Source of the DNA: Patescibacteria group bacterium
GTDB lineage: Bacteria > Patescibacteriota > Microgenomatia > UBA1400 > MFAQ01
Reading direction: 5' to 3'
Length of the DNA: 64,000 nucleotides
Assembly (NCBI GenBank): GCA_943355005.1
Contig: CALRDV010000003.1
Location: forward strand, 72,590 to 136,589
Shown here: positions 1 to 64,000 of the stretch, piece after piece
How the letters are laid out: every line of letters starts with the position of its first letter
Position numbering within the stretch: position 1 is the first letter of the stretch
Made by a program: the position numbers and the translations under genes
The notes under the pieces: model-generated
The model's input: the letters and a program-made list of their open reading frames with translations, nothing else
The model's database searches: none
Told to the model about the DNA's origin: nothing

Positions 1-141
1 ATCGTCTCGTTAATTGGATACAGCTGAACTGTTTGGATCAGCTGGAATTCTGGATTGACACCTGGGCTGAAATAGCTTACGGCGGAAATGGCGATTATCC
101 CAATGATTGTCAGAATAACTAAAAACAGTTTGTTTTGGAAC
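1..141 (-). CDS. Partial hypothetical protein whose N-terminus is in the window and whose body runs off the window start. Hydrophobic N-terminus (MFQNKLFLVILTIIGIIAISAV...).
   Basis: Open frame on minus strand from ATG at 139-141 to position 1. Read from sequence and not in ORF track because it is truncated. Confidence 0.35.
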
Positions 142-161
142 ATTTGTAGTCCTTTTTGATT

Positions 162-189
162 TTAAAACTCCCCATCGTTTGACGGGGAG
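162..189 (-). terminator. Rho-independent terminator for the lipoprotein gene at 198..593.
   Basis: Hairpin aaactccccatcgtttgacggggagttt followed by a T-run on the minus strand. Confidence 0.6.
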
Positions 190-197
190 TTTTTAGG

Positions 198-593
198 CTA
201 TGAACCGATTTTGTACAGATGAAGATATTTGTCTGATTCCCCAGGAGGAACAATAAAGGTATAGCTGATCGCTGCGCCGCCTTCAAAATCCTGATGAATC
301 ACGATATAGGCGTTGCCATCTGTGGAAGTTTCCTCAATGGTCATATTGGTTGTGTTGAATTTGAAATGATTTTCACCGTTGATTATTTCATTTGTGGGGT
401 CGGTATTTTCGTCGTTTACGACAAAAACAATATGTTTCTTCCAGGCGATGCTCTGATTGAGCTGGTACTGATCGGATCTGGTTGCTTGCTCTTGGTTTAA
501 CTCAGCAAGTTGTAATTTTGTGTCAACGGCTGGACCACAACTTGTTACAAATACAGCTAAAAATACTGTCGCGATAATGAATTTAATGTTCAT
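198..593 (-). CDS. Hypothetical lipoprotein.
   Basis: 131 aa ORF. N-terminal signal peptide with lipobox-like VTSC, and a terminator downstream. Confidence 0.55.
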   Translation of the reverse strand: MNIKFIIATVFLAVFVTSCGPAVDTKLQLAELNQEQATRSDQYQLNQSIAWKKHIVFVVNDENTDPTNEIINGENHFKFNTTNMTIEETSTDGNAYIVIHQDFEGGAAISYTFIVPPGESDKYLHLYKIGS

Positions 594-775
594 TCGTGCC
601 TCCTTAGGGCGAAGTTTAAGATGAGATGGTGCCTATTATAGCACTATAGGGCTAAAATAGCAAGTGGAGGTGGCTAAAGTGAGGCTGGGGTGCTAGAATA
701 GGGAAGTTAAATTAGTAATTTATCCTGGCACGAATCTCTGAAATGTGCCTAAGGATCAAAATGAGATGAAAAAAT

Positions 776-1885
776 ATGGCTACAAAAGCTAAAGAAGTTG
801 CGGTCACAACCAAAAAAGAGACCAAACCCGCCGTCGTTAAAAACTCTGGCGAGGTAAAGAAAGTAGTTAAGAAGACAGCAGTTAAGAAACCCGCCGTCGT
901 TAAAAACTCTGGCGAGGCAAAGAAAACCGTTAAGAAAACAGCTGTTAAGAAACCCGCCGTCGTCAAAGACTCTGGCGAGACGAAGAAGGCTGTTCCGAAA
1001 AAAGCTCCCGTAAAGAAGATTGTGAAGAAATCTGACAAGAGTGAGATTGCCAGGTCGAGTACTCCTCGCAATGACGATTTGGGGATGGATTCCGGGTCTG
1101 AGCCCGGAATGACAGATGAAGTGAAGATTGAGAAAACAAAAGTAGAGGAGAAGAAAGTTGAAGTAGTCAAAAAAGAATATCCTAGAACAGAAACATCTAT
1201 TGAAGAGCTTTTTGAAGCCGGTGCCCATTTTGGCCACGTGGTCAAAAAATGGAATCCTAAGATGAAAAAATATCTTTGGGGAGCCAAGAACGGTATTCAT
1301 ATTTTCGATCTTGAGAAAACAGTCGCAGGAGTTAATGAAGCTACCAAGGCTTTGACCGAGATGGCTGCTGCAGGAAAGAGAATTGTTCTTGTTGGAACCA
1401 AGAGACAGGTGAGAGCTATGGTGGAGGAAGAGGCCAAGAGACTCAATATCCCTTACATAACTCAGCGCTGGATGGGTGGATTAATCACCAACTGGAAACA
1501 ACTCAAGCTCACTTTGGACAGATTGAATTCTTTGAAATCCAAGAGAGAGTTGGGACAGCTAAAGAAATACACCAAGAAGGAACAGCTTTTATTCGATAAA
1601 GAGATCAATAAGCTTGAGAGAATCGTCGGTGGTATTGCTTCTCTTAGGGAAGCCCCTGAAGTGGTAGTCGTTTTCGATACCCACAAAGAGAAATTGGCTG
1701 TCAAAGAAGCTTCCAGTCGTGGAGTTCAAGTGGTCGGCTTGGTAGATTCCAATGCAAACCCTGATCCGATTGATTACTTAATCCCTATGAATGATGACTC
1801 TGCCAAAGGTTTGGAAATCTTGGTGAGAGTTCTTGGACAGGCGATTGAGAATGGACAGAAAGCAAAGAAGGAAGTTAAGAATTAA
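776..1885 (+). CDS. rpsB: 30S ribosomal protein S2 with a ~130 aa Lys/Ala/Val-rich N-terminal extension.
   Basis: The C-terminal 240 aa match the S2 core (EAGAHFGH...WNPKM...IFDLEKT). The extension is built from 63-bp tandem repeats plus codons from an embedded hairpin repeat. An alternative start at Met 1109 would give a canonical-length S2. Confidence 0.9.
   Translation: MATKAKEVAVTTKKETKPAVVKNSGEVKKVVKKTAVKKPAVVKNSGEAKKTVKKTAVKKPAVVKDSGETKKAVPKKAPVKKIVKKSDKSEIARSSTPRNDDLGMDSGSEPGMTDEVKIEKTKVEEKKVEVVKKEYPRTETSIEELFEAGAHFGHVVKKWNPKMKKYLWGAKNGIHIFDLEKTVAGVNEATKALTEMAAAGKRIVLVGTKRQVRAMVEEEAKRLNIPYITQRWMGGLITNWKQLKLTLDRLNSLKSKRELGQLKKYTKKEQLLFDKEINKLERIVGGIASLREAPEVVVVFDTHKEKLAVKEASSRGVQVVGLVDSNANPDPIDYLIPMNDDSAKGLEILVRVLGQAIENGQKAKKEVKN
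824..1012 (+). repeat. Three tandem copies of a 63-bp repeat (aaacccgccgtcgttaaaaactctggcgag...) encoding KPAVVKNSGE-KK-VKKTAVK units.
   Basis: Copies begin at 824, 887 and 950 with exact 63-nt periodicity. Seen directly. Confidence 0.85.
1046..1114 (+). repeat. Composite hairpin repeat (attgccaggtcgagtactcctcgcaatgac + ggattccgggtctgagcccggaatgaca) inside the rpsB reading frame.
   Basis: The sequence matches intergenic units at 5227, 27036, 2408 and 38017. The rpsB ORF stays open through it. Confidence 0.8.
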
Positions 1886-1895
1886 GGAATTTATT

Positions 1896-1927
1896 TATAT
1901 AGATTCCCGATCAGGTCGGGAATGACA
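1896..1927 (+). repeat. Hairpin repeat unit, type A (tatagattcccgatcaggtcgggaatgaca).
   Basis: The same 30-mer occurs at 25316 and 36182. Confidence 0.85.
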
Positions 1928-1946
1928 TTAATTAAACATAAAGAAT

Positions 1947-2399
1947 ATGATGGACAAGATTAAAGAATTAAGAGAAAAGACCGGCGCCGGTATTATGGAC
2001 GCTAAGAAAGCTTTGGAAGAAGCCAACGGTGATATGGCCAAGGCCATGGACATCATCAAGGCTAAGGGGATTCTGAAGGCTGAGAGTAAGGCTGACCGAG
2101 AAGTCCGCAGTGGTCGTGTTTACTGTTACACACACGGAGGTGGTTCAGCTGCAGCCATGGTAGAAGTGGCTTGCGAAACCGACTTTGTAGCTAAGACTCC
2201 TGAGTTCGAAACACTTTGCAAAGAGATTGCAATGCAAATTGTATCTATGGACCCAAAAACAGTAGAAGAACTGATGAAGCAGGATTATATCCGCGATGGC
2301 AGTAAAACGATGGATGCTTTGGTCAAGGAGCTTTCGGGTAAAACCGGTGAAAACATCCGCGTGACCAGATTTGCTAGATTTAAATTAGGAGTTGAGTAA
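1947..2399 (+). CDS. tsf: Elongation factor Ts (short form, 150 aa).
   Basis: N-terminal EF-Ts UBA-like motif (IKELREKTGAGIMDAKKALEEANGDM) and conserved rpsB-tsf synteny. Confidence 0.85.
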   Translation: MMDKIKELREKTGAGIMDAKKALEEANGDMAKAMDIIKAKGILKAESKADREVRSGRVYCYTHGGGSAAAMVEVACETDFVAKTPEFETLCKEIAMQIVSMDPKTVEELMKQDYIRDGSKTMDALVKELSGKTGENIRVTRFARFKLGVE

Positions 2400-2407
2400 T
2401 ATTTAGA

Positions 2408-2438
2408 TTCTGGATTCCGGGTCAAGCCCGGAATGACA
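2408..2438 (+). repeat. Hairpin repeat unit, type B (tctggattccgggtcaagcccggaatgaca).
   Basis: Member of the GGAATGACA-ended repeat family. Confidence 0.8.
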
Positions 2439-2465
2439 GATAAAAAAATGTTTTGTTATAAAAAA

Positions 2466-2489
2466 TCCCCCCCGCCATGGCGGGGGGGA
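2466..2489. terminator. Bidirectional rho-independent terminator between tsf and the convergent membrane gene.
   Basis: Hairpin tccccccgccatggcgggggggat flanked by an A-run and a T-run. Confidence 0.7.
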
Positions 2490-2513
2490 TTTGGGTTTGA
2501 TGCGATTGTGAGA

Positions 2514-3224
2514 TTATTGATTTCGGTAACGGCCTGGTTCAAGCTGAAGTAGTGCATCCCCGGTTTCTGCGTCGACGTAGGGGGCCGCTTCGCTGTAACC
2601 TGCGTTGTTAGCTGCAAGATATTTTGCCCTTGCCCTTGGGTCTTCAAAAAGGAACTGTGCCTCTTTGACGAGCCCTGCAATATTCGAACTTTGTTCCAGT
2701 TGTCTGTCCAATGTTGGTCCCGAAAAGGCACCCTTCGTGACTGTCATGGTAATCATTCTGCCTGTTCGGGGGTCGGGAAGCTGGAGCTTGACGCTATCTG
2801 CTTTTTTGACTCCGTAACCACGGTTCATGCCGTAAGCGATAACCGCGAGAACACCAATAAGTACTACGGCGACAATCGCCACAATGATAATGGTAAGGCC
2901 GTATCGGGGATTAGTGGCGTACATGTACATAGACAGAGTGATTATGCCTACAAGAACGCTTGAGGCAAAGCCGCTCCATGTCTTGCCGAAGTACATAACT
3001 CCAAAGGAAACTATTCCTACGACAAAATAGAACATCAAGCTTTGACCGTACTCCGGATGAGACATGTAGAAAGCCAAACCGGTTAAGATAACGCTGATAA
3101 GAAAGCTGGCTACCAGCCCGGTCAAAGACGCTTGGCTGATTTTGAAGATGACGGTTGTGAGAATGACAATTAGAACGCCAAATAAAAGTATATATAGCCG
3201 GGGATCATTCAAGGTTATGGGCAT
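2514..3224 (-). CDS. Hypothetical membrane protein with four N-terminal TM helices and a soluble C-terminal domain.
   Basis: 236 aa ORF with hydrophobic segments. Confidence 0.6.
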   Translation of the reverse strand: MPITLNDPRLYILLFGVLIVILTTVIFKISQASLTGLVASFLISVILTGLAFYMSHPEYGQSLMFYFVVGIVSFGVMYFGKTWSGFASSVLVGIITLSMYMYATNPRYGLTIIIVAIVAVVLIGVLAVIAYGMNRGYGVKKADSVKLQLPDPRTGRMITMTVTKGAFSGPTLDRQLEQSSNIAGLVKEAQFLFEDPRARAKYLAANNAGYSEAAPYVDAETGDALLQLEPGRYRNQ

Positions 3225-3412
3225 TTATTCCTCCAAGTTGATGGATTTAGTTTTTAAAGAAAACTTATAGTTCGATTATATATCTAATAGGCACGATGTC
3301 AACAAATCAAGCTCATAAATACCCTATAACTTGACAATGTGCCCAAAATATGGTATAAAGACGATGCAATATTGACAATTGACAGTAATAATCAAACATC
3401 CTTGGAGGTCCA

Positions 3413-3544
3413 ATGACATTTTACGATCGAAAGTTTGAAGGCTACAGTTTGTTCCTTCTGATTTTTGGAGTCCTCAACCTCGGAAACCACGGACTAGGAC
3501 TTGTCTTTATATATTTAGCTTTTAAGTTTAGCAAGCCCGCATAA
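3413..3544 (+). CDS. Small hydrophobic protein of 43 aa, not in the ORF track.
   Basis: ATG preceded by GGAGG at -8. Encodes MTFYDRKFEGYSLFLLIFGVLNLGNHGLGLVFIYLAFKFSKPA and is followed by a hairpin terminator at 3548-3575. Consensus-like promoters lie upstream (TTGACA at 3332). Confidence 0.35.
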   Translation: MTFYDRKFEGYSLFLLIFGVLNLGNHGLGLVFIYLAFKFSKPA

Positions 3545-3625
3545 AAAGTGGGACCTTAGTAAGGTCCTATTTTAATAACTACTTAGGTTATAATGTGAAC
3601 GCAAATTGATATAAGGAGATAACTT

Positions 3626-4141
3626 ATGGCTGATATGAAGTTGTTGGAGAAATTGCCGGAAATTTGTGATGTCGATGAACTGCACACGTTGCTTTGTGAG
3701 AACGAGGCGCTTATCGTCGCATTTACCGGCAAGGAAGATATTGGGATCATGCTCAAGAAATTCTACGAAGAGCAAGTGGCTGGTGCTCGAACTTCGGATC
3801 GGGGCATACAGTTTTCCAAAGAGGGTGCCCGGGTTTGGAATGACGATACCGTCAAAAGCAAAAAAGCTGTCAACCCGCGGGATGTCGTGCTTGGACTGTA
3901 CTTGGCGATCGAAGCACTCGAGCTCGGTCATGGGCGGGACAAGCCTGGAGTAATTGGTCACGGGAGACTGCCAGAAATTTGTTCATTCAAATACATGACT
4001 TTCACGGTTGAGTCTTACGCAATCTATCCCATGTTTGATTGGAAAGATGCCCACTTCACGGCTAATGAACAGAATGAAGTGGTTGGATGGATAAGAGCCG
4101 GAAGAGACAAGATATCAGATCGTGATAAGTTCGTCGCTTAA
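3626..4141 (+). CDS. Hypothetical protein.
   Basis: 171 aa ORF with an upstream TATAAT and a downstream terminator. Confidence 0.6.
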   Translation: MADMKLLEKLPEICDVDELHTLLCENEALIVAFTGKEDIGIMLKKFYEEQVAGARTSDRGIQFSKEGARVWNDDTVKSKKAVNPRDVVLGLYLAIEALELGHGRDKPGVIGHGRLPEICSFKYMTFTVESYAIYPMFDWKDAHFTANEQNEVVGWIRAGRDKISDRDKFVA

Positions 4142-4149
4142 GTATTATT

Positions 4150-4177
4150 AGACCTACATTCGTGTAGGTCTTTTTTG
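4150..4177 (+). terminator. Rho-independent terminator.
   Basis: Hairpin agacctacattcgtgtaggtct followed by tttttt. Confidence 0.7.
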
Positions 4178-4202
4178 TGGGGTAATGTTAGAATAAGTTT
4201 AT

Positions 4203-4766
4203 ATGGTATTAGAACATGAGCTCATCCAACTATTAAGACAAAAGTTTGCCAAAGTAATCGAAGTGGTCGAGGAGGACTTTGCCACGGTCCGAGTGGGCAG
4301 AGCAAAACCAGAATTGGTTTCCGGAATTTCTGTGCCGGCATATGGCACATGGATGAAGCTGGTGGAAGTGGCGACAATCACGGCGCCGGACACCAATATG
4401 CTTATTGTGACGCCATTCGATAGAAGTTTGCTTGGAGCGGTCGAGAAGGCAATAAGTGATAGTGAGATGCAGCTTTCCGGAGTAGTAAATGGAGACTTAA
4501 TCCGTATCGTGATTCCGTCGCTGACACAAGAAAGAAGATTGGATTTTGTAAAACTACTCAAGCAGAAGACAGAGTCAGGGAAAATAATGCTAAGACAGGC
4601 TAGGCAGGATATTAAGGAGAAAATTGATGCTCTCAAGGAGATGAAAGAAGTATCTGAAGACGATATCTATATGCTTCTGGCCGACTTGGATAAAATTACG
4701 GGAGAGTTCAATGAGAAGATTGAGGAGATGAGTAGGAAAAAAGAAGATGAAGTGATGGCGGTTTAA
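4203..4766 (+). CDS. frr: Ribosome recycling factor.
   Basis: 187 aa with the RRF pattern (VRVGRAKPELVSGISVPAYG...IPSLTQERRLDFVKLLKQ). Confidence 0.9.
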   Translation: MVLEHELIQLLRQKFAKVIEVVEEDFATVRVGRAKPELVSGISVPAYGTWMKLVEVATITAPDTNMLIVTPFDRSLLGAVEKAISDSEMQLSGVVNGDLIRIVIPSLTQERRLDFVKLLKQKTESGKIMLRQARQDIKEKIDALKEMKEVSEDDIYMLLADLDKITGEFNEKIEEMSRKKEDEVMAV

Positions 4767-4777
4767 TTGTTTATTTT

Positions 4778-4808
4778 TCTGGATCCCGGATCAGGTCCGG
4801 GATGACAG
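4778..4808 (+). repeat. Hairpin repeat unit, type C (tctggatcccggatcaggtccgggatgaca).
   Basis: Member of the repeat family. Confidence 0.8.
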
Positions 4809-4813
4809 GCTTA

Positions 4814-5206
4814 TTAGTTGGAGAAGGCGAGTTTTTCTAGCTTGGTGACACGGTTTTTAGTAGTTTCGTGATCTTCTTTGAGTTCGTTTATAACCGAGAC
4901 TATGTTTTTGTTCATACCTTCCATTTGTTGTTGAAAATCTTTTAGTGTTTCTATAATTTCGATTTGTCCTTCTTTGAGCTCTTTTTGTCCTTCTTCTAAT
5001 TTGTATTGACCTTCTTTAAGTAGTGATAGTTGATTTTGAACATCGGTAAATCCAAATGCAGTTCGAGCTTCAGATTCGTCTAGATCTTCTTTGGTAGAGA
5101 GCTTTGAAACCTCGTTTGCCAGATCTTCTTTGGTAGCAAAGTTCTTCAAATCTTCTTTGGTGGCAAAAACATCTTTTAGTTTTTCGATGTCTTTATTGGT
5201 GATCAT
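4814..5206 (-). CDS. Hypothetical coiled-coil protein with three ATKEDLK repeats.
   Basis: 130 aa ORF. The nucleotide repeat atcttctttggtagc occurs three times. Confidence 0.55.
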   Translation of the reverse strand: MITNKDIEKLKDVFATKEDLKNFATKEDLANEVSKLSTKEDLDESEARTAFGFTDVQNQLSLLKEGQYKLEEGQKELKEGQIEIIETLKDFQQQMEGMNKNIVSVINELKEDHETTKNRVTKLEKLAFSN

Positions 5207-5226
5207 TGCTTAATATTAACAATTTT

Positions 5227-5258
5227 AGATTGCCACGTCGAGTACTCCTCGCAATGAC
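5227..5258 (+). repeat. Hairpin repeat unit, type E (gattgccacgtcgagtactcctcgcaatgacgg).
   Basis: Near-identical to the units inside rpsB (1046) and nadA (27036). Confidence 0.8.
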
Positions 5259-5280
5259 GGATGTTACTTGGTAAGATTGA

Positions 5281-6366
5281 TTGATGCAAATAATCGTGTT
5301 TATCTTAATGTTGTCAGTTTTGGTTCTTATCCACGAACTTGGTCATTTCTTGATGGCTAGACTTTTTAAGATGAGAGTTGAGGAGTTTGGAATTGGAATC
5401 CCACCTAGAGCCAAGAAGCTTTTTACACACAAGGGGACTCTGTTTAGTTTGAATTGGTTGCCCATTGGTGGTTTTGTAAAGCTTTATGGTGAGGATATGG
5501 ACGATCCGTCACAAGCTAGTTCTCCGGAGGCTTTTTTTAATAAGCCAATATGGCAAAGGGCGGGAGTGCTGGTAGCTGGAGTTACCATGAACTTTCTCTT
5601 AGGTGTCTTTGCTTTTGGGGTGGTTTACACCGTACTTGGTATTCCTACCAAAACAGATAAAGTAATTGTGGTGGATGTGGGTAAGGGGACGCCGGCCGAG
5701 ACTGCAGGAATTAAGATAGGAAGTGAAATCAAGAAAATTACTTTTGGAAATGAAGAGATTGTTTTTGTTGGTGTAGATGGTTTTATTAAGGCAGTAGAGC
5801 CACTAAAAGGTAAAACCATTGATATAACTACCCTGGTAAAAGACGGTACCGAAGAAGTTGTCGAAATAGTGCCAAGACTAGATCCTCCACAAGGACAAGG
5901 TGCTCTCGGTGTAGCTCTATCGAATATTGAAATGAAAATGTATCCTATATGGCAAAGACCTTTTCGAGGTATAGTCGTCGGAATGGAAGAGGCCTGGTCC
6001 TGGGGCAAAGAAATTGCGTCGAGTATGGGAACTTTGATTTGGGGGATTTTGACCGGCAAAGGTGTGCCAAAAGATGTATCCGGCCCGATTGGAATTTATC
6101 AAGTAAGTAAACAGGTTTATTCGGTGGGTTGGATTGCGGTGATTCAGTTTATGGCAATTCTCTCGATAAACTTAGCAATCTTGAATATTATGCCTTTCCC
6201 GGCGCTTGATGGTGGAAGAGTATTCTTCTTATTTGTCGAGAAAATTATTGGCAAGAAATATAAAAATAGAATTGAAGGTTATGTACATACTGTGGGTATG
6301 ATTTTCTTGATTGGCCTCATGGTGCTAGTTACTGTAAGAGATGTTATACATTTAATTAGGCCATAG
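5281..6366 (+). CDS. rseP: RIP site-2 metalloprotease (M50 family, RseP-like) with a PDZ domain.
   Basis: HELGHF zinc motif near the N-terminus, a central PDZ-like region, and the C-terminal NIMPFPALDGGRV motif. Confidence 0.85.
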   Translation: MMQIIVFILMLSVLVLIHELGHFLMARLFKMRVEEFGIGIPPRAKKLFTHKGTLFSLNWLPIGGFVKLYGEDMDDPSQASSPEAFFNKPIWQRAGVLVAGVTMNFLLGVFAFGVVYTVLGIPTKTDKVIVVDVGKGTPAETAGIKIGSEIKKITFGNEEIVFVGVDGFIKAVEPLKGKTIDITTLVKDGTEEVVEIVPRLDPPQGQGALGVALSNIEMKMYPIWQRPFRGIVVGMEEAWSWGKEIASSMGTLIWGILTGKGVPKDVSGPIGIYQVSKQVYSVGWIAVIQFMAILSINLAILNIMPFPALDGGRVFFLFVEKIIGKKYKNRIEGYVHTVGMIFLIGLMVLVTVRDVIHLIRP

Positions 6367-6370
6367 AAGT

Positions 6371-7108
6371 ATGACTATTAGTGAAGATGAACATGGATTT
6401 ACTGTCGAAAAAAGTGAAAAAGAGATACCCTTAAGTTCAATTCATGGGGAAGGTGTCAAAATCAAAGTTTACGAGATAACAAATAAACAGGTAGGCGGAG
6501 CAGATGCTAAAAGTCACATTGTGGGAAGATTTGTAAGTAAAGATGGTTTTGAGAGTAGTGAAAATATTCCTATGTTTGTAAAGCAGGCTAAGGTCAACGA
6601 AGAGTATTTTGGTGGTGAAAAAGAAGGTATGTCTGCAGCCGAAAGGTATTTTGAAAGATGGAAGTTTCTAAGAGATTTGGGGGTTCCTGTAGTTCCTAAT
6701 GTTGTGGTTTTAGATGGGGGGAGGGTTGCGATGACAAATCTAGGAATTAATGGTTCTGAATTTTTTGGAAAAGCATGGAGACATGGTCCAAAAGCAAACA
6801 GAAATTCAGGACGCCGAGAGCTATCAAAAGCCGAACAAGCTGTTTTGTCAATTAGTGATAAAAAGGTAATGTCTGAGATGGCAAGAATTAGGGACATTTT
6901 GGTCAAGGAAAAAATTCGTTTACCATATGACGATCCGTTTGATTTCTTAGTTCACCCAGATGGAAGCTTTGAAATCTTGGTCCATGATCCTGAAGCTTTG
7001 GAGTGGGGGGAATATGATAATTCAAAAAAAGACAAAGAAGATCCTCTTCTTTTAGAGCCTATACATCTAAGATTACTTAAAGAAGAGCTTGAAGATTTGA
7101 GTCTTTAG
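6371..7108 (+). CDS. Hypothetical protein, paralog A of a tandem pair.
   Basis: 245 aa. Shares ERYFERWKFLRDLGVP and DDPFDFLVHPDGSFEILV blocks with the ORF at 7330..8034. Confidence 0.6.
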   Translation: MTISEDEHGFTVEKSEKEIPLSSIHGEGVKIKVYEITNKQVGGADAKSHIVGRFVSKDGFESSENIPMFVKQAKVNEEYFGGEKEGMSAAERYFERWKFLRDLGVPVVPNVVVLDGGRVAMTNLGINGSEFFGKAWRHGPKANRNSGRRELSKAEQAVLSISDKKVMSEMARIRDILVKEKIRLPYDDPFDFLVHPDGSFEILVHDPEALEWGEYDNSKKDKEDPLLLEPIHLRLLKEELEDLSL

Positions 7109-7137
7109 ATTAAAATTTATAAATTGACAATCAGATG

Positions 7138-7245
7138 AAAGATTCGAATTGCTTGTTTTGCAAAATTGTTGCCGGGGAGGAGCCGTGTGAGAAGGTTTTG
7201 GAGAATGAAGGCTCCACGAATACTTTAGTTGTAACGCTAGTAACG
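7138..7245 (+). pseudogene. Truncated duplicate of the 5' end of the HIT gene (MKDSNCLFCKIVAGEEPCEKVLENE...).
   Basis: About 75 nt are nearly identical to 8043-8120. The downstream frame degenerates and stops quickly. Confidence 0.6.
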
Positions 7246-7329
7246 GTGAGAAATGTAATTCGTTTGATACGCCTATAAAGTAAATATGTAGTATAATATG
7301 TCTTATGGGTCTAATAAGTAAATATTATC

Positions 7330-8034
7330 ATGCCTGTTGAAGTAGTTAGTGAAAGGGACATCTTGTATTTCCGGCGTCCTGCTGGGAAGATTGCAAGTCG
7401 CTTGGTGGTGGCTAGCTTGAATACGACCGAGACAGGAGGCTCAAGTGGCTTTAGCTCAGCTGAATTTAAGTACGGATATAAAGGTGGTCACCTGGCAGAA
7501 ATGGTGGTCAAAGATGCAGAAATTTTTAATAAAGAACTCTGTTTTGGACAGGAAAAAAAGTCAATGTGCATGGCAGATAGATATTATTATCGATGGTTAT
7601 ATCTAAAGGAGTTAGGCATTCCGACTGTGAGGACTATGAGAGTGGTAGACACCAATCGTATTATTATGGGTGACATGACGATTGATGGTAGTGAATTTAT
7701 GGGTAAAGGAAAGAATTATCTTTTAAGTTTAGAGAGTGCGGCAAAAAACAGACGTCAATTAACTTCTATGGAAAAAAGGTTCATTGAAATATATGAAAAT
7801 GGTGAGTTGGTGCAAGAAGTTTCTCGTGTTTGTGATCTCATGAACATACATTCTTTGGGGTTTCCGATGGACGATGAGTTTGATTTGTTAATTCATCCGG
7901 ATGGTTCGTTTGAAGTTTTAGTATTGGATTTGTCATATCTTAATAAGAAAGAAACCAATCACCCTGTAGATTACATAATGTCTACGGAGATGTGTTTGCA
8001 TCGTTTTTTGTTAGAAATTGGAATTAATGGTTAA
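7330..8034 (+). CDS. Hypothetical protein, paralog B of the tandem pair.
   Basis: 234 aa with conserved blocks DRYYYRWLYLKELGIP and DDEFDLLIHPDGSFEVLV. Confidence 0.6.
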   Translation: MPVEVVSERDILYFRRPAGKIASRLVVASLNTTETGGSSGFSSAEFKYGYKGGHLAEMVVKDAEIFNKELCFGQEKKSMCMADRYYYRWLYLKELGIPTVRTMRVVDTNRIIMGDMTIDGSEFMGKGKNYLLSLESAAKNRRQLTSMEKRFIEIYENGELVQEVSRVCDLMNIHSLGFPMDDEFDLLIHPDGSFEVLVLDLSYLNKKETNHPVDYIMSTEMCLHRFLLEIGING

Positions 8035-8042
8035 ATGAAGTA

Positions 8043-8390
8043 ATGAAAGATCCAAGTTGCTTGTTTTGCAAAATTGTGGCCGGGGAGGAGCCTTGTGAGA
8101 AGGTGTGGGAGAATGAGGAGTTCCTGGCTATCAAGAATAAGTATCCCATGGCTAAGGTGCATGTTTTGGTCATGCCTAAATCCCATATTAGAAAACAAGA
8201 GGTTGCTACTAGTCAAAGTGGGGAGTTTTGGGGTACAATTATGCCAGTCGTTTTTAGGGTAGTTTCTGAGCTAAAGCTCGAAAATTCTACCTACAAACTG
8301 GTTAATAACGGTATGGGATACGCCCATTTTGAGCACGAACATGTTCATATTTTAGGAGGATCCAAGACTGAGCCGGGTGGAGCGACTTAA
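8043..8390 (+). CDS. HIT family hydrolase.
   Basis: Histidine triad HFEHEHVHIL near the C-terminus and an N-terminal CLFCKI motif. Confidence 0.8.
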   Translation: MKDPSCLFCKIVAGEEPCEKVWENEEFLAIKNKYPMAKVHVLVMPKSHIRKQEVATSQSGEFWGTIMPVVFRVVSELKLENSTYKLVNNGMGYAHFEHEHVHILGGSKTEPGGAT

Positions 8391-8441
8391 CTAAGTATTT
8401 AATAAAACAAGTAAAAAATTAGAAAGAGAGGTGCATTTTTT

Positions 8442-8666
8442 GTGGCACTAGTAGCTAAAAGAAAACAAGGACAAAGTACACAACAGCTTATAAGTGAGTT
8501 TAAGAAGCTTACTTATGAAGATCAGGGACTTGATAAAGTTCGAGCGGTTGGCATGTCCGGATTTCTTAAACCTTCAAAAGTTAAGAATATCAAAATGACG
8601 GAATTACGTAAAGCTTCGGCTCGCATTCGCAGACGAAACAAACGCAACGCCGGTATTACCAAGTAA
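8442..8666 (+). CDS. rpsU: Putative 30S ribosomal protein S21.
   Basis: 74 aa basic protein. The arrangement LISEFKK...VRAVG..FLKPSKVK...RIRRRNKR resembles S21, with weak identity. GTG start. Confidence 0.5.
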   Translation: MALVAKRKQGQSTQQLISEFKKLTYEDQGLDKVRAVGMSGFLKPSKVKNIKMTELRKASARIRRRNKRNAGITK

Positions 8667-8705
8667 CATTAGTTATTTTGGACTTAGACACACTCCGAGA
8701 GGGGT

Positions 8706-9170
8706 GTGTTTTTGGTTCTAGCGTATAATTTAGCTATGCTATATTCAAAACTCAAAACAGATTTGGTGACGGCTCAAAAAGCAGGCGATCATAAGCTGGT
8801 GGATGCTCTCAAACTACTTTCATCTGAACTTTCGTATGCTCAGGTAGACTTTAAGGATGGTGAACTTTCTGATGAGGTAGTTGTCAAAGTTCTTATGAAG
8901 GAAGCCAAGAAGAGGCGTGACTCGATAGAGATTTATGAAAAATTGTCCTCGATGGAAAGAGTTGATCAGGAGAAGTATGAGCTTAAAGTAATTGAAAGTT
9001 ATCTGCCTCAGATGATGAGCGAAGAAGAAGTGGGACTCGAAGTGGACAAGACAGCTGTCGAAACAGGTTTGACCGGTGGTAGACTGATGGGAGCAGTGAT
9101 GGGTAAGCTTAGAGGTAAAGTAGATGGGGGAGTGGTTCAGAAGGTAGTGATGGCTAAATTCCCGGGATAG
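8706..9170 (+). CDS. yqeY: GatB/YqeY domain protein.
   Basis: LKTDLVTAQKAGDHKLVDALKLL...YLPQMMSEEEV pattern. The true start may be an internal Met near 8736. Confidence 0.8.
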   Translation: MFLVLAYNLAMLYSKLKTDLVTAQKAGDHKLVDALKLLSSELSYAQVDFKDGELSDEVVVKVLMKEAKKRRDSIEIYEKLSSMERVDQEKYELKVIESYLPQMMSEEEVGLEVDKTAVETGLTGGRLMGAVMGKLRGKVDGGVVQKVVMAKFPG

Positions 9171-9246
9171 AACTTCCAGTTTATAATCTTGGCTGTTATA
9201 ATCTGCGGGTAAGACGCTCGTACATTTCTTTTTAGTCGGAGGATAA

Positions 9247-9504
9247 ATGCTTGTAACTCCTGTAAAGAAGTCAAGGAAGACCAAAAAGTTTAAGCCTTTT
9301 AATGTGTATTGTGTTGTACATAAAGATTTTCGTGTTTCATCTCTGACAGATGTTCAGGTCGCACCTGGGACAGGACCGACAGGTGGAGGGTACGTACGGG
9401 CATTTGTAATTTGCCCAAAGTGCATCAAGGGCGCAGAGATCGCGAAGATAAATGTTCCAAGTGATTTGAGACTTGACCTGATAGAAATGAAGAAAGCCGA
9501 GTAG
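9247..9504 (+). CDS. Small Cys/His-containing protein, paralog 1 of a tandem trio.
   Basis: 85 aa. C-x2-H ... FVICPKC ... LDLIEMKKA resembles the ORF at 9896. Terminator at 9514-9543. Confidence 0.5.
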   Translation: MLVTPVKKSRKTKKFKPFNVYCVVHKDFRVSSLTDVQVAPGTGPTGGGYVRAFVICPKCIKGAEIAKINVPSDLRLDLIEMKKAE

Positions 9505-9626
9505 TTGTATTGAAGCGGTTGCTTATGTGACCGCTTTTTTTGTGGCTTGACAAGGGGTGTTTGATAGTGTAATATAGACACTATCGATGTAAGTTATCCC
9601 GGTACACTTAAATTAAGGAGTCTCAA

Positions 9627-9860
9627 ATGAGAACTTTTGAAATGGAATGCGACAACTGTTGCAAAATATTGACTGTAGATGGTGTAGATCAGATTATTAA
9701 GAAGTTCAAGAGAGGGTCAAAAGCCGGGGAAGTCGAGTATTTGGTGGAGTGTGATGTTTGCCATTGTCACACCAAAGTTCCAAATTGGACTTTATCTGAG
9801 GTTGAAAAGGCATTGAGGCCAATTCTGGTTTCTGAGTCGTTAGAAGCAGTCTTGGTATAA
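9627..9860 (+). CDS. Small Cys-rich protein (CDNCC ... CDVCHCH), middle member of the trio.
   Basis: 77 aa ORF downstream of a consensus-like promoter (TTGACA-17-TAATAT) that overlaps a palindrome. Confidence 0.5.
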   Translation: MRTFEMECDNCCKILTVDGVDQIIKKFKRGSKAGEVEYLVECDVCHCHTKVPNWTLSEVEKALRPILVSESLEAVLV

Positions 9861-9895
9861 TTTCCTGGTAAGTACATTTAATCGAGGAGGTAAAA

Positions 9896-10147
9896 ATGAC
9901 CGTAAAATCTTCAGACGACGCTAAAAAGGTAGTTTTTCCGATTGAGGTAATTTGTTGGAATCATGGAACAAAAGGAAAGAACCTAACGGTTACTGATTTT
10001 GTGGATGTTGAGTTTAAGGAGAGCTCTGATATGGACGCTGGGGCACCCTCTTTTACTTCAGTATTTGTAGTTTGTCCTTCCTGTGGTCTTCCTGCTTATT
10101 TTACTTATCCCTTGTCCGGGGAACTTCTTGATATGAAGGACGCTTAG
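9896..10147 (+). CDS. Small Cys/His-containing protein, paralog of the ORF at 9247.
   Basis: 83 aa with VICWNHG ... FVVCPSCG ... ELLDMKDA. GGAGG ribosome-binding site. Terminator at 10154-10181. Confidence 0.5.
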   Translation: MTVKSSDDAKKVVFPIEVICWNHGTKGKNLTVTDFVDVEFKESSDMDAGAPSFTSVFVVCPSCGLPAYFTYPLSGELLDMKDA

Positions 10148-10215
10148 CTTGGTAGCGATCCACTTTGGTGGGTCGCTTTTTGTATCGAAATGGGCGATAG
10201 GTTAGAATAGAGGGA

Positions 10216-10599
10216 ATGAAACTTCAATTAATCATTTCAGCTGATAGCCGATACAGCTTTGACCGTAAACAAGTTAGGGCGGGTTTGGAAAAAACACTAA
10301 ATGAACAGGGTGTGGATGGAAAAGTAATTATTTCACTTAGTGTAGTAGGAGAAAGAAAGATTCGAGAACTGGAAAAGAAATATTTTAATCGCGATGAAGT
10401 GACAGATGTTTTATCCTTTCCTCTGGAAGAGGGGGTTGAGATGCCGACCGGTACCGACGGTTTAAACCTCGGAGATATTGTAGTTTGCTATCCACAAGCC
10501 AAGAGGCAGGCGATGCAGTGGAATAAACTAATTGATGACGAAATTGAGTTCTTGGCTTGTCATGGACTGCTCCACCTTTTGGGGGTTCATCACGACTGA
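10216..10599 (+). CDS. ybeY: Endoribonuclease YbeY, rRNA maturation factor.
   Basis: C-terminal HGLLHLLGVHHD motif, 127 aa. Confidence 0.85.
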   Translation: MKLQLIISADSRYSFDRKQVRAGLEKTLNEQGVDGKVIISLSVVGERKIRELEKKYFNRDEVTDVLSFPLEEGVEMPTGTDGLNLGDIVVCYPQAKRQAMQWNKLIDDEIEFLACHGLLHLLGVHHD

Positions 10600-10610
10600 G
10601 GATATTTTAA

Positions 10611-10700
10611 CTGTCATTCTGAACTCGATTCAGAATCCAGAAATACCTGGATGTCCCTCACCAGATCGGGACTTTCAGCCCTATCAGGTCCGGCATGACA
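10611..10700 (+). repeat. Composite hairpin repeat: a type D unit (gtcattctgaactcgattcagaatcc) followed by a type C unit carrying an internal ~27-nt insertion.
   Basis: Same arrangement as 27746-27812. Confidence 0.8.
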
Positions 10701-10729
10701 ATTTTTTTGTGTAAAATAGGATATGCACA

Positions 10730-11086
10730 TTGAGAGGAGAAGTTATGAAGCTTATTTTGGTTACTGATCTCAACAATGAAGAAATTGCCAGAAACATTGT
10801 ATATATGTTGGGCAAGAATGAATTCGATATTGTGACTGACTATTTTGACTCAAATGGTAAGTTTACGGATCGCAAGGTGATGAGGAAGAAAACTTTATCT
10901 CATATGGATCCCGGTTCGTTTACCATCAACAATGGGCTTACGCGAATTCCATTTTTGGGAAGTAGGGCCATAATTTGGGATTTAAAGTGTGAGCATGTGA
11001 CAGTTGATTTTCAGGGTGACGGTGTAATTTTTTTGAATAGAATTTTGAAGGATAACAAAACAATTTCCAGAACAATTCTTGTTTAG
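10730..11086 (+). CDS. Hypothetical protein.
   Basis: 118 aa ORF with a terminator-like hairpin at 11100-11125. Confidence 0.5.
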   Translation: MRGEVMKLILVTDLNNEEIARNIVYMLGKNEFDIVTDYFDSNGKFTDRKVMRKKTLSHMDPGSFTINNGLTRIPFLGSRAIIWDLKCEHVTVDFQGDGVIFLNRILKDNKTISRTILV

Positions 11087-11282
11087 TCCTCTATCCCTCA
11101 CATCCAGTGGGGGATTTTTTGTGCCTGATATTCGGATATTTTTCGTCTGTCTTATAGAAAATTTCAAGTGATAATTACTCAGGCACGGGTTTATAGAATG
11201 ACCCGCTGTAGCGGTTAAAGTAATGAAAATGAGCAAGTTTTATGCAGTTGACATCGAGTGTGAAAAGCCATAAGGTGTTAGT

Positions 11283-12836
11283 GTGAGTTTTTATCAAAAA
11301 TACCGTCCAAAGAAAATTGCGGAACTAGACTTGGCGTCTGTTCGTGATGTCCTACTTTCTACTCTTTCTTCCGGAAAGATTTCCCATGCATATTTGTTTG
11401 TTGGTCCCCGTGGTTCAGGAAAGACTAGTACGGCTCGAATCTTGGCTCAAATCGTTAACTGCGAAAAAAATCAAGGTAAATCAAAAGATTTTGCCGAACC
11501 ATGTACTGAGTGTGAAGCCTGCCAAGTCATCAGTAGGGGGAGTAGTGTAGATGTCATCGAGATTGATGCGGCCAGTAATGGACTAGTAGATGATATTCGG
11601 GAACTGCGGGACAGAGTTAGACTTTCGCCTGTCCAGCTGAAGAAAAAGGTCTACATAATTGATGAGGTCCACATGGTATCCACAGCGGGCTTCAACGCTC
11701 TTTTGAAGACACTTGAAGAGCCCCCCGCACATGCTTTGTTCATTCTCTGTACTACGGAATCTCAAAAAGTTCCCGAGACTATAGTGAGTCGTTGCGCCAG
11801 GGTAAATTTTACAAAAGCTACTATTGATGAAGTGGTTGGCTCTCTGATGAAAGCAGTTAAAGGAGAGAAGATTAGTATCGAAGATGAGATTTTAAGGGAG
11901 ATTGCTGAGGCAACGGATGGTAGTTTTCGTGAAGGGCATAAAATTCTAGAACAAATTTCTTCCTATGGTTCCAAAATAGATGAAGTGGTGTTAGCTAAAG
12001 TGCTGGGGGTAGTAGGTAGACATTCGGTAGTTAAACTTTTGGAAGCAGTTAATTCTGGGGACACAGGAGTAATCACAAAGATGTTTGATGAGATGGAAAA
12101 AACCGGTGTTAAAGCGTCGTTGCTTAGCTCTTCACTTCTTACGGCTGCTAAACTCGAAATGGAAAATAAATTGAAGATTGGAGAAAGTCCGTCGAAGTAT
12201 CTAAAGATGATTGACAGTTTGATTACGGCTTCCGATAGAATAAAAATTTCACCTTTGCCAATGCTACCTCTAGAAATTGCACTACTAGCACTAGCACTTG
12301 AAGATGGTGGAGGAGGGATCCGCCCAAAAGTCCAAACGCCTGCCCCGGATCCGGAAATCCGCCAAGATTCCATGGTTAAAGCCAGTGTAGAAAGCTTGAT
12401 AAAGAAAGAAGAAACTCCTGTGATGGATATTATTAGTACTCATGTGGCCACTTCAAATACTACACCAGATTCTCTTGTAAATATTGAAAGTGTAAAGACC
12501 GGGTGGGTCGATTTTCTGAATCATATGTCCGTGAGTAATGGTTCACTGGCCGGTATGTTGCGATTGGTTTCACCTGTTGATGTGCAAGGAAAATCATTAA
12601 CGATTTCCGTTACTTCCAGATTTCATTTGGATATGTTGGAGAGAGATGTAAAGAGAAAACTCATCGAGGAGCAGATGGCCAAAGTTTGGGGTCCGATGAC
12701 TTTTAAATGTATCCTGACGGATAAGGTGATAAGGACGGAACCTCTAGTAGAAGATGCTAATGTTTCTGAGCCGAAGGACGAAGTTCTGAACGCTACCGGC
12801 AGTGTTATGTCTGCCGCGGAGAAGATTTTTGGGTAA
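11283..12836 (+). CDS. dnaX: DNA polymerase III subunit gamma/tau.
   Basis: YQKYRPKKIAEL...GPRGSGKTSTARILAQ Walker A and a CTECEACQ zinc module. GTG start. Confidence 0.9.
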   Translation: MSFYQKYRPKKIAELDLASVRDVLLSTLSSGKISHAYLFVGPRGSGKTSTARILAQIVNCEKNQGKSKDFAEPCTECEACQVISRGSSVDVIEIDAASNGLVDDIRELRDRVRLSPVQLKKKVYIIDEVHMVSTAGFNALLKTLEEPPAHALFILCTTESQKVPETIVSRCARVNFTKATIDEVVGSLMKAVKGEKISIEDEILREIAEATDGSFREGHKILEQISSYGSKIDEVVLAKVLGVVGRHSVVKLLEAVNSGDTGVITKMFDEMEKTGVKASLLSSSLLTAAKLEMENKLKIGESPSKYLKMIDSLITASDRIKISPLPMLPLEIALLALALEDGGGGIRPKVQTPAPDPEIRQDSMVKASVESLIKKEETPVMDIISTHVATSNTTPDSLVNIESVKTGWVDFLNHMSVSNGSLAGMLRLVSPVDVQGKSLTISVTSRFHLDMLERDVKRKLIEEQMAKVWGPMTFKCILTDKVIRTEPLVEDANVSEPKDEVLNATGSVMSAAEKIFG

Positions 12837-12888
12837 TGATGGTGAGGTTTGATATACAATAGGAGATGTTAGAAATTACGAAATAAAC

Positions 12889-13182
12889 ATGTTTAACGGA
12901 ATAAAACAATTTGGCGCTCAGGGTGCTGCTCTTACCAAACTAGCCTTACTTCAGAGGAAGATTGCCGGTCACAAGACCGAGATTGAAGATGGAGACGTCA
13001 GGGCTGTAGTTACGGGAGACGGTAAGCTTAAAGAACTCTACGTGGGTGGTGAGAATATGAATCAAGCCGTAAAAGTCATTAATGAAGCTATCACCAAGGC
13101 TCAAAAATACGCCGCCGAGGAAATGAAGGATTCGATGGGAGACTTGTCTAAGGTATTAGGCAATCTACCGAAAGGGGCTTAG
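12889..13182 (+). CDS. ybaB: Nucleoid-associated protein YbaB/EbfC.
   Basis: 97 aa immediately downstream of dnaX, with a YbaB-like pattern (GGENMNQAVKVINEAITKAQ). Confidence 0.85.
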   Translation: MFNGIKQFGAQGAALTKLALLQRKIAGHKTEIEDGDVRAVVTGDGKLKELYVGGENMNQAVKVINEAITKAQKYAAEEMKDSMGDLSKVLGNLPKGA

Positions 13183-13183
13183 A

Positions 13184-13639
13184 ATGGCGGACACAGAAAA
13201 GATGAGTGAATTAGAGCTAATTGCTTTAAATGAAAGTTTGCAAAAATCTTTGGACCTGTGGAATACTGAGTATCAATATAACAAGGTAGTAGGGAGAAAA
13301 CATTTTGAAATAAAGCATGATGCCAGAAATCATTTTATTGATATTGTTAAAACTCATTTAGAATCTAAACAAAACGTTTTAGATTTAAATTTAGAAATAA
13401 TGGAGAGTAGTGTTAATGAAAAAGAGTTAGTAGGGTTTCTTGAAAAAGTAACTCCAGAGCCAGGGTTTCACATAATCAATGTAAAAAGCCTCGATGAAGG
13501 CGAAAAATCCAAAACTTTACCTAAAATTCTTTTCCCATTAGCTGATACGGATGTGATGTGGGTATCAGGGACAGGAAACAAAGCGTTTATGATAAGACCT
13601 GATGATATTGTTTCGATAAAATTTACGATGCCGTCCTAG
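13184..13639 (+). CDS. Hypothetical protein inserted between ybaB and recR.
   Basis: 151 aa. It starts 2 nt after the ybaB stop, so translational coupling is likely. AT-rich. Confidence 0.55.
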   Translation: MADTEKMSELELIALNESLQKSLDLWNTEYQYNKVVGRKHFEIKHDARNHFIDIVKTHLESKQNVLDLNLEIMESSVNEKELVGFLEKVTPEPGFHIINVKSLDEGEKSKTLPKILFPLADTDVMWVSGTGNKAFMIRPDDIVSIKFTMPS

Positions 13640-13652
13640 CACGAACAATTCA

Positions 13653-15341
13653 ATGGAAATTATTTATGACGAGGTTGATGATGGGCTATCGGTAGAAGAT
13701 TTGCGTGAGAAATATTTTAATCTTGAGTTTTCCAACTTTTACGAACATAGTCATTCATTATTAAATAATTCTAATCGAATTGAGAATTTTTTGTGGCGTG
13801 AACCATTGAGAAAAATGAATTTAGATTTTATAAACAGAGCCGGAATCCTAATTTTGAGTGCGGAAGAAGATAAAAATGTCAATTTTTCAGTCTACAGAAG
13901 TTTATTGGCAAATTGGTTGAAAAAATCAAGTGAAGTAATGTCGACCGGATATGAGCCGAATCAATTATTTGCAAAAATTTTAAATGATGGGTTAAATAGG
14001 TATAGAAAATTTCTTGAAATAGAAAATGATCAAAATTTAAAAAAAGATATAACTTTTCTAGAATCCTCAGGTAGTATTGTTAGAGAACTTTCTAATCTCT
14101 CAAACACAACCGGTTTAGAATCGATAATTGGTGACAATTTAGAATATTTTGCTTGTGGTAAAAACGTGGAGGATCGGACGGCTTATTTTAATAACTTGGG
14201 GCTGATGGCTGACCACGACTTGGAGTTAGAAATATTGACAAAGATTGTTGCAAATCTAAACGTAGATGATTCCATAGATTTGTCTCAGACATTTTCCGTA
14301 GAAGGGGTTTCCGAAATTAATCACGCGGATTTAAACCGTAAGCAAGACGAAATCGATGTACCTCTAAAAATTTGCTATGTTTTAGCTCATGCAAAAGAAA
14401 ATAATAAAGTGGAAGAGTTTATTAAGGTATTTAAGGGATATTGTGACAGGCGTTCGTCTGTCGGTTATAGTACTTCAATTGAAGATGGACTAGTTTATAG
14501 ATTAATTGAAAGTAATATATTTTCTAAATATTCCCTGAGCGAGAATCTGGCAGATTGGTTATTTAAAGCTAAAGTAGAAAAAGTTAAAGTTGATTATTCG
14601 GAGAACAGAGCCTTTTGGAATGAAATTGCAGGTGAAACTCACTTGGACGAGGTTTGTGAAAGAATGTCCAAAATGGATCCTGAGCGAAGAATGGACTTAT
14701 TAAAAAAATGGCTACCGGACGAAGATGAATTTGTTCACAAGTTTATAGCTCAGTTAATGAATTCCGGGGTTCATAGTAGTTTAGATGAGAAGAAGGAATG
14801 GAGTGTGTGGATCGATTTACTGGATAAAAATATTGAAGTTCTTATCCAGTCCAAAAAATTGAAAGAAATCTGGGAGAGTATTGGTGCTTCACCCCAAACT
14901 CTTCTATATCAACTTGGCTTTTGGTTAGCAAATTTTCCTGTACAAAGTTTGAAAAACGTAGGTACTGAACAGCTGGATTTAATTGAAGGTGTATCACTTG
15001 GTGGATGGCGGTCTAAACTTTGTGGAAATGCTGAAATTTACTTTATTGAGGCGTTTAGTTTAAACAAAATTACTTCCTTTTATGATGGTGCTTTGCTGTA
15101 CAAAGGTTTGGGAGAAGGGGCAGCTATTTGTACTAGAGATTTTGTGGTTGAGTCAGACACGGGACGAAAAAGTATTTTTAAACGTGGTTGTTATTACGTT
15201 CCGGTATATGGTACGAGTACAAACAACTGGTCTCTTGCAAGACCTCCGGGTGGAGATGAACTACCTAGAACTTCTCAAGATTTAATGCGATTAGCTGATA
15301 GATGGAATGAAAATCATCCCGAAGTAAAACAGCAAGTTTAA
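13653..15341 (+). CDS. Large hypothetical protein (562 aa) with no recognisable motif.
   Basis: Long uninterrupted ORF that is AT-rich compared with its flanks. Confidence 0.6.
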   Translation: MEIIYDEVDDGLSVEDLREKYFNLEFSNFYEHSHSLLNNSNRIENFLWREPLRKMNLDFINRAGILILSAEEDKNVNFSVYRSLLANWLKKSSEVMSTGYEPNQLFAKILNDGLNRYRKFLEIENDQNLKKDITFLESSGSIVRELSNLSNTTGLESIIGDNLEYFACGKNVEDRTAYFNNLGLMADHDLELEILTKIVANLNVDDSIDLSQTFSVEGVSEINHADLNRKQDEIDVPLKICYVLAHAKENNKVEEFIKVFKGYCDRRSSVGYSTSIEDGLVYRLIESNIFSKYSLSENLADWLFKAKVEKVKVDYSENRAFWNEIAGETHLDEVCERMSKMDPERRMDLLKKWLPDEDEFVHKFIAQLMNSGVHSSLDEKKEWSVWIDLLDKNIEVLIQSKKLKEIWESIGASPQTLLYQLGFWLANFPVQSLKNVGTEQLDLIEGVSLGGWRSKLCGNAEIYFIEAFSLNKITSFYDGALLYKGLGEGAAICTRDFVVESDTGRKSIFKRGCYYVPVYGTSTNNWSLARPPGGDELPRTSQDLMRLADRWNENHPEVKQQV

Positions 15342-15357
15342 GATAGAATTATAGATT

Positions 15358-15966
15358 ATGAGAAGTATCCGCCCTGTTCAGAAAGTTATAGATGCGTTTG
15401 AGTCTTTGCCCGGTATTGGGCCCAAGTCGGCGGCTAGACTGGCATATTATTTATTGAATGTGCCACAGGATAAATTATCTCGTTTTGCACAGGCATTGGA
15501 GAATCTTAAGAAGGATACCAAGCTTTGTGCTTTGTGTTTTAACGTTGGTGAGGAGGAGTTTTGTCCTGTGTGTCAAGAAGAAGCAAGAGATAAAAGTTTG
15601 GTTTGTGTGGTAGAAACATCCTTGGATTTGTTGGCTTTTGAGAGAGCGGATGGATTTAAAGGTGTTTATCATGTCCTTGGTGGCTCAGTAAATCCTTTGG
15701 CCGGTATTGGTCCAAATGATTTAAGAATTCCTCAGCTGATGGCGAGACTGAAAATTGGAGAAATAAAGGAGTTGATAATTGCGACAAATCCAAACATGGA
15801 AGGGGAAGCGACGGCGATGTTTATCATTGAACGGATGAAGGAACTTGGACTGAAAGATATTGTTAGAGTGACTAGGATTGGTAGGGGTCTGCCGACGGGA
15901 GCTGATATCGAGTATGCGGACGGACAAACTCTCACCAGAGCCTTGGAAGGTCGAGGAGAGATGTAG
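15358..15966 (+). CDS. recR: Recombination protein RecR.
   Basis: C4 zinc finger CALC...CPVC and a Toprim-like C-terminal region. Conserved dnaX-ybaB-recR context. Confidence 0.9.
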   Translation: MRSIRPVQKVIDAFESLPGIGPKSAARLAYYLLNVPQDKLSRFAQALENLKKDTKLCALCFNVGEEEFCPVCQEEARDKSLVCVVETSLDLLAFERADGFKGVYHVLGGSVNPLAGIGPNDLRIPQLMARLKIGEIKELIIATNPNMEGEATAMFIIERMKELGLKDIVRVTRIGRGLPTGADIEYADGQTLTRALEGRGEM

Positions 15967-16048
15967 TCTAGTGTTGATGCTTGACGCGCAGTTTACCTCA
16001 TGATATTATAGGGTGACCGTTATTTCACAAGTTAATTGGAGGTGTTAG

Positions 16049-16588
16049 ATGATATTGAGTGTTAACATAAGCACGACAAATCAAGTTGTTGATGATCTGG
16101 TACTAAAGGCGGGATTTGACCATCCGGAGCTTATTTGGGAGGCATTGCCGGTTTCTGGGACTAAACCGCAAAACCCGAATCTTTCTGGTATGAGCCGGGT
16201 TCAGTTTTATGAACAGGTGGATAAGTATCTAAGTGAGCTTAGAGAAACTCAAGAAAGACTATTACTGATTGTAGCTGCACTTTCACAGTGGCTGGAATCT
16301 TGTGGTCGCCCTAAACTCGAAAACTTGAAGCCGAGTGATATGTCAGACAAGGAAGCCTTGAAGGTGCACCTTGACTATTTTAGGCTCGTGGTCATGGTTG
16401 AAAGACAGATTATGTCTTGCAAGGGTACTGCTATTAATGCCTATAATGCCAGGCTTGAAGCTACGAGAGTTTTAGCAAAAGTGTATTTAGAAGAAGCTGA
16501 CTTGGTGAAGGAATTGATACGATTAGGTTTTACTTTTGAAAAAAGTAAGCCTGAGCGATCGAGTTGGTGGCTATTTTTGAAATGGTAA
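16049..16588 (+). CDS. Hypothetical protein.
   Basis: 179 aa ORF. Terminator at 16591-16615 (gccggggttattcccggt followed by T7). Confidence 0.55.
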   Translation: MILSVNISTTNQVVDDLVLKAGFDHPELIWEALPVSGTKPQNPNLSGMSRVQFYEQVDKYLSELRETQERLLLIVAALSQWLESCGRPKLENLKPSDMSDKEALKVHLDYFRLVVMVERQIMSCKGTAINAYNARLEATRVLAKVYLEEADLVKELIRLGFTFEKSKPERSSWWLFLKW

Positions 16589-16631
16589 AAGCCGGGGTTA
16601 TTCCCGGTTTTTTTGTGGAAAGTGCCTAGAC

Positions 16632-16660
16632 TTGACAAGCCTATAGTAATGTGATATAAT
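16632..16660 (+). promoter_or_regulatory. Near-perfect sigma70 promoter (TTGACA, 17 nt, extended -10 TGaTATAAT).
   Basis: Read directly from cttgacaagcctatagtaatgtgatataat. Confidence 0.6.
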
Positions 16661-16807
16661 ATCCACAAGTTATCAGAGGGATATAGGGGGATAGTACGAA
16701 AGGGTCTAGGCAGCGTCCTTTAATGAGATTGAGTTCTGAATCAGAACCCAACTTTCTCGCTGTTTTAAAAATTAACCCGGGTCACCATTTGGTGACCCGG
16801 GTATTTC

Positions 16808-17299
16808 GTGTCAAAATATCTATTTATCTTCTTGGGACTTGGTTATAATGAATTAATGCCCGCACCACTAGGAGGAATTGGCCAACAGGTGGCCGACAAT
16901 TTATTTGAACTTGGGAAAAGTACTGCTAAATCCGTTGCCAAAGCGGGCACTGATTTGGCACAAACCACTATTGAGCAAATAATGGGAGCGCCAAGTGGGG
17001 TTGGGGACCCCGCTCAGAACAAGCCAAAAGAATCTTCTTCTCAAGAAATCGAAAGAAAAAAGGCGGAAGGTAAGCAGAAAGATGCTCAGCAATATAACCG
17101 AGTAAAAGCCGAGCTGGAACAGTACCGACAGAGGAAGCAGCAGCTGGATCAGCAAATTGCCAATGAAAAAGCTCAGGAGAATCGAGTGAAGCAGCAAGAA
17201 GAGGGGCAAGAAAAACAAAAGAAGGAGAGTTTTATTCAAAAATTGTTACATAAAGCTGCCGGGGGAGCTCACGGGGAGACTGATAGACAAAAAGAGTAA
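16808..17299 (+). CDS. Hypothetical protein with a Gln/Lys-rich coiled-coil C-terminus.
   Basis: 163 aa ORF. The start is uncertain and an internal Met is possible. Confidence 0.5.
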   Translation: MSKYLFIFLGLGYNELMPAPLGGIGQQVADNLFELGKSTAKSVAKAGTDLAQTTIEQIMGAPSGVGDPAQNKPKESSSQEIERKKAEGKQKDAQQYNRVKAELEQYRQRKQQLDQQIANEKAQENRVKQQEEGQEKQKKESFIQKLLHKAAGGAHGETDRQKE

Positions 17300-18997
17300 C
17301 TATATTTTTCTTAGTTGATTGTTTTCTATGACGTGGGTGACTCCGAGGGATTTTAGTTTGAAAATAATTTCGGGATTTAGGCCGTATGCGTTTATATTTT
17401 CGACCATGTCAATCCAGTCTTTTGTGGCGAAGCCGGAGAATCCGCCCAAGCGACGGTGTTTGTGAAACAGGGAGTATAAGGAACGAACAGATTCAATTTC
17501 GTGATCCGGCATGTTCCAGAGTTTGATAGGAAGTTCCAGTATGATATCGTCTGAGGGTAGATTTTTAACTTCTTGATATACGGGATGCATATTTATATTT
17601 ACTGGGTAACCTTTGAGAGGTAGGTCGGCTTCCAGAAACAAAAATGAAAGTATAAGTAGTATAAATGTAAATTTTGTCTTGGCAGCGAGATTCTTGAAAA
17701 TGGGAACTAGCTTGTAGCCGATAATGATTACTGCTGCGAGTAATGCGAGGAGGATGAAGCGGCTGGGAGTGCGGAAGCCGGTGAAGCCTGGGAAGAGGTA
17801 ATAGAAAAGGGCGTACGGAAGGGGAGTGGGGAAGCTAAATATTCGAAGATTTTTGCCGAATATCTTGAGGACTGGGCCGAGGGACATGATAAGGGAGAAG
17901 AATAAAATATATTTCCAGGGATCAAAAATATGGCGTTTCGGACCGCGCCAAAGAAATTGCGTTAAGTATTTCTTCAATGTCATTCCGGGCTTGACCCGGA
18001 ATCTATATAAATAAAATCCGCTAATTCTGGATTCCGGCTCGGTGGCCGGAATGACGACTTTTCTGTTTAGCCTGGATTGCCACGCCTTTTGAAATAGGCT
18101 CTCAATGACAAGAGTTGTGATAAAAAGAGTAATTACTGTCCGGCTGTGATATTTGGTGAAGATTTCGTCCAATCCTAGTGAGAAGGCGGCGGCGTCGCGG
18201 ATGGGTCGGGTGGCTTCGGGAAATTGTAAATGAAGCTGGAGATATGGAAAGAGTAAAGATATCCAGAGTGGAAGAATGAAAATGAATTGAATTAGAATTT
18301 TTAGAAACTGCTCTTTCTTTCTCCAAAACAGACAAAAACAAGCGAAAAAGATTAAGTAAAAGGTAAAAATGCTTTCAGCTAATTGGGCCGTACTGGAGAG
18401 CAGAACAAGTGTAAGAAAGATATTTTTGTCTGTGTCTTGGTATCTGAGGTAGAAATAGATGGTTAGGATAGTGAGCCAAAGTGAGAAAATTTGTAAATGG
18501 GGTAAGTAGGATAGGTGGAAGCCGGTAAAATTGAAAAGAATTGTAGCCAATAACGTAACCCAGTGATCCTTGAATAAATAGTTAAAAAGTAGGTATGAGC
18601 TAATGATGGTCAGGAGGAAATTAGTGATTAAAGCAACGTTAAAAATTAATACCGGGTGATTGGTCAGAGCTCGAAATGGGAGGGTTATTATGGATGTAGT
18701 CAAAAAGAGGTCGGAATAGGTAAGGGTGTCTTTCTCCGGGGCGAAAAAAGTGCCAGAATATAGAGGTTTGTGCTCGATTAAGTTGTTTTGAACTTGACCG
18801 ATGATATAAGCAATGAGACGAGTGTCGTTGTTGTCCGGTAGGATGTCCTTGGGGTAGATAAAAGCCGACGGATAAACAAATAATATTAGAAGTATCGAAA
18901 AAATGCTGATGATAAGCCACTTTCTGACCTGCAAGGAGAGTCCTTGCAGGTAAATAGGGGTATGGGGATTCATGGCTAGAGTATAGCAGTGATACAA
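17300..18997 (-). CDS. Large polytopic membrane protein. A GT-C-type glycosyltransferase-like fold is possible but not verified.
   Basis: 565 aa with many TM segments. A composite hairpin repeat is embedded in-frame at 17979-18085. Confidence 0.7.
   Translation of the reverse strand: MYHCYTLAMNPHTPIYLQGLSLQVRKWLIISIFSILLILFVYPSAFIYPKDILPDNNDTRLIAYIIGQVQNNLIEHKPLYSGTFFAPEKDTLTYSDLFLTTSIITLPFRALTNHPVLIFNVALITNFLLTIISSYLLFNYLFKDHWVTLLATILFNFTGFHLSYLPHLQIFSLWLTILTIYFYLRYQDTDKNIFLTLVLLSSTAQLAESIFTFYLIFFACFCLFWRKKEQFLKILIQFIFILPLWISLLFPYLQLHLQFPEATRPIRDAAAFSLGLDEIFTKYHSRTVITLFITTLVIESLFQKAWQSRLNRKVVIPATEPESRISGFYLYRFRVKPGMTLKKYLTQFLWRGPKRHIFDPWKYILFFSLIMSLGPVLKIFGKNLRIFSFPTPLPYALFYYLFPGFTGFRTPSRFILLALLAAVIIIGYKLVPIFKNLAAKTKFTFILLILSFLFLEADLPLKGYPVNINMHPVYQEVKNLPSDDIILELPIKLWNMPDHEIESVRSLYSLFHKHRRLGGFSGFATKDWIDMVENINAYGLNPEIIFKLKSLGVTHVIENNQLRKI
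17979..18085. repeat. Composite hairpin repeat: reverse type B unit, forward type B unit, then a partial type E unit, all inside the membrane protein CDS.
   Basis: tgtcattccgggcttgacccggaatctatata ... ctggattccggctcggtggccggaatgacgac ... ggattgccacg. Confidence 0.8.
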
Positions 18998-19039
18998 TAT
19001 AGGGTGTAACGGAAATTTGTACCTTAAGGAGTTTAAAAA

Positions 19040-19507
19040 ATGAACAGATTCCAGGTAGATGATTTGGAAATATTGTCAAAGTTGGCTTTGAATGGAAATG
19101 AAAACAGTCGAGAGGTTTGCGTTTCCTATTGGTCTGGAGTACTAACGGCTCTATATATTGCAAGGGAATATGCCCGGGCTCATGTCGACGCTCCAAGATG
19201 GGCTTTTTGGAAACTGGTTTTCGGAAAAATCTCTCCTGTACCTTCCAGGGCTGCTTTCCTAAATCTACTGGAAGAGTACACAAACGACGAGTTTTTCTTT
19301 CCTGGAGATATGATTATAAACAATGACTCCAGAATAGGTGTGTTTGGCGAATATTATTATAAGGGTATGGCTGATGCTATTGAGGTGGGTATTAGACAAG
19401 CACCAAAAGTATTTGAGTTAGTTTCGTCAAAAAGTACAGAGGATTTGAGGGATTGGCTTATGTCGAAGATTAGCTGGGCTAGACAAAACCTGGAAAAGTA
19501 TTTGTGA
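19040..19507 (+). CDS. Hypothetical protein.
   Basis: 155 aa ORF. Terminator at 19515-19542 (gcgacccgccacggcgggtcgc followed by T5). Confidence 0.5.
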   Translation: MNRFQVDDLEILSKLALNGNENSREVCVSYWSGVLTALYIAREYARAHVDAPRWAFWKLVFGKISPVPSRAAFLNLLEEYTNDEFFFPGDMIINNDSRIGVFGEYYYKGMADAIEVGIRQAPKVFELVSSKSTEDLRDWLMSKISWARQNLEKYL

Positions 19508-19710
19508 GATTTGAGCGACCCGCCACGGCGGGTCGCTTTTTGTTGATTGTGGTATATTTGACTATTAAACTAGGTTTGGAAGCGTGCACCAAACTGTAGA
19601 AGGCGGCTAATGACCGACGAAGTCCTGCGTAAAAGGATAAATTAAGAAATCCGCCATAAGGCGAGACTAAAGCGTTGAGGTGGAACCGTCCGACCTAAAG
19701 TCGAGACCCG

Positions 19711-19736
19711 CAACAAATATTTATAAATATTTGTTG
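19711..19736. promoter_or_regulatory. Perfect 26-nt palindrome caacaaatatttataaatatttgttg, ending 2 nt before the PIG-L start codon.
   Basis: Read directly. It overlaps the expected ribosome-binding region. Confidence 0.45.
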
Positions 19737-19738
19737 TT

Positions 19739-20461
19739 ATGAAATCAATCGATAGTTATTTGAGTCAGATTACCAATAAAAAATTGTTGGTGGTTTTTCC
19801 GCACCCGGATGATGAATCCGTCATGGCGGGAGGTATTATCCAAAGAGCAATGACTCATGGCTTTCAGGTGACAGTGCTTACTCTTACTGAGGGTGATAGG
19901 GGAAAGATACATATTTCCGGAAAGGGGAGAAGTGTGGCAGAAATCCGCAGGCAGGAAATGGCGCTAGCTATGAGTAGGCTAGGGGTGATGGATTGGATTA
20001 TGTGGAGATTTGATGACGGCAAACTTCGGCAAAAGAATGTTTGGAGGGATAGACTTAAAAATTTTATCTCGGATACTAAACCTGGTTTGATAGTCACCTA
20101 CGATTTATCAGGAGTTACGAGTCATCCTGACCACATTAGTGCCTCTTTGGAGGTATTGAGGGAGGTAAAAAGAGGTGGAACCGCCAAACTTCTTTGGGTA
20201 AGTTTTGAGGGTTTTATGAAAGATAGGATAGTGGATAAAAGAGTGCTGAGTTATTTGAAATCGCCTAAGTACTCATTACGTTTAAGCCGCAGAGATGCTG
20301 CGAAGAAGTGGCGAGCGGTCTTTGCGCATAAAAGCCAGGGGCTAGGTGGCTTCCTGGGTTTCCCTTGGTGGATGCTAATGTTTGTAGCTAGACATGAGTG
20401 GTACTCTGAATTCGAGCCTGATGCTAAGTACAAATACAAGTTCGTGCCGTTCAAAATCTAG
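19739..20461 (+). CDS. PIG-L/LmbE family deacetylase.
   Basis: N-terminal VVFPHPDDESVMAGG motif typical of LmbE-like N-acetylglucosaminyl deacetylases. Confidence 0.8.
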   Translation: MKSIDSYLSQITNKKLLVVFPHPDDESVMAGGIIQRAMTHGFQVTVLTLTEGDRGKIHISGKGRSVAEIRRQEMALAMSRLGVMDWIMWRFDDGKLRQKNVWRDRLKNFISDTKPGLIVTYDLSGVTSHPDHISASLEVLREVKRGGTAKLLWVSFEGFMKDRIVDKRVLSYLKSPKYSLRLSRRDAAKKWRAVFAHKSQGLGGFLGFPWWMLMFVARHEWYSEFEPDAKYKYKFVPFKI

Positions 20462-20535
20462 CCTATAGCTGGAATATTGGGTGGTTTTGGTGTAGAATAG
20501 GCAAGAAATTCTTTGAAAACTAATTGGAGGAATAA

Positions 20536-20904
20536 ATGGCAGATCAAAAAAGTTTGTTGCATACGGTGAATGAAATATTATCTGGTCACTTGACGGCGTT
20601 CGATGACATGTATATAGCAGGTACTTTAGCCGCTCTAGTATTGGTTCGCCACATGATCAGCAGTGGAATTGGTTTAAACTATTTCCACAATATACTGGCC
20701 TTTTACCCCTCGGGGAAAAAAGATTACAACAGGGGTTTAGTCGATAGTTTCGAAAGTCTGTACAAATGCTGGAAAGAGGCTTACGGAGTTGGTGGAAATA
20801 GACTAGCAACCAACAAGGTTCTTGAAATAATCGATCAAGTCGAGAAAAGAATTGAGACCGGTTCTTTAGATATTTCACAAGGTACCAAAAAGGGTACGAG
20901 ATAA
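20536..20904 (+). CDS. Hypothetical protein, member 1 of a four-gene paralog cassette.
   Basis: 122 aa. Shares the C-terminal motif Y-x2-G-[LVIM]-x2-[SG]-F-x3-[YFV]-x2-[YWF]. Its RBS and start ggaggaataaatggcag is identical to that of the next gene. Confidence 0.55.
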   Translation: MADQKSLLHTVNEILSGHLTAFDDMYIAGTLAALVLVRHMISSGIGLNYFHNILAFYPSGKKDYNRGLVDSFESLYKCWKEAYGVGGNRLATNKVLEIIDQVEKRIETGSLDISQGTKKGTR

Positions 20905-20923
20905 ACAATGTGTGGAGGAATAA

Positions 20924-21379
20924 ATGGCAGCAAAAAGGCTTGAAGACTTTTGGTTACTGAAGTTTAAATTAGAAGTGAAAGCTTCGAAAGAGGCTACTTT
21001 GAGTGATTATTCTGGCGGAATTCATTATGGGATCTTGACCGGACTGAAAATTGCATCTGTGATGGTTGCTAATAAATTAGTTTCTGATCAAGATGTGTAC
21101 TGTATTTTGGTTAGTAATAACGTAACAATCGAGCAAATTATTGCGGCCTTGAATAACATGCATGCCTCAAGAGGTGTGGTTTACGAAACCAGATACATTT
21201 TGCATAACTTTTCGGGAAAGCCAGGAAAGAAATACTACGATGCTGGGGTTGAACTCGGGTTTAACTATGTCTTCGACATGTACCAAGCTTATATTGATGC
21301 TGGGGCAACATCTGAAGGTGCCAAAAATGTTGTGAAGTTTCGTATTAATCAGCTTCATCGTGAAGTTCTATATTCTTAA
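20924..21379 (+). CDS. Hypothetical protein, paralog 2.
   Basis: 151 aa. Motif YDAGVELGFNYVFDMY. N-terminal similarity to the ORF at 21936. Confidence 0.55.
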   Translation: MAAKRLEDFWLLKFKLEVKASKEATLSDYSGGIHYGILTGLKIASVMVANKLVSDQDVYCILVSNNVTIEQIIAALNNMHASRGVVYETRYILHNFSGKPGKKYYDAGVELGFNYVFDMYQAYIDAGATSEGAKNVVKFRINQLHREVLYS

Positions 21380-21851
21380 GTTTGGAGGAAGAATTATGAT
21401 TCCGTCACTTGAAACAGAACTGGATGTATTTATCGCCACACATGACTCATCTGAAATTCGAGCATATAAGGATGGATTAAAAACGGGGTTGAATTTATTT
21501 GAGAGTTTAATTCAGAAGGGTTTGAGACATATGCCTAAAGAGTTATGGCATTTCCTCATGGAAAAGAGAATTAAGCGTCTCAGTTTTGGAGACTTGATGA
21601 TTGGAGTACAAACTGAATCGGGGATGTCGACCAATCCGGCCTTGTATATAAATCAAGACGATTACCTTTGTAAAGGAACCATGCACCAGTCCTACCTACA
21701 AGGTATGGTAGACAGTTTTTATGCTGCCTATGTCGTGTTTGAAGGAACCCACCTCCAAGTAGATGCAAAATCTGATGTTTGGGTGGAAGCAGAGAGACTG
21801 ACAGCAAAATTTCTTTACCGCTTAAGGACCTATATCGAAGAGGCCCAGTAA
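21360..21851 (+). CDS. Hypothetical protein, paralog 3.
   Basis: 163 aa. Motif YLQGMVDSFYAAYVVF. Followed by the terminator gtccccgccaatggcggggcttttt. Confidence 0.55.
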   Translation: MKFYILKFGGRIMIPSLETELDVFIATHDSSEIRAYKDGLKTGLNLFESLIQKGLRHMPKELWHFLMEKRIKRLSFGDLMIGVQTESGMSTNPALYINQDDYLCKGTMHQSYLQGMVDSFYAAYVVFEGTHLQVDAKSDVWVEAERLTAKFLYRLRTYIEEAQ

Positions 21852-21852
21852 A

Positions 21853-21882
21853 TATTGTCCCCGCCAATGGCGGGGCTTTTTT
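21853..21882 (+). terminator. Rho-independent terminator.
   Basis: gtccccgccaatggcggggc followed by tttttt. An identical hairpin recurs at 22403. Confidence 0.7.
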
Positions 21883-21935
21883 GTGATTGTGATAAACTTG
21901 GCGGGAAATTACCTTGATAATTAATTGGAGGTCAA

Positions 21936-22394
21936 ATGGATAAGGTTTTTGACGATTTTCTGGTCTCGGTGAAATTAAAGTTGATTGAGATGCAACAATC
22001 CCACTTTTTTATTGGAGCAATCGAGAGCGTACAGTTCGGAACTGTTACCGGGCTAATCTTGGGAAAAGCTTGGATCGCCGGATTGAAACCGGTAACCTTT
22101 AACGATTACCACTGGTTAGTTCTTGGTTATTTATCTGAACCGAGAGATGAAATTGAGGTTTGTCTGGAAAAAGCGAACGAGTATATGCTGCCGGACCATA
22201 AATTTACCAAAGATATGTACGAAGGGAGCGGAGGAAGAAAGGTGTTTTTTAAGGAATATCAGCAAGGGATTAGAAATGGTTTCCTCTACGCAGTTGATCT
22301 ATTTAATCTTTACAATGAGAGACTTGCAAAAGATGCTCTTAAGTTTGCGACCGATCACTTGGATTGTGTAATTTCTGCTTTAAAAGACTTTTAA
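21936..22394 (+). CDS. Hypothetical protein, paralog 4.
   Basis: 152 aa. Motif YQQGIRNGFLYAVDLF. Followed by the same terminator. Confidence 0.55.
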   Translation: MDKVFDDFLVSVKLKLIEMQQSHFFIGAIESVQFGTVTGLILGKAWIAGLKPVTFNDYHWLVLGYLSEPRDEIEVCLEKANEYMLPDHKFTKDMYEGSGGRKVFFKEYQQGIRNGFLYAVDLFNLYNERLAKDALKFATDHLDCVISALKDF

Positions 22395-22402
22395 TAGATA
22401 GG

Positions 22403-22432
22403 TTTGTCCCCGCCAATGGCGGGGCTTTTTGT
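22403..22432 (+). terminator. Rho-independent terminator, identical to the one at 21853.
   Basis: gtccccgccaatggcggggc followed by ttttt. Confidence 0.7.
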
Positions 22433-22462
22433 GTTCGGGGGGTAAAGTGGGTTAAAATATAG

Positions 22463-23902
22463 GTGATGCTAAAGATATTTAATTCGCTATCCAAGAATAT
22501 TGAGGAATTTAAGCCTATTAAGCTGGGCGAGGTGGGTATGTATGCCTGTGGTCCCACGGTCTACGACTATCCTCATATCGGCCATGGACGGAAATATGTG
22601 AACGATGACGTCCTGAAACGGGTTCTGGAGGTAGTGGAGGGTTACAAGGTGGAGCATGTGCAAAACATTACCGATGTGGGGCACTTGGTATCGGATGCCG
22701 ACGAAGGTGAAGATAAGCTGGAAAAGGGAGCCAAGAAAGCCGGGAAGACGGTCTGGGAGGTAGCTCAGGAGTTTACCGATTATTTTTTGAAGGAAATGGA
22801 CTCTTTGAATATTATCCGCCCGGACATTGAGTGCAAGGCGACGGATCACATTCCTGAACAAGTTGAACTGATAAAGAAGATTATTGAAAATGGTTATGGT
22901 TATGATACTGCTGAAGCGGTTTACTTTGATGTGACTAAGTTTGAAGATTATGGAAAGCTTTTTGGGCAGTCCTTGGAGGATAAGCTGGTGGGAGTTCGTG
23001 AGGAAGTGGTGACGGACAATAGTAAGAAACATCCGGCTGACTTTGCTTTGTGGTTTAAAAGAGTCGGGAAGTATGCCGATCATGTGATGCATTGGGAAAG
23101 TCCTTGGGGAGATGGCTTCCCCGGCTGGCATATCGAGTGTAGTGCCATGAGCATGAAGTATCTGGGAGAGCAAATTGATTTGCATACAGGCGGAGAAGAT
23201 CACTTGTCCATTCACCATCCAAATGAAATTGCCCAGAGTGAAGCGGCGACCGGAAAGAAGCCTTTTGTAAAGTACTGGTTCCATAGTTTGTTCCTTGCGG
23301 TCGATGGTAAGAAAATGAGTAAAAGTTTGGGTAATGTCTACAAAGTCGCCGATATCGTGGAAAAAGGTTTTTCACCTATGGCACTTAGATACTATTATTT
23401 ATCTGCACACTATCGTAAACAAATGAATTTTTCCTGGGAGGGAATGGAGGGGGTTTCGAATTCGTATAAGAAACTGAAGAAGGAATTTTTGTCTTTGCGA
23501 GTAGAAGGAGGGCAGGACAAAAATGTTTTTGGTAAAAATGCAGTAGAACTTTCCGGCAGAGAAACATATTTCCGTGATGAGTTTGTAAATGCGGTGGAAA
23601 ATGATTTGAACATGTCTGAAGCTTTGGCAGTAGCCCGAGCTGTCTTAAAGGATGACATTCTTTCTTCTTTTGAGAAAAGAAGATTGGTGGAAAACTTTGA
23701 TAAAGTTTTTGGACTTAAACTTTCGGAGCACGATGATATGCCAATCGAAGTCCCGGCCGAAGTGACAGAGCTTGTAAACAAAAGAGAAGAAATGAGAAAG
23801 TCCAAACAGTGGGCAGAGTCCGACTCACTACGACTTGAAATCGAAAAACTTGGCTACAAGGTTTCAGACTTTTTTGACGGGGTAAAAGTGGAAAAAATAT
23901 AG
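22463..23902 (+). CDS. cysS: Cysteinyl-tRNA synthetase.
   Basis: HIGH-class motif [12 protein letters not shown] motif KMSKSLGN, and an N-terminus like CysS. Confidence 0.9.
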
Positions 23903-23945
23903 CTTGGATTGCCACGACCCGCCGTGGCGGGTCTCGCAATGACTG
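23894..23945 (+). repeat. Hairpin repeat, type E variant with a GC-rich stem (ggattgccacgacccgccgtggcgggtctcgcaatgac).
   Basis: ATTGC...GCAATGAC ends are shared with the other type E units. It probably acts as the cysS terminator. Confidence 0.7.
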
Positions 23946-23964
23946 ACGGAGTATAATTAGAAGA

Positions 23965-24720
23965 ATGGAAATATATATCGTCGGTATTATTCTTTTCGTA
24001 TTGTTTTCGAGTTTGAAGATTGTTCAAGAGTACGAAAGGGGTGTTATCTTTTTTCTTGGTAGGTGTACCGGTGTTCGTGGTCCTGGACTAATTATTCTGA
24101 TTCCTTTCTTGGAGGTAATGAAAAAAGTTCAATTGAGAACTATAACCATGGGGATTCCGTCACAAAAGATAATCACCAAGGATAACGTTTCCATTGATAT
24201 CGCGGCTGTCGCTTATTACCATTTGGTAGATCCGATGAAATCGGTGGTGGCGATAGATGATGTCTATAGTGCAGTAAATCAAATTTCCCAGACTACCGTG
24301 CGAAACGTGGTCGGTCAATTCACCCTGGATGAACTACTTTCTCAGACCACGAAAATAAATCAACAGATTCAAAAGGTAATTGATACTCATACTGAACCTT
24401 GGGGGGCTCAGGTCACTGCTGTAGAGATTAAAGATATTGCTTTACCGGACAATATGCAAAGAGCAATGGCGAAAGAAGCCGAAGCCGAGAGAGAGAGAAG
24501 AGCAAAGGTGGTCGCAGCCGAAGGAGAGTTCCAATCAGCTCAGAAACTAGCTGAAGCTGCAGACGTAATCTCAGCTCACCCGGTAGCTTTACAGCTCAGA
24601 ACATTGCAAACAATGGCAGAGATTTCTGTAGAAAAGAATTCAACTATTATTTTCCCGGCTCAGTTTATGACCACGGTGCAAGAGGCTATCTCGATGATAA
24701 GAGGGGATAATAAGAAGTAG
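23965..24720 (+). CDS. SPFH/band-7 (stomatin-like) membrane protein.
   Basis: N-terminal TM, a band-7 core, and a C-terminal AEAERER coiled coil. Confidence 0.8.
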   Translation: MEIYIVGIILFVLFSSLKIVQEYERGVIFFLGRCTGVRGPGLIILIPFLEVMKKVQLRTITMGIPSQKIITKDNVSIDIAAVAYYHLVDPMKSVVAIDDVYSAVNQISQTTVRNVVGQFTLDELLSQTTKINQQIQKVIDTHTEPWGAQVTAVEIKDIALPDNMQRAMAKEAEAERERRAKVVAAEGEFQSAQKLAEAADVISAHPVALQLRTLQTMAEISVEKNSTIIFPAQFMTTVQEAISMIRGDNKK

Positions 24721-24786
24721 TTTTGGAGTAGGATGTGTGCATTAAAAAACCATCCCGTTTAGAGATGGTTTCTGTTTGCCTGGCTT

Positions 24787-24945
24787 TCAATAACCGGCGC
24801 TTTTGATAAACGCCGGGATATTAAATATGGCAAAGCCAAAGTTAGCAAACAATAGAACAACTGTTATGGCCTTGTCAAAGGCCAGCGCCCAACTTACTAT
24901 CAAACAAACAGCTAGCATTATTTGCAGAATTAGTCTCCAACTCAT
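24787..24945 (-). CDS. Small membrane protein of 52 aa, not in the ORF track.
   Basis: ATG with AAGGAG ribosome-binding site at -11..-6. Encodes MSWRLILQIMLAVCLIVSWALAFDKAITVVLLFANFGFAIFNIPAFIKSAGY. Confidence 0.45.
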   Translation of the reverse strand: MSWRLILQIMLAVCLIVSWALAFDKAITVVLLFANFGFAIFNIPAFIKSAGY

Positions 24946-24997
24946 GTTGACTCCTTATTTGTAGAATATCCTATATTACATCATTTTTATGGTTTTG

Positions 24998-26590
24998 TCA
25001 AGACTCCCGGTAGTGGCAGCCGATGGATTTTGGGTTCGCATAAGCAGCTTTAGCCACGATTAGGGAGACTAAGACCATGTTTCTGAGGCCTAATAATTCA
25101 TCTGACAGGGTGGCTTCCCGATAGAACTTGTTGATGGTGTTCTCCATTTGTGACAGATCCGAGATGGCTCTTTCGAGAAGTGGGGTTTTTCGAACCAATC
25201 CGACCATGTTCCACATGATGTTTTTTACCGTGTTTGCATCGGCGGACATGAGGGCGCTGTCAGCGGGGAATTTTTTGAAGTAGTTCCAAGAGGGGACGTC
25301 TGAGGAGTTTATTTTTATAGATTCCCGATCAGGTCGGGAATGACAAAATGTATTGGTAATGGATTTGGCGGCGCGGGAGCCAAACACGAGACCTTCCAGA
25401 AGGGAGGTGCTAGCCAGACGATTGCCACCGTGTAACCCCGTGCAAGAGATTTCGCCCACAGCATAAAGATTTTTTATGGATGATTTGCCAACGAGGTCTG
25501 TCAAAATTCCACCGCACATATAATGAGCGGCCGGAGAAACAGGGATGAGGTTTGTCGTAATATCTATTCCATATTTGAGACAGCTTTCATGAATCATGGG
25601 AAAATGTTTCAATATTTCTTCTTTGGAAATATAAGACTTTAAGTCCAGATATACATTTGAAGCTCCTGTCTCCAGCATTTCGGTAAAGATAGCTCTCGAG
25701 ACCTTGTCGCGGGTGGTAAGGTCTGGTTTGTCCAATTCCGGATAGTATTTTTGCATAAAAGGAATACCTTGTGAATTTGTTAGACGCGCACCTTCTCCGC
25801 GGACTGCCTCACTAATAAGGAATGGTGGAGCTCCGGTAATTTTTAAAGCGGTTGGGTGAAATTGTTCGTATTCCATATTTAGTAGCTTTGCTCCGGCACG
25901 ATAAGCCATAGCGATGCCATCTCCTCTAGCTCCTTTGGGGTTCGTAGTAAATGCAAAGATTTGGCCGTTACCACCGCTGGCTAGAATAGTAGTTTTTGCC
26001 AAAATTCTGGAAATAATGCCGTCTGCTTGATCGAAGGCGTATACCCCAACACAAGTATCGGTGCCATATTTATTCAACCAGTTATTGGTTTGGTGACCGG
26101 TAGTTATTAAGTCGACCGCAGTTAGATGATCAAAAATAGTAACGTTGCTTAATTTTTTTAAAGATTCGGTGAGATGTTCTTGAATGGATCTACCCGTAAA
26201 ATCAGAAACTTTAGCGACTCGTGGTTCTTTGTGGCCGCCCTCAAGAGCATAGGATAAATTTCCGTCTTTCTCCTTGTCAAAGGGAACGTTTGCGATTTCC
26301 AGTAATATTTTGTCTACTAAGGCAGGTCCTTCGTCAGCTAAGATTTGAGCGGCTTCAGGAAGTCCAATTCCATCGGCTGATTTTAGGATATCTTCGACTA
26401 GGTCCGGGCCACCTTTGGCAATGATGCCACCTTGGGCATAATTGGTATTTGATTCGTTTGGAGTTTCGGCTCTGGTTAATATTATTATTTTGATGGTCGG
26501 ATCCTGTTTGCTAATTTCGATAGCGGCAGTTGCTCCTGCAATGCCGGTGCCAATGATGAGTATGTCTGCTGTGAGGAGTTCTTGTTTCAT
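24998..26590 (-). CDS. nadB: L-aspartate oxidase.
   Basis: 530 aa with the FAD-binding N-terminus DILIIGTGIAGATAA. In an operon with nadA and nadC. Contains an in-frame type A repeat at 25316-25345. Confidence 0.9.
   Translation of the reverse strand: MKQELLTADILIIGTGIAGATAAIEISKQDPTIKIIILTRAETPNESNTNYAQGGIIAKGGPDLVEDILKSADGIGLPEAAQILADEGPALVDKILLEIANVPFDKEKDGNLSYALEGGHKEPRVAKVSDFTGRSIQEHLTESLKKLSNVTIFDHLTAVDLITTGHQTNNWLNKYGTDTCVGVYAFDQADGIISRILAKTTILASGGNGQIFAFTTNPKGARGDGIAMAYRAGAKLLNMEYEQFHPTALKITGAPPFLISEAVRGEGARLTNSQGIPFMQKYYPELDKPDLTTRDKVSRAIFTEMLETGASNVYLDLKSYISKEEILKHFPMIHESCLKYGIDITTNLIPVSPAAHYMCGGILTDLVGKSSIKNLYAVGEISCTGLHGGNRLASTSLLEGLVFGSRAAKSITNTFCHSRPDRESIKINSSDVPSWNYFKKFPADSALMSADANTVKNIMWNMVGLVRKTPLLERAISDLSQMENTINKFYREATLSDELLGLRNMVLVSLIVAKAAYANPKSIGCHYRES
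25316..25345 (+). repeat. Type A hairpin repeat (tatagattcccgatcaggtcgggaatgaca) inside the nadB coding sequence.
   Basis: Identical 30-mer to those at 1898 and 36182. Translated in nadB as TFCHSRPDRESIKI. Confidence 0.85.
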
Positions 26591-26591
26591 A

Positions 26592-27752
26592 TTATTTAAT
26601 GGCGATCATACGGCGAATTGGTAATTCTGCTTTGGCTCTGAGACCTTCTGGGACGGTGATTTCATACTGCATGTTTTCCAAAGCTTCAATAACTGTTTCC
26701 AGATTGTTTTGGGCCATGTGGGGACATCTTTTCTGGATAGAGCAAACTTGTAAAACGTTCTTGTGTTTGGCAGCCAGCATTTCGACCATGGCGCACTCTG
26801 TAAAGAAGGCAACTGGTCTATCTTGGACATCTTGTTTCTCTATATTTTTAATCATCTCACCGGTGGAGCCGGCAAAATCTACTTCAGCGATAACTTCTGG
26901 TGGGCATTCAGGGTGAGCCATGATGTAGACACCGGGAAAATCTTTCCTAAGTTCAATCGCGTCTTTTGGGGTGAATTTCTCATGAACTTCGCATTTTCCT
27001 TCCCAGGCGATGAAGAGGATATTGGGAGAACCTTTGTGGAGTGAGATTGCCACGTCGCGCTGCTCCTCGCAATGACGGATGTTTGATTCTGCTGAAGCGG
27101 ACGTGTCGGGGAAAAATATATCGGCACCCATATCTCGAGCGACATTTTGGGCTAAGAATTTATCGGGTAGAAAGATGACTGTATTTGTTTTCCACTCTTT
27201 GAGTGCCCACTCGACAACCTTTCGAGCATTGCCGGAAGCACAGCAGACATCAACTTCAGATTTGGTATCGGCATCTGTGTTTACATAGGCGACCACGGGA
27301 ACTCCGGGGAACATAGCTTTCAATTTGCGGACATCCGCTCCGGTAATACTGGAAGCAAGTGAACATCCAGCTTTCAGAGAAGGTATGAGCACTGTTTTGG
27401 TAGGGTTCAGTACTTTGGCGGTTTCTGCCATAAATTTGACTCCGAGAAATAAAATGAGATCTGCATCGGTTTCCGTTGCTTTACGGGATAATTCTAATGA
27501 ATCTCCGCGTATGCCTAAGACTTCGTCGCACTGCAAGTCCCAGGACATATAGTTGTGCTTTAGAATGACGGCTTTCTTTTCTCTCACTAGGCGATTGAGT
27601 TTTTCTACCTGACCGGCTTTGATCCATAGTTCGAAATCTGGACTGTAACCGGAATATTTTTCTTTGAAGAGGTCAAAAATTTCTTGTTGGGATAGGAGTG
27701 TAGTATTGTTAGTCATTATATTTTTATATTTGTATTTATTATCTTTTGTCAT
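26592..27752 (-). CDS. nadA: Quinolinate synthase.
   Basis: NadA pattern (ILKHNY ... GDSLELSRKATETDADLILFLGVKFMAETAKVLNP ... GCSLA). Contains an in-frame type E repeat at 27036-27071. Confidence 0.9.
   Translation of the reverse strand: MTKDNKYKYKNIMTNNTTLLSQQEIFDLFKEKYSGYSPDFELWIKAGQVEKLNRLVREKKAVILKHNYMSWDLQCDEVLGIRGDSLELSRKATETDADLILFLGVKFMAETAKVLNPTKTVLIPSLKAGCSLASSITGADVRKLKAMFPGVPVVAYVNTDADTKSEVDVCCASGNARKVVEWALKEWKTNTVIFLPDKFLAQNVARDMGADIFFPDTSASAESNIRHCEEQRDVAISLHKGSPNILFIAWEGKCEVHEKFTPKDAIELRKDFPGVYIMAHPECPPEVIAEVDFAGSTGEMIKNIEKQDVQDRPVAFFTECAMVEMLAAKHKNVLQVCSIQKRCPHMAQNNLETVIEALENMQYEITVPEGLRAKAELPIRRMIAIK
27036..27071 (+). repeat. Type E hairpin repeat (gagattgccacgtcgcgctgctcctcgcaatgacgg) inside the nadA coding sequence.
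   Basis: Translated in nadA as SNIRHCEEQRDVAIS. Homologous to the units at 1046 and 5227. Confidence 0.8.
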
Positions 27753-27812
27753 TCTGAACTTGATTCAGAATCCAGGATTTTCTGGATGCCGGATCGGGTC
27801 CGGCATGACAGA
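27746..27812 (+). repeat. Composite hairpin repeat (type D followed by type C) between nadA and nadC.
   Basis: tgtcattctgaacttgattcagaatccagg ... tctggatgccggatcgggtccggcatgaca. Confidence 0.8.
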
Positions 27813-27817
27813 TGTAA

Positions 27818-28720
27818 TTATTTGTTAAATGTTATATGTAATGAAATGTCGAAGGCGTTGACTGAGTGGGTGAGGGCTCCCACGGAGATAAAATCTACTC
27901 CGGTTTCGGCTACACTTTTAACACGATCCAGCGACATATTGCCGGAGGCTTCGAGGGGAATATATATTCCTGATGTTTCTTTAAAGGTATTTCTAATTTT
28001 TACGGCTTGAAGTGTTTGGGGATTATCCATGTTATCCAACATAATTCTATCCGGGAAGTTATTTAGTGCAGTTACCAGCTCAGCTTCGTTTCTAACTTCA
28101 ATTTCAAGTGGAATATCAGGATATTTATTCCTAAATAGTTTTATCGCCAGTGCGATATCACCACCAAGGATGTCTATGTGGTTATTTTTTATCAAACCCA
28201 TCTCGCTTAAGTTCATACGGTGATTGGTGCCACCTCCATCTCTAACGGCTTGTTTGTCAAGTTCACCGTAGCCTGGCCAAATTTTTCGAGTATCAAGAAT
28301 TTTGCATGAAGTGTGGGAAACTTGCTGAACATATTTGTGAGTATTGGTAGCGATACCACTCATGCGTCTAATAAACTCCAAAGCAACCCTTTCTCCTGAT
28401 AATAGGCTTTGACCTTTTCCTTCGATAACAGCTAGCTTGTCTCCTTTTTTGATTCTGTCTCCATCCTTCTTGAGGGAAGTGAAGATAATTGATGGGTCTA
28501 CTAGATTAAATATGACCTCAGCGAGTAGGAGTCCTGATACAATTCCTTCATCTTCTTTGACGACAAGTTCGGCGATAGCCTTAGTTTCTGACTCAATTAA
28601 GGCTAGGGAGGTAACATCTCCTCTTGGTCCGGCATCTTGCTGAAGAGCGCCATAAAGCCTCTTCCTGAGCGCCATGCCGTACTCTGAGCCGGTTTTGTTC
28701 ATTGACAATGTTTCTATCAT
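27818..28720 (-). CDS. nadC: Nicotinate-nucleotide (quinolinate) pyrophosphorylase.
   Basis: 300 aa with a QPRTase-like pattern. First gene of the nadC-nadA-nadB operon. Confidence 0.85.
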   Translation of the reverse strand: MIETLSMNKTGSEYGMALRKRLYGALQQDAGPRGDVTSLALIESETKAIAELVVKEDEGIVSGLLLAEVIFNLVDPSIIFTSLKKDGDRIKKGDKLAVIEGKGQSLLSGERVALEFIRRMSGIATNTHKYVQQVSHTSCKILDTRKIWPGYGELDKQAVRDGGGTNHRMNLSEMGLIKNNHIDILGGDIALAIKLFRNKYPDIPLEIEVRNEAELVTALNNFPDRIMLDNMDNPQTLQAVKIRNTFKETSGIYIPLEASGNMSLDRVKSVAETGVDFISVGALTHSVNAFDISLHITFNK

Positions 28721-28739
28721 AGTGTTATGATAACACTAA
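28721..28739. promoter_or_regulatory. Perfect inverted repeat TAGTGTTAT-g-ATAACACTA abutting the nadC start codon. Candidate operator.
   Basis: Read directly. The half-site ATAGTGT/ACACTAT is shared with the palindrome at 9563-9585. Confidence 0.4.
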
Positions 28740-28804
28740 CTGACAGGATGTCAAGTAGTACTTTAAATCTAATACTCAGGCTATAAACCATAAAGGAGAG
28801 CGAA

Positions 28805-29425
28805 ATGACACTTAATGAGGCGATTTCTAAGATTTGGGACGAGTCTGTTCTGTGGGGGTGGGTACATCCCCGTATCCCGAGTTTGTTTTTTCGGGTTTTG
28901 AGGCGCGATGTATCACGTACCAATCAAGATGGTTCAGCCGCGAGCGGCATGACTTTTTACGCTTTTGATCGTGGATCTTCAGTCGCCGCTTTGCTCCACG
29001 AAATTGACACAGATACTGTTATCTTGATCCGGCAATATAGGGCGGGTGTGAATAAAATTGAAATTGAAATCCCGGCCGGAATGCTTGAAATCAATGAAGA
29101 TCCTGAAGTGGCGGTAATGAGAGAAGTGTTTGAGGAGACGGGGTATGGTAGTTTTGTTTCTCTGAAGAAGATGTTCTCGTTGTCGATGTCACCGGGTGGT
29201 TCTACCGAAATCTCTCACAGTTTCTATATTCGGGTAAAGTCGACTGATAAGACAGGTGAGGGCGGTGGTTTGCTTTCTGAGAATGAATTTTTGGACGTGT
29301 TGAGACTTCCTGCTTCGGAAGCCATCTTGATGATACATTCTCAAGGAAGAAAAAATCCACTCATTACGGATGCCAAGACGGTAGCGGCTCTTCTGTGGCT
29401 TGAAAATCAGAGATTGAGTAAGTAG
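28805..29425 (+). CDS. Nudix hydrolase, ADP-ribose pyrophosphatase-like.
   Basis: Nudix box GMLEINEDPEVAVMREVFEETGY. Divergent from the nad operon. Confidence 0.7.
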   Translation: MTLNEAISKIWDESVLWGWVHPRIPSLFFRVLRRDVSRTNQDGSAASGMTFYAFDRGSSVAALLHEIDTDTVILIRQYRAGVNKIEIEIPAGMLEINEDPEVAVMREVFEETGYGSFVSLKKMFSLSMSPGGSTEISHSFYIRVKSTDKTGEGGGLLSENEFLDVLRLPASEAILMIHSQGRKNPLITDAKTVAALLWLENQRLSK

Positions 29426-29507
29426 TTTGTAACAGGTCTAAGACATTTGTCGAGGGCCTGTTTTTTTTTGTTGTATTATTAATTTATTACAGTATTTATT
29501 TGTAGAT

Positions 29508-30041
29508 ATGAATAAGAGTATTGATTCTGCACTGAGAGTTTCCCCCCTATTTACAGAAAAGTGGGCAGCCTGGTTTTTCTTACCTTTAAGACTTTGGCTT
29601 GGGTGGCAGTGGATAGAGGCCGGCTGGCATAAAATTGTTTCTCCAGCATGGATGGTGACCGGAACAGCTCTTCAGGGGTACTGGACCAAGGCGGTGGTGG
29701 TAAACGCTAGTGGCAGTGGTGCGATTTCTTATGATTGGTACCGTTCCTTCATTCAGTTTTTGTTGGATAGTCACTCAAATGTTTGGTTTGCCAAATTTGT
29801 GGCTTTAGGGGAGCTCGCTGTAGGAGTAGCCCTTATTCTTGGAGTATTCGTTGGTGTTTCAGCTTTCTTTGGGGGTTTGATGAACTGGAACTACATGATG
29901 GCCGGAACGGCTTCTACGAACCCCATGTTGTTTGTGATTTCTATTATCCTGATGCTTGGCTGGAGAGTTGCCGGGTACATTGGAGCGGATTATTATCTTT
30001 TAAACTGGACTCAAAGTGTTTTAAAGCGCTGGAGAAGGTAA
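29508..30041 (+). CDS. Hypothetical integral membrane protein.
   Basis: 177 aa with four hydrophobic segments. Confidence 0.55.
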   Translation: MNKSIDSALRVSPLFTEKWAAWFFLPLRLWLGWQWIEAGWHKIVSPAWMVTGTALQGYWTKAVVVNASGSGAISYDWYRSFIQFLLDSHSNVWFAKFVALGELAVGVALILGVFVGVSAFFGGLMNWNYMMAGTASTNPMLFVISIILMLGWRVAGYIGADYYLLNWTQSVLKRWRR

Positions 30042-30050
30042 AATAGGGGA

Positions 30051-31094
30051 ATGAGTTTAAAGGTGGGAATTGTGGGGTTACCAAATGTCGGGAAGTCGAC
30101 ACTGTTTAATGCTTTGTTAAAAAGGCAGCAGGCTTTGGTGGCAAATTACCCGTTTGCGACGATTGAGCCGAATGTAGGGATAGTAGAAGTGCCGGACGAA
30201 AGACTGAATGTTTTGGCAAAAATGTCCCAGAGTGTGAAAATCGTGCCAGCAACAGTGGAATTTGTGGATATTGCCGGTTTAGTGGCCGGGGCAGCGACCG
30301 GAGCGGGACTGGGTAATAAATTCTTGACTCATATTCGTGATGTGGATGTGATATTGCAAGTTTTAAGAGATTTTAAAGATTCCGAGATTGTGAAAGAGGG
30401 TAGTGTGGACCCCAAAACGGACTATGAAGTAATCGAAACCGAACTAATCTTGAAGGACTTAGAAACAGTTTCCAAAATACGGGAAAGTAAAGATCTAAGA
30501 CAAAAAGGCCTTGAGAAGAAAAGGGGAGTGGTGGAGAAACTTTTTGAGGGATTAAACAATGGACAGCCTGCAAGGACCATCCTTGCAGGTGAGGAGGTTG
30601 AGCTGGCTAGAGATTTGTTTCTCCTGACCATGAAAAAAGAGGTTAAGGTGTTTAATGTGAGTGAGATGGATCCCCGCATTCGCGAGGATGACAACGGAGA
30701 GTTCTGTGTTTGTGCAAAGATTGAGTCGGAGCTTTCAAGCTTGTCAGATGAAGACGCTAAAGCCTATATGGCTGATTTGGGGATTAAGGAATCCGGATTG
30801 GATAAGCTAATCAGGAAGGCCTACGAGACTCTAGGGCTTATTAGCTTCCTGACCACTGGAATCACTGAGAGCAGGGCTTGGACGATTGAGAAGGGGACTA
30901 AGGCACCCCAAGCAGCTGCTGTAATTCATACAGACTTTGAGAAGAAGTTTATCAAGGCTAAGGTTTGCGGCTATGACGATTTTGTGGCTTGTGGAGGCTG
31001 GAAGGAAGGGGTAGAAAAAGGGAAAGTCAGGTTTGAAGGTAAGGAATATGTAGTGAAGGATGGTGATGTGGTGGAGTTTATGGTTGGTGCTTAA
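30051..31094 (+). CDS. ychF: Ribosome-binding ATPase YchF (Obg family).
   Basis: G1 motif GIVGLPNVGKSTLFNAL and a TGS-like C-terminus. Carries two in-frame palindromic insertions at 30567 and 30668. Confidence 0.9.
   Translation: MSLKVGIVGLPNVGKSTLFNALLKRQQALVANYPFATIEPNVGIVEVPDERLNVLAKMSQSVKIVPATVEFVDIAGLVAGAATGAGLGNKFLTHIRDVDVILQVLRDFKDSEIVKEGSVDPKTDYEVIETELILKDLETVSKIRESKDLRQKGLEKKRGVVEKLFEGLNNGQPARTILAGEEVELARDLFLLTMKKEVKVFNVSEMDPRIREDDNGEFCVCAKIESELSSLSDEDAKAYMADLGIKESGLDKLIRKAYETLGLISFLTTGITESRAWTIEKGTKAPQAAAVIHTDFEKKFIKAKVCGYDDFVACGGWKEGVEKGKVRFEGKEYVVKDGDVVEFMVGA
30567..30591 (+). repeat. REP-type palindrome cctgcaaggaccatccttgcaggtg inside ychF, encoding PARTILAG.
   Basis: Same palindrome as the copies flanking the RAYT gene at 53.6-54.9 kb. 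Confidence 0.8.
30668..30693 (+). repeat. Hairpin repeat, type F (ggatccccgcattcgcgaggatgaca) inside ychF.
   Basis: Reverse complement of the unit at 36136-36163. Shares the CTGGAT...ATGACA ends with the family. Confidence 0.7.
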
Positions 31095-31116
31095 GGTTGA
31101 TGAAATTTTTTAACAA

Positions 31117-31146
31117 AAAACCGCCTTCGTGTGAAAGCGGTTGTGA
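31117..31146. terminator. Bidirectional terminator-like hairpin (aaccgc ... gcggtt).
   Basis: Read directly, downstream of ychF. Confidence 0.5.
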
Positions 31147-31530
31147 AACTATGCGGGGTGATTATGCTCCGCCGTCGTCTGCCTCGTAATCTTTCTTGTT
31201 GTAGAAAAAGAAAGAGAAGGCGATTAGCGACAAGCCGGCGATTAGCAACCAGTCTGTGGCGGCAGCGATTGAGCCAGAAATACCACTGATGATGCCGACC
31301 AGGGCGCCAATGACGACCAATGCTAATCCAGGGAAGAAGATAATGTGGTGGATTTTAACTCTTGTGCTAATGAATACTCCTTGAATGAACGTGCGAATGT
31401 GAACAGCCTATATTGTACTACATGGAAAAATTCAGTCAAGTTGGTAAGAAACGGGCATAAAGGCTCGGATTGTAGTAAAATAGCCAAGTTCCGCCTTTAA
31501 GGCGAGATTAAATTATAAAAACAAAAATTT

Positions 31531-31848
31531 GTGAAAAAAACAAAGACAACCGACCAAAAACCGTCCATGGGCGTCGTAAATAAGTACGAGCTCGTTGTCA
31601 TTTATCCTGCGTCCGAGAATGAATTGGGAGCAGAAAAACAGATCTCCGAGAAGTGCAAAAAACGCTCTTTGAAGGTCGTTGAGGTGGATAAATGGGGAAC
31701 GAAGACCATGGCTTACGAAATTAAAAAACAGAGTAGAGGCTACTATTTGAAGCTAAAACTCGAAGGTTCTTCCGAATCCGCTCAACTCCTAGAGAAGGAT
31801 TTGCAGATGGACGACAAGATGCTAAGATTCTTATTGATTAGGATTTAG
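31531..31848 (+). CDS. rpsF: 30S ribosomal protein S6.
   Basis: S6-like core (YELVVIYPASENE...WGTKTMAYEI) in the conserved rpsF-ssb-rpsR cluster. GTG start. The true start may be Met at 31567. Confidence 0.85.
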   Translation: MKKTKTTDQKPSMGVVNKYELVVIYPASENELGAEKQISEKCKKRSLKVVEVDKWGTKTMAYEIKKQSRGYYLKLKLEGSSESAQLLEKDLQMDDKMLRFLLIRI

Positions 31849-31859
31849 TTCACTAAGAT

Positions 31860-32339
31860 ATGAGTACAAGAAGTTTAAACAGAGTTACATTAATTGGAAA
31901 CCTTACAAAGGACCCAGAACTTAAATACACCCCTCAGGGTACTGCAGTTTGTACTTTTGGTTTGGCTACCAACCGTGAATGGACTGATTCCTCCGGCCAG
32001 AAGCAAGAGGGTGCAGAGTTCCATCGAATCGTTGCTTGGGGTAAGCTGGGTGAGATTTGCAGTCAGCTATTAGTCAAAGGTCAAAAGGCTTTTGTCGAAG
32101 GTAGACTTCAGACGAGACAGTGGAAGACTCAAGATGGCAGCGATAGGCAAATTACTGAAGTGGTAATAGAGGAGATGATAGCGTTGAACACTCCAAAGGG
32201 CACTTCATCTGATAACTATGTTCCCAACTATACCGCTACCGAAACCCGTGCTGCCGAGCCAGTTTCCCCTGCAGAAGAAGTATTTTCGGCAGATGTCAAA
32301 GGTGCAGATAAAGACTCCACCGATGAAATTCCTTTTTAA
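31860..32339 (+). CDS. ssb: Single-stranded DNA-binding protein.
   Basis: OB-fold N-terminus (LNRVTLIGNLTKDPELKYTPQGTAVCTFGLATN) and an acidic tail DEIPF. Confidence 0.9.
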   Translation: MSTRSLNRVTLIGNLTKDPELKYTPQGTAVCTFGLATNREWTDSSGQKQEGAEFHRIVAWGKLGEICSQLLVKGQKAFVEGRLQTRQWKTQDGSDRQITEVVIEEMIALNTPKGTSSDNYVPNYTATETRAAEPVSPAEEVFSADVKGADKDSTDEIPF

Positions 32340-32385
32340 TCCGCCTATGGCGAGATTGAGTACAAATATAAATTAAATAAAGAAA

Positions 32386-32616
32386 ATGATCATAAAGAAA
32401 AAAATTAGAAAATCAAATAAACCTTGTCCTTTTTGTGTAAAAAAGGCCGAACCGGTTTACTTTGACATGGAGTCTATCGCAGTGGGTATTTCTCCCAAAA
32501 AGAGAATTGTTTCCCGTTGGACGACCGGTGTTTGTGAAAAGCACCAACTAAGATTGGCCCGCGCGATTAAACGAGCAAGACATTTGGCTTTGCTTCCGTT
32601 TACAGACAGGGCGTAA
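32386..32616 (+). CDS. rpsR: 30S ribosomal protein S18.
   Basis: CPFC ... RISRWTTGVCEKHQLRLARAIKRARHLALLPF. Confidence 0.9.
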   Translation: MIIKKKIRKSNKPCPFCVKKAEPVYFDMESIAVGISPKKRIVSRWTTGVCEKHQLRLARAIKRARHLALLPFTDRA

Positions 32617-32641
32617 TTAGTAAAACTTCAGCACACTGCTC

Positions 32642-33847
32642 ATGAAATTGAATGTCGTACGACAGTATTTAGTCGGTCTTATTTTTGTATCCGCAATTGG
32701 TTTAGGCGGTTATAGATTGGGAGTATATAACACTCAGAAAGGGTTCCAAAATTCATCTGAAGTCGATACTAGTTCCATGAATCAGGTATTGTCTGAACTG
32801 AAGAAAAATTACCTAAGACCAGAGGATATCAATGCCAAGAAACTGATGTATGGTGCTACCGAAGGTATGACTGCTTCGTTGGGCGATCCTTATACTTCAT
32901 TTTTCCCTCCCGTAGAAAATTCTAGAAACAAAGAAGATTTACAAGGTGAATTTGGTGGTGTGGGTATACAGCTGGGCTTTATCGAAAAAACCTTGGCCGT
33001 TATGACTCCGCTCAAAGACACACCTGCTTTTAAAGCCGGTATCAAGGCGGGAGACTTAATTCTGAAGATTGTTGATGAGAAGAAAAAGGTCTCTAAAGAC
33101 ACAAATAATCTGACGATTGAAGATGCCGTTGACCTTATTCGCGGAGAAAAGGGAACACCTGTAACTTTAACCATATTTAGAGAGTCTGAGAAAAAATCTA
33201 GAGAAGTTGTTCTGGTTCGAGATGTCATAAATGTGCCTTCGACTGAACTTTCATGGATTGATAATGATAAAGTGGCCTTGATTAGAGTAAACAAATTTGG
33301 CGAACAGACTTTGGGTGAATGGGAAAAAATTGTGTCTGAAGTTAAAGCCAAGAATGCTAAGGGTGTAGTGCTTGACTTACGAAATAATCCCGGTGGCTAT
33401 TTACAAAGAGCCGTTGACTTGGGTAGTGAGTTTATCGCCGATGGAGTAATTGTGAAACAAAGAGATAGAAATAAAACCGAAGTTTCTAATGTTGATCGAA
33501 AAGGAAAATTGATCGGTATGCCTCTTGTGGTCCTGGTGAACAAGGGTTCGGCCAGTGCTGCAGAGATTCTTGCAGGAGCGCTTCGTGAAAGACTTGGGAC
33601 CAAGCTGGTGGGGGAGAATAGCTTCGGTAAAGGAACAGTTCAAGAACCGGAAGATTTTAGTGATGGTTCTTCGCTTCATGTCACCATTGCTGAATGGCTT
33701 CTACCTTCCGGAAAGAATATTCACAAAGTAGGATTGGCTCCTGATGTGACGGTAGAGTACAAGCAAGACGATAAGAATCCAGAGGCAGATAATCAAGTGG
33801 AGAAGGCACTGGAAGTTTTGAAGACAGAAATGGGATTAAAGAAATAA
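32642..33847 (+). CDS. Carboxyl-terminal processing protease (S41) with a PDZ domain.
   Basis: N-terminal TM, a PDZ region, and the S41 motif LVNKGSASAAEILAGAL plus LDLRNNPGGYL. Confidence 0.85.
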   Translation: MKLNVVRQYLVGLIFVSAIGLGGYRLGVYNTQKGFQNSSEVDTSSMNQVLSELKKNYLRPEDINAKKLMYGATEGMTASLGDPYTSFFPPVENSRNKEDLQGEFGGVGIQLGFIEKTLAVMTPLKDTPAFKAGIKAGDLILKIVDEKKKVSKDTNNLTIEDAVDLIRGEKGTPVTLTIFRESEKKSREVVLVRDVINVPSTELSWIDNDKVALIRVNKFGEQTLGEWEKIVSEVKAKNAKGVVLDLRNNPGGYLQRAVDLGSEFIADGVIVKQRDRNKTEVSNVDRKGKLIGMPLVVLVNKGSASAAEILAGALRERLGTKLVGENSFGKGTVQEPEDFSDGSSLHVTIAEWLLPSGKNIHKVGLAPDVTVEYKQDDKNPEADNQVEKALEVLKTEMGLKK

Positions 33848-33871
33848 GGCAACTCTCTAAGAATAAAAAAA

Positions 33872-33890
33872 CCTCCGCGAGTTGCGGAGG
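33872..33890. terminator. Hairpin cctccgcgagttgcggagg with an adjacent A/T run. Terminator mainly for the minus-strand gene.
   Basis: Read directly. Confidence 0.55.
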
Positions 33891-33907
33891 CTTAGTTGGT
33901 GGTTTAT

Positions 33908-34729
33908 TTAGTTAAGAGTATTTATCGTGTTCTTAATATTTTTGATTCTATTTTTGTTCGATTCGTGAGAGTCAGTAAGCCAAACTTTTATACTAGGTAT
34001 GGGTTCAAATAATTGAAAAAAATGTATCAAGCCAGGACCGAATCCCAGAATGGCTGTACCAATGTCGGCTGTGTTTTCGAGAATTCTCTCGGCCCATTTA
34101 TAGAAAAATCGAAACAGAGCAAAATTTATTAGGCAGATTGGTATTGAAATCAGGAGGGGAATTCGAAAAAGAAGCACTATGGTGAAAGATGCCACGCAAA
34201 ATAATGTTAGGATTCTAACGCAAGAAATGAAAATTAATTTCAAGTAATCGTTAGCTACTAAATGAACATACTCGTGGGCCAATACACTTTGAATTGTGTA
34301 GTCAGAAAGATCCAGAATTCTTCTCGAAAGAAATATGTAGGAAAAACGGATGGATGAATAGGCACCCGTTTCTCTTCCCTTCCCAGCGTATATGAAATCT
34401 AAGGGTTTTCTAGTTTCTTTGTTTTTAACAATTGGGGTAATCAGATTTAGAAGTCTTTCTCTTTGTGTACCTTCGATGGCGCTTTTAGTGTTGATTTTTT
34501 TCTGATCGTAATATTCTTTGAATTCTGAATTTAATTTGTTAAGTATTAATATTACTTGTATTGTCAATAGCGCAATTGCCAGGAGTCTTAGAAATAAGAT
34601 GGTTTGCATTTGCATAATGAGAATGGAAGCTATGAATATAAGAAGAATGGGGTACAAAAAAGAAATAAATATAGCGTAAGATGCCAGTTTGTTGCGGTAG
34701 AGTAAAAATGCCTGGAGCTCTGTGTTCAT
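33908..34729 (-). CDS. Membrane protein with an HExxH motif (HEYVH). Putative zinc metalloprotease, M48- or M56-like.
   Basis: 273 aa with multiple TM segments and the zinc-binding signature. The family is not resolved. Confidence 0.5.
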   Translation of the reverse strand: MNTELQAFLLYRNKLASYAIFISFLYPILLIFIASILIMQMQTILFLRLLAIALLTIQVILILNKLNSEFKEYYDQKKINTKSAIEGTQRERLLNLITPIVKNKETRKPLDFIYAGKGRETGAYSSIRFSYIFLSRRILDLSDYTIQSVLAHEYVHLVANDYLKLIFISCVRILTLFCVASFTIVLLFRIPLLISIPICLINFALFRFFYKWAERILENTADIGTAILGFGPGLIHFFQLFEPIPSIKVWLTDSHESNKNRIKNIKNTINTLN

Positions 34730-34826
34730 AATTACCTCCGAAATTTGATGTAAACGAACTTTGACCTATATTATATCATTAAATACAAAAAATCCCTGTA
34801 TTTTATACAGGGAAGGTGAAAAGAGA

Positions 34827-35156
34827 TTATTTTTTCTTGTCAAACCAGGTGGTGGGATCGAAGCCCATGGCAAAGTAAAGATAGGCATAGATCAGGATCT
34901 CGATGTACTCTTCAGGGAAAAATGGGAGTATGAATTGTCCGAGAACCCAAAGTCCGGCAACTACGACACCAAAGAAGGTTAAGCCCTTAAGGGTGAAGCG
35001 GCCTGGGATTTTTGGTTCGATTTCCTGTTTTGGTTCGGCTTCGGTTGGTATTCCTTTTTGGTGTTCTCTTTCAATTTCTTCTAAATACTCGTGTTCATTA
35101 AAGTGAGTTTTCAAATTACATCCTCCTGTGTTTCTAGGATGTTGAAATTTTAGCAT
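34827..35156 (-). CDS. Small hypothetical membrane protein.
   Basis: 109 aa with a hydrophobic C-terminus. Confidence 0.45.
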   Translation of the reverse strand: MLKFQHPRNTGGCNLKTHFNEHEYLEEIEREHQKGIPTEAEPKQEIEPKIPGRFTLKGLTFFGVVVAGLWVLGQFILPFFPEEYIEILIYAYLYFAMGFDPTTWFDKKK

Positions 35157-35180
35157 GGCTGATTGAATGTTGGAATCATA

Positions 35181-36104
35181 TTAGGAGACCGTTTGGAATT
35201 CGGAAAGGGTGAACTCGAATATTTCTTCCAGGCGGCCTTCCATGATTTCTTTGAGATTGTGCCAGGATTTATTGAGTCTGTGGTCGGTGAGGCGGTTTTG
35301 GGGGAAGTTGTAGGTTTTGACCTTCTCGGCACGCATACCTGAGCCTACGGCCAGAGAGCGTTTATCGGAGAGAGCACTGAGCCTGCGTTCTTCTTCCTGT
35401 TGCCAGATCTTAGACCGGATCATGGTGAGAGCAATTTCTTTGTTTCTGGCTTGGTAGCGCTCTTCGTGCACGAACACGGTCAAGCCTGTGGGAATGTGAG
35501 TTAGTCGGACGGCGGTGTTTACCTTATTTACATTCTGACCCCCTGGTCCACCGGCACGGGTAAATTGCCATTCCAGGTCCTGGTCCCTGACCTCCATTTG
35601 GCTAGACTTGATCTCGGGAAGTACAGCCACTGTGGCGGTGCTGGTGTGTATGCGCCCGGCTGCTTCAGTATCTGGGACTCTTTGGACTCTGTGGACGCCT
35701 GATTCGTACTGGAATGTCTCAAAGGCACCATGATTCCAGAGTGAACGGTCCGGACGGCTAATGCGGATAACACCTTCATCGATGTTTTCGACGGAAAAGC
35801 CGTGGTCGGCGGCAAAGCGGGAGTACATCCGTTCGAGATCTCCGGCGAAGTTCTTAGATTCGTCCCCGCCGGCGGCACCACGAATTTCGATGATAGCGGG
35901 GGAACTGTCGAAGTTCTCGCCTGATTCTTCTTCTATCTTTTGTTCTACTACTTGGCTGGTTAGGAGATTGTCCAGCTGTGACTTGAGTCTTACAACTTCG
36001 GCCTGGGCAAGCGTGCCAAGCTCAGGGTCTGAGGAGAGAGCTTCGTTTTCTTTGATTTCGACCTCGATACGTTCGATTTCTGCTTGGATGTAGGGGTTGT
36101 CCAT
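35181..36104 (-). CDS. prfA: Peptide chain release factor 1.
   Basis: GGQ motif, RF1-type VQRVPDTE (P-x-T) tripeptide region, and [13 protein letters not shown]. Confidence 0.85.
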
Positions 36105-36135
36105 AATGATATTTATTCTTTAATATTACAAATAA

Positions 36136-36211
36136 TGTCATCCTCGCGAATGCGGGGATCCAGATTTATTGTACTCATTTGTATAGATTCCCGATCAGGT
36201 CGGGAATGACA
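36136..36211 (+). repeat. Composite hairpin repeat: reverse type F unit followed by a type A unit.
   Basis: tgtcatcctcgcgaatgcggggatccag ... tatagattcccgatcaggtcgggaatgaca. Confidence 0.8.
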
Positions 36212-36226
36212 ATTTGGGGATTTAAT

Positions 36227-36559
36227 CTAAAGTGAAGCAACTGGTGCTTCAGCTGTCTCTTTTTTGGAGTCGGCTTTCTTTTTGACCTCAAGCATCTCTT
36301 TGAGGGATTTAGGAGTTCTGTCGACTTCTTCTTTTTTCTTATTTTTGGGAATATAGCCTGAAGCAGCTTTACGTTTAGCCATAAACTTGTCCACTCTACC
36401 TAGAGTATCGAGGAATTTCTGGGTACCGGTAAAGAAAGGGTGACAGTTGTAACAAACGTCGATGTGTAGAGTTTTTCTGGTGCCTCCGGTGGTAAACGAG
36501 TTTCCACAAGCGCAGGTGACGACCATTTCTTCGTAAATTGGATGAATATTCTGTTTCAT
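36227..36559 (-). CDS. rpmE: 50S ribosomal protein L31 with a Lys-rich C-terminal extension.
   Basis: [11 protein letters not shown] ... CACGN ... [10 protein letters not shown]. Confidence 0.9.
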
Positions 36560-36640
36560 AGCTGTGATATTGTATCACAGAAAGGGTATTTAGGCTCAGA
36601 GAATTATGTAAGTTGATATAAAAATAGCCCCCATGAGGGG

Positions 36641-36961
36641 CTATTCGATTTCGGAATACGCTATCCAATAGAACATCATTGATGTCCACAGAACATTTAT
36701 TTCTGTTGCGAGGATGATTTGGAAGATGAGACTGATGATTGTAGACTTTACAAACGTGAACACGAACATCGAGATCATTGTTGTTGGAGCGATCGTAATG
36801 ACGAAACTTACGATTCCCCAAAAACATAGGGCTCGGATCGCTTTCCAGGGTTGGGATAGATCATTCCACCCTTCGGTAGAATACTGGTAAGCACTTTTTA
36901 TGCTACCAATTACCCACTTGATCGTGTTCAGTATTACTTGGAATAAATTTGGCGATTTCAA
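36641..36961 (-). CDS. Small membrane protein of 106 aa.
   Basis: TTG start preceded by AAGGAG with a 6-nt spacer. Hydrophobic. Confidence 0.45.
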   Translation of the reverse strand: MKSPNLFQVILNTIKWVIGSIKSAYQYSTEGWNDLSQPWKAIRALCFWGIVSFVITIAPTTMISMFVFTFVKSTIISLIFQIILATEINVLWTSMMFYWIAYSEIE

Positions 36962-37055
36962 TGTGAACTCCTTGACCTTATGAAAATTTTGACTCCAAAT
37001 ATTGTATCATAGATTCAAAATTAAGGCAAGCTATAGGGTATAAATTGAGGCTGAG

Positions 37056-37931
37056 TTAGCGTCTCTCGGAGAGGTAGACGCCTGAGATTATGATGATGGT
37101 GGAGATAATCGTGACGGGGGACATGGGCTCCTTTAGCCAGAGAAGTGAAATGGGAATGGCAAAGGCAGGCTGTAAATATGTAAATATCGCGGCTTCGGCG
37201 GCTTCAATACGCTTTTGACCTTCTTGATAGGCCCAAAAACCAAGAATGGAGCCACCGATGGCCATATAGATAATGCCAGGGATGGCTTGAGGGTTTAAAT
37301 TTAGGCCTGTGTGTTCCAGTGTAATGGCAAGGTAAAAGAAGGGAATACTAATCAAGAAAGAGAGGAAGGTAAGAGAAATGGGATCGGCATGATCTTTTTT
37401 GGACTTGATTAGGAAGGTGGACCAGATTATATTGCTGACAAGGATAAGTAGATTTCCTTTGAGTGATAGGGAACCAATTCCTTGACCTGAGAAAAAGGGC
37501 TGGATGGCGATAAGTAGGGTGCCAAATAGAGCGATTAAAATCCCACGCCACTCGTTCTTGGATAATTTTTCATTTAAATAAATAATGCCACCGAGAATAG
37601 TGAAGATGGGACTACTGGAAAATAAGATGGAAGCTTCGATTGAGGTGGTTGTCTTTAGTCCGTAAAAGAGTGGTAGTAATGTAAGAGGTGTTCCCAGTAG
37701 AGCTAAAATGATTAGTTTTTTTAGATCCGGTTTGTTTACCATGTGGGCACGGTGAACTAGAAAAATGGGGAAGAAGATAAAAGTGGCAATGAGATAGCGG
37801 TAAAAAAGAAATACTTCCGGAGAGGTGAAATCTAAGGAATGCTTGATGATGGGTGCGGCGCAACCCCAAAGTGCTGTGTTCAGTAATAGGAATAGATACG
37901 CTTTGGAACGGGACTTGGAAATGTCGGGCAT
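37056..37931 (-). CDS. EamA/DMT-family transporter.
   Basis: 291 aa with ten predicted TM segments in two EamA-like halves. Confidence 0.7.
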   Translation of the reverse strand: MPDISKSRSKAYLFLLLNTALWGCAAPIIKHSLDFTSPEVFLFYRYLIATFIFFPIFLVHRAHMVNKPDLKKLIILALLGTPLTLLPLFYGLKTTTSIEASILFSSSPIFTILGGIIYLNEKLSKNEWRGILIALFGTLLIAIQPFFSGQGIGSLSLKGNLLILVSNIIWSTFLIKSKKDHADPISLTFLSFLISIPFFYLAITLEHTGLNLNPQAIPGIIYMAIGGSILGFWAYQEGQKRIEAAEAAIFTYLQPAFAIPISLLWLKEPMSPVTIISTIIIISGVYLSERR

Positions 37932-37980
37932 GTAAACATTTTACATTGTATGTTGATTATTTTATATTGACACAAAAAAG

Positions 37981-38046
37981 ATGTCATGCCGGACCTGATC
38001 CGACATCCAGGCTTTTCTGGATTCCGGGTCGTAGCCCGGAATGACA
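37981..38046 (+). repeat. Composite hairpin repeat: reverse type C unit followed by a type B unit.
   Basis: gtcatgccggacctgatccgacatccag ... tctggattccgggtcgtagcccggaatgaca. Confidence 0.8.
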
Positions 38047-38062
38047 ATATTTGTATGAAGTA

Positions 38063-38803
38063 TTAGATTACCTTGGCGGTGGAGAGGTAGTCTTTGCCTT
38101 CAAATTTTTTGGTAATGGCAAAAATGGAACTACCTGGCTTAATGTCGGTTATGACAATGGTTGATTTTTTGGTCAGGGTGTACAAGACCTCTTTACCTTC
38201 GATGCTAAGGCCAATTATTTTTTTCTTTGCATCTACGGAGGAAACTTTGGCAAAGATAGTTCCAGATACCATTGCTGATGGGTCTTCCTTGATGACAATA
38301 ATTCTTTTTGCCAGAATGATATCTTCTTTTAGTAAAGTGCCAATTACGATAATTTTGTCGGAGATGGCAATAGTGGTTAGTTTGCCGGGTTTGGCTTCTT
38401 TGATGTAGGCTGTTTTGTCATCTGTGGTTATTTGGATTAACGATTCGTCTTTGGAAGTTAGAGTGATGTTGCCCGAGTTTATGGATTTAACGTAACCAAC
38501 GTATCCCACCAAGGTTTTCTGATTTATTTTTTCTTTCAAGTTTGATTCGGTGGCAGTGAGATTTTCTTTTACAAGTGACTTAATTTTTTCCTGAATATCT
38601 TCGGTTTGAGATGGGGTGGCAGCTATCGTGGCTACTTTTTCTGTGGGAGTGGCGGAAGGGGTGGCAGTCTTGGTGGGGGTTGGGGAGGCGGCAAAAACGG
38701 TAGAGTTCGGAGTTACTGGATGGATTCCTGCCTTCGCAGGAATGACTATTGTTATGGATAATATTATTAAAATTGATAGTGCAACTAATTTTTTACTTTT
38801 CAT
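38063..38803 (-). CDS. Secreted hypothetical protein with a Pro/Thr-rich linker.
   Basis: Signal peptide followed by a PTPTKTATPSATPTEK linker. Confidence 0.6.
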   Translation of the reverse strand: MKSKKLVALSILIILSITIVIPAKAGIHPVTPNSTVFAASPTPTKTATPSATPTEKVATIAATPSQTEDIQEKIKSLVKENLTATESNLKEKINQKTLVGYVGYVKSINSGNITLTSKDESLIQITTDDKTAYIKEAKPGKLTTIAISDKIIVIGTLLKEDIILAKRIIVIKEDPSAMVSGTIFAKVSSVDAKKKIIGLSIEGKEVLYTLTKKSTIVITDIKPGSSIFAITKKFEGKDYLSTAKVI

Positions 38804-39246
38804 TCGGGTAGGGTAGCTGTTTGAATAATCGTAATACTCTCTTTAACTGTAGTATTGTCTGGAAGTAATTCAGTGACTGTTATGGTATTTTCTCCTCCTA
38901 TTAAATTGATTTTGGCTGAGAAAGTGCCATCTGACCCGGCTTCTATAAGTAGGTCGTCTGCTTCACCTATGATCGCAATGTTTGAACCGGGAATTGCTTT
39001 CCCTGTAAGTGTAGCAATTTTTTCGGTAGTAACCGTGTGATTGGAAGGACTGATTATGCTAAGAGATTTCGTTTCCGTTGTTGGAGCTGGAGAGATCGGG
39101 GATTCGGTGGTCTTCTCAACAGGTTTAGTGTTGCTTACTGATTTGTTAGCTAGATTTATTCCATAGAGAATGACACCTCCAAGGATGATACCAAATATTA
39201 CGGCCAGAAGTACTTCTTTTCGCATTTCCTCTCGATTATATACCAC
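38800..39246 (-). CDS. Hypothetical membrane-anchored protein.
   Basis: 148 aa with an N-terminal TM. Overlaps the downstream gene by 4 nt, which suggests an operon. Confidence 0.55.
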   Translation of the reverse strand: MVYNREEMRKEVLLAVIFGIILGGVILYGINLANKSVSNTKPVEKTTESPISPAPTTETKSLSIISPSNHTVTTEKIATLTGKAIPGSNIAIIGEADDLLIEAGSDGTFSAKINLIGGENTITVTELLPDNTTVKESITIIQTATLPE

Positions 39247-39292
39247 GTCGATTTTAAAGAGATGAAAGCGGTTACTGTGGTATTATTTAGAC

Positions 39293-39952
39293 ATGGAAAT
39301 TACCTATTTTGGTCACTCATGTTTCAAGTTGAAAAATAAAGCGGGACTTACCATATATATGGACCCGTTCAAAAGCGAAATGGTTGGCCTTCCTATGGCC
39401 AAAGATGTTGCTGACGTTCTGACTATTTCTCATAGTCATGAAGATCATAGTGCCTCCGAAGTGATTACCGGACCGGTTACTAGAGAAAATACTTTTGTAA
39501 TTGACAGAGAGGGTGAATATGAAATAGCGGGAGTTCAAATCTCGGCTATTAAGACATATCATGATAAGAACACTGGCGCTGACAGAGGTAAAAATTTGGT
39601 CATATATATTATCATGGATAGTCTTCATATCGTTCATCTTGGAGATATTTGCCATAAGCTCACGGAAGCACAAATCGAAAAATTGGGTTCGGTAGACGTC
39701 ATGATGGTGCCGGTTGGTGGGACCTTTACTCTGGATGCCAACGAAGCGATGGATATGATTAAGGATGTCCAGCCTTCTTATGCTATTCCTATGCATTACA
39801 AAACCAATGAATCTAAAATTACAGAATTGACAACATTAGAAAATTTCTTAGATAAAAATAAATTTCCAATAGCCGGAGAACCGGTTCATAAGATTAAATT
39901 AGACGAGGGAAATCTGCCCGATGATACCCAAGTGTTAATAATGAATGGCTAA
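39293..39952 (+). CDS. Metallo-beta-lactamase fold hydrolase.
   Basis: HSHEDH metal-binding motif. Confidence 0.75.
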   Translation: MEITYFGHSCFKLKNKAGLTIYMDPFKSEMVGLPMAKDVADVLTISHSHEDHSASEVITGPVTRENTFVIDREGEYEIAGVQISAIKTYHDKNTGADRGKNLVIYIIMDSLHIVHLGDICHKLTEAQIEKLGSVDVMMVPVGGTFTLDANEAMDMIKDVQPSYAIPMHYKTNESKITELTTLENFLDKNKFPIAGEPVHKIKLDEGNLPDDTQVLIMNG

Positions 39953-41261
39953 CCTCAGGGTCCCTCCTCATGCAGATGAAGCTGAGAAATCCATTTTAGG
40001 GTCTGTCCTAATTGATAAAGATGCGATAGTCGACATTGCAGTTATTTTGCGGCCGGAAATGTTTTACAACGAAAACAACGGCAAAATCTTTGAAGCAATG
40101 ATCACTCTTTATGAGATGCGAGATCCGATTGATGTGCTTACAGTTTCTGATTGGCTCAAGAAAAATAAGGTGCTGGACAGGGTGGGAGGAAGGGCGTATA
40201 TTTCCGAACTCTCAAATGAAGTCCCGGTGGCTTCACATGTGTCTAAGTATTCTCAAATTGTCAGAGATTGCTATATTAAACGGCTTTTGATTTCAGCGGG
40301 TGCTCAGATGGGAGAGATGGGCTTTGATGAAGGAAAACCTTTGGGTGAGATTCTCGACAAGGCAGAGCAATCTATTTATGCGCTTTCTCAAACACATGTT
40401 AGAAAATCTTTTGTTCCAATCAAAGATGCTCTGGCGGAAAGTTTTGATCGTTTAGATTCTCTGCATAATTCACCGGATGGACTTCGAGGTGTTCCTACGG
40501 GATTTTCTGACTTGGATAATATGTTAGCAGGGATGCAGGACAGTAACTTAATTATTTTGGCGGCGCGTCCTGGTATTGGAAAAACAACTTTTGCAACTAA
40601 TATTGCTCAGTATGCGGCGGTAGAAAGAAAGATGCCGGTGGGATACTTTGCTCTGGAAATGAGTAACTTGGAAATGGTCGACCGTATGCTTGTGGGCCAA
40701 GCTAATATTGATGCTTGGAAACTTAAAACAGGAAATCTTAAGGAAGATGACTTTGCTAGATTGTCCGAAGCAATGGGCGTTTTGGCGGATTGTCCTCTGT
40801 ATATCGATGATACTCCTGGACAATCTATCCTAGAGCTTCGCACCAAAGCCCGTAAACTTCACTCACAAGTAGGATTAAAACTTCTTGTTGTTGACTACTT
40901 ACAGCTGGTAGTAGGGGATAAGAGCTATGAAAGTAGGGTGCAGGAAGTGGGTGCGATTTCGCAGGGTTTGAAAAATCTAGCTCGTGAACTTAAAATTCCG
41001 GTATTGGCTTTGTCTCAGCTTAATCGAGGAATTGAGGGTAGAACAGAGAAGACACCGCAGCTTTCTGACCTCCGTGAGTCTGGAAGTATCGAGCAAGATG
41101 CAGACGTAGTCATGTTCCTATATCGTAATGATGACAATATTTTGGAAGATATTAATTTGTCGATAGCCAAGCACCGTAATGGTGGTTTGGGGACAATTAG
41201 TCTCAAGTTCCGAGGTGATCGTGTGAAATTCTATGGTGTAGATCATGGACATAAGAGCTAG
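39945..41261 (+). CDS. dnaB: Replicative DNA helicase DnaB.
   Basis: N-terminus PPHADEAEKSILGSVL, Walker A GARPGIGKTTFA, and a RecA-like C-terminal domain. Confidence 0.9.
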   Translation: MANLRVPPHADEAEKSILGSVLIDKDAIVDIAVILRPEMFYNENNGKIFEAMITLYEMRDPIDVLTVSDWLKKNKVLDRVGGRAYISELSNEVPVASHVSKYSQIVRDCYIKRLLISAGAQMGEMGFDEGKPLGEILDKAEQSIYALSQTHVRKSFVPIKDALAESFDRLDSLHNSPDGLRGVPTGFSDLDNMLAGMQDSNLIILAARPGIGKTTFATNIAQYAAVERKMPVGYFALEMSNLEMVDRMLVGQANIDAWKLKTGNLKEDDFARLSEAMGVLADCPLYIDDTPGQSILELRTKARKLHSQVGLKLLVVDYLQLVVGDKSYESRVQEVGAISQGLKNLARELKIPVLALSQLNRGIEGRTEKTPQLSDLRESGSIEQDADVVMFLYRNDDNILEDINLSIAKHRNGGLGTISLKFRGDRVKFYGVDHGHKS

Positions 41262-41303
41262 GCTTTTTTGTGGTAAATTTAAGTGATATTAATTAACTTA
41301 ATT

Positions 41304-41897
41304 ATGGCAAAAACTTATCCTTACATGTTAGATTCGTTACCTTATGCATTCGACGCTCTTGAGCCGGTTATAGATCAAGAGACCATGATGATCCACCATG
41401 ATAAACATCATCAGGCATATGTAGACAATCTAAATAAATCTATGGAGGCAAATCCTAGTTTACAAGCTAAGACTCTGGACGAGTTATTTTCTTCCGATAT
41501 TCCTGTGGTGAAGAATAATGCCGGTGGAGTTTGGAATCATGATTTTTTCTGGGATGAGATGGTTACCCCCGGTAGTTCTCAAATGGGAGAAAATCTTAAG
41601 GTGGAAATAGAGAAAAACTTTGTAAGTGTGGATGAGTTTAAAGCAAAGTTCGAAACATCAGCCTTAACTAGATTTGGTAGTGGTTGGGCTTGGCTGGTGA
41701 TGAATAAAGATGGGGGGCTGGAGATTATGTCTACTGCAAACCAAGACAATCCGATGGTTGACGGTTTTAAACCCTTGTTGGCAATTGATGTTTGGGAGCA
41801 TGCTTACTATTTGAAGTATAAAAATAAAAGAGCCGACTATGTCAAAGCTTGGTGGGAAGTGGTGAACTGGGATGTGGTGGAGTCAAGGATGAAATAG
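41304..41897 (+). CDS. sodA: Fe/Mn superoxide dismutase.
   Basis: MAKTYPY ... HHDKHHQAYV ... DVWEHAYYL. The start is placed at the internal ATG 41304, not the track's 41283. Confidence 0.9.
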   Translation: MAKTYPYMLDSLPYAFDALEPVIDQETMMIHHDKHHQAYVDNLNKSMEANPSLQAKTLDELFSSDIPVVKNNAGGVWNHDFFWDEMVTPGSSQMGENLKVEIEKNFVSVDEFKAKFETSALTRFGSGWAWLVMNKDGGLEIMSTANQDNPMVDGFKPLLAIDVWEHAYYLKYKNKRADYVKAWWEVVNWDVVESRMK

Positions 41898-41941
41898 CCA
41901 ATAAAAATGACTCTCGATTGAGAGTCATTAGTTTTATGGAA

Positions 41942-42457
41942 TTATTTAAGAGGGATTAGCTTCCAGGATGATGGTTTATTGGAGAGCGCAGCACCGCTTG
42001 TAGTAGTTGTGCTAATGTTGAAGTGTTGGATTACCTCTAGCATCCCGAGTTCTGATCCTAAGAGTAATTTTGCTTGATTGATGTACCACCAAGCCCTGGG
42101 AAAGGTAACGTATGATCGGTAAGTTGCTTGACCGCTTACAATATGGTCTTGTAAAACTTTTATTTCGCCCGTGTGCAAGAAATACACTGAGATATTTTCA
42201 TCCATGCGAATGCAAGGAGTGAAAAAATAATGGGTGATAATTTCATCGCCATCTTTGCTGGCTTCGGTAAGTGGTCCGTAGTTCCCAGCGGAAAAAAGAT
42301 AATAACTGGCGGCTGAGTTATCTGGTGTGGCTGCCCAGCTTGGAACAACACCTGAATTACTTTTGAGAAACTCCTCGGCTGAGGCTAGAAAAATCTTTGG
42401 GTTGACGTGTATCACGGTTTCCTCTTTTCTTTGGTTTAAGGGGCAATTTGATGTCAT
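41942..42457 (-). CDS. Hypothetical protein.
   Basis: 171 aa ORF. Confidence 0.55.
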   Translation of the reverse strand: MTSNCPLNQRKEETVIHVNPKIFLASAEEFLKSNSGVVPSWAATPDNSAASYYLFSAGNYGPLTEASKDGDEIITHYFFTPCIRMDENISVYFLHTGEIKVLQDHIVSGQATYRSYVTFPRAWWYINQAKLLLGSELGMLEVIQHFNISTTTTSGAALSNKPSSWKLIPLK

Positions 42458-42531
42458 ATAGTAACATATATCCTATATAATGTCAATCGAGCTTAAAAGT
42501 GATAAATTTCTGTTAAAATAGAGTGTTAGTT

Positions 42532-42614
42532 GCCGGGATGGCGGAATGGTATACGCTCAAGTCTCAAAAACTTGTGGTCGCAAGGCCGTGAGGGTTCGAC
42601 TCCCTCTCCCGGCA
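42532..42614 (+). tRNA. tRNA-Leu (anticodon CAA), type II with a long variable arm.
   Basis: Folded by hand. Acceptor GCCGGGA/TCCCGGC, anticodon stem CAAGT/ACTTG with loop CTCAAAA, T-arm GAGGG-TTCGACT-CCCTC. CCA is not encoded. A terminator lies at 42625-42652. Confidence 0.85.
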
Positions 42615-42624
42615 CATTAAAAAA

Positions 42625-42652
42625 TACGCGCCTCGTGCGCGTATTTTTTTAC
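42625..42652 (+). terminator. Rho-independent terminator after the tRNA.
   Basis: atacgcgcctcgtgcgcgtat followed by ttttttt. Confidence 0.7.
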
Positions 42653-42662
42653 AAAAAACCCG

Positions 42663-42875
42663 CTACTTTGCGGGTTTATTAAGTGTCGAATACAGGATTG
42701 ATCTTATTAGTCGATTACAGTTATAACAACGTATCTCGACGTATTTCCCAACTCTTTTTACTTTTCGTAAGTTCGAACTTACTCCACATCCGCCTTTGTG
42801 TCGGTGGCAATGGTATTTTCCTTCTTTTCTGGGTAGTCGTGGGGTGACTTCGCTACCGGTTATTGGACCATTCAT
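42663..42875 (-). CDS. Small, very basic Cys/His-containing protein (zinc-ribbon-like).
   Basis: 70 aa. Strong ribosome-binding site AGGAGG 5 nt before the ATG. Terminator hairpin at 42654-42680. The family was not recognised. Confidence 0.45.
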   Translation of the reverse strand: MNGPITGSEVTPRLPRKEGKYHCHRHKGGCGVSSNLRKVKRVGKYVEIRCYNCNRLIRSILYSTLNKPAK

Positions 42876-42955
42876 GTAGACCTCCTGAAGGTACTGTTGG
42901 CCTATATTTTATATCATTTCTTGCTATGCTTGAGGCTTAGGTTTAAAATAGGCTC

Positions 42956-43516
42956 ATGATTGATGTAAACAAGCTCAAAGTTGGCGTAACTTTTACCGAA
43001 GAGGGGATTCCTTATCGGGTAATGAAGTATGATTTTACAAAAATGGGGCGTGGACACGCGACTATTAAGGTAAAGGCAAGAAACCTTTTTAGTGGATCTA
43101 TTGAAACTAAGGGTTATATCTCAGGTAATATGGTTGAGGATATTTTGCTAGACAAAAGGCACTTACAGTATCTCTATAAAGACGATGAAAAGGCATTTTT
43201 TATGGATCCGTCTACTTTTGAACAGGTTGAAATCCCCTTAACTGTCCTAGCTGATGATGTTCTGTACTTAGTAGAAGGTGAAAAGTCTTGGGTACTTTTC
43301 TGGGATGAAAAGATACTGGGAGTTGAAGTTCCCACTTCTGTGATTATGAAAATTGCCGAGACCGAGCCTGGTGCTCGAGGAAATACCGTCAGTAACGTTC
43401 TTAAGCCGGCTAAGACCCTTTCAGGGCTTACGGTGATGGTTCCTTTGTTTATTAGTGAAGGGGACACTATTAAAATCAATACGGAAACCGGGGAATATAC
43501 CGGTAGGGCGAATTAA
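42956..43516 (+). CDS. efp: Elongation factor P.
   Basis: 186 aa with the EF-P KOW and OB pattern (KVGVTFTEEGIPYRVMKYDFTKMGRGHA). Confidence 0.9.
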   Translation: MIDVNKLKVGVTFTEEGIPYRVMKYDFTKMGRGHATIKVKARNLFSGSIETKGYISGNMVEDILLDKRHLQYLYKDDEKAFFMDPSTFEQVEIPLTVLADDVLYLVEGEKSWVLFWDEKILGVEVPTSVIMKIAETEPGARGNTVSNVLKPAKTLSGLTVMVPLFISEGDTIKINTETGEYTGRAN

Positions 43517-43538
43517 AAACCCGCCATTCGTGGCGGGT

Positions 43539-43862
43539 TTAGCTGTTCGATCTGAGAGAATTGCGTAATTTGTCGCACCTTAGTCGCCAGTCCGGAACAA
43601 GATCTTTTTTGGAGATTGTTGACTCGAAGTCGGTAAGGATGTAATTCAACACCTCGGTTTGGATTTCAAGGGTTAAATATTCCCTGGCAATTTCCAAAGA
43701 GGCGATGAGAAAGTCATCTGTAAGAGATGATATTGCTTCTTTTTCTGTGGGTTGGTCATAACAAACTCCGGCAATATCATAGCCACGGAGATCCTTTACT
43801 TCAGGGTCGAACTTGAACTGGTATCCGGCTTTAGATGTAACCAAAAAAATGACTTCGTTCAT
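43539..43862 (-). CDS. Hypothetical protein.
   Basis: 107 aa ORF. Hairpin terminator at 43518-43540. Confidence 0.5.
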   Translation of the reverse strand: MNEVIFLVTSKAGYQFKFDPEVKDLRGYDIAGVCYDQPTEKEAISSLTDDFLIASLEIAREYLTLEIQTEVLNYILTDFESTISKKDLVPDWRLRCDKLRNSLRSNS

Positions 43863-43952
43863 GTTCTCTCCTCTCTTTTGGGATTATTCAGGTGCCAAAC
43901 TTCGGTTATTATCCCATAAATACCTGATTATGGCTAGTTTTGACTTATAAAG

Positions 43953-44399
43953 TTATTTTAGGAGTAGAATTAGTAAAATTACCAGGAATTGGGGAAGCAG
44001 TCCCCAGAATTTGTTCGAAGTGGAGCGGTGACACCAGGTATGAAAAGCAGCGAATTTTTTCATTAATGGCCCACGAAAGTTAAGAAATAGGTAGGGGAAT
44101 TCTATGAAATCCGGTAAAAGCCCGAAAAACCAGCCTAGCCAGGGACGGTAGTCGAAGGGACGACCGACCTGAAAAAATAGATAGACAATAAGAAAAGAGA
44201 GGGGGAAATCAATAAAAAGCTCTTGAAGAAAGGCTGACTTTTTACTCTTCTTTTGGTGAGTCAGTCCTTGACCGACATCCCAGTGGGGGACGCGATCTTC
44301 CAGAAAATGAGAAGCTAAAATAAGGGGAATACTGATAAAGGGGTTGTTGATTTTTGAGGCGATAAAAGCGCCGGTGGGTCCATGAGCGATGGATAGCAT
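43953..44399 (-). CDS. Hypothetical membrane protein. It may be a YdjM-like membrane-bound hydrolase, which is weakly supported.
   Basis: 148 aa with hydrophobic segments and His/Asp residues at the N-terminus. Confidence 0.45.
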   Translation of the reverse strand: MLSIAHGPTGAFIASKINNPFISIPLILASHFLEDRVPHWDVGQGLTHQKKSKKSAFLQELFIDFPLSFLIVYLFFQVGRPFDYRPWLGWFFGLLPDFIEFPYLFLNFRGPLMKKFAAFHTWCHRSTSNKFWGLLPQFLVILLILLLK

Positions 44400-44426
44400 A
44401 TGTTTTTTTAGTATACTCTATGTATC

Positions 44427-45161
44427 ATGAATGACGCTATTTACAGAATAGGAACAATTTCTATTTACGGGTTTGGGTTATTAGCAACTCTGTCGTTTCT
44501 GTGGGGGTCTTTTGTCTTTTACAAAAAAGCAATTGGTTCTCATGTGGAGGAATTTCATATTTTAGACGGGGTGGTGATGTCGGCATTTTGGGCTTTTATT
44601 ATTGGGAGGCTTTCCTTTGTTGTGTTAAATATAGGAACATTTTGGAATCATTTTTCTAGAATCTTTTTGTTTTCAAATTTTCCGGGTATCGATAAATGGG
44701 GAGTGATAATTGGAGTTTTCCTTGGAGCTTATTGGACTATCCGTAGAGTTAAGGCAAAATGGCTCGATTGGTTCGATTTGATTTCTTTGGGTATTAGTGC
44801 AGGAATTTCGATTTTTTTTGCAGGATTGTCAATATTAACTTTTTCTTGGCAGTATACGGTTTTGGCGCTTATTTATTTGTTTATCTTTGTTTTTGGGTGG
44901 GGAGCGGAGGAGAAGTACCGGACTTATGCTTGGTACAAAAGTAATAAGACTTCAGCCAAATCTGGATTGATTACAGGTCTTTCTTGTTCTGCTTGGGGAA
45001 TAGTCTCAATCTTGGAAAAGTTTATTTTTGGGAAGATGAATCTATTAGAAATATTGTGGGGATCATTACTGTTTGTGGCAGGTATAGTTTTAGTGTATAT
45101 TAGGTCTGGAAGGACAGTGAATGAAGATATTAAAATAATTTTTAAACATGGAAGAAAATAA
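44427..45161 (+). CDS. Polytopic membrane protein, possibly a divergent prolipoprotein diacylglyceryl transferase.
   Basis: The N-terminal pattern IYGFGLLATLSFLWG...IIGRLSFV resembles Lgt, and lspA lies in the same operon. The Lgt signature GRxGNFxNxE was not found. Confidence 0.35.
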   Translation: MNDAIYRIGTISIYGFGLLATLSFLWGSFVFYKKAIGSHVEEFHILDGVVMSAFWAFIIGRLSFVVLNIGTFWNHFSRIFLFSNFPGIDKWGVIIGVFLGAYWTIRRVKAKWLDWFDLISLGISAGISIFFAGLSILTFSWQYTVLALIYLFIFVFGWGAEEKYRTYAWYKSNKTSAKSGLITGLSCSAWGIVSILEKFIFGKMNLLEILWGSLLFVAGIVLVYIRSGRTVNEDIKIIFKHGRK

Positions 45162-45531
45162 TAAAATCAAATTCCCTTTATCCGTGCTTAAACCGCTAAT
45201 TTCTTACCTCAAAGGTGAAGAAAAACGCTTAAAGGAAACTAAGAAAGAGCTAAAAAAGGAGGACCCTTTTATTGTTGGTAATCGAGACGAGGATAATTCG
45301 GTAGATTCCGACGTAGCCGAAAATGTCGAGCATGACAGAACTTTCGCAATGAGGAAGCAGGTAAGTCGCTCTATCATTGAAATCCGAAAAACACTAACCA
45401 GGATAAAGCTTGGAAAATACGGAATTTGTGCAAGTTGCGGAAAAATGATTGATACTGACAGGCTCGCCGTGAATCCTACTGCTGAGTTCTGTATGACCTG
45501 TGAAACTCAGATTGAAAAGAAGAGGGGATGA
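45148..45531 (+). CDS. DksA/TraR-family C4 zinc-finger protein.
   Basis: C-terminal CASCGKMIDTDRLAVNPTAEFCMTC. Confidence 0.7.
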   Translation: MEENNKIKFPLSVLKPLISYLKGEEKRLKETKKELKKEDPFIVGNRDEDNSVDSDVAENVEHDRTFAMRKQVSRSIIEIRKTLTRIKLGKYGICASCGKMIDTDRLAVNPTAEFCMTCETQIEKKRG

Positions 45532-45952
45532 AATAAAACAAAATCTGTTTAAAAAATATTTAATTCTGGCCATTAGTTCGAGTTTTGTAATACTTGATAT
45601 TTTTTTGCAGTCATATTTTCGCAATAGGGGATTGGGGATTGAAAATCGAGGTGTGTCTTTTGGAATTTTTTCAGGCTGGGGTCAGGGGATTGCAATTGTA
45701 GTTTTCTTTCTTTTTATTCTATTTTCCTCAAGGAGCTTTATAAAAGGGAAGTCTGACTTAGGGTTGTTGATGATTCTGATTGGGGGCCTGGGAAACTTGA
45801 TTCCCAGGTTGTTTCAGGGCGGTGTATGGGATTATATTTATTTGCCACTTTTGCCCTTTTGGTTTAATTTTTCGGATGTCATGATAACCGGTGGGGTATT
45901 TTTGTATGGATGGAGGGAGATTGCTTCAGCTCGAGTACGAGATTCGCAATGA
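45500..45952 (+). CDS. lspA: Lipoprotein signal peptidase II.
   Basis: LspA motifs GVSFGIF and GGLGNLIPR...WDYIYL...FNFSDVMITGGV. The last codons and the TGA stop lie inside a hairpin repeat. Confidence 0.8.
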   Translation: MKLRLKRRGDEIKQNLFKKYLILAISSSFVILDIFLQSYFRNRGLGIENRGVSFGIFSGWGQGIAIVVFFLFILFSSRSFIKGKSDLGLLMILIGGLGNLIPRLFQGGVWDYIYLPLLPFWFNFSDVMITGGVFLYGWREIASARVRDSQ

Positions 45953-45995
45953 CGGGAGGGTGGAGTGAGTCTCGCCAGGGCGGGAGACGGTGACT
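45935..45995 (+). repeat. Hairpin repeat, type E variant, followed by a GC-rich palindrome (gagtctcgccagggcgggagac).
   Basis: The unit cgagtacgagattcgcaatgacgg supplies the lspA stop codon (caaTGA). Confidence 0.65.
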
Positions 45996-46012
45996 GAGAC
46001 TATAATAGGCTA

Positions 46013-46747
46013 ATGGAAATCCCAATTCTATACGAAGACAAGGACACTCTGGTAATTAACAAGCCGGTAGATTTAGTCGTAAATAGAGCTAATTCCATAA
46101 AAGGAAGGACTGTTCAAGATTGGGTGGAAGGTCTGGAATGGTTTGATGAAGCCCAAAAAAAGGATGATGATTTGTTTAGACAAAGAAGTGGTGTATGTCA
46201 TCGTTTAGATAAGGAAACAAGTGGCTGTTTGCTGATTGCTAAAAACCCTAATGCTTTGAGATATTATTTGAGTCTTTTTAAAGAAAGAAAATTGACGAAG
46301 ACTTATATGGCTTTGGTTCATGGCCGGGTAGAGCCTGATCATGGTGAGACGGTACTTCCTCTACGGAGAAACTTGTTTAATAGAGAAAAGTGGCAGGTTC
46401 ATTATGAAGGAAAGAAAGCTATTACAGAATGGACAGTGGAGAAAAGATTTATCTATCAGGGTCATGAGCATTGGCGAGATGCTTTAACATTGCTAAGATT
46501 AAATTTGAAAACGGGTAGAACTCACCAAATTAGAGTACATCTATCTTTTTTGGGATGGCCTATCTTTGCTGACGACAAATATTTGAATCGAAAGTTTTCG
46601 CGGGAGGATAGAAAGTATTTGTTTCACCATTTTCTCCATGCAGAACAAATTTCTTTTATTTCCTTTTCCGGTGATAGGGTAGATGTGCACGCTCCAGTGC
46701 CAAGTGATTGTGAAAAACTTCTAAGTTCGTTAATTGAAGAAACGTAA
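46013..46747 (+). CDS. RluA-family pseudouridine synthase (RluD/RluC-like).
   Basis: Catalytic motif HRLDKETSGCLLIAK. Confidence 0.85.
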   Translation: MEIPILYEDKDTLVINKPVDLVVNRANSIKGRTVQDWVEGLEWFDEAQKKDDDLFRQRSGVCHRLDKETSGCLLIAKNPNALRYYLSLFKERKLTKTYMALVHGRVEPDHGETVLPLRRNLFNREKWQVHYEGKKAITEWTVEKRFIYQGHEHWRDALTLLRLNLKTGRTHQIRVHLSFLGWPIFADDKYLNRKFSREDRKYLFHHFLHAEQISFISFSGDRVDVHAPVPSDCEKLLSSLIEET

Positions 46748-46749
46748 AA

Positions 46750-46826
46750 TGTCATTCCGGGCTGAGACCCGGAATCTATATGAATTTTCAAATTTCTGTA
46801 TCCCGGATCAAGTCCGGGATGACAAT
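46750..46826 (+). repeat. Composite hairpin repeat: reverse type B unit followed by a type C unit.
   Basis: gtcattccgggctgagacccggaatctatat ... tgtatcccggatcaagtccgggatgaca. Confidence 0.8.
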
Positions 46827-46839
46827 ACTGTATTGATGT

Positions 46840-48555
46840 TTGGTGGGGAAGTATTGGATGTTAGAATGGATTATGGATGTATTTTTGGTTGACTTAATGG
46901 CGGTTTTTGCAGTGGCAGTTTCCCTAGGTATTGTGTTTAGGTATTTTGGTTTGCCTTCATTGGTTGGTCAAGTATTAGCTGGTTTTCTGATTGGAATTTC
47001 CGGATTTATTGGCACTCAAAATATTTTGATTATGCACATGCTTGGTTCCTTAGGTGTCACTTTGCTTCTCTTTCTGGTTGGATTGGAGATGAATTTTCGG
47101 GAGATTAAGAACACGGGTAAGGTAGTGTTTAAAATGTTTCTTATTCAAACAACATTATTGGGATTTCTGTATTTTGTTTTTTCGGCCTTTGTTCTGAGAT
47201 TGGGGACCACTCCTGCTATCTTACTTTCTCTGGCACTTACATTTAGCAGTACCATTGTGGTGGTAAAAATGCTATCTGAGACAAAGGATCTTTCCAGTTT
47301 TGCCGGTAGACTGAGCCTTGGTTTATTACTTTTGCAAGACCTAATGGCGATTTTTGTCTTAGTGCTTTTGCCTGGATTCTCACAGGGTTTTGAAATCAAT
47401 GGACTTCTTAGTTTGCTTTTTAAGATATTTGCTTTGTTCTTGTGCATAAATGTTGCCGGTCACTTCTTGATTACTAAAATTGAAAAATACTTAGTTAAGA
47501 CTTCCGAAGATCTAGTTCTTCTTAGTCTGGTGTGGTTCTCTTTATCCGTTTATTTTTCCGTTAATGTTCTTCATTTGACTCCGGAGATTGGTGGAATTTT
47601 GGCCGGTATCTCGCTGTCTACCAGTTGGGGTCATTATCAAATCATGAGTAAGGTAAAAACTTTGAGAGATATTTTCTTGACGGTCTTCTTTGTTCTCTTA
47701 GGTTTGGAAATTGGAGTTGGTTCGGTAGATTGGATTTTGGTATTGGAGCTTACTTTATTAGCCGTTTTGGTAAAGTTTGTTGTAACTGAAATTAGTGCTC
47801 TTTGGTCCGGTTTACCAGGTAAAGTTGCTTTTTCTATTAGTATAAATACTACTCAGTTTTCGGAATTTAGCATAATTGTTCTTTCTTTTGGACTGACATC
47901 AGACTTATGGGGAAATAGTTTGGTTACCGCTGTTACCGTTGCTAGTTTGTTCTCGATGATACTATCAACGATTTTTATTGGTAGATCTGCAATGCTATAT
48001 AAATCCTTGTCTTCCAAAGCTCCACGATTTTTTAAAGGTAAAGGTTTGGGTTTGTCGGGTGGAGAAATCTTGACTAATCATGTGGTGCTTCTAGGAGGAG
48101 ACAGGACGGGGCGAAGTATTTTGTCCTCTTTAAAAAAGAATGGCGAAAGAGTTTTGGTGGTTGATTTTAATCCTGATGTGGTAAGTAAGCTTAAAGAATC
48201 CGGGGGAGATGCTATTAGCGCAGATGCCTCTGATCCGGATATCTTGGATATTGCAAACATGGCTAAAGCGAAAATGATTATTTCAACTATCAAGGATATA
48301 AATGATTCCTTGTCTCTTTTGGCTGAAATTAAACAAGCCGGAATAAAGGTTCCTACAATTGTAGATGCCGAAACAGCGACTCAGGCGGCTGAACTGTATG
48401 CTGCAGGCGCTTCTTATGTAATTTTCCCTCACTTTGTAAGTGGTCTTCATTTGGGACAGTTGATGAAAAAATTTGAGAAAGACATAACCATTATCGAAAA
48501 ATACAGAAACAAGCAAAGTGATGTGTTGAAGGAGGTATATGAGGGAGAGTTCTGA
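46840..48555 (+). CDS. CPA2-family cation/proton antiporter with a C-terminal RCK/TrkA-N domain.
   Basis: About 12 TM segments followed by the NAD-binding-like motif VVLLGGDRTG. Confidence 0.75.
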   Translation: MVGKYWMLEWIMDVFLVDLMAVFAVAVSLGIVFRYFGLPSLVGQVLAGFLIGISGFIGTQNILIMHMLGSLGVTLLLFLVGLEMNFREIKNTGKVVFKMFLIQTTLLGFLYFVFSAFVLRLGTTPAILLSLALTFSSTIVVVKMLSETKDLSSFAGRLSLGLLLLQDLMAIFVLVLLPGFSQGFEINGLLSLLFKIFALFLCINVAGHFLITKIEKYLVKTSEDLVLLSLVWFSLSVYFSVNVLHLTPEIGGILAGISLSTSWGHYQIMSKVKTLRDIFLTVFFVLLGLEIGVGSVDWILVLELTLLAVLVKFVVTEISALWSGLPGKVAFSISINTTQFSEFSIIVLSFGLTSDLWGNSLVTAVTVASLFSMILSTIFIGRSAMLYKSLSSKAPRFFKGKGLGLSGGEILTNHVVLLGGDRTGRSILSSLKKNGERVLVVDFNPDVVSKLKESGGDAISADASDPDILDIANMAKAKMIISTIKDINDSLSLLAEIKQAGIKVPTIVDAETATQAAELYAAGASYVIFPHFVSGLHLGQLMKKFEKDITIIEKYRNKQSDVLKEVYEGEF

Positions 48556-49420
48556 TAATAAATATATTAAGTTTGCAGGGGTGGCCTTTCTTGTACTTTT
48601 GTTTGGTCTTCTTTGCTATCGGAATATTGTAGATGGCATTTTTTCTAAGACATCAGGTATCAACGTGGCTATTGTTGGTGATAGAAGCGTGGCTCTTTTG
48701 ATATTGCGTCCTGATGAAGATATCTTGGGCTTGATAAAGTTTCCGGAGAAATTAAAAATTAAGATTTACAATTCAGCCGCTCAATATCCAATTGGTTCTT
48801 TGTGGGAGTATGGATTGAATGAAAAACAGCCTTATCCAATTTTTGAAAAGTCTTTGGGCTTGTCCATAGGCGTTGCTATCTCCAGAACCATCAAGATACA
48901 CGGTGACGTCTCTTTGGAGGAGGTTTTGGGTAATCTACACAAAATAAATCTTAAGACTGACTTGAGTCTGCGAGACAGGTTCCTGATTCGTCAATATTTA
49001 GTGGATTCAGTTACCTCCAAAAAAGTATTGGAGATGGATATTCCAAGTAGTGGGATGGACAAGATTACCGAACCGGATGGAAAGGAATTTTTGATGTTTA
49101 ATAGTGTGATTTCGCTGTGGTCCAAAAACAAATTTTTGCTGGAATCGATCCTAAATGAGAATGTAGATTTGTCTGTAAATAATATATCCGGATTGGTAGG
49201 GTTAGGGATATCTGTCTCCAGGCAGTTGGAAGCGGCTGGATTCCGAGTGGTAGAGGTAAAAACAGATCCCTCGAAAGACGTGCAAGGTTCAGGCTGTATT
49301 TTTATTATAAAAGGAATTTATCCTGCCGCAGAAAAATTTTTACTGGAGCAATTGAATTGTGTTAAACACTCGCAAGTATCTTCTGAGAGCGAAAAGGGGA
49401 TTGATCTTTGGCTCAAGTAA
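48539..49420 (+). CDS. Hypothetical membrane-anchored protein.
   Basis: 293 aa with an N-terminal TM. Overlaps the antiporter gene by 17 nt. Confidence 0.5.
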   Translation: MRESSDNKYIKFAGVAFLVLLFGLLCYRNIVDGIFSKTSGINVAIVGDRSVALLILRPDEDILGLIKFPEKLKIKIYNSAAQYPIGSLWEYGLNEKQPYPIFEKSLGLSIGVAISRTIKIHGDVSLEEVLGNLHKINLKTDLSLRDRFLIRQYLVDSVTSKKVLEMDIPSSGMDKITEPDGKEFLMFNSVISLWSKNKFLLESILNENVDLSVNNISGLVGLGISVSRQLEAAGFRVVEVKTDPSKDVQGSGCIFIIKGIYPAAEKFLLEQLNCVKHSQVSSESEKGIDLWLK

Positions 49421-49424
49421 CTAA

Positions 49425-50126
49425 TTACTCATCACCCAAAAGAGGGTCGTAGATTTCCAATGGGGGAGTCTCACTGGACTCTCCGGCGGAAAGCGAAGGT
49501 AAGTGCTCCTTTTCATCCAGCGGGAAAGAAGGAATGCCTTTTAATTTTTTGGAGCTTTTGGTTTCAAGAATAAAAACTTGGGGACTTTTGGCGTTTACCG
49601 ATTTCATGACAGTTTTGTATTTATATCCGGCATTAATGAGCCTCATCAGTCTGGAAGATAAATTGTCAGGAAGATATCCAATAAATTCATTATTTCTGGA
49701 GACTTTTACTTTATGTTTTGAGAGAGATAGTTCGACCGGCTCACCAATATTTAAGGATGAGAATATTTTTGGCTCACCTTGGCTGACTAAAGGGACAACT
49801 TTTGATTTTCCCGGTTCTTCAATAAAACTGACAGTTTGAAGATATGGATTGGCAAGTCCTTGCTTCTTGTTTATCTTCAGACGGGCCAGATTGTTTTTGG
49901 CTATTGGGTTGTGGGAATCTATTTCGAGAACTCTTTGAAAGCTGATAGTAGCCTTCTTGTTTGTTCCTTGCATGGAATAAGCAATTCCAAGCCGATTTAA
50001 GGTGGGAATATCGTCAGGAGTGTTCTCTAGAATCTTTTCGTTTATGGCAATGGCCTCGTTCCATTTTTTGGCGATGGAGGCTTTTATTGCTTCCTGTTGT
50101 AAATCGGCTATGTTGTCATTGTTCAT
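49425..50126 (-). CDS. TPR-repeat protein.
   Basis: N-terminal TPR-like repeats (AIAINEKILENTPDDIPTLNRLGIAYSMQG...). Confidence 0.6.
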   Translation of the reverse strand: MNNDNIADLQQEAIKASIAKKWNEAIAINEKILENTPDDIPTLNRLGIAYSMQGTNKKATISFQRVLEIDSHNPIAKNNLARLKINKKQGLANPYLQTVSFIEEPGKSKVVPLVSQGEPKIFSSLNIGEPVELSLSKHKVKVSRNNEFIGYLPDNLSSRLMRLINAGYKYKTVMKSVNAKSPQVFILETKSSKKLKGIPSFPLDEKEHLPSLSAGESSETPPLEIYDPLLGDE

Positions 50127-50202
50127 GCTGAGAAATGATATCTATGATTTAACCCTGTGTCAAGTTGTATTTGAGACTTGGGTGTGTAGTAAAATTGTCT
50201 AT

Positions 50203-50727
50203 ATGTCAGGGCATTCAAAATGGTCGACAATCAAGCACCAAAAAGCGATTGAGGACAGTAAACGTAGTTCCGTGTTTACTAAAATAGCTAAAAAGATTCA
50301 TATAGCCGTCAAAAAAGGCGGTTCTGGTGATGTAGATGGCAATCCTTATCTACGCTCATGTGTAGAGGAAGCCAGATCGGTAAATATGCCAATGGAAAAT
50401 ATCAAAAGGGCTATAGACAAAGCTTTGGGCTCAAATGGTGGTGCGTCTGCTGAAGAAGTCGTTTATGAGGCTTATGGACCGTTTGGGGTGGGTATCTTAA
50501 TTACGGCTGTTACCGATAATAGAAATCGTACTTCGGGTGAAGTGAAGAATACTTTGGAAAAGCATGACGCAAAGCTCGGTGGACCGGGATCCGTTTCTTA
50601 CATGAAGGCAATAACTCCAATTCCTAAAATTAGCATCCTAGATACAGACAAAAGTCGAGTCTTAGAACTTTTGGATCTTTTGTCCGAGCTTGAAGATGTG
50701 GTGGACGTTTGGAGTAACTTAGAATAA
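50203..50727 (+). CDS. yebC: YebC/PmpR-family transcriptional regulator (short form).
   Basis: The start MSGHSKWSTIKHQKAIEDSKRS is characteristic of YebC. The start is placed at the internal ATG 50203 of ORF 50002..50727. Confidence 0.75.
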   Translation: MSGHSKWSTIKHQKAIEDSKRSSVFTKIAKKIHIAVKKGGSGDVDGNPYLRSCVEEARSVNMPMENIKRAIDKALGSNGGASAEEVVYEAYGPFGVGILITAVTDNRNRTSGEVKNTLEKHDAKLGGPGSVSYMKAITPIPKISILDTDKSRVLELLDLLSELEDVVDVWSNLE

Positions 50728-50729
50728 TA

Positions 50730-51557
50730 ATGTCAAAAAGAACAAGATTTATATTGGTAAGCGGGATTGTGGCCTTTTGTCTCTGGCTTACAACTACAGC
50801 ACAGGTCGATTACCGATTTGGGCTGTATTTGGCTGTAGCTGCTCTATCTTATGTTTTATCAATCTGGGTTCTGTTCGACGATTTAAAGGGTATTGAGTGG
50901 CTCACTTTGATGGTCTTGCCGGTAATGTTTACTTTGGGATGTGGTTTATTTGCCAACTTCTTGCCGGCAGCCATCCCAAGAATGTTTGGTATGGCTTTTC
51001 AGCTGGAAACTTCATTGCTAATGGCGGGAGTTTTGAAAATTGTTTATTTTGTTCTTTATGCCTTAGCTATGTATGGAATCCTCTTAATTGAGAATATTTT
51101 TTCCGTAGCATCAATTCGAACTATTCAGTTGTTTAGAGCCGCCAGGTCGGTTAACTTTATCTTGACACTTGTTGCTTCACTATTCTTCTATACAGTTGCT
51201 TTGAGCTTAAAAATGCCCTTTTGGTGGATCGCTCCAATGGTATTCGTTGTTTCTTTGATACTATCCTTTCCAAGCTTCTGGAGTGTCGATTTGAAGGGTG
51301 ATATCCTTCATGATGCCGGAAGATTCTCCCTGGTAGTGAGCTGGGTGACAGCCACAGCCTCAATTGCTCTATCTTTTTGGCCGATCAAGGCTTTTATGGG
51401 TGGTTTGATGCTCACGGCGATACTTTACTCGCTTTTAGGCATACTCGAGCAGCGTTTATCCAGTAGGGTATACCTGGAGAGTCTGCTGGAGTATGGGGTA
51501 ACAGTTATGATTATTTTTGTAATTGGGTTCCTGACGACTTCCTGGGTGGGTGGCTAA
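50730..51557 (+). CDS. Hypothetical polytopic membrane protein.
   Basis: 275 aa with multiple TM segments. Confidence 0.55.
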   Translation: MSKRTRFILVSGIVAFCLWLTTTAQVDYRFGLYLAVAALSYVLSIWVLFDDLKGIEWLTLMVLPVMFTLGCGLFANFLPAAIPRMFGMAFQLETSLLMAGVLKIVYFVLYALAMYGILLIENIFSVASIRTIQLFRAARSVNFILTLVASLFFYTVALSLKMPFWWIAPMVFVVSLILSFPSFWSVDLKGDILHDAGRFSLVVSWVTATASIALSFWPIKAFMGGLMLTAILYSLLGILEQRLSSRVYLESLLEYGVTVMIIFVIGFLTTSWVGG

Positions 51558-51626
51558 ATTGTATTAATTTGCGCGTAATCTGCCGTCGTAAAATTATTTT
51601 TGCTAAGGCAAACGAAGGGGGAGAGG

Positions 51627-51698
51627 GCCTATAATCATTGAGCCTATAATAACCTATAACTCATCAAGCCCTATAATAGTTTTCACGAAACCTATAAG
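51627..51698 (+). repeat. Five direct repeats of (G/A/C)CCTATAA(T/C/G) spaced 10-21 nt apart, plus two copies of agttttcacg(a/g).
   Basis: Read directly. Iteron-like, and each copy also looks like a perfect TATAAT -10 box. Confidence 0.6.
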
Positions 51699-51720
51699 TT
51701 TTCACGGATTTAGCACAAAT

Positions 51721-51729
51721 TGTGGATAA
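51721..51729 (-). promoter_or_regulatory. Perfect DnaA-box 9-mer (TTATCCACA on the minus strand).
   Basis: tgtggataa read directly. A 1-mismatch copy tgtagataa lies at 52022-52030. Confidence 0.3.
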
Positions 51730-52322
51730 CTGCTAGGGGGTGATAGGGATTGATATAGTAATTAGGCACGAATGCATGTGGAGTGGGATAGGTTCGAAGT
51801 CGTACCTATATTTAATTATTAATCTGCAAATTAGCCACGTCCCCGAGGCTTAGCTTAGTGTAAAAGTGTGATGAGTGTAGTTGCAGTTCTATGCTATTCC
51901 CTATTTTGAGTCCGGAGAAGCGATACAGAAGAATCGTATACAATACGTCGCACAATAATACTTTTGCGACGTATCTCGTAAAAACAGCCTCCAGGGAAGT
52001 ATGTTTTACATTCTGTCTATTTGTGTAGATAATCCCGAAACTTTCTGACAAGTCTCTCCTCCGATCCTTCTATGGACCCATTTCTTTTGGGTTTATGCCT
52101 GCCGGCCTCGGTTTGTGCCTAATTGTATATAAACCCGAATGTTTGAGGCTATTTTACTTTTTTAGGCTTTGGACGGATACACCAAGTATTTTGTCCAATG
52201 ACTATCTACCCACAAATAGTTCCAGAAGCCGTTTTAGAGCCATTCTACAGCCCCGGTTTTTGACCTAATTTTGGTATTAAAAAACCCCGAGTTGTCCGGG
52301 GGTAGTCTTAGGTGGATTTAGG

Positions 52323-52624
52323 CTATTTCAGTATCTCTAAGATTTTATCTCTTGTTTTTTTATAGAAGTCCGGATTGTCTTCAAACACCTCAGGCAATTC
52401 CATTTCGAAGTATATTTTTATGAGTTCGTGATATTCAAATACTTCAATTGGTACTGAGACATTTGGCCATGCTTTAGCTAAAGACACTATCCTTTTGCAG
52501 TTTTTGATTCCTGTTTCGCCCTCATAGTTACCGGTAAAGGTTTTCTGTATGGGCTTATGGTAAAGATTGTAACTTGAGATTTTTCGATAATTTCTTTAAT
52601 TATTTCGTCAATAGTTAATGGCAT
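52323..52624 (-). pseudogene. Frameshifted small gene (MPLTIDEIIKEIIEKSQVTIFTISPYRKP, then a -1 shift, then FTGNYEGETGIKNCKRIVSLAKAWPNVSVPIEVFEYHELIKIYFEMELPEVFEDNPDFYKKTRDKILEILK).
   Basis: Two overlapping reading frames join into about 100 aa if one frameshift near 52530 is allowed. Terminator hairpin at 52279-52305. Confidence 0.35.
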
Positions 52625-53006
52625 TTTGGCTCCTTCAATGTTCAGATTTATTTAGTATTATATAGGATGTTTGGTTTAAGTCAACAAGCTAAGGTGTTAT
52701 GTTTAACCGTTTTGTAAAACATACACCCCTCTCCCCTCTTTAGGTCTCCCCTTTTTATTTTCACAATGTGAAAAGTCAAATTAGAAAATATATGGATGTA
52801 TCAATATAAATATTAATGATTTAACTAGTCTTTAATTGTTTTGCAAGCCGTTTTAGAGGTATTGTATGGGTTCTTGGGCATATTTTGTACGAAATTTATT
52901 GAAATAATGAACTCAATATTATTATTTATCCGGTTAGAGTTAAAAATGTTTGTTTGTAAAATGTTAATTTAATATCATATTAATCGTCTAATAAAAAACC
53001 CGTGAT

Positions 53007-53414
53007 TTACACGGGTTTGAAAATTATTGGGGGTGTGGCTGGTTTTTGAGATGTAACAATGAGACCGTCATCGCTTGTCAAAATACCTTTAACTCTGTGC
53101 CAAGCCGAAACAACTTCTTGGTTTGTCGTTGCCAGTGATTTCATGATTTCTAAAGCAATATAATTGGCTGAAATGACATCGTCTCTGTATCGGTCATTGT
53201 TGTCTATTACTGTGGCGGTTAACAGAAAATCAGGCATGCCAATAGTGTAGTCAAACGGGGCAACTTCGTAGCCTATTGGTTGGCCGGTGAAGTGGTGCTG
53301 AACTTTATCTCTGATGGTAGCTGCCATAGCCATCGCGTTATATTTGCACTTTCGCTCTTCCTCTTCTGTCAAAATGCCTGCGGGTAGCTTGTATTGAAGC
53401 TTGAAAAGTACCAT
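53007..53414 (-). CDS. Hypothetical protein.
   Basis: 135 aa ORF. Terminator hairpin at 52995-53020 (aacccgtgatttacacgggtt). Confidence 0.5.
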   Translation of the reverse strand: MVLFKLQYKLPAGILTEEEERKCKYNAMAMAATIRDKVQHHFTGQPIGYEVAPFDYTIGMPDFLLTATVIDNNDRYRDDVISANYIALEIMKSLATTNQEVVSAWHRVKGILTSDDGLIVTSQKPATPPIIFKPV

Positions 53415-53619
53415 GTGTCCTCCAAATGACGTTTTTTGTTTACCGGGTGATTATACTGTAAATATTTAAATAATTTAAGCCTGGTTTGGGTTTATTGTAT
53501 TTACTATATTTGTCGCTTAACATTTTTAAAATGTTTACGAGATTCAGCTGTCTTGTCTGCTTATTTTGATGGTAATTTGGTAAGGGTATCGGCTGTTGTA
53601 AGTATTTTCCTCATTTCAA

Positions 53620-53642
53620 CCTACAAGGACCATCCTTGCAGG
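53620..53642 (+). repeat. REP palindrome (cctacaaggaccatccttgcagg) immediately upstream of the RAYT gene.
   Basis: 10-bp stem with a cca loop. One of six copies in the window. Confidence 0.8.
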
Positions 53643-53654
53643 ATTCTTTAAATA

Positions 53655-54362
53655 ATGATCGAGTGTAAGATTAAATTAATGCCATCAAAAAATGTCGTTA
53701 AAGAATATGAGGCTGGTGGGTATTATCATATATATAACCGAGGGGTTGAAAAAAGACAGATTTTTATGGATGAGATGGACTACTCGGTTTATATCTCATA
53801 TCTGGCTACATATTTATCACCTGAAGACTTGCAAGGACCATCCTTGCAAGAGAAAGTATCTCCTTCCAAGGTTTCGAAGAATTATTTTGGAGAAATTAAA
53901 TTACTTGCTTATTGCTTGATGCCGAACCACTTTCATTTGATGCTAACTCAAGAAACTGAACACGGAATAGACCATTTTATGAGATCTATGTCTACCAAAT
54001 ACGTTCGATATTTTAATACTAAATACAAAAGAGTTGGTCCACTATTTCAAGGAATATATAAAGCGGTTAGAATTCAAGATGAATATCAATTTGTTTACCT
54101 TTCGAAATATATTCACCGGAATCCAATCGATTTATTTGCCTGCAAGGATGGTCCTTGCAGGTTGGTGGATTACAAATATTCATCGTATGGAAATTATCTG
54201 CATTTGTTTAGTCAAGGATGGCTGGATACTGAGGAAATTTCAGGCTTGTTTGGTAATGTAAATAAGCAAATTTCGTATCGGAACTACAGAGAGTTTGTGG
54301 AAGGAACATCTGACGAAGACATAACCATGATTAAGGATGTTGTCCTCGATATTGATGTTTAA
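53655..54362 (+). CDS. REP-associated tyrosine transposase (IS200-like Y1 HUH transposase, RAYT).
   Basis: HUH motif LMPNHFHLM, catalytic Tyr region YLSKYIHRNP, and N-terminus YYHIYNRGVEKRQIF. Flanked by inverted REPs. Two further REP copies lie inside the CDS at 53828-53850 and 54139-54161. Confidence 0.8.
   Translation: MIECKIKLMPSKNVVKEYEAGGYYHIYNRGVEKRQIFMDEMDYSVYISYLATYLSPEDLQGPSLQEKVSPSKVSKNYFGEIKLLAYCLMPNHFHLMLTQETEHGIDHFMRSMSTKYVRYFNTKYKRVGPLFQGIYKAVRIQDEYQFVYLSKYIHRNPIDLFACKDGPCRLVDYKYSSYGNYLHLFSQGWLDTEEISGLFGNVNKQISYRNYREFVEGTSDEDITMIKDVVLDIDV
53828..53850 (+). repeat. REP palindrome inside the RAYT coding sequence (encodes LQGPSLQ).
   Basis: cttgcaaggaccatccttgcaag. Confidence 0.75.
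54139..54161 (-). repeat. REP palindrome in the opposite orientation inside the RAYT coding sequence (encodes ACKDGPCRL).
   Basis: cctgcaaggatggtccttgcagg. Confidence 0.75.
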
Positions 54363-54871
54363 TCACCTGCAAGGATGGTCCTTGCAGGTCTTAAGGGTTG
54401 AAGAGAACTGTCGATGAGAGCGGAGGAAGTCCACAAGGATATAGACTTGGGAATGTGGAGAAAGGTTAGTTGAGAATAAAGGTCTCCCCTATTGATTAAT
54501 TCCATAATTTTCCAACAAATTTGGTTGCAATGCGAATTACCCATTGCTTTGCCAAGTTTCATATATTCGTCTGGCTCTAGAAAATTATTAAGGTTGGTTT
54601 GCTCAGGAGTGTTATGCTCAAATTCGTTGCGAAATTGATTTGTGCAGATAGTTTCGATTCTAATTTTATCTTGATCTACACCAGTGTATGATCCTAAACC
54701 GAGAATAAATTTGGGTTGGTCGTGCAACAACAGTCTTAGAAAGTGGCTGAAATTGCTTGGATTTGTAATGTAACTGCAATCTGTGTTGCGAAGTTTATAC
54801 AAAATATTTTTGGTGGGAGGAAAAGAAAATGCGTAGATTTGGTTTTCGAAGAGGTTTGTTGTATTTTTCAT
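54359..54871 (-). CDS. Hypothetical protein, possibly pyroglutamyl-peptidase I (C15)-like.
   Basis: GNSHCNQICWKI and LTFLHIPKS resemble the C15 Cys and His motifs (G-x-x-x-C-N and IHVP). The N-terminus is atypical. The C-terminus is encoded by a REP copy. Confidence 0.4.
   Translation of the reverse strand: MKNTTNLFENQIYAFSFPPTKNILYKLRNTDCSYITNPSNFSHFLRLLLHDQPKFILGLGSYTGVDQDKIRIETICTNQFRNEFEHNTPEQTNLNNFLEPDEYMKLGKAMGNSHCNQICWKIMELINRGDLYSQLTFLHIPKSISLWTSSALIDSSLQPLRPARTILAGD
54366..54388 (-). repeat. REP palindrome downstream of RAYT, forming an inverted pair with the copy at 53620.
   Basis: cctgcaaggatggtccttgcagg. Confidence 0.8.
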
Positions 54872-54895
54872 AGCCGAGAGATTGCATTGCTATTG

Positions 54896-54918
54896 CCTGC
54901 AAGGATGGTCCTTGCAGG
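54896..54918 (-). repeat. REP palindrome.
   Basis: cctgcaaggatggtccttgcagg. Confidence 0.8.
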
Positions 54919-54931
54919 TGAAGCAGGTAAG

Positions 54932-55594
54932 TTAATATTTGAATAATTTGTTGTAGCAGTTTGTACTCTTAATATAACCTGCGACTTGGGCTTCTTTTTC
55001 GGAGCAAAACCATTGTTCCCCTAAGTACAATTGGACTTTGGATACCTGATAGCTGGAACAACCTGGGAAGAAATAAATTTTTGTGCCCTTGCTACCAATG
55101 CTCCCCTTAATGTTACATTTAGGATTTACTGGATTGACTATCTGAGTGCAGATCTCGCCGTAAATCCCCTTCCCCGATTTCATGGCATCTTGATGGAGTT
55201 TGAGAACTGTTTCTCTCTCAGGAATTTCTTGAGAATTATATCCAGCCCACCCAGAGGCTATTATTTCCTGATTAATATATTTATTACCAAGATAGATGGA
55301 GGCGACATCGCGACCATAGGAATCAGTGATGATGGGGACGATTTTGACCAACCTATCCCCTATCAAACTTTTCAATAGTTCAGCCGACTCTTTACTGCCA
55401 CACAAACCTTTTTCCGGAGCTTCGACACCAGCCAGTCGGACACGACGAGAATTTTCGATGAGAATAGTATCTCCATCTAGTACGTCAACGACGTGGTGAA
55501 GTTCGCTTCTGGTGGCTTTGATGTATTGAAAAATATTGACACTAATCGAGAAAATAAGAAGAAAGATAAGCAAAATTTGCAGGAATTTTGACAT
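54932..55594 (-). CDS. Secreted thermonuclease (SNase-like) with a C-terminal Cys-containing domain.
   Basis: Signal peptide, then VLDGDTI ... RLAGVEAPE nuclease motifs, then the C-terminal module CNIKGS...KIYFFPGCSSY...WFCSEKEAQVAGY. Confidence 0.75.
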   Translation of the reverse strand: MSKFLQILLIFLLIFSISVNIFQYIKATRSELHHVVDVLDGDTILIENSRRVRLAGVEAPEKGLCGSKESAELLKSLIGDRLVKIVPIITDSYGRDVASIYLGNKYINQEIIASGWAGYNSQEIPERETVLKLHQDAMKSGKGIYGEICTQIVNPVNPKCNIKGSIGSKGTKIYFFPGCSSYQVSKVQLYLGEQWFCSEKEAQVAGYIKSTNCYNKLFKY

Positions 55595-55640
55595 GATTTA
55601 ATATTACTCTTTTGGGGAATGATATTTTTGGATATATACT

Positions 55641-56279
55641 ATGGCTTTGAATATGACTACTGGAAAAGAATATTGGAATAATGAAGCGAAACAATGGAAA
55701 AATTCTCATGGATTGGGTGAGAGAGCAGAGAATGCCAGGAGTTTTATACGGGATGAGGTTGGAAAATTTTTGCCTACAGATAATAATGACCTCATACTAA
55801 ATCTGGGGGCTGGAAATGATTTTCAAAGTTTAAATCTATGGAATCCGGAGCGGATTATTTCTTTAGATTATGCACATAAAATGCTTGATGAAGATTGTAT
55901 TTTTAAACCAGTTGAAGCCGATGTTAGAGATGCTTTACCAATTTTAGACAGTTCAGTTGGGATGGTCTGTTCCTTCTTCTTGATGAGATACCTAAGTCAC
56001 GAACAAAGAGTAGCTCTGCTAACAGAATCAGATAGGCTATTGAAGCCAGGAGGATATGTGCTGTTTATTGATGTGCCGGATAATTCTCATTTTTTGCAGG
56101 TGGAGAAGTTTGACCCTAGTACTTTGGTAGATGCTGTTAGTTCGCTTGGTATGGAGCTAAAAAGAAAAGTATCAACACTTAGAAAAGTGGGTAGATATGT
56201 CGAAACTGGCTTTGGTGGCTGGCATGAAGGTGGAAGTTATGTAATTGGATCTTTGGTCGCTATGAAGAAGTTTCGATAA
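55641..56279 (+). CDS. Putative class I SAM-dependent methyltransferase.
   Basis: Motif I-like LNLGAGND and motif LLKPGGYVLFIDV. Confidence 0.5.
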   Translation: MALNMTTGKEYWNNEAKQWKNSHGLGERAENARSFIRDEVGKFLPTDNNDLILNLGAGNDFQSLNLWNPERIISLDYAHKMLDEDCIFKPVEADVRDALPILDSSVGMVCSFFLMRYLSHEQRVALLTESDRLLKPGGYVLFIDVPDNSHFLQVEKFDPSTLVDAVSSLGMELKRKVSTLRKVGRYVETGFGGWHEGGSYVIGSLVAMKKFR

Positions 56280-56337
56280 AAGTTTACTATTCTACCTATT
56301 TCCAGGCTTAATTTGACAATCTCGGTATAATTAAGGC

Positions 56338-56598
56338 ATGTTAAGTATAAATATCGGTAGGAGGAGTTTGGAAAAAATGACGGCATCTCTGGCAGTAGTT
56401 TTGCTTACGTTGATGGTGTTTACTGTGACGCTGGCGATTTCGAACTCGGTTTTTAACTGGGACTTATTCCCTCCTGAGATTGAAAAGGTTGGGACGGTTT
56501 TCATGATAGTCTCGACCTCGATTATTTTTTCTTCGGTAATTATCAACATTATGGTAAATATTGGCAGAATTGCAGACAAAATCGATGGCGGAAAATAA
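56338..56598 (+). CDS. Small membrane protein.
   Basis: 86 aa with two hydrophobic helices. Confidence 0.4.
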   Translation: MLSINIGRRSLEKMTASLAVVLLTLMVFTVTLAISNSVFNWDLFPPEIEKVGTVFMIVSTSIIFSSVIINIMVNIGRIADKIDGGK

Positions 56599-57103
56599 TT
56601 CATACATCAAGATAAATATCTGGCAACTGACGGTAGTTGCTCTGCTCATTACTCTCACTGTTCTGGGAGGCTCGTGGTGGAATCGGCGGAGATTGGATGA
56701 AAAACTGGTAAGAATAAAAGCCAGTGTCGAAAGAATTTATCAAGCACGGAAGGATGAAATAATTAAGGTGATAAAGACCGGGGAAAAGGTTTCTGAAATC
56801 AATCTGCTGAGACAGATAAATGAACCAGAAAAAGGAATTATAAATATAAATTTTCTGATAATAGATGGTGATGGGTATCGACTGGTTTCTGATATGTACT
56901 CGGACGGTAAATTGAATTCTGATAAAACGAGCTATCTAAAACAGATCTTGATGGATGGCAAGAGTGTTGCTACAGATGTTGACGTCTTCCCTCGTCAGCA
57001 ATGGGAAGGTGAAAAAGTTTATGCCTTTACACCCATTTTGGGCTACGACGGGAAACTGCTGGGCTATATGGTTTTGGGCATAAACAGGAAGCAAAACATC
57101 TAA
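56561..57103 (+). CDS. Hypothetical membrane-anchored protein.
   Basis: 180 aa with an N-terminal TM. Confidence 0.5.
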   Translation: MAELQTKSMAENNSYIKINIWQLTVVALLITLTVLGGSWWNRRRLDEKLVRIKASVERIYQARKDEIIKVIKTGEKVSEINLLRQINEPEKGIININFLIIDGDGYRLVSDMYSDGKLNSDKTSYLKQILMDGKSVATDVDVFPRQQWEGEKVYAFTPILGYDGKLLGYMVLGINRKQNI

Positions 57104-57153
57104 AATTTTCCTGCTTGGAAGTAATTAGAGGTGGTTCGGTCGAAGTTTGTTTT

Positions 57154-57423
57154 TTATTTTATTTTCTTTTGGAGCTTTACATAAAGCAATTTGGCTTCTT
57201 CATCTGTAACTTTTTCAGAGGAGCCATAAAGAGCTGTTAGTTGATCTCTGCAAGCTTGAAGTACTTGTGGGCTCAAATCAGGTGAATTTCTTACTCCTGC
57301 CATAAGACTTTTTGCCATTTTGACATCTTGCATAAAGGGGTCTCCTATGACTGTATCTCTTTTACTCATCATGACCACCATTTCTACTGCGGTTTCCAGA
57401 GGGCTTAGTGGTTGTTTTTCCAT
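57154..57423 (-). CDS. Hypothetical protein.
   Basis: 89 aa ORF, adjacent to the next gene in an operon-like arrangement. Confidence 0.45.
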   Translation of the reverse strand: MEKQPLSPLETAVEMVVMMSKRDTVIGDPFMQDVKMAKSLMAGVRNSPDLSPQVLQACRDQLTALYGSSEKVTDEEAKLLYVKLQKKIK

Positions 57424-57424
57424 T

Positions 57425-57784
57425 TTACGTATATCGCCCTAATATTTCTTTGGTTCTAAATCTGGTGATTTTAGAAATTAAATCGAAGGGAATTGGTTTG
57501 TCTAGTGGAAATTGAATAGAGCCTTTGGCATGGACATAGGATAAGAGGTCTTTTTCGAATTTGGTCACGCCGGATGGTGCTGGATAAAAACCGATATGGT
57601 TTTTAAAAGCGGCGAAATGAACTAAGTTCTTGTCGTTTAGTCTAAAAGTTGGCATGCCGTAAGAAATTGCCTCGATAGCTGTCGGGGCGGTCTGCTGAAT
57701 AGTTGACCTTACCTTCTCTAGTTTTAGTTGTATTACATTAGGAAATGTTCCAATATATTCGTCAATCGAAGTGTAAGATCTCAT
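57425..57784 (-). CDS. DUF1801/YdhG-like domain protein.
   Basis: 119 aa. The pattern IDEYI...VRSTI...AIEAISYGMPTF...NLVHFAAFKNHIGFYP is typical of the family. Confidence 0.5.
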   Translation of the reverse strand: MRSYTSIDEYIGTFPNVIQLKLEKVRSTIQQTAPTAIEAISYGMPTFRLNDKNLVHFAAFKNHIGFYPAPSGVTKFEKDLLSYVHAKGSIQFPLDKPIPFDLISKITRFRTKEILGRYT

Positions 57785-57799
57785 AAGATTTGTCTTAAA

Positions 57800-58105
57800 T
57801 TAGTGAATAAGGCTGGTGTAAAGTGTAAGTAAGATTAGAATTGTTATGCCGGCAAAAACGGCAATCGTCTGAACAAATAGATTGATGGCTTCTTTCTTTT
57901 TTCCGTCTATAAATAATAGAATGGGTTGAAGACAAAAGAGATAAGCCATAACGGCTGCGGACAAAGTAAAAACCGAAATAAAAGCGACAGGTGCAAGGAA
58001 TGAATCTGGTTTATCTGCAAATTTCCCAGCATAAGTCATCAGTGAGACTACTAGGAATATATAGGCGCTGGCAAGGATTCCGTTCTGAAAAGGGTTTTTG
58101 CTCAT
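57800..58105 (-). CDS. Small membrane protein.
   Basis: 101 aa with three hydrophobic helices. Confidence 0.45.
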   Translation of the reverse strand: MSKNPFQNGILASAYIFLVVSLMTYAGKFADKPDSFLAPVAFISVFTLSAAVMAYLFCLQPILLFIDGKKKEAINLFVQTIAVFAGITILILLTLYTSLIH

Positions 58106-58138
58106 AAGGAAATTATACTCGGGCTGGTAAAATGGGTT

Positions 58139-59305
58139 GTGAAGCGAAATATTTCAATCGCCTACTTTTTGTCTTTTGCCTTTCATTCCTGGTTTTGGAT
58201 GGGAAATTGGATATTTTATTATCTGAGCTTCGGAAGTTATGCTACGGTAGCCTTGTTAGATTCCGGATCGGTTATGGCCGGTTTATTGATGGAAATCCCG
58301 ACGGGGGCATTCGCCGATATCATGGGTAAAAAGAAAACTTTAATGATTGCCTTCCTGCTTCAAGCTATTGGGAATATTATGATGGGTATTTCCGGAAGTT
58401 TTTGGATGCTGGCGATTTCTCTTTGGCTTTTTGTGTGTGTCGGTGGAGCTTTTTACTCGGGGACGCTCGACGCTTTAGTTTTTGATAGCTTAAAGGTGCT
58501 GAAGGAAGAACATTTATTTGAGAGAAAAATCGGAACCATTAACGCTACCAGACTCTGGGCCATGGCTATTTGTGGGGTGATAGGAGGCCTCCTGTACTCT
58601 TTTTCACCTGGGCTGCCATATATATTGAATGGCATTGTTTGTCTTACGGGGTTGATTGCATGTTTTTATCTGGAAGAACCTAAAATTGATACAGATAAAT
58701 ATTCGATTATGAGTTTCTTTAAGCAAAACACCTTAGGAATCAAAGAACTGTTTAAAAACGCTTATATGTCTAAGCTATCCTTATTTTTGATTGCTACGGG
58801 CGCTATGGGGATATTTATTTACAACATCTTAGATGATTTACTAGCAGTGGAATATGGCTACTCTCCCCTTGGGGTGAGTATTCTATTTTCGATTGTTTGT
58901 CTGGTGGCAGGCTTTGCTTCTTTGTATCTGCCCAGATGGAAGGTGAAGCTTGACCAGAGATTGGTACTAATTGTTTCGATGATTGTGATGGCTTTACTGC
59001 TGATACTGTCCCCTGTTGTTGGTATGATTGCCGGAGGCGTACTGCTATTATTTAGAGTAATTCTTGAGGTGCTGGGAGATAATGCGGCTTCTGTGATGGT
59101 TAACCTAAATACCGAATCAAAAGTTAGAGCCACGACACTTTCTTCTTTGAGTTTACTGCGTAGTATTCCCTATGCCGTCGGTGGGAGTTTGCTCGGAAGT
59201 GCTGTTCTCCTCGTGGGTGGAGCTAGAAATTTCGCGATGTGGTTTGGGCTGGTGCTCATGATCATCGCCGTAGTGTTGGGATTGAGGATTGAAAAGAGGG
59301 TGTAA
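58139..59305 (+). CDS. MFS transporter.
   Basis: 388 aa with about 12 TM segments and the motif GAFADIMGKKK. Confidence 0.75.
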   Translation: MKRNISIAYFLSFAFHSWFWMGNWIFYYLSFGSYATVALLDSGSVMAGLLMEIPTGAFADIMGKKKTLMIAFLLQAIGNIMMGISGSFWMLAISLWLFVCVGGAFYSGTLDALVFDSLKVLKEEHLFERKIGTINATRLWAMAICGVIGGLLYSFSPGLPYILNGIVCLTGLIACFYLEEPKIDTDKYSIMSFFKQNTLGIKELFKNAYMSKLSLFLIATGAMGIFIYNILDDLLAVEYGYSPLGVSILFSIVCLVAGFASLYLPRWKVKLDQRLVLIVSMIVMALLLILSPVVGMIAGGVLLLFRVILEVLGDNAASVMVNLNTESKVRATTLSSLSLLRSIPYAVGGSLLGSAVLLVGGARNFAMWFGLVLMIIAVVLGLRIEKRV

Positions 59306-59359
59306 TAAACCCACCGGATGGCTGGATATTTGTCGCACAATAATTTGCTATGATTAATT

Positions 59360-60307
59360 GTGGCTAAAAAGCAAGTAAATGATTTGGGTTTAAGGATACT
59401 TATTCGGAGATATTTGAGCTTTATTGAGGTGGAGAAAAACTATTCGAAGTTTACTATTCGTAACTACTCCCACTATCTCGATATGTTCCGTAAATGGTTT
59501 GAGAAACATTATGAGCAGGAGTATATCGAGAAATTGACAAGTGAAATGGTTCGTAAGTACAGATTATTTTTAACTAGATTTGAGACCAAAGAAGGTAAGC
59601 AGCTCTCCCCTACTACGCAGAGTTATTACGTGATTGCTTTGAGGGCGTTTCTAAAATATTGCAGCAAAAAAGGTATAAAAACTTTGTCGGCAGAAAAGGT
59701 AGATTTGCCGAAGGCCAGTGAACATCAAATAAAGTTTCTGGACCGAGAACAAGTTGAAAGACTTTTGATGGCCCCGGATACCTCAACAGTTCCAGGTCTG
59801 AGGGATAGAACTATTTTGGAAGTATTGTTTAGTACCGGTTTGCGTGTGTCTGAAATGGCTAAGCTGGATATAGATAAAATTGATTTGAAAGAGAGAGAGT
59901 TTGGGATAATTGGCAAGGGCCGTCGAGCCAGGGTGGTCTTTATTTCTGAACGGGCCAATGTATGGCTTGGCAGATATCTGTCGGCTAGGACAGATCCTTT
60001 TAGAGCCCTGTGGGTGCGAGTGCCCAGAAGTGGTGATTGGGACCCGACTATGGGAAATGAGAAGGCTAGACTGTCGGTCAGAGGGATTCAAAGAATTGTG
60101 GAAAAATATAGAAGGTCAGCAGGAATAGCGATAAAGGTTAGTCCTCATATACTGAGACACTCCTTCGCCACTACCCTACTCCAGCAAGGTGCTGATTTGA
60201 GAAGTGTTCAGGAAATGCTGGGGCACAAAAATGTAGCCACAACTCAGATATATACGCACGTAACCAATCCCCAGCTCAAGAAGATCCACGATCAGTTTTT
60301 GAAATAA
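59360..60307 (+). CDS. Tyrosine recombinase XerC/XerD.
   Basis: HILRHSFATTLLQQGADLRSVQEMLGHKNVATTQIYTHV and catalytic residues R...HxxR...Y. XerC versus XerD is not resolved. Confidence 0.85.
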   Translation: MAKKQVNDLGLRILIRRYLSFIEVEKNYSKFTIRNYSHYLDMFRKWFEKHYEQEYIEKLTSEMVRKYRLFLTRFETKEGKQLSPTTQSYYVIALRAFLKYCSKKGIKTLSAEKVDLPKASEHQIKFLDREQVERLLMAPDTSTVPGLRDRTILEVLFSTGLRVSEMAKLDIDKIDLKEREFGIIGKGRRARVVFISERANVWLGRYLSARTDPFRALWVRVPRSGDWDPTMGNEKARLSVRGIQRIVEKYRRSAGIAIKVSPHILRHSFATTLLQQGADLRSVQEMLGHKNVATTQIYTHVTNPQLKKIHDQFLK

Positions 60308-60374
60308 TTGTACTTATTAGGATATAGAATGGTGTAAAATTGGCTGAATCCTAGCTATTTAACAAGGAGGTTCC

Positions 60375-60833
60375 ATGAGAGTACTTAATATCGGAGATTT
60401 AAGAACTGGAGACCGAATACGTGTTGGAAATGAAGTTCTTGTTGTAATCGCAAAATTAAATGAGGATAGCCTACTGGTAGATAGTGGGCGAATCGTTGAA
60501 TTTTCAAAAGTCGCTTCGGTATACGATTTGGGTTTGGATATGAAATTTGTAATTATTTCATACCCAGATGTCGAGATTTTCAGATCACATGGCTTACAAG
60601 TTTATGGTTTTAGCGAGGTTCTTGTTGGGGATATTTTGATTGATGTGAGTGGTATCATCGGTGAACTTGTCACTGTAGCTGTAATCGATGTGCCACGTAA
60701 AACTGCCTATTCTCAAAACGGCGAAATGCTTCTTTCCGACAGTTCAATCTATTTAAAAACCGGTTGGAGAACGAAAGCGACAGATCTGTTAACAGAAGAT
60801 GGAAAGTATATTTTGAGTAAGCTGTACCAATAA
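60375..60833 (+). CDS. Hypothetical protein.
   Basis: 152 aa. Terminator at 60851-60882 (atcccccgcatgtttatgcgggggat followed by ttt). Confidence 0.5.
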   Translation: MRVLNIGDLRTGDRIRVGNEVLVVIAKLNEDSLLVDSGRIVEFSKVASVYDLGLDMKFVIISYPDVEIFRSHGLQVYGFSEVLVGDILIDVSGIIGELVTVAVIDVPRKTAYSQNGEMLLSDSSIYLKTGWRTKATDLLTEDGKYILSKLYQ

Positions 60834-61009
60834 CTTGCTACTTATCCCCCGCATGTTTATGCGGGGGATTTTATTTATGCTTTATCCAAGAATTGGCGAA
60901 GCTGGGGAAGTCAATATGACAAATTTGTTGACATAAAGCACAACAAGATCCCCGATAATATTAGAGCCCTCCTAGTAATAGGAGGGTTTTCTTTATATAC
61001 TCTTGAGTT

Positions 61010-61711
61010 ATGGAACTTGAAGAAAAACTAAAGGAAGAAGTGGTTAAGGGTTTGGTTAATCATGCTCTTGACCAGGTTAGGATGAGATATGGTAGTGGAG
61101 AGTACGGGGTCGAGAGTAAGAAAAGATATCACAACGAAAAGCATTCAAAACTAGTTATAGAAGAGGCAAAACAATTAGGGGTAAAGGCTTTAGAAAATGG
61201 AAAAATTAAAACTGAAGAGTTGCCCCTTCTTATAATTGCTGCCGCTTATCATGACTTGGAACAGGATATGGGAAGTGGTGAGAATGAGCGTATAAGTGCT
61301 AAAGCGGCGGTTGAAATGATGACCAATTCAAAACTCTTCACGCTTGAAGAAATTAAGACCGTGGAGACAGTTATACTTTCGACTGAGGTAAGTTTTGCCA
61401 CGGGAGTAATGGAGCAGCCATTTACTACAGTAAATTACATGACCCAGTTGATTGCCGATGCTGATTTGGCAAATTTGGGTCAAGAGACATCTGAGTTTTG
61501 GAGATGTACAAATCTGTTAATGAAAGAGGTTTTTAACACAGATGAATTAACCACTGCTAATGAGGCCAAATTTCTACCCGGTAGCGAGAGCTTGCTCACA
61601 AATCATAAGTACTTTACGGAAGAAGCTCGGGTTAAATATCCTCATCAGTCGGAAAATCTAAAGGAAGTGCAGGACAAATTATTGAAGTTAAAACCTTCCG
61701 TTCTTGTGTAA
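61010..61711 (+). CDS. HD-domain protein.
   Basis: H...HD pattern (YHNEKHSKLV ... AAAYHDLEQD). Confidence 0.55.
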   Translation: MELEEKLKEEVVKGLVNHALDQVRMRYGSGEYGVESKKRYHNEKHSKLVIEEAKQLGVKALENGKIKTEELPLLIIAAAYHDLEQDMGSGENERISAKAAVEMMTNSKLFTLEEIKTVETVILSTEVSFATGVMEQPFTTVNYMTQLIADADLANLGQETSEFWRCTNLLMKEVFNTDELTTANEAKFLPGSESLLTNHKYFTEEARVKYPHQSENLKEVQDKLLKLKPSVLV

Positions 61712-62224
61712 TTAAACTTCGTCAACAATCTCGAGGATTTGATCGATGATGTTTTCATTCTCGTCGAACATAAAACTAGCTTTGACTTTTGAACCACTCA
61801 GAATTATGGGGAACCAGATCTCATCATCCCACCACATATCTTTGTATGGTATGTCATCAAAAATAAACCATTGAGGTTTCATCTCCTCTGTCTCGATTGG
61901 GTCACCTATCCAATCGCGAACAATAAAAACATGGACCTGTTGATTTAGTCCTTTGCCGTCAAGATTTTGAGGATGGTAAAAATTTATAACGCAAACTTTT
62001 TCGAGATTTTCTGGCGTGACGCCTATTTCTTCCTCTGTTTCTCTAATGGCTGCGTCCAGATCTGATTCTCCAAGGTCGGTTTTACCGCCAACCCCATTCC
62101 ATTTTCCGACACCGAATCCTCTTTTCTTCATGGCCAGCAAAATTCTGTTATTATCCAAAAGCAGGGTAAGGGTGACATGACGAAGCGGCTCATTTAGGGC
62201 CGCTTCGTACTCTTTGATATTCAT
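61712..62224 (-). CDS. Nudix hydrolase of the MutT/MTH1-like type (8-oxo-dGTP diphosphatase-like).
   Basis: Nudix box GGKTDLGESDLDAAIRETEEEIGV. KRGFGVGKWNGVGGK and KPQWFIFDDIPYKDMWWDDEIWFPIIL closely resemble the NUDT1/MTH1 signature. Confidence 0.8.
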   Translation of the reverse strand: MNIKEYEAALNEPLRHVTLTLLLDNNRILLAMKKRGFGVGKWNGVGGKTDLGESDLDAAIRETEEEIGVTPENLEKVCVINFYHPQNLDGKGLNQQVHVFIVRDWIGDPIETEEMKPQWFIFDDIPYKDMWWDDEIWFPIILSGSKVKASFMFDENENIIDQILEIVDEV

Positions 62225-62230
62225 AAAGTA

Positions 62231-64000
62231 TTATTCCTCTTCGGATTCGGAGATGACCGTGACGGCGACGATACTGTCTCCATCTTTGGCGAAGCGCATA
62301 AGAATTACTCCTTGAGTGGCGCGGCCTAATCTGGGGATATTTCTGACAGGAAGCTTGATGGCTTGACCTTGTGAGGTAGTGATTAAGACGACTTCAGAAT
62401 CTTGGTCCACTAGCAATGCTCCGGAAATCTTTCCCGTTTTGTCGGCCGTTTCGCTTACCTTTAATCCCTGTCCGGAACGATTTTGAACAGGATATTCGTT
62501 TAGAGGAGTTCTCTTGCCCATGCCTTTTTCGGTGACGACTAACAAGTCCCGATAAAGCTTGACACGTTTGTCGGTGGAAACAGGCTCAACTGGGGAGAAA
62601 GATTCCATAGAAATAATGTAGTCATCGTTTTTGAGAAGAATACCTCTAACACCCATGGTGTCTCTGTCGGTAGGCCTGACATCACCTTCCTGGAATCGAA
62701 TGGATTTTCCATCTCGACTGACCAAGAGGATGTGGTCGCTACCGGAGGTTTTGTTTACCCACACAAGACTATCATCCGGAGTCAGTTTGATAGCAATGAG
62801 ACCGTTGCTCTTGATGTTTTCGTATTTACTGAGAACTGTTCTCTTTACTATACCTTTCTTGGTAGTGAAGAAAAGACAGTCGGCTTTATCAATCTTGGAT
62901 GACAGAGGTAGTATGGATTGTATTGTTTCATCGGTGTCGATATTTATCAGATTGATAATCGCTTGACCTTTGCTGATACGACTACCTTCAGGAAGTTCCC
63001 AGACTTTGAGTGAGAATACTTTTCCCTTACTACTAAAAACAAGTAACCTGTCGTGAGTATTGGCGTTGGTGAGGAGGTGTATTTCATCTGTATCTTTGAT
63101 AGTCATGCCGGAAACACCCTTGCCTCCCCTCTTTTGAGTTTTGAAGGTAGCTAGAGGCATGCGCTTGATGTAGCCGGATTTGGTGAGGGCTACGATAGTT
63201 TCTTCCGCAGGAATCAAATCTTCCTCTGAAAAAGTACCTGGGGCGTTGGCAACAATTTTTGTTTTCCTCTTTTCCGGATAATCGAGAGCCAGTTTGGTAA
63301 CTTCGTCTTTGATTATTTGAAGCACTTCTTTGGGATCTTTGAGGATGGCAATCAGTTTATCAATTTGTTTCTTTAGCTCCTGATATTCAGCTTCAATCTT
63401 GGCTCTTTCCAAAGCGGCTAATTTTCTCAGCTGCATGTCTAGAATGGCGACGGACTGGATTTCCGAAAGACCAAATTTGGCCATTAAATTTTGTTTGGCT
63501 GTTTCACTATCCGGACTCTTCTTGATAGTTTCGATGACTTCATCAATATTATTTAAGGCAATAAGTAGTCCTTCTAAGATGTGAGCGCGGTCCATGGCAG
63601 TCTTTAGCTCAAACTGACTTCTTCGTACAATAACTCCCTGGCGATGAGCGGTGTACTCCATCAAAATTTGCTTAAGATTTAGCAAGTGAGGTGTCCCGTC
63701 TGAGGTTAAAGCCACGACGTTGGCGGGGAAACTGGTTTGAAGTTCGGTGAATTTGTAAAGATTGTTTAGCACACTCTTGGGCTTGGCATCCTTCTTTAAA
63801 TCTACTGCTACAGTTAGACCAATACGGTCAGATTCGTCGCGAAGATCGGCAATGCCGTCCAATCTCTTTTTCTTTACCAGCTCGGCAATGTTTGTAATTA
63901 ATTTGGCTTTGTTGACTTGGTATGGAAGTTCGGTAATAAGGATCTGGAAGCGACCATTCTTCTTTTCTACTATTTCGGCAACTCCACGAACCATGATACT
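62231..64000 (-). CDS. gyrA: DNA gyrase subunit A, C-terminal part. The N-terminus lies beyond the window end.
   Basis: GyrA-box QKRGGKGVSG and a repeated beta-pinwheel C-terminal domain. The ORF is open to the window edge. Confidence 0.9.
   Translation of the reverse strand, partial: SIMVRGVAEIVEKKNGRFQILITELPYQVNKAKLITNIAELVKKKRLDGIADLRDESDRIGLTVAVDLKKDAKPKSVLNNLYKFTELQTSFPANVVALTSDGTPHLLNLKQILMEYTAHRQGVIVRRSQFELKTAMDRAHILEGLLIALNNIDEVIETIKKSPDSETAKQNLMAKFGLSEIQSVAILDMQLRKLAALERAKIEAEYQELKKQIDKLIAILKDPKEVLQIIKDEVTKLALDYPEKRKTKIVANAPGTFSEEDLIPAEETIVALTKSGYIKRMPLATFKTQKRGGKGVSGMTIKDTDEIHLLTNANTHDRLLVFSSKGKVFSLKVWELPEGSRISKGQAIINLINIDTDETIQSILPLSSKIDKADCLFFTTKKGIVKRTVLSKYENIKSNGLIAIKLTPDDSLVWVNKTSGSDHILLVSRDGKSIRFQEGDVRPTDRDTMGVRGILLKNDDYIISMESFSPVEPVSTDKRVKLYRDLLVVTEKGMGKRTPLNEYPVQNRSGQGLKVSETADKTGKISGALLVDQDSEVVLITTSQGQAIKLPVRNIPRLGRATQGVILMRFAKDGDSIVAVTVISESEEE

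Follow-up and report, generated by a model that had tools for sequence, protein, structure and literature searches.

The short hairpin repeats scattered over the 64-kb stretch of DNA analysed here (the window) are very probably Ssn-related motifs (SRM), the hairpin family that includes the NTS and dRS3 repeats of Neisseria. SRM were described by Chenal et al. (Nat Commun 2025; PMC11893778) as ssDNA hairpins bound and cut by single-domain GIY-YIG nucleases of about 95 aa (Ssn), whose role in Neisseria is to restrict incoming ssDNA during transformation. Judging by sequence, the window comes from Candidatus Collierbacteria, in the Candidate Phyla Radiation: its YchF shares 86% identity with named Collierbacteria proteins, in keeping with an earlier note on this DNA, which had remarked that its gene content is not Neisseria-like. 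Three features go beyond the 2025 paper: the in-frame copies in nadA, nadB and ychF, the variable presence of copies between close relatives, and a 25-mer that is the same in at least 15 phyla.

Number and architecture of the hairpins

The earlier note had listed hairpin repeats at 16 or more loci. A copy is present at all 16, and the total comes to 24 copies, distributed over 18 loci from position 1045 to 46823 (Table 1), for about one expected by chance in 64 kb. A hairpin scan anchored on GTCAT...ATC found 20 true copies, where 30 shuffled sequences gave 0-3 (mean about 1.2); looser scans added copies 23907-23943, 45919-45953 and 46799-46823 and the degenerate 10669-10700. A pattern restricted to the invariant bases gave 13 matches versus 0.34 expected.

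The units are 25-37 bp long, with defined, asymmetric ends that are clearest on the opposite strand, where they read (T)GTCAT-stem-loop-stem-ATC(CAG/TAT), with an 8-bp stem and a loop of 4-6 nt. In the window consensus, TGTCATTCCGGACnTGATCCGGAATCCAGAAA, the G, T, C, A and T located 5' of the stem are invariant and the C located 3' of the palindrome is kept in 17 of 18 aligned copies, as expected of the single superfamily with conserved ends that had been proposed. GTC is intact in 24 of 24 copies and the flanking C is missing only from 46799-46823, where it is changed to A; all five E-type copies have both. Two hairpin classes coexist, one with ATNCNNNN stems (subtypes A-D and F) and the other with ATTGCGA...GCAAT stems (subtype E). 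The subtypes distinguished by the earlier note are real, since 99.3% of the alignment cells are paired, five of the eight pairs show compensatory changes and none of 500 shuffles reached the observed score. Stems are perfect over 8 bp in 14 of the 24 copies (anchored scan), or 15 with 46799-46823, in which the flanking C is lost; E-type copies have one or two stem mismatches. Folded as DNA, six copies of the A-F types gave -6.4 to -11 kcal/mol (z = -2.1 to -5.7), and E-type copies were less clearly folded (z = -0.2 to -3.3). From the stem pairing, the compensatory changes and the folding energies, we conclude that the hairpin structure is under selection.

Stable folding, and the location of many copies right past stop codons (tsf, frr, cysS, ybeY, rluD-like), would also suit ordinary intrinsic terminators or RNA-level regulatory stem-loops kept for a role in transcription. 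We consider this very unlikely: a T-run follows the stem on neither strand (the flanks are GACA and CCAGAAA), the 23 terminator-like sites include none of the eight copies in 1-20000, and the genome's own hairpin-plus-T-run terminators stand nearby. Neither would it fit the in-frame copies inside nadA, nadB and ychF. The asymmetric flanks, together with a 25-mer conserved to identity across phyla, point instead to recognition by a protein, and SsnA does not bind RNA (PMC11893778).

Table 1. Hairpin copies assigned here to the SRM family (strand is that of the NTS; for doublets, the two copies are given)
Feature	Position	Strand or copies	Context
E-type hairpin (GTCATTGCGAG...CTGGCAATC), single	1045..1075	-	In frame, Lys-rich N-terminal extension ORF of rpsB; peptide EIARSSTPRND
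B-type hairpin (ATTCCGGG/CCCGGAAT), single	1088..1113	-	rpsB extension ORF; peptide MDSGSEPGMT
A-type hairpin	1902..1926	-	rpsB-tsf intergenic; within one of 3 identical 30-mers
B-type hairpin	2413..2437	-	Immediately past tsf stop codon
C-type hairpin	4782..4806	-	After frr; strict match to published SRM expression
E-type hairpin	5228..5258	-	Upstream of rseP (M50 peptidase)
Doublet 1	10613..10700	D-type 10613-10637 (+), degenerate 10669-10700 (-)	Between ybeY and next ORF
Doublet 2	17979..18055	17979-18003 (+), 18030-18055 (-)	In-frame read-through by ORF 17300-18997(-)
E-type hairpin	23907..23943	-	Directly downstream of cysS stop codon (23900-23902)
A-type hairpin	25320..25344	-	In frame within nadB; peptide HSRPDRESI
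E-type hairpin	27045..27076	-	In frame within nadA; peptide IRHCEEQRDVAIS
Doublet 3	27748..27809	27748-27772 (+), 27785-27809 (-)	Between nadA and nadC
F-type hairpin	30669..30692	-	In frame within ychF; peptide MDPRIREDD
Doublet 4	36137..36210	F-type 36137-36160 (+), A-type 36186-36210 (-)	Between prfA and rpmE
Doublet 5	37983..38045	37983-38007 (+), 38020-38045 (-)	Between EamA transporter gene and ORF 38063-38803
NTS-like hairpin (GTCATTCCTGCGAAGGCAGGAATC)	38723..38746	-	In frame, near N-terminus of ORF 38063-38803(-); peptide VIPAKAGIH
E-type hairpin	45919..45953	-	Spans final codons and stop codon of lspA (45500-45952)
Doublet 6	46751..46823	B-type 46751-46776 (+), C-type 46799-46823 (-)	Between pseudouridine synthase and Na+/H+ exchanger genes

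Comparison with NTS/SRM and with other repeat families

The published NTS, CGTCATTCCCGCGMAVGCGGGAATCYRG, contains dRS3; cleavage depends critically on its three upstream nucleotides and binding on the C that follows the palindrome (PMC11893778). In form, the window units agree with the SRM, which are semi-palindromes of 20-50 nt able to fold into a hairpin. Both determinants are present in the window copies, as the GTC directly 5' and the C directly 3' of the palindrome, within the same GTCAT-palindrome-ATCYRG layout. The published SRM expression, HGTCWYN(0-2)YYVSBRHN(0-5)WNVSBRGN(0-2)RNCYNB (PMC11893778), gave three strict matches in the window versus 0.23 expected, so that 3 of the 24 copies fit it exactly. 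Allowing one substitution raised the number to 15 (12 of them family copies) versus 4.35 expected; with two, specificity was gone (63 versus 54.7). Other points in common are the density class, of hundreds of copies per genome, the symbiont-like lifestyle of the host and, as seen in other genomes, the bracketing of small single-domain GIY-YIG genes by the hairpins.

There are also differences. Most window copies deviate from the published expression at one position, with their 8-bp stem and 4-6-nt loop; about one third lie in frame within ORFs, where N. meningitidis has 2%; doublets without a gene are frequent; no ssn gene was seen in the window; and the host belongs to the Patescibacteria (Collierbacteria), a group that is not discussed in Chenal et al. 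2025. Finally, there are at least six stem subtypes, in two classes, within one genome. A stem altered without loss of the hairpin was no longer cut by the Neisseria SsnA (PMC11893778); with such stem specificity, at least six subtypes in one genome require several enzymes, a relaxed specificity or many inactive copies.

The earlier note had likened the repeats to dRS3/REP2 elements. The dRS3 half of this comparison was a good lead, as dRS3 is the palindromic core of NTS and the A subtype has the same ATTCCC...GGGAAT arms, but the spacing is N9, the strict ATTCCC-N8-GGGAAT pattern has no match in the window and most subtypes have other stems; the REP2 half did not hold. Unlike with dRS3 of the pathogenic Neisseria, there are no NIME arrays or prophage junctions here. 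Another possibility is that the copies are attachment or recombination sites, used by the Xer-like integrase encoded at 59360-60307 or by a Piv/IS110-type enzyme, as with dRS3 and the filamentous phages of Neisseria. dRS3 is indeed a known phage integration target (PMC11893778) and the window does encode a tyrosine recombinase (PF00589), which had been put forward as a partner. We nevertheless hold this to be extremely unlikely. The nearest copy is more than 12 kb from the gene, whose 315-aa product, with a SAM-like and a catalytic domain, looks like a housekeeping XerC/D. The copies border on neither prophage ends nor integrated elements, and the neighbour that recurs in an assumption-free search is a GIY-YIG gene.

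REP elements and REPINs, which are served by RAYT (Y1, HUH) transposases, share several traits with the window repeats: they are short extragenic hairpins recognised as ssDNA, their inverted doublets reproduce the arrangement found around the gene for the enzyme, and a single enzyme gene serves many gene-less copies. The window even encodes a RAYT-like Y1 transposase at 53655-54362 (PF01797, E = 8e-8; NF047646, E = 2e-10, below its cutoff), also suggested before as the partner. That this enzyme mobilises the copies is nonetheless scarcely credible. Its gene is bracketed by another palindrome, CCTGCAAGGAnnnTCCTTGCAGG, inverted, at 53617 and 54363; these flanks belong to a CCTGCAAGGA...TCCTTGCAGG family and not to the GTCAT-type hairpins, so the gene was rejected as partner. 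The last copy ends at 46823, at least 6.8 kb away, and elsewhere the window hairpins adjoin GIY-YIG genes and not Y1 transposase genes. Moreover, the window repeats lack the GTAG-type 5' tetranucleotide, and the partner proposed here is a hydrolytic GIY-YIG nuclease rather than an HUH tyrosine transposase.

The palindromic elements of Rickettsia (RPE) are likewise tolerated in frame within essential genes of a symbiont with a reduced genome. They are 100-150 bp long, against 25-37 bp for the window units with their defined asymmetric ends, and no enzyme partner is known for them.

GIY-YIG genes beside the hairpins in other genomes

A partner gene was looked for by clustering the ORFs of 116 loci chosen solely because they contain the A-type 25-mer. 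A small ORF recurred in five loci, which made its cluster the fourth in locus count. Four of the five members are 95-aa-class GIY-YIG proteins (PF01541, E about 1e-14 to 1e-18); the fifth (L064) is a more distant GIY-YIG protein (HMM E = 7e-12) whose gene lacks these flanking hairpins. Family assignment is by PF01541, the only Pfam match, and the Ssn of the paper are cd10448 proteins of about 94 aa. As putative homologues of SsnA, they have catalytic residues Y7, Y18 and E65 in positions corresponding to its Y6, Y17 and E64, and are of similar length (95 versus 94 aa). The enzyme family is very large and conserved, with at least 7998 matches (70-100% identity among the 120 listed).

In genomes of other phyla, the exact A-type 25-mer of the window directly adjoins a GIY-YIG gene, the distance between gene and hairpins being 2-5 nt in L011, L027 and L061. 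On the other flank, L011 and L061 have GTCATTCCCGCGAAAGCGGGAAT, a match to the Neisseria NTS that is perfect in L061, ATCCAG included, and ends in ATCCAC in L011. A B-type hairpin flanks the GIY-YIG gene of another locus (L250), although an ssn gene turned up in only one of the 120 metagenome loci for which the B type had served as seed. A second GIY-YIG clade has E-type hairpins on both sides (L141, Paceibacterota; L076, Pseudomonadales). The two hairpin classes therefore match two Ssn clades in these genomes; by extension, the same pairing may apply to the host of the window.

In the 64-kb window, neither an ssn gene nor a fragment of one was detected by Pfam on all ORFs, a six-frame regex or the family HMM on six-frame translations. 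The copies could thus be relics, the ssn gene or genes having been lost and the hairpins persisting as neutral or mildly selected leftovers with no acting enzyme. Other signs of decay go in the same direction: the degenerate copy at 10669-10700, the C-to-A change at 46799-46823, the mismatches of the E-type stems and a decayed nadA remnant in the relative L142. In addition, 19% of SRM-rich genomes have no detectable homolog (PMC11893778). We view this as rather unlikely, given the proportion of perfect stems, the GTC never altered and the flanking C lost only once, and the three identical 30-mers; moreover, 64 kb being only a small fraction of the roughly 1-Mb genome, absence from the window says little.

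Doublets, in-frame copies and turnover

All six doublets of the window are of the (+)/(-) type on the NTS strand, with GTC ends outward and ATCCAG ends inward, as in ssn cassettes, and this orientation also prevails in 236 foreign loci, where neighbouring pairs on opposite strands number 84 (+/-) to 16 (-/+). Since their geometry equals that of the hairpins bracketing ssn genes, the doublets are best read as putative gene-less ssn cassettes, comparable to REPINs. Doublets combining F and A or NTS and A hairpins, like that at 36137-36210, are present in MAGs of other phyla. The window doublets have TGTCAT...ATGACA ends, and some orthologous sites in relatives are empty or filled differently; no target-site duplication was seen. 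The suggestion of an uncharacterised MITE-like system holds in so far as the pairs look like gene-less, MITE- or REPIN-like units, and falls for "uncharacterised", the family being that of NTS/SRM (PMC11893778).

The mechanism that we propose is as follows. Each unit is a strand-asymmetric DNA hairpin, 5'-(T)GTCAT-stem-loop-stem-ATC(CAG/TAT)-3', with the first two of its eight stem pairs fixed. By analogy with the published biochemistry, it would be bound as ssDNA, on one strand only, by a GIY-YIG Ssn of about 95 aa, the cut falling a few bases 5' of GTC. Single copies and head-to-head doublets, which are dispersed over gene boundaries and also occur, in frame, in variable loops of genes, would be gained and lost between close relatives, and might spread via an Ssn acting in trans, encoded elsewhere in the genome or formerly present. 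A further step, which we offer as a tentative possibility, is that hairpin-ssn-hairpin cassettes form a distinct class of mobile elements, with doublets and singles as non-autonomous derivatives and with different hairpin classes serviced by different Ssn clades. If so, a hydrolytic GIY-YIG ssDNA nuclease would power these elements, whose derivatives would be comparable to REPINs; their spread in Patescibacteria would be so unhindered that copies became fixed, time and again, in frame within loops of the essential proteins NadA, NadB, YchF and S2.

The three identical 30-mers reported earlier were found again (1898-1927, 25316-25345 and 36182-36211). Their identity is no proof of the recent mobilisation read into it, because more than 116 stretches, spread over at least 15 phyla, carry the A-type 25-mer without a single difference. 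Turnover is seen in syntenic relatives, which have 0, 3 or 1 copies over segments that hold about 11 in the window, one doublet being shared: the nadA-nadC doublet is at the orthologous site of L143, and that site is empty in L142. Different hairpin types fill the same prfA-rpmE spacer and the same ychF loop, the latter having, in orthologs, either no hairpin or one of F, B or E type. The nadA copy lies within an insert of 32 aa that solved NadA structures lack; this insert is absent from L143 and decayed in L142. The nadB copy is in a linker that exceeds its counterpart in E. coli NadB by 8 aa. The ORF reading through doublet 2 encodes a 565-aa membrane protein, whose L142 ortholog was called as one gene of 599 aa. 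The NTS-like copy at 38723..38746 differs from the Neisseria NTS consensus by four substitutions. Lastly, the loop of the E-type copy at 23907..23943 is a GC-rich inner hairpin (ACCCGCC..GGCGGGT), and it is this inner hairpin only that is found downstream of cysS in L142 and L143.

The hairpin family and its relation to the Neisseria repeats

The repeat family is real and dense. Read on the complementary strand, its unit consists of (T)GTCAT, an 8-bp stem enclosing a loop of 4-6 nt (longer in subtype E) and, after the second stem half, ATC followed by CAG or TAT. When GTCAT...ATC was searched for, allowing up to two stem mismatches, the window gave 21 matches, 20 of them true, versus 0-3 per shuffle (30 shuffles); a pattern limited to the invariant bases found 13 copies versus 0.34 expected. 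Addition of the long-loop E copies and of two degenerate copies led to a total of 24 copies at 18 loci, with none in the final 17 kb of the window. A copy is present at every locus listed in the earlier note, and the three identical 30-mers it described were found again. In an alignment of 18 copies, the G, T, C, A and T preceding the stem are invariant, with full or almost full conservation of the first two pairs of the stem and of the trailing C. Stem pairing is 99.3%, with compensatory changes in five of the eight pairs, a result reached by none of 500 shuffles. The tested units of types A to F fold as DNA with -6.4 to -11 kcal/mol, folding being less clear for E-type copies. The possibility that these are ordinary terminators devoid of conserved flanks, raised beforehand, does not agree with the data: the hairpins are not terminator-like, judging by the eight copies within 1-20000, canonical terminators exist separately in the genome, and the GTCAT flank is invariant.

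dRS3, to which the hairpins had been likened, makes up the central part of an extended repeat with a defined orientation, NTS (CGTCATTCCCGCGMAVGCGGGAATCYRG), of which the SRM (Ssn-related motif) is a generalisation (Chenal et al. 2025, PMC11893778). The likeness did point to the relevant literature, but the strict dRS3 sequence does not occur in the window. According to that study, SsnA, a single-domain GIY-YIG nuclease of 94 aa, binds a single strand of the hairpin, and this only when it is ssDNA, and cuts a few nucleotides upstream; the cleavage determinant is the GTC preceding the palindrome, the binding determinant is the C following it, and SRMs typically lie on the flanks of ssn genes (PMC11893778). 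The window family has the NTS/SRM layout and the same GTC and C determinants. The published degenerate SRM expression recovered 3 copies when applied strictly (0.23 expected) and 15 matches, 12 of them family copies, when one substitution was allowed (4.35 expected); the mismatch is at one stem position that the expression forbids. Rather than an uncharacterised system, as first proposed, the window repeats match the NTS/SRM of Chenal et al. and are a member, new at the lineage level, of the known SRM/NTS-Ssn system. This system, whose characterisation has so far been confined to Neisseria plus a few Proteobacteria, is abundant here in a CPR lineage.

Positions of the features discussed (window coordinates unless another locus is named)
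Feature	Sequence	Position
Extent of all SRM copies	window	1045-46823
Extent of the single SRM copies	window	1045 to 45953
F+A doublet	window	36137-36210
Inner GC hairpin in E-type unit	window	23907-23943
Inner GC hairpin in E-type unit	L076	~1095-1135
Inner GC hairpin alone, cysS 3' end	L142	2760-2860
Inner GC hairpin alone, cysS 3' end	L143	1600-1700
Tandem 63-nt coding repeats	window	824-1012
Promoter-like site before tsf	window	1922-1951
Promoter-like site before ORF 10730	window	10695-10722
Second palindrome family	window	53617-54918; 18925-18950; 30564-30589
RAYT-like Y1 transposase gene	window	53655-54362
ORF ending in a second-family copy	window	54359-54871 (-)
Xer-like gene	window	59360
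Region of ~1.4 kb with a single short ORF (51812-52051) and no Rfam match at gathering threshold	window	51558-53006

A partner gene in other genomes

The exact A-type 25-mer GATTCCCGATCAGGTCGGGAATGAC, scanned against 185,579 species genomes, had at least 116 matching stretches, spread over 15 or more phyla; among the matches listed, the hosts include several CPR groups, Dehalococcoidia, Bacteroidales, Syntrophia, Gammaproteobacteria, Planctomycetota, Nitrospirota and Cloacimonadota. It is also carried by 23 IMG/VR viral contigs. Such identity across phyla could reflect either horizontal spread or a constraint imposed by the enzyme. All ORFs of the 116 genome loci were clustered, without prior assumption as to the partner. 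One cluster of small ORFs, fourth when ranked by number of loci, recurs in five of them: four members are GIY-YIG proteins of the 95-aa class (PF01541, E ~1e-14 to 1e-18), and the remaining one, in L064, is a more divergent GIY-YIG protein without flanking hairpins of the window family. In L011, L027 and L061, the gene lies between two hairpins, its start ~5 nt past the first and its end 2-5 nt short of the second; the upstream hairpin of L011 and L061 agrees with the Neisseria NTS, without any mismatch in L061, and the downstream one is of the window A type. Tyr7, Tyr18 and Glu65 of the Ssn-like protein align with Tyr6, Tyr17 and Glu64 of SsnA. This protein family is conserved and very large: it has at least 7998 matches, mostly of 95 aa, and the 120 listed are 70-100% identical. 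No NCBIfam model is specific to it, and a PDB search gave only spurious WD40 matches and a weak UPF0213 match. The window itself contains no ssn gene or fragment.

Two GIY-YIG paralogs, 2 kb apart, are present in a Paceibacterota MAG (L141). The first has ATTCC-type hairpin flanks; the second, from another clade, has E-type hairpins on both sides, and a second-clade gene is likewise bracketed by E-type hairpins in a Pseudomonadales MAG (L076), which designates subtype E as the partner of the second Ssn clade. This correspondence of two hairpin classes with two enzyme clades was not previously described.

E-type units often contain an inner GC hairpin (ACCCGCC..GGCGGGT), as in the window and in L076. 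At the 3' end of cysS, it stands alone in two relatives, L142 and L143, and lies between E-type arms in the window. The view that the cysS copy consists of hairpin arms placed around a native terminator was not retained: the same inner hairpin is found in the E-type units of L076 and L141, and the cysS copy may therefore just be a subtype.

Two other partners, a RAYT and the Xer-like recombinase, had been suggested. The window does carry a RAYT-like gene, but it is bracketed by a different palindrome family (CCTGCAAGGAnnnTCCTTGCAGG), and there are no SRM copies near the Xer-like gene; neither proposal was upheld. The second family, CCTGCAAGGA-nnn-TCCTTGCAGG, has seven copies: inverted ones bracket the RAYT-like gene, two are in frame inside it, and one forms the C-terminus of a neighbouring ORF. 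Together they are probably a separate REP/RAYT pair. The copy in ychF has a perfect 10-bp stem and encodes PARTILAG, which aligns gap-free with conserved YchF (GxPARxxLAG in orthologs), without insertion relative to E. coli YchF; this repeat copy looks at the same time like native coding sequence.

Doublets and strand bias

All six head-to-head pairs of the window have the arrangement NTS(+)-spacer-NTS(-), with the GTC ends outward. Their geometry is identical to that of ssn cassettes, save that the gene is missing, and by analogy with REPINs the doublets are interpreted as gene-less cassettes. Among adjacent opposite-strand pairs in 236 unrelated loci, 84 have this (+/-) arrangement versus 16 the other one, and F+A or NTS+A doublets resembling the one at 36137-36210 are also found in a Pseudomonadales MAG, in Collierbacteria, in Gottesmanbacteria and in other MAGs. 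The fixed doublet geometry is a feature not yet described.

The window is bacterial chromosome, with rpsB, tsf, frr, rseP, dnaX, recR, cysS, nadBAC, ychF, rpsF-ssb-rpsR, prfA, rpmE, dnaB, efp and gyrA; its YchF shares 86% identity with proteins labelled Candidatus Collierbacteria, which places the host in the Patescibacteria (CPR). The GC content is 40.8% and the GC skew is strongly positive throughout. Whatever the gene direction, the cleavable strand is the minus (C-rich) strand for all 12 single SRM copies, and the three single copies seen in the syntenic relatives L142, L143 and L144, one per relative, agree with this. This orientation fits avoidance of cutting on the lagging-strand template. 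Since the bias is weak in one foreign sample (69 of 116, in the genome loci, p = 0.05) and absent from the other (33 of 67, in 120 metagenome loci), it is a local observation and not a general rule.

In-frame copies and turnover

Several copies lie in frame within genes. Alignment with solved structures shows that NadA has a 32-aa insert containing an E hairpin and that the NadB linker, which contains an A hairpin, is longer by 8 aa. In YchF, an F hairpin occupies a variable loop, where 120 orthologs have either no hairpin or one of F type (MDPRLREDD), B type (LDSGSEPGMT) or E type (...RNDV). In-frame copies in essential genes are a feature not yet described. In Patescibacteria the hairpins affect annotation, through spurious or extended ORFs and odd peptides (LDSGSEPGMT, MDPRIREDD, RHCEEQRDVAIS).

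Turnover was assessed in the three syntenic relatives. L142 has no copies in 21 kb. The prfA-rpmE spacer, which holds an F+A doublet in the window, has an E-type copy in L144 and L142. L143 shares the nadA-nadC doublet with the window and has a B-type hairpin in ychF, the other window copies being absent. These differences indicate that, over the time it takes species to diverge, copies are acquired, lost or exchanged. No target-site duplications were visible at the compared junctions, which are blurred by divergence (~14% at the protein level). How the hairpins spread, and their cellular role in CPR bacteria, we infer. The doublet geometry, the match between classes and clades, the insertion differences among relatives and the in-frame tolerance provide comparative material for a question left open by the 2025 paper, that of ssn cassette mobility and hairpin multiplication.

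A putative N-terminal extension ORF of S2 (Lys-rich, ~145 aa) runs through two SRM hairpins and includes three tandem coding repeats (KPAVVKNSGEVKKVVKKTAVK). At two sites, directly preceding tsf and ORF 10730, the ATGACA hairpin end is scored as a -35-like hexamer and is followed after 16-18 nt by a -10-like box; hairpins may donate promoters, such calls being limited by the AT-richness of the genome.

What the first reader, a model, noticed from the sequence alone, without database searches (positions are those of the whole stretch)
1046..45995. Hairpin repeats lie inside conserved genes without breaking the frame, resembling Rickettsia palindromic elements
The open reading frames of rpsB (1046-1114), the large membrane protein (17979-18085), nadB (25316-25345, encoding TFCHSRPDRESIKI), nadA (27036-27071, encoding SNIRHCEEQRDVAIS) and ychF (30567-30591 and 30668-30693) run straight through repeat copies. 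These copies are near-identical to intergenic copies. In lspA the repeat supplies the last codons and the stop codon (caaTGA at 45950). Six of six intragenic copies preserve the downstream frame, which implies selection for in-frame insertion. Translated, palindrome-derived peptide insertions in proteins are essentially known only from Rickettsia RPEs, so this would be an independent case.
Basis: partly seen in the sequence, partly recalled or inferred. Interest (0 to 1): 0.85.

Follow-up and report, generated by a model that had tools for sequence, protein, structure and literature searches.

The report
Translated palindromic repeats in CPR genes
A tiny-genome, Collierbacteria-like bacterium carries three families of short hairpin repeats, and about half of the copies sit in frame inside working genes, the same kind of event already known from Rickettsia and several other bacteria.

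Summary
The window (about 41% GC, Collierbacteria-like Microgenomates/CPR) has 32 units of three short palindromic families. A is TGTCAT-tagged, single or head-to-head dimer. C is CGTCATTGCGAGG…GGCAATCT. B is CCTGCAAGGA-NNN-TCCTTGCAGG. Fourteen units lie wholly inside ORFs and two overlap an ORF end, all in frame and stop-free.

Orthologs at 75–87% identity show lineage-specific insertions in S2, NadA, the membrane protein and a secreted protein (38063–38803). NadB is longer than E. coli NadB at the site. LspA's tail is replaced and its stop supplied by a C unit. The insertion loops are hot spots: sister lineages hold other palindrome families, nested units, decayed remnants or nothing.

Both ychF copies are real units but not net insertions. 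Length and residues match the relatives.

Family B has a cognate RAYT-like Y1 transposase at 53679–54362. It is flanked by B units and carries two in frame at positions where homologs elsewhere carry their own hairpins.

This is an RPE-like case in a new phylum, but intragenic translated REPs are already catalogued outside Rickettsia (PMC3733652). It is a new member of a known kind, of moderate interest.

The parts
1044..1114 (+). Family C unit (1044-1076) plus family A unit (1083-1114) inside rpsB. They encode SEIARSSTPRNDDLGMDSGSEPGMT in the Lys-rich N-terminal tail of S2.
   Evidence: Searches give the sequence. In one search the nearest S2 (P0002, 87% identical) lacks the segment, and other relatives carry independent C-like inserts (…SRTPRND…, …TETRND…). 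One search places the S2 domain from residue 145.
17978..18109 (-). Family A head-to-head dimer (17978-18056) plus a degenerate C-like unit (18074-18109) inside a 565-aa polytopic membrane protein. They encode AWQSRLNRKVVIPATEPESRISGFYLYRFRVKPGMT.
   Evidence: Searches give the sequence. In one search the segment lies in a loop that varies in length and sequence among 8 orthologs; L084 is shortest and others hold different repeat-derived peptides. One search gives the dimer fold at -32 kcal/mol, z = -5.0.
18927..18951 (-). Family B hairpin at the 5' end of the membrane-protein ORF. It encodes YLQGLSLQV if the ATG at 18973 is the start.
   Evidence: L101 has a B-like hairpin at the same place (…HLQGLSSQV…), while the other relatives start MK(R/H)W directly. 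The start codon is uncertain.
25314..25345 (-). Family A unit inside nadB, encoding (F)CHSRPDRESI(K) in the linker between the FAD domain and the C-terminal helical domain.
   Evidence: In one search the protein is 8 residues longer than E. coli NadB at this point. In some searches relative L085 carries a different CGTCAT-tagged unit (VISTGAEKSQS) at the same site, offset by 1 nt. One search gives fold z = -3.3.
27036..27083 (-). Family C unit inside nadA, encoding NIRHCEEQRDVAISLH.
   Evidence: In one search, residues 213-244 have no counterpart in Pyrococcus NadA structures. Searches show a baseline loop of 16 aa (L093, L097) against 31 aa here. The same unit is in P0282, L081 has it with nested inserts, and decayed versions occur in L101, P0287 and others. 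(AlphaFold2, mean pLDDT 92.2) models the insert as a helix.
30567..30589 (+). Family B hairpin inside ychF, encoding PARTILAG. It is a real unit but not a net insertion.
   Evidence: One search gives 92% identity to the unit beside the transposase. Searches show the hairpin and the PAR-x-ILAG peptide in six relatives, with only synonymous variation. One search shows outgroup L002 already has CCTGCAAGGAC for P-A-R-T, without the right arm.
30667..30693 (+). Family A variant unit inside ychF, encoding MDPRIREDD. It is a real unit but causes no length change.
   Evidence: One search gives 27/27 identity to intergenic 36136-36162. Searches show relatives with DDPRLKEE of the same length and no hairpin. 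Immediately 3' of this point L084 and L096 carry an A unit (SGSEPGMT) and L083 and L108 carry a C unit.
38718..38749 (-). Family A unit inside the signal peptide of a secreted protein (ORF 38063-38803), encoding VIPAKAGIH.
   Evidence: L108 and L084 have SVIFHP (TCTGTCATCTTCCATCCA) where the window has GTCAT-TCCTGCGAAGGCAGGAAT-CCATCCA. L084 has an unrelated 28-aa C-type dimer after MKK.
45922..45995 (+). Family C unit (45922-45953) replacing the C-terminal tail of lspA and supplying its TGA stop, followed by a second degenerate C-like unit.
   Evidence: In some searches, eight relatives end …SYILxGDGNxDxV(RR) and the window ends …LYGWREIASARVRDSQ*. Direct reading shows a possible remnant of the old end (GGAGACGGTGACTGA = GDGD*) at about 45977-45991.
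53620..54918 (+). REPtron-like locus. It holds a RAYT-like Y1/HUH transposase gene (53679-54362) and five family B hairpins. Units 53620-53642 and 53828-53850 have loop CCA; units 54139-54161, 54365-54389 and 54896-54918 have loop TGG, the opposite orientation. Two of the five are in frame inside the transposase.
   Evidence: One search gives Pfam Y1_Tnp at E = 3e-9. One search gives NCBIfam REP_Tyr_transpos as the best and only hit (40.6 bits, below the cutoff of 80). Searches show the motifs YHIYNRG, NHFHL and YIHRNP. In some searches, homolog loci L111 and L112 carry their own, different hairpins at the same internal positions.
1896..46824 (.). Intergenic units of families A and C. Family A: 1896-1927, 2407-2438, 4776-4807, 10612-10700 (dimer), 27747-27810 (dimer), 36136-36211 (dimer), 37982-38046 (dimer) and 46750-46824 (dimer). 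Family C: 5227-5265 and 23906-23943.
   Evidence: In one search the closest genome (L109, genes about 80% identical in DNA) lacks the units at 2407, 4776-5259 and 10612-10700. In one search six relatives lack the dimer at 27747-27810.

Best explanation
The window comes from a Collierbacteria-like Microgenomates (CPR) genome colonised by at least three families of REP-type short palindromic repeats. They behave as small non-autonomous mobile DNA.

The genome is very compact: at most about 14% is non-coding, since the 86% coding figure uses longest ORFs and is an upper bound. About half of the surviving units therefore sit in coding sequence. They survive only where they add a multiple of three bases, carry no stop, and land in a tolerant part of the protein, such as a disordered tail, a surface loop, an interdomain linker, a signal peptide or a C-terminal tail. 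There they are translated as peptides of about 8-30 residues (inferred). Over time these peptides decay into ordinary, lineage-specific loop sequence.

Once a site tolerates a unit it becomes a hot spot. Other units nest in it or replace it, and different lineages hold different families at the same loop.

Family B is probably moved by the RAYT-like Y1/HUH single-strand transposase encoded at 53679-54362, as in REP/REPIN-RAYT systems (inferred). Families A and C share a (C/T)GTCAT tag, have no transposase of their own in the window, and resemble the 'CGTC' REP superfamily that includes the short Rickettsia RPEs.

Shown: the repeats, their in-frame position, their absence or difference in orthologs, and the linkage of B units to the transposase gene. 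Inferred: translation, mobility by the transposase, and selective neutrality.
For: - Repeat families and counts come (21 tagged hairpins against 2.6 expected). One search counts 32 units: 14 inside ORFs, 2 overlapping an ORF end and 16 intergenic, with a coding fraction of 0.86.
- Insertions relative to orthologs or solved structures: NadA, NadB, S2, membrane protein, ORF 38063 and the LspA tail.
- Hot spots: the NadA loop holds C, A, 'VRTLRAMPLP' or 'GVGxxAYP' palindromes, or nothing, in different relatives, and L081 has nested inserts. The YchF loop holds A or C units in relatives and C-like peptides in distant CPR YchFs. A distant NadA (P0390) has REP-like peptides in the same loop.
- Recent mobility: the closest genome, L109, lacks several intergenic units. 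Six relatives lack the nadC-nadA dimer. Relatives carry far fewer A units per kb.
- Frame and stop constraints fit translation. Only about 64% of frames of A units and 72% of C units are stop-free, yet every intragenic copy is open and downstream frames are kept.
- The NadA model stays confident (mean pLDDT 92.2) with the insert as a helix.
- Transposase link: and co-varying internal and flanking hairpins in homolog loci L111 and L112.
- Prior descriptions of intragenic REPs and RPEs: PMC3733652 and PMC10969869.
Against: - There is no direct evidence that the peptides are made, because no proteome or transcriptome is available.
- The two ychF units do not fit simple insertion. There is no length change and the residues match those of relatives. 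The YchF NJ tree nests the window inside the clade, so 'intact here, decayed everywhere else' needs several parallel decays (no branch support was computed).
- Family B lacks the GTAG/GTGG tetranucleotide that defines classical REPs. The transposase scores below NCBIfam's RAYT cutoff and has no sequence match to any solved structure.
- No mobilising enzyme for A or C was found among the 40 window ORFs scanned against Pfam (about half of the roughly 81 ORFs called), and only 64 kb were examined.
- Family C units are poor hairpins.
Confidence: 0.8

Rival explanations
1. The intragenic hairpins are not selfish insertions. They are locally evolved, selected nucleic-acid structures, for example transcription or translation pause sites, mRNA stability elements or binding sites for the transposase-like protein. 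They happen to share sequence because they serve one regulator.
For: - The ychF family B hairpin is conserved in six relatives with no length change. L101 has changes on both arms that keep pairing, and L083 has a different 8-bp hairpin at the same spot.
- The hairpins inside the transposase gene sit at conserved positions in homologs with lineage-specific sequence.
- A and B units are very stable hairpins.
Against: - Both ychF arm changes are synonymous third-position changes, and all four combinations occur among relatives. This is as expected from drift rather than selection on pairing.
- Most intragenic units are absent from, or replaced by unrelated families in, close relatives.
- Half of the units are intergenic with presence/absence differences.
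- The host genes are functionally unrelated.
Confidence: 0.1
2. Units spread mainly by a homology- or tag-directed copying process, such as microhomology-mediated template switching or short-patch gene conversion, that overwrites sequence already resembling part of a unit. They do not spread by cut- or copy-and-paste insertion at new sites.
For: - ychF site 1: the left arm CCTGCAAGGAC already encodes P-A-R-T in outgroup L002, and the hairpin appears with no length gain.
- ychF site 2: a unit 27/27 identical to an intergenic copy occupies codons whose protein sequence matches the relatives.
- ORF 38063: the 'empty' sites in L084 and L108 already contain TGTCAT…CCATCCA, the tag and tail of an A unit.
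- The nadC-nadA dimer ends in ATGAC, which is the ancestral nadA start context in relatives.
- nadB holds two different GTCAT-tagged families at the same nucleotide position in two lineages.
Against: - This rests on only four or five sites, all read by eye, with no statistics on how often tag-like sequences occur at random.
- The S2, NadA and membrane-protein sites are clear length-adding insertions.
- A pre-existing tag is also what a Y1 transposase that inserts next to a short target motif would leave behind.
- The empty sites could be hairpin deletions.
Confidence: 0.2
3. The affected genes are pseudogenes, or the repeats are assembly artefacts of a metagenome-assembled genome.
For: - The source is evidently a metagenome assembly.
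- nadB is missing or truncated in several relatives.
Against: - All the ORFs are full length with complete Pfam domains and invariant residues.
- The NadA model is confident.
- The same kinds of in-frame units occur in dozens of independent assemblies from JGI, ENA, NCBI and Logan.
Confidence: 0.02

Closest known systems
Rickettsia palindromic elements (RPE; Ogata et al. 2000 Science 290:347 and 2002 Genome Res 12:808, as cited in PMC10969869 and PMC3733652)
   Same: - Several families of palindromic repeats occur in a small genome.
- A large share is inserted in frame in unrelated housekeeping genes at positions compatible with the fold.
- The same families also occur between genes.
- The short RPEs end in CGTC, like family C here.
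   Different: - The host is a CPR/Patescibacteria lineage, not an alphaproteobacterium.
- Units are 25-45 bp, or 65-80 bp as dimers, whereas the RPEs as first reported are about 150 bp (PMC10969869).
- One family here has a linked transposase, and none is known for RPEs.
- Sequence relatedness to RPE consensus sequences could not be tested.
- Expression of the peptides is shown for RPEs and not shown here.
CGTC-tagged REP superfamily (Di Nocera et al. 2013, PMC3733652)
   Same: - Short stem-loops carry an unpaired tag at one end (family C: CGTCAT in 4 of 6 units).
- Head-to-head dimers are frequent.
- No dedicated transposase is known.
- Codogenic intragenic copies, including dimers encoding 20-30 aa, are already documented for this superfamily.
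- Units at ORF ends supply stop codons.
   Different: - That paper reports the superfamily from Proteobacteria, Chlorobi, Bacteroidetes, Spirochaetes and Thermotogae, not from CPR.
- Family A here is mostly TGTCAT-tagged (17 of 19 units).
- The intragenic share here (about 45-50% of units) is high.
REP/REPIN-RAYT systems, or REPtrons (Bertels & Rainey 2011, PMC3116915; classification in PMC6006769)
   Same: - The transposase is of the Y1/HUH type, with RAYT as its best family match.
- It is flanked by its own hairpin repeats in opposite orientations.
- Copies are dispersed elsewhere in the genome.
- Inverted dimers are the apparent unit for family A.
   Different: - There is no GTAG/GTGG tetranucleotide.
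- Two cognate hairpins lie in frame inside the transposase ORF at positions conserved in homologs.
- Five of seven B units lie in ORFs rather than between genes.
- Copy number in the window is low.
In-frame fusions by bacterial MITEs (intragenic ERIC, Coxiella QMITE1, Anabaena MITEs; reviewed in PMC10969869 and PMC3184786)
   Same: Small non-autonomous repeats with open frames become part of host ORFs.
   Different: Those elements are 70-300 bp with terminal inverted repeats. They are not single 8-11 bp-stem hairpins.

Membership tests
Rickettsia palindromic elements (RPE) | A multi-copy palindromic repeat present both between genes and inside ORFs of one genome. | tested here: met
   One search counts 32 units, of which 14 are inside ORFs, 2 overlap an ORF end and 16 are intergenic.
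Rickettsia palindromic elements (RPE) | The intragenic copy is an in-frame extra segment that is absent from orthologs. | tested here: met
   Met for S2, NadA, the membrane protein, ORF 38063 and NadB versus E. coli. Not met for the two ychF units.
Rickettsia palindromic elements (RPE) | Sequence homology to one of the RPE-1 to RPE-10 consensus sequences, with the ~150-bp size of RPEs as first reported. | not testable with these tools
   No RPE library was available, and Rfam gave only a tRNA. Unit size of 25-45 bp does not match the ~150 bp RPEs as first reported (PMC10969869). The short RPE-4 and RPE-6 are CGTC REPs according to PMC3733652.
Rickettsia palindromic elements (RPE) | The inserted peptide is expressed. 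| not testable with these tools
   Only indirect evidence exists: every intragenic unit is stop-free and frame-preserving.
CGTC-tagged REPs (PMC3733652) | A short stem-loop with an unpaired CGTC at one end. | tested here: inconclusive
   Family C has CGTC in 4 of 6 units but pairs weakly. Family A has TGTC in 17 of 19 window units and CGTC in several relatives.
CGTC-tagged REPs (PMC3733652) | Units are frequently arranged as dimers in opposite orientation. | tested here: met
   Family A dimers lie at 10612-10700, 17978-18056, 27747-27810, 36136-36211, 37982-38046 and 46750-46824.
CGTC-tagged REPs (PMC3733652) | No dedicated flanking transposase. | tested here: inconclusive
   No transposase is flanked by A or C units among the 40 window ORFs scanned against Pfam. 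Only 64 kb of the genome was seen, and about half of the roughly 81 ORFs were not scanned.
REP-RAYT (REPtron) | A Y1/HUH transposase of the RAYT family. | tested here: inconclusive
   Pfam Y1_Tnp gives E = 3e-9. NCBIfam REP_Tyr_transpos is the only hit but scores 40.6 bits against a cutoff of 80. The HUH and Tyr motifs are visible. There is no sequence match to any solved structure.
REP-RAYT (REPtron) | The transposase gene is flanked by its cognate hairpins in inverted orientation. | tested here: met
   B units with loop CCA lie at 53620 and 53828, and B units with loop TGG at 54139, 54365 and 54896. Homolog L111 has the same layout with different hairpins.
REP-RAYT (REPtron) | A GTAG or GTGG tetranucleotide 0-2 nt 5' of the hairpin foot. 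| tested here: not met
   The flanks of the seven B units read …ACCTGCAAGG… and …CCTTGCAGGT…, with no GTAG or GTGG.
REP-RAYT (REPtron) | The repeats are extragenic. | tested here: not met
   Five of the seven B units lie inside ORFs.

The most novel reading that the evidence does not exclude
In this CPR lineage, hairpin repeats are a main generator of loop and tail diversity in essential proteins. Two features go beyond known REP/RPE biology.

1. Units can take over pre-existing coding sequence that already resembles their tag or one arm, with no length change and near-conservative residues. The cases are the two ychF sites and the signal peptide of ORF 38063. This implies a tag- or microhomology-directed copying mechanism rather than plain insertion.

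2. The RAYT-like transposase carries its own cognate hairpins in frame at two conserved positions of its ORF, and these co-vary with the dispersed copies across distant homologs. This suggests that the enzyme's cis-acting sites, or its autoregulation, lie inside its own coding sequence.
Probability: 0.2. Interest if true: 0.75.

Novelty: new member of a known kind. Interest (0 to 1): 0.55.

Why it matters
This extends translated palindromic repeats from Rickettsia and a handful of other phyla to the Candidate Phyla Radiation, a very large and poorly studied bacterial group with tiny genomes.

- It shows with close-relative comparisons that particular protein loops are recurrent landing sites. 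The full path is visible in one NadA loop: fresh hairpin, nested units, then decayed ordinary sequence.
- It has a practical side. Such units inflate and diversify CPR protein sequences, create spurious 'hypothetical' peptides, and shift annotated start and stop codons.
- The transposase with in-frame cognate hairpins offers a compact system for testing how REP-type repeats are recognised.

Tried and rejected
- Exact look-ups of the window's YchF and S2 found no contig, so the source record was not identified. A 100% identical S2 and LspA are on record from NCBI/ENA on a 168-kb contig.
- The species-representative genome scan gave no close relative (YchF 58% identical at best). The metagenome scan with NadA supplied the useful relatives.
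- After the protein alignments I first judged ychF site 2 (30668-30693) a false positive. I reversed this when an identical 27-nt intergenic copy turned up at 36136-36162.
- I looked for covariation support for the ychF hairpin. The two-arm change in L101 consists of two synonymous changes, each also seen singly in other relatives, so it is not evidence of structural selection.
- Rfam found no known RNA family at the repeats.
- The sequence search of solved structures with the transposase found nothing.
- Literature searches for REP, RAYT or palindromic elements in CPR/Patescibacteria returned nothing relevant. Absence from the searchable library is not proof that it is unreported.
- Pfam scans of 40 window ORFs found no other transposase. 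The only other recombinase is a XerC/D-type at 59360-60307.

Full report
**What is in the window**

The 64-kb window has about 41% G+C and a strong positive GC skew throughout. It encodes housekeeping genes: rpsB, tsf, frr, dnaX, recR, cysS, nadB, nadA, nadC, ychF, a release factor, dnaB, lspA, a pseudouridine synthase, a XerC/D-type recombinase and gyrA. The best named relatives of S2, LspA and NadA are Candidatus Collierbacteria and other Microgenomates. The species-representative genome set holds nothing closer than 58% YchF identity. The one-sided GC skew has been described for this order, UBA1400 (PMC7143001).

**The repeats**

Three families are clear.

- **Family A** is (T/C)GTCAT followed by an 8-9 bp stem that starts at the AT of the tag, a 3-6 nt loop, and a tail ATCCAGAA or ATCTATA. 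There are 19 units, 12 of them arranged as six head-to-head dimers of 65-80 bp.
- **Family C** is CGTCATTGCGAGG, a variable core, then GTGGCAATCT. There are six units, and they are weak palindromes.
- **Family B** is a perfect 10-11 bp stem, CCTGCAAGGA-NNN-TCCTTGCAGG. There are seven units.

GTCAT-tagged hairpins number 21, against 2.6 expected from shuffles. A and B units fold far better than shuffled controls (z = -3.3 to -5.0). The nadA C unit and the ychF A-variant do not.

**Where the units sit**

Of 32 units, 14 lie wholly inside ORFs, 2 overlap an ORF end and 16 are intergenic. ORFs cover about 86% of the window, an upper bound from longest ORFs. Units are therefore depleted in coding sequence relative to random placement, but far more often genic than the name 'extragenic' suggests.

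I found five more in-frame units: 18927, 38718, 53828, 54139 and 54365.

**Are they insertions?**

I compared the window with solved structures and with syntenic relatives recovered from metagenomes (NadA 75-83% identical, YchF 75-86%).

| Gene | Result |
|---|---|
| nadA | Insertion; loop is a hot spot |
| rpsB | 24-residue insertion in N-terminal tail |
| membrane protein | Insertion in a hypervariable loop |
| nadB | 8 residues longer than E. coli NadB |
| ORF 38063-38803 | Insertion in the signal peptide |
| lspA | Tail replaced, stop supplied |
| ychF (two units) | Real units, no net insertion |

*NadA.* Residues 213-244 have no counterpart in Pyrococcus NadA. Among close relatives the flanks GADIFFP and FIGWEGKCEVH are nearly invariant, but the loop ranges from 16 residues (L093, L097) to more than 55.
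- The window and P0282 carry the same C unit (…RHCEE.RD.AISLH…).
- L081 carries it with nested inserts.
- L092 carries an A unit (SRHSGLDPES).
- L082/L083/L096 and L084/L086 carry two other palindromes.
- L101, P0287 and others carry decayed versions of similar length.

A distant NadA (P0390, 49% identical) has REP-like peptides in the same loop. An AlphaFold2 model built with 51 sequences is confident (mean pLDDT 92.2) and shows the insert as a helix, residues 209-226.

*S2.* The 24-residue segment lies in a Lys-rich N-terminal tail. It is absent from the nearest homolog (87% identical). Other relatives have independent C-like inserts there.

*Membrane protein.* The A dimer plus C-like unit lies in a hypervariable loop. 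Relatives hold other repeat-derived peptides there or a short loop.

*NadB.* The protein is 8 residues longer than E. coli NadB at the interdomain linker. Relative L085 carries a different GTCAT-tagged unit at the same nucleotide position.

*ORF 38063-38803.* 'VIPAKAGIH' replaces 'VIFH' in the signal peptide. L084 has an unrelated 28-residue C-type dimer a few codons upstream.

*LspA.* Eight relatives end …SYILxGDGNxDxV. The window switches to …GWREIASARVRDSQ* inside a C unit, whose GCAATGAC supplies the stop.

**The ychF exceptions**

Both ychF units are real copies. One is 92% identical to the unit beside the transposase. The other is 27/27 identical to an intergenic unit, including a shared stem mismatch.

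Yet YchF here is no longer than in H. influenzae or T. thermophilus or in its close relatives. PAR-x-ILAG and DDPR(L/I)(K/R)E are shared by the relatives. An outgroup already uses CCTGCAAGGAC for P-A-R-T.

The family B hairpin is present in most relatives. Its arm differences are synonymous, and all four combinations occur among relatives, so they give no evidence for structural selection.

At the second site the relatives lack hairpin potential. A YchF neighbour-joining tree nests the window inside the clade, although I computed no branch support. Two readings remain open:
- An old unit stayed intact only in this lineage and seeded the copy at 36136.
- A unit overwrote similar sequence.

I could not decide between them.

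**Signs of mobility**

- The closest genome (L109, genes about 80% identical in DNA) lacks the intergenic units at 2407 and 10612-10700. It also lacks the block 4776-5259, which in the window contains an extra 130-codon ORF flanked by an A unit and a C unit.
- Six relatives lack the dimer between nadC and nadA.
- Relatives carry about 0.05-0.1 A units per kb, against about 0.3 per kb here.

At several sites the empty ortholog already contains the tag or tail of the unit:
- ORF 38063: TGTCAT…CCATCCA.
- nadA start context: ATGAC.
- ychF: GGAA-ACG.

This would fit an enzyme that inserts next to a short target motif, or a homology-directed process. It rests on a handful of sites read by eye.

**A transposase for family B**

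ORF 53655-54362 most likely starts at M9, position 53679. It matches Pfam Y1_Tnp at E = 3e-9. Its only NCBIfam hit is 'REP-associated tyrosine transposase', at 40.6 bits against a cutoff of 80. It shows YHIYNRG, the HUH motif NHFHL, and YIHRNP. The family is large: 18,721 cluster representatives at E ≤ 0.001.

B units with loop CCA lie upstream and in the 5' part of the gene. B units with loop TGG lie in the 3' part, directly after the stop, and 530 bp further on. Two units are in frame inside the gene (…DLQGPSLQ…, …ACKDGPCRL…).

Homolog P0131 (55% identical) has different perfect hairpins (CCTGCAGGTTC/GAACCTGCAGG) at the same two internal positions and right after its stop. Homolog P0136 has one at the second position. 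The hairpins therefore co-vary with the enzyme, which ties family B to it.

The classical GTAG tetranucleotide is absent. I found no description of internal cognate hairpins or of CPR REPs in the searchable literature.

**Comparison with what is known**

Rickettsia RPEs are the classic case of in-frame palindromic insertions. However:
- Di Nocera et al. 2013 (PMC3733652) describe GTAG- and CGTC-tagged REP superfamilies and note that RPEs end in CGTC.
- They find no transposase for CGTC REPs.
- They list codogenic intragenic REPs in many species, including dimers encoding 20-30 residues and REPs that supply stop codons.
- A 2024 review calls in-frame MITE fusions 'not unusual' (PMC10969869).

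The present case is therefore a new member of a known kind in a new phylum. It has an unusually high genic share, well-resolved hot spots and a linked transposase.

**Verdict**

- Translation is strongly implied by frame and stop-codon statistics but is not shown.

Noticed in passing
window 1-64000: GC skew is strongly positive (about +0.1 to +0.34) along almost the whole window, whatever the gene orientation. This is the one-strand G/C disparity reported for UBA1400 Microgenomates such as Collierbacteria (PMC7143001).
   Followed up: partly
window 824-1012: Three tandem 63-nt copies (70-100% identical to the reference copy) encode a 21-residue Lys-rich repeat, KKPAVVKNSGE.KK.VKKTAV, in the N-terminal tail of S2. 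The tail length varies widely among relatives.
   Followed up: partly
window 4814-5206 (-): An extra 130-codon ORF with no family match is flanked by an A unit (4776-4807) and a C unit (5227-5259). The whole block is absent from the closest genome, L109, so it may be cargo moved with the repeats.
   Followed up: partly
window 7135-7208 and 8043-8116: A 74-nt duplication (91% identical) copies the start of the HIT-family gene. Both copies map to a single place in L109 (16768-16849).
   Followed up: no
window 21855-21881 / 22404-22430 and 10154-10183 / 19514-19543: Terminator-like G+C hairpins followed by T runs recur as near-identical copies (27/27 and 80%). This suggests a further small repeat family that doubles as terminators.
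   Followed up: no
L111 804-830, 1110-1132, 1330-1352; L112 703-725: Homologs of the window's RAYT-like transposase in unrelated contigs carry their own, different perfect hairpins at the same internal ORF positions and just after the stop.
   Followed up: partly
window 54359-54871 (-): A 170-codon ORF with no family match lies between two same-orientation B units. It ends in …RPARTILAGD*, the same repeat-encoded peptide as in YchF.
   Followed up: no
L082, L084, L086, L094, L101 (nadA flanks); L108 12507-12806: nadB lies next to nadA only in the window, L085 and L093. Most syntenic relatives lack it, and L108 keeps only the last ~100 codons behind a new start. NAD synthesis genes are therefore being lost in this clade.
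   Followed up: no
P0390 (distant NadA, 49% identical): A distant NadA carries 'HVIASEAKQS…EIASSQEAAPRND', two C-type repeat peptides, in the same loop as the window's insert. The site is therefore permissive well beyond this clade.
   Followed up: no
L001, L002, L013, L017 (YchF of other CPR phyla): C-like peptides (EIASSSSTPRND, VTASEAKQSQ, IASPTARNDE) and a 'PSTNSGQAP' peptide interrupt YchF in Levyibacteria, Daviesbacteria and other CPR genomes. Related repeat families are therefore widespread in CPR.
   Followed up: partly

Follow-up and report, generated by a model that had tools for sequence, protein, structure and literature searches.

The rpsB gene is probably translated from the ATG at 776, and the resulting uS2 protein would constitutively bear an N-terminal tail that is polycationic and intrinsically disordered. 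This tail appears to be a trait of the whole lineage, in which its presence, its positive charge, its K/A/V/E composition and its MA(T/K)KA start would be kept and its length and sequence would drift freely. In the genome studied here, which is Collierbacteria-like (Microgenomates, CPR), the tail may have grown by two routes. A 63-bp unit (21 codons) would have been triplicated locally in tandem, and two short REP hairpins with CGTC/TGTC tags, members of a genome-dispersed family, would have been inserted in frame; a disordered, surface-exposed segment would tolerate both events. An in-frame ATG at 1109 would be incidental, as a part of the conserved end of a REP. The gene of an essential, universal ribosomal protein would be a landing pad for selfish palindromes in a CPR bacterium, and the individual steps by which a ribosomal protein acquires an extension would be visible at the locus.

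The uS2 core and the basic tail

776..1885, + strand: rpsB ORF, 369 aa with an ATG start, encoding uS2 with an N-terminal tail
776..1183, + strand: N-terminal tail (aa 1-136), delimited by composition, without a Pfam match and predicted to be disordered
824..1012, + strand: three tandem 63-bp (21-codon) units encoding KPAVVK(N/D)SGExKKxVKKTAVK
1947..2399, + strand: tsf (short EF-Ts, 150 aa), Pfam EF_TS 67.3 bits

The Ribosomal_S2 profile (PF00318) matches the rpsB product with 254.9 bits against a cut-off of 26.1, and aa 145-360 cover profile positions 1-216 of 216. Additionally, 61 solved S2 chains match the product with E values down to 3e-61. Residues 3-7 of the solved bacterial chains align with aa 138-142, which places the canonical N-terminus at approximately aa 134-137, in agreement with the original prediction of a core that starts around residue 135. 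The EF_TS match in the ORF at 1947-2399 reveals that the rpsB-tsf gene order is present.

Lysine and valine account for 26% and 16% of the tail, respectively, and the net charge is +19 for aa 1-136 and +22 for the first 88 aa. In the AlphaFold2 model, which was obtained from a 29-sequence alignment, nearly all of aa 3-134 exhibit a pLDDT below 50 and no secondary structure, and the core folds. A Pfam search with the tail alone (aa 1-135) at E <= 0.1 gives no match, including any histone or basic-tail family; the earlier description of the tail as histone-H1-like is thus appropriate for its composition but not for a Pfam or sequence relationship. A separate upstream H1-like gene that became fused by a lost stop was also considered and rejected, as the tail is continuous with S2 in every relative and no stand-alone homologue appeared among them. 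In the 30S subunit, uS2 occupies a site on the solvent face, close to where mRNA exits and bS1 docks, and the tail may bind RNA electrostatically on this face.

The K-rich part of the tail had been proposed to consist of exact-period 63-bp repeats (824-1012), which is confirmed by TRF (824-1006, period 63, 2.9 copies, 86% matches, 0% indels, score 261) and by a comparison of the copies. The second copy (887-949) is 90% identical and the third (950-1012) 70% identical to the first (824-886); the copies are thus not identical, and the period is exact, with each copy comprising 21 codons in frame. Synonymous versus nonsynonymous differences among the three copies number 2 versus 2, 4 versus 7 and 2 versus 7, small numbers in which no clear synonymous excess is seen. 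Coding constraint on the exact repeat sequence may be weak, as would be expected of a low-complexity tail but also of sequence without a function. When metagenome contigs were scanned for the 30-nt repeat core, exactly or with degeneracy, no match was obtained.

For comparison, 80 rpsB loci were fetched, and 22 Collierbacteria-like loci were analysed. Basic tails are present in all 22, with lengths of 47-136 aa, 18-36% K and net charges of +4 to +19, and the tail of this genome (136 aa) is the longest. The best 120 database homologues are mostly 280-356 aa in length. Among the 80 loci, long tails are a trait of Collierbacteria and a few scattered lineages, and most of the more distant CPR loci (e.g., those labelled Uhrbacteria or Amesbacteria) have ordinary N-termini of 9-10 aa. 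The earlier statement that basic extensions are typical of CPR-like reduced genomes is therefore only partly correct: many ribosomal proteins are known to carry extra regions specific to CPR bacteria, but uS2 is not among the enlarged proteins listed (PMC9297842), and its N-terminus is short in most of the more distant CPR loci. Literature searches for a lysine-rich S2 extension, CPR palindromic repeats and Collierbacteria palindromes found nothing specific.

The 63-bp unit is absent from 23 Collierbacteria-like relatives, including the closest one (L001, 87% core identity), which also has neither REP and in which orthologous sequence flanks the insert site on both sides. The absence of the REPs and the 63-bp repeat from L001 indicates that the tail is a disordered region that evolves fast and tolerates the accumulation of duplications and selfish palindromes, and their gain in this tail appears, from the alignment, to be recent and lineage-specific.

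Palindromic elements in the tail and the internal ATG codons

1043..1076, - strand: REP element A, tag-first CGTC / ATTGCGAGG / agtactcga / CCTGGCAAT / ctc
1086..1114, - strand: REP element B, tag-first TGTC / ATTCCGGG / ctcaga / CCCGGAAT / cca
1085-1087, + strand: in-frame ATG at aa 104, REP-derived
1109..1111, + strand: in-frame ATG at aa 112, composed of the last two stem bases of REP B (AT) and the G of the GACA tag
1900..1927, - strand: intergenic copy of REP B, 15 nt after the rpsB stop
2411-2438: REP downstream of tsf

A translated composite hairpin repeat had been predicted in the tail, and aa 91-113 (IARSSTPRNDDLGMDSGSEPGMT) are indeed encoded by two palindromic elements, A and B, the plus-strand translations of which are (S)EIARSSTPRND and MDSGSEPGMT, respectively. 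The stem of element A (ATTGCGAGG/CCTGGCAAT) has 9 bp with one mismatch, a loop of 9 nt and a CTC tail, and that of element B (ATTCCGGG/CCCGGAAT) is a perfect 8 bp with an RNA folding energy of -14.5 kcal/mol (z = -2.5). The insert comprises 69-75 nt (23-25 codons), a multiple of three, is stop-free in the frame used and is absent from L001.

Both elements are dispersed in the 64-kb window, i.e., the whole stretch of DNA that was analysed. Element A has a 97%-identical copy at 5227-5259 and further copies at 27045-27077, 23907-23944 and 45919-45954, and the core motif of element B occurs 16 times in the window versus 3.5 expected, a number reached in 0 of 100 shuffles. In all, the window contains approximately 24 REP copies, 15 of which are intergenic; nine are in frame within six genes (rpsB, nadA, nadB, ychF and two unknown or unannotated ORFs). 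The 17 clean TGTC/CGTC hairpin copies carry the tails CCA (11), CTA (5) and ACA (1). The loop is 5 nt in most B copies, 6 nt in the B element of rpsB (4 nt if an extra G-C pair forms) and 9 nt in A. Most REPs lie just after stop codons, several at 12-20 nt, and two relatives (L002 and L003) have REPs at the same post-rpsB position as the 1900..1927 copy. Additionally, five inverted dimers are found (near 17978/18028, 27747/27783, 36136/36184, 37982/38018 and 46750/46797). Since the REPs lack a T-run, reading them as intrinsic terminators was dropped; none of them was recognized as a canonical terminator in a scan.

The original prediction had not recognized that the hairpins are of an already described class of selfish palindromes and are in frame in further genes of the window. 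NadB has an 8-aa insert relative to 1CHU at its REP site, and NadA has a 32-aa insert relative to 4HHE between two aligned blocks.

REP-A-type peptides (EIA...RND) are observed at differing positions in the tails of L008, L011, L013, L016 and L021 (twice), as well as in the homologues P0004, P0010, P0016, P0022 and P0050. This recurrence in several relatives' S2 tails, together with the usual location of the REPs just after stop codons, could indicate that the intragenic REPs are functional elements of the rpsB mRNA, which might cause pausing or attenuation, act as a barrier to RNases or bind S2 at a second site; a survey of such repeats suggests that REPs act as RNA elements (PMC3733652). However, the positions vary between relatives, the nearest relative has none, the same elements are present in the unrelated nadA, nadB and ychF, and the recurrence is equally explained by the tail as a permissive target, which together make a function in rpsB unlikely. 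The REPs in the tail would instead be passengers rather than functional parts.

The in-frame ATG at 1109 lies inside the repeat, as originally predicted, and belongs to the end of REP B; initiation there would give a 258-aa S2. On this basis, an optional extension with two starts had been suggested, in which 776 and the REP-borne ATG at 1109 (or 1085) would produce tailed and near-canonical S2 isoforms. The two ATG codons (aa 104 and 112) are located some 25-33 codons before the core, and the first ATG of the nadA ORF is likewise a REP-derived AATGAC (27752). Neither ATG (1085 or 1109) is preceded within 22 nt by GGAG, GAGG, AGGA or GGTG, but only 21 of the 59 genes in the window have an SD, so a missing SD does not disqualify an internal start. 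The comparison with relatives argues against this suggestion: the tail is present in all 22 Collierbacteria-like loci, and 18 of the 22 tails have no internal ATG, which indicates that no internal start is conserved, and the two ATG codons of the window are both REP-derived. The AATGAC junction (AAT|GACA, stem end/tag) is invariant in every copy of REP B, including the intergenic ones, so that it is the REP consensus that dictates the ATG at 1109. It is also base-paired within the stable, G+C-rich stem of 8-9 bp (-14.5 kcal/mol), a promoter scan finds no promoter-like site inside the tail, and the conserved regulatory leader sits at 776. GTG and TTG codons occur in every one of the 22 tails, so that alternative starts other than ATG are conceivable, and internal initiation might occur at a low level. 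Regular production of two isoforms is quite improbable, and REP-derived ATG codons, in rpsB as at the nadA start, should not be annotated as start codons.

The rpsB leader and the translation start

691..699, + strand: promoter-like box of the rpsB-tsf unit, extended -10 type, TGCTAGAAT (family pattern TGnTAnAAT), from the 22-locus alignment
722..756, + strand: rpsB leader hairpin with the invariant loop AATCTCT (733-739), a 9-11 bp stem in 22 of 22 loci
763..767, + strand: invariant GAGAT, 8 nt before the ATG and complementary to ATCTC of the leader loop

The T, A, A, A and T positions of the -10-like box are invariant in the 22 Collierbacteria-like loci; a sigma-70 scan did not flag the box because a -35 match is lacking. 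The leader hairpin was examined by per-sequence folding and by a test of complementarity between the 5' and 3' arms with cross-sequence controls. The loop-closing helix is represented by 15 different 5-mers and pairs at 5 of 5 positions in 15 of the 22 sequences versus 13% in the cross-sequence controls; the stem is thus co-varying. GAGAT is located 5-10 nt from the ATG in all loci, and in RNAalifold it pairs with the loop in 22 of 22 sequences, an invariant pairing that hence exhibits no covariation. On MAFFT alignments, RNAalifold returns this loop/GAGAT pairing only or no structure, as the variable stems are out of register. GAGAT is possibly a weak SD (AAAGAGATGA) that is sequestered by a pseudoknot.

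The tail could also be viewed as a functional replacement module on the small subunit of Collierbacteria, the length of which would be tuned by tandem duplication and REP capture. The REP ATG and hairpins, along with the conserved leader pseudoknot, would then allow a switch between S2 with and S2 without the tail. bS21, a small basic protein, is reported to be frequently absent in Collierbacteria (PMC9297842), and one possibility is that the tail acts in its place near the mRNA exit and the anti-SD region. If true, the substitution of a tail for a missing component would matter for understanding reduced ribosomes, but we consider it distinctly unlikely.

Translation of a constitutive tail from 776 is supported by the conserved -10-like box, leader hairpin and GAGAT directly upstream. 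The start motif MA(T/K)KA is common to all 22 Collierbacteria-like loci, 15 of which have an in-frame stop 1-2 codons upstream of the rpsB start, and the 75 nt upstream of the ATG are nearly identical in the window and L001 despite their differing tails. In the antisense direction, two frames likewise run through the tail without a stop, a by-product of AAR-rich codons; the open frame alone is therefore no proof of coding, for which homology and the conserved start provide the evidence. Both the choice of start codon and the proposed function of the tail derive from comparisons among relatives. The long form of uS2 in Collierbacteria is very likely the real one.

The opposite reading is that the upstream 400 nt are untranslated, with a start near the core, and that gene calling produced the long ORF erroneously from a leader rich in AAR and poor in stops. 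Tsurumaki et al. caution that N-terminal additions in CPR ribosomal proteins depend on predicted first start codons (PMC9297842), the antisense frames are open as well, and one public annotation (P0095, 225 aa) corresponds to the short form. However, the locus that matches P0095 (L019, from the same named genome) has an open 96-codon tail before the core, and the protein start MA(T/K)KA...KKEVKK is kept across loci with cores that are 56-87% identical. Additionally, the frame opens exactly at the MA(T/K)KA ATG in most loci, the promoter and leader lie upstream of 776 and not of the core, and all length changes (REPs and 63-bp units) are multiples of three, all of which render an untranslated leader highly improbable. 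For uS2, the long-form start would answer the start-codon caveat of the CPR ribosome literature.

A chimeric ORF, created when two loci were wrongly merged at a dispersed repeat during metagenome assembly, is barely credible and was rejected: the junction is made up of dispersed repeats, of which a 97%-identical copy lies at a distance of 4 kb, but both REP flanks are orthologous to the single L001 rpsB gene (leader and N-terminus on the left, DEVK...KKEYPRTETS on the right), and a 168-kb contig on record encodes the identical protein of 369 aa.

Comparison with known systems

The S2-interacting rpsB-tsf leader is represented in Rfam by RF00127 ("t44"; Aseev 2008, reviewed in PMC3616713). Like that leader, the 5' leader described here immediately precedes rpsB-tsf, is structured and may form a pseudoknot, and it is consistent, by analogy, with autogenous control. 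It differs in that it is a single hairpin with an invariant loop complementary to the SD-like region, and S2 binding is putative. The RF00127 covariance model has no match at the gathering threshold or at E <= 10 across 600-1250, and the leader and tail together match no known Rfam family (only a chance P31 match of 15.8 bits). The conserved hairpin is a candidate for a new ribosomal-protein regulatory RNA in CPR bacteria.

Lys/Ala/Pro-rich, histone-H1-like tails resemble the rpsB tail in that they are low-complexity, polycationic and disordered with short internal repeats. Examples on bacterial proteins are the C-terminus of mycobacterial HupB and AlgP. The likeness is compositional only, and the rpsB tail is rich in V and E and poor in proline. 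A closer parallel is provided by the CPR-specific extra regions, including the 40-130 aa N-terminal addition of uL1 in Microgenomates (Tsurumaki et al. 2022, PMC9297842): they are likewise lineage-restricted N-terminal additions to universal ribosomal proteins in Microgenomates. In contrast to these regions, the uS2 start is backed by a conserved leader, and the sequence itself reveals how the tail grew, namely through tandem duplication and the insertion of REPs.

In the survey by Di Nocera, De Gregorio & Rocco (2013, PMC3733652), CGTC-tagged REPs are defined by an unpaired terminal CGTC (variants TGTC or CCTC), an 8-9 bp stem with complementary A-T at the first and second positions, a loop of 4-5 nt (other lengths in some families) and a short unpaired tail, mostly CCA. 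They are dispersed and multi-copy, lie mainly downstream of ORFs, often as inverted dimers, and include Rickettsia conorii RPE-4/RPE-6 and Neisseria dRS3. The hairpins of the window share the tag (CGTC in A, TGTC in B), the AT-first stem of 8-9 bp, the CCA-type tail and the dispersed multi-copy distribution, and thus match this type as judged by the published definition. As in the surveyed REPs, a minority are in frame in genes, encoding approximately 8-30 extra residues. Element A deviates from the norm given there in its longer loop (9 nt), one stem mismatch and CTC tail. Additionally, about a third of the window copies are intragenic, unlike the REPs as published, and the target here is a ribosomal protein gene, whereas replication and repair genes are among those highlighted in the survey. 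The host is also different, namely a CPR/Microgenomates genome; the survey found CGTC repeats to be present in 5 phyla, with Alphaproteobacteria predominating, and no CPR lineage is named in its accessible text.

The rpsB REPs also resemble the Rickettsia palindromic elements of the RPE-1 type, which are in frame in essential genes that stay intact, are translated into additional peptide segments and are located in tolerant regions. RPE-1 elements are about 100-150 bp in length, whereas the window elements are of REP size (28-38 bp), and the lineage and sequences differ. Judged by alignment with homologues, the rpsB, NadB and NadA inserts appear to be in-frame translated inserts of the RPE kind, as they are absent from homologues and their flanks are continuous. 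The locus would thus extend the Rickettsia-type phenomenon of translated REP/RPE elements to Microgenomates.

The N-terminal tail of S2 and its distribution

The features of the rpsB-tsf region that bear on the analysis are as follows.

Features of the rpsB-tsf region
691-699: invariant extended -10 box, TGnTAnAAT, common to 22 loci
722-756: leader hairpin, common to 22 loci, whose stem varies by species yet always pairs
776-1885 (+): rpsB ORF, uS2, 369 aa, ATG start (ORF call)
824-886, 887-949 and 950-1012: three 21-codon repeat units in the rpsB tail
1043-1076 and 1086-1114: two hairpins encoding aa 91-113 of S2
1900-1927: intergenic REP 3' of rpsB
1947-2399: tsf, downstream of rpsB
2411-2438: intergenic REP 3' of tsf

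The Pfam family Ribosomal_S2 matches aa 145-360 of the rpsB product (254.9 bits), and aa 138-142 align with residues 3-7 of 61 solved S2 chains, which places the ordinary S2 start at approximately aa 134-137, as the original prediction of a core beginning near residue 135 had it. The preceding tail (aa 1-136) contains 26% Lys and 16% Val, carries a net charge of +19 and matches no Pfam family; in the AlphaFold2 model (29-sequence alignment), nearly all of aa 3-134 shows pLDDT <50 and no secondary structure, whereas the core folds. Tandem Repeats Finder reports a repeat at 824-1006 with a period of 63 bp, 2.9 copies, 86% matches and zero indels. Thus, the K-rich tail, the 63-bp repeats, the translated hairpin repeat and the internal in-frame ATG that had been described are all present in the ORF. 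Two antisense ORFs over the tail, 712-1287 (-, 191 aa) and 749-1300 (-, 183 aa), owe their lack of stops solely to the AAR/GTN richness of the sense strand and are almost certainly not genes.

The top database matches to the product are annotated as Candidatus Collierbacteria (Microgenomates, CPR) and are mostly 280-356 aa long, which indicates that they are also extended. The gene was located in each of 80 rpsB loci from species-representative genomes, and all 22 analysable Collierbacteria-like loci carry a tail (47-136 aa, 18-36% Lys, net charge +4 to +19), that of the window being the longest. The tails begin with the pattern MA(T/K)KA..K.V..T.KKEVKK, and an upstream in-frame stop lies just 1-2 codons ahead of the tail ATG in 15 of the 22. 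More distant Microgenomates loci have K-rich N-termini of 10-30 aa, most other distant CPR loci (e.g., those labelled Uhrbacteria or Amesbacteria) have an ordinary N-terminus of 9-10 aa, and a few unrelated lineages among the 80 loci have S2 tails of 40-66 aa. The long S2 tail is a trait of the Collierbacteria lineage and not a general CPR feature. The suggestion that basic extensions are typical of CPR-like genomes therefore holds insofar as many CPR ribosomal proteins are enlarged, but not for uS2, which is absent from those given by Tsurumaki et al. and whose tail is restricted mainly to Collierbacteria; the same authors caution that N-terminal additions in CPR ribosomal proteins hinge on predicted starts (PMC9297842). 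Several MAG records, among them those of L001 (the closest relative of the window), L003, L004, L011 and L013, bear the title “uncultured Pseudomonadales/Gammaproteobacteria bacterium”; they carry a clear Collierbacteria-type rpsB (64-87% identical), and the labels look wrong.

REP hairpins in the tail and across the window

As defined by Di Nocera et al. (2013), CGTC-tagged REPs combine an unpaired tag, CGTC or often TGTC, with a stem of 8-9 bp that begins with A-T; both loop and tail are short, the tail usually being CCA. Rickettsia conorii RPE-4 and RPE-6 belong to this superfamily, and in-frame intragenic copies are documented (PMC3733652). Both rpsB hairpins have this architecture, the likeness being judged by architecture and not by alignment to named families, although element A has a longer loop and one mismatch in its stem.

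The two rpsB hairpins, read on the minus strand
Element A: CGTC / ATTGCGAGG / agtactcga / CCTGGCAAT / ctc
Element B: TGTC / ATTCCGGG / ctcaga / CCCGGAAT / cca

The 64-kb window holds 24 REP copies (19 of B type and 5 of A type), including five inverted dimers. Fifteen are intergenic, typically 12-20 nt past a stop codon, and a REP just past the rpsB stop is also found in the relatives L002 and L003. The stems vary by compensatory changes (CCCGA/TCGGG, CCGGG/CCCGG, CCGGA/TCCGG, TCTGAA/TTCAGA) between constant flanks. At 1922-1951, upstream of tsf, the REP tag ATGACA followed by TATGAT 18 nt on scores as a sigma-70-like promoter (10/12); because REP tags resemble the -35 hexamer, some copies might create promoters.

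Six ORFs contain in-frame REPs, nine copies in total, of which two are in rpsB.

REP copies translated in the other five ORFs
17300-18997 (-): 565-aa membrane-type ORF; two REP copies, 17978-18056
24998-26590 (-): nadB; REP 25318-25345, read FCHSRPDRESIK, an insertion of 8 aa compared with E. coli NadB (1CHU)
26592-27752 (-): nadA; REP 27045-27077, read IRHCEEQRDVAIS, within 32 residues without counterpart in 4HHE
30051-31094 (+): ychF; REP 30667-30693, read EMDPRIREDD
38063-38803 (-): secreted-type ORF; REP 38721-38749, read IVIPAKAGIHP

The intragenic copies are read in either orientation and in three or more reading modes, and none is seen in a frame that contains a stop, as one would expect were harmless insertions the only ones to persist. 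A second palindromic family, CCTGCAAGG-nnnn-CCTTGCAGG, has seven copies in the window (18925-18950, 30564-30589, 53617-53642, 53825-53850, 54136-54161, 54363-54388 and 54893-54918), five of which cluster at 53.6-54.9 kb; YchF also holds one translated copy of this family, read GQPARTILAG. Elsewhere, two 74-nt stretches (7135-7208 and 8043-8116) are 91% identical, both ATG-initial, and encode MKD..CLFCKIVAGEEPCEKV...; they apparently mark where two tandem paralogues, approximately 0.9 kb apart, begin.

Translation start and the rpsB leader

Over the approximately 75 nt ahead of the rpsB ATG, the window and L001 have nearly the same sequence, whereas the tails differ, and an equivalent leader is present 5' of rpsB in L001-L023. 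This conserved leader directly abuts ATG 776, which anchors translation there. The original prediction had instead treated the extension as optional, with a second start inside the hairpin repeat. ATGs in the rpsB frame do lie at 1085 and 1109, and dual initiation at 776 and at a REP-borne ATG is conceivable but unlikely. ATG 1109 is made up of the two bases that end the stem and the G of the tag (AAT/GACA), an arrangement that all copies of this element share, the intergenic ones included, and in the RNA it is paired within a stem of -14.5 kcal/mol. No SD-like 4-mer precedes 1085 or 1109, although some genes here have strong SDs, the tail is devoid of promoter-like sites, and 18 of 22 orthologous tails lack an internal ATG. 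The first ATG of the nadA ORF (27752) also derives from a REP, which shows how REP-borne ATGs may mislead start prediction; the intergenic copy at 27747-27774 (MTKDNKYKYKNIMTNN...) supplies the AATGAC that contains it, and the true nadA start is probably the next Met.

In the 22 loci, the leader hairpin loop AATCTCT is invariant, as is a complementary GAGAT located 5-10 nt 5' of the rpsB ATG. The loop-closing helix occurs as 15 different 5-mers, with own-arm pairing of 5/5 in 15 of 22 loci versus 13% in cross-sequence controls. The leader matches neither the known S2 leader RF00127 (PMC3616713) nor any other Rfam family. It looks like a ribosomal-protein leader able to sequester the weak SD AAAGAGATGA, and these comparisons make the 691-775 leader of rpsB-tsf a candidate new autoregulatory RNA of Collierbacteria, with a putative pseudoknot over the weak SD. 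Although a by-product of the analysis, this leader is of interest in its own right.

History and possible role of the tail

The sequences flanking the REP pair in the window (...KSE / insert / DEVK...) both align with L001 (87% core identity), which lacks the 69-75 nt REP insert and also the first half of the 63-bp unit. No 63-bp periodicity is detected in L001, the unit is absent from all 23 Collierbacteria-like relatives, and no strain-level relatives suitable for testing copy-number variation were found. REP-A-type peptides (EIA-x5-9-RND) occur at differing positions in the tails of L008, L011, L013, L016 and L021 (twice), in addition to the database homologues P0004, P0010, P0016, P0022 and P0050, and the underlying DNA fits GATTGC...GCAATGAC. 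Other palindromes are translated in the S2 tails of relatives, AACTCAAaataTTGAGTT as KTQNIEL and TCCGCCaaaGGCGGA as SAKGG (translated or intergenic copies: L002 2949-2966, L005 2769-2786, L010 2817-2834, L003 3055-3069 and L006 1922-1938). AACTCAAaataTTGAGTT is embedded in a period-8 A-rich array; in L006, TCCGCCaaaGGCGGA also occurs between genes, again flanked by TCGAGTAC, the sequence that makes up the REP A loop in the window. The palindromes and duplications in such varied tails point to a segment that is permissive and evolves fast, capturing such elements time and again; the window's tail is the extreme case. Across the aligned loci, what is conserved is that a tail exists, how it begins and that it is positively charged, whereas its sequence and length vary. 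The tail is also predicted disordered and accepts both insertions and duplications.

In the 30S subunit, uS2 occupies the solvent face where head and body meet, close to the mRNA exit and to the site at which bS1 docks; the S2-S1 fusion entry 4TOI is among the matches of solved S2 chains. A polycationic tail at this location would probably make electrostatic contacts with rRNA or mRNA. With a net charge of -4, the segment encoded by the REPs is acidic and breaks up the basic tract, a pattern more in keeping with a passenger than with a designed part. Tsurumaki et al. report that bS21 is often missing in Collierbacteria (PMC9297842), and it is an attractive idea that the tail may compensate for this loss. 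Both features are of known kinds, namely intragenic CGTC-type REPs and a lineage-specific extension of a ribosomal protein.
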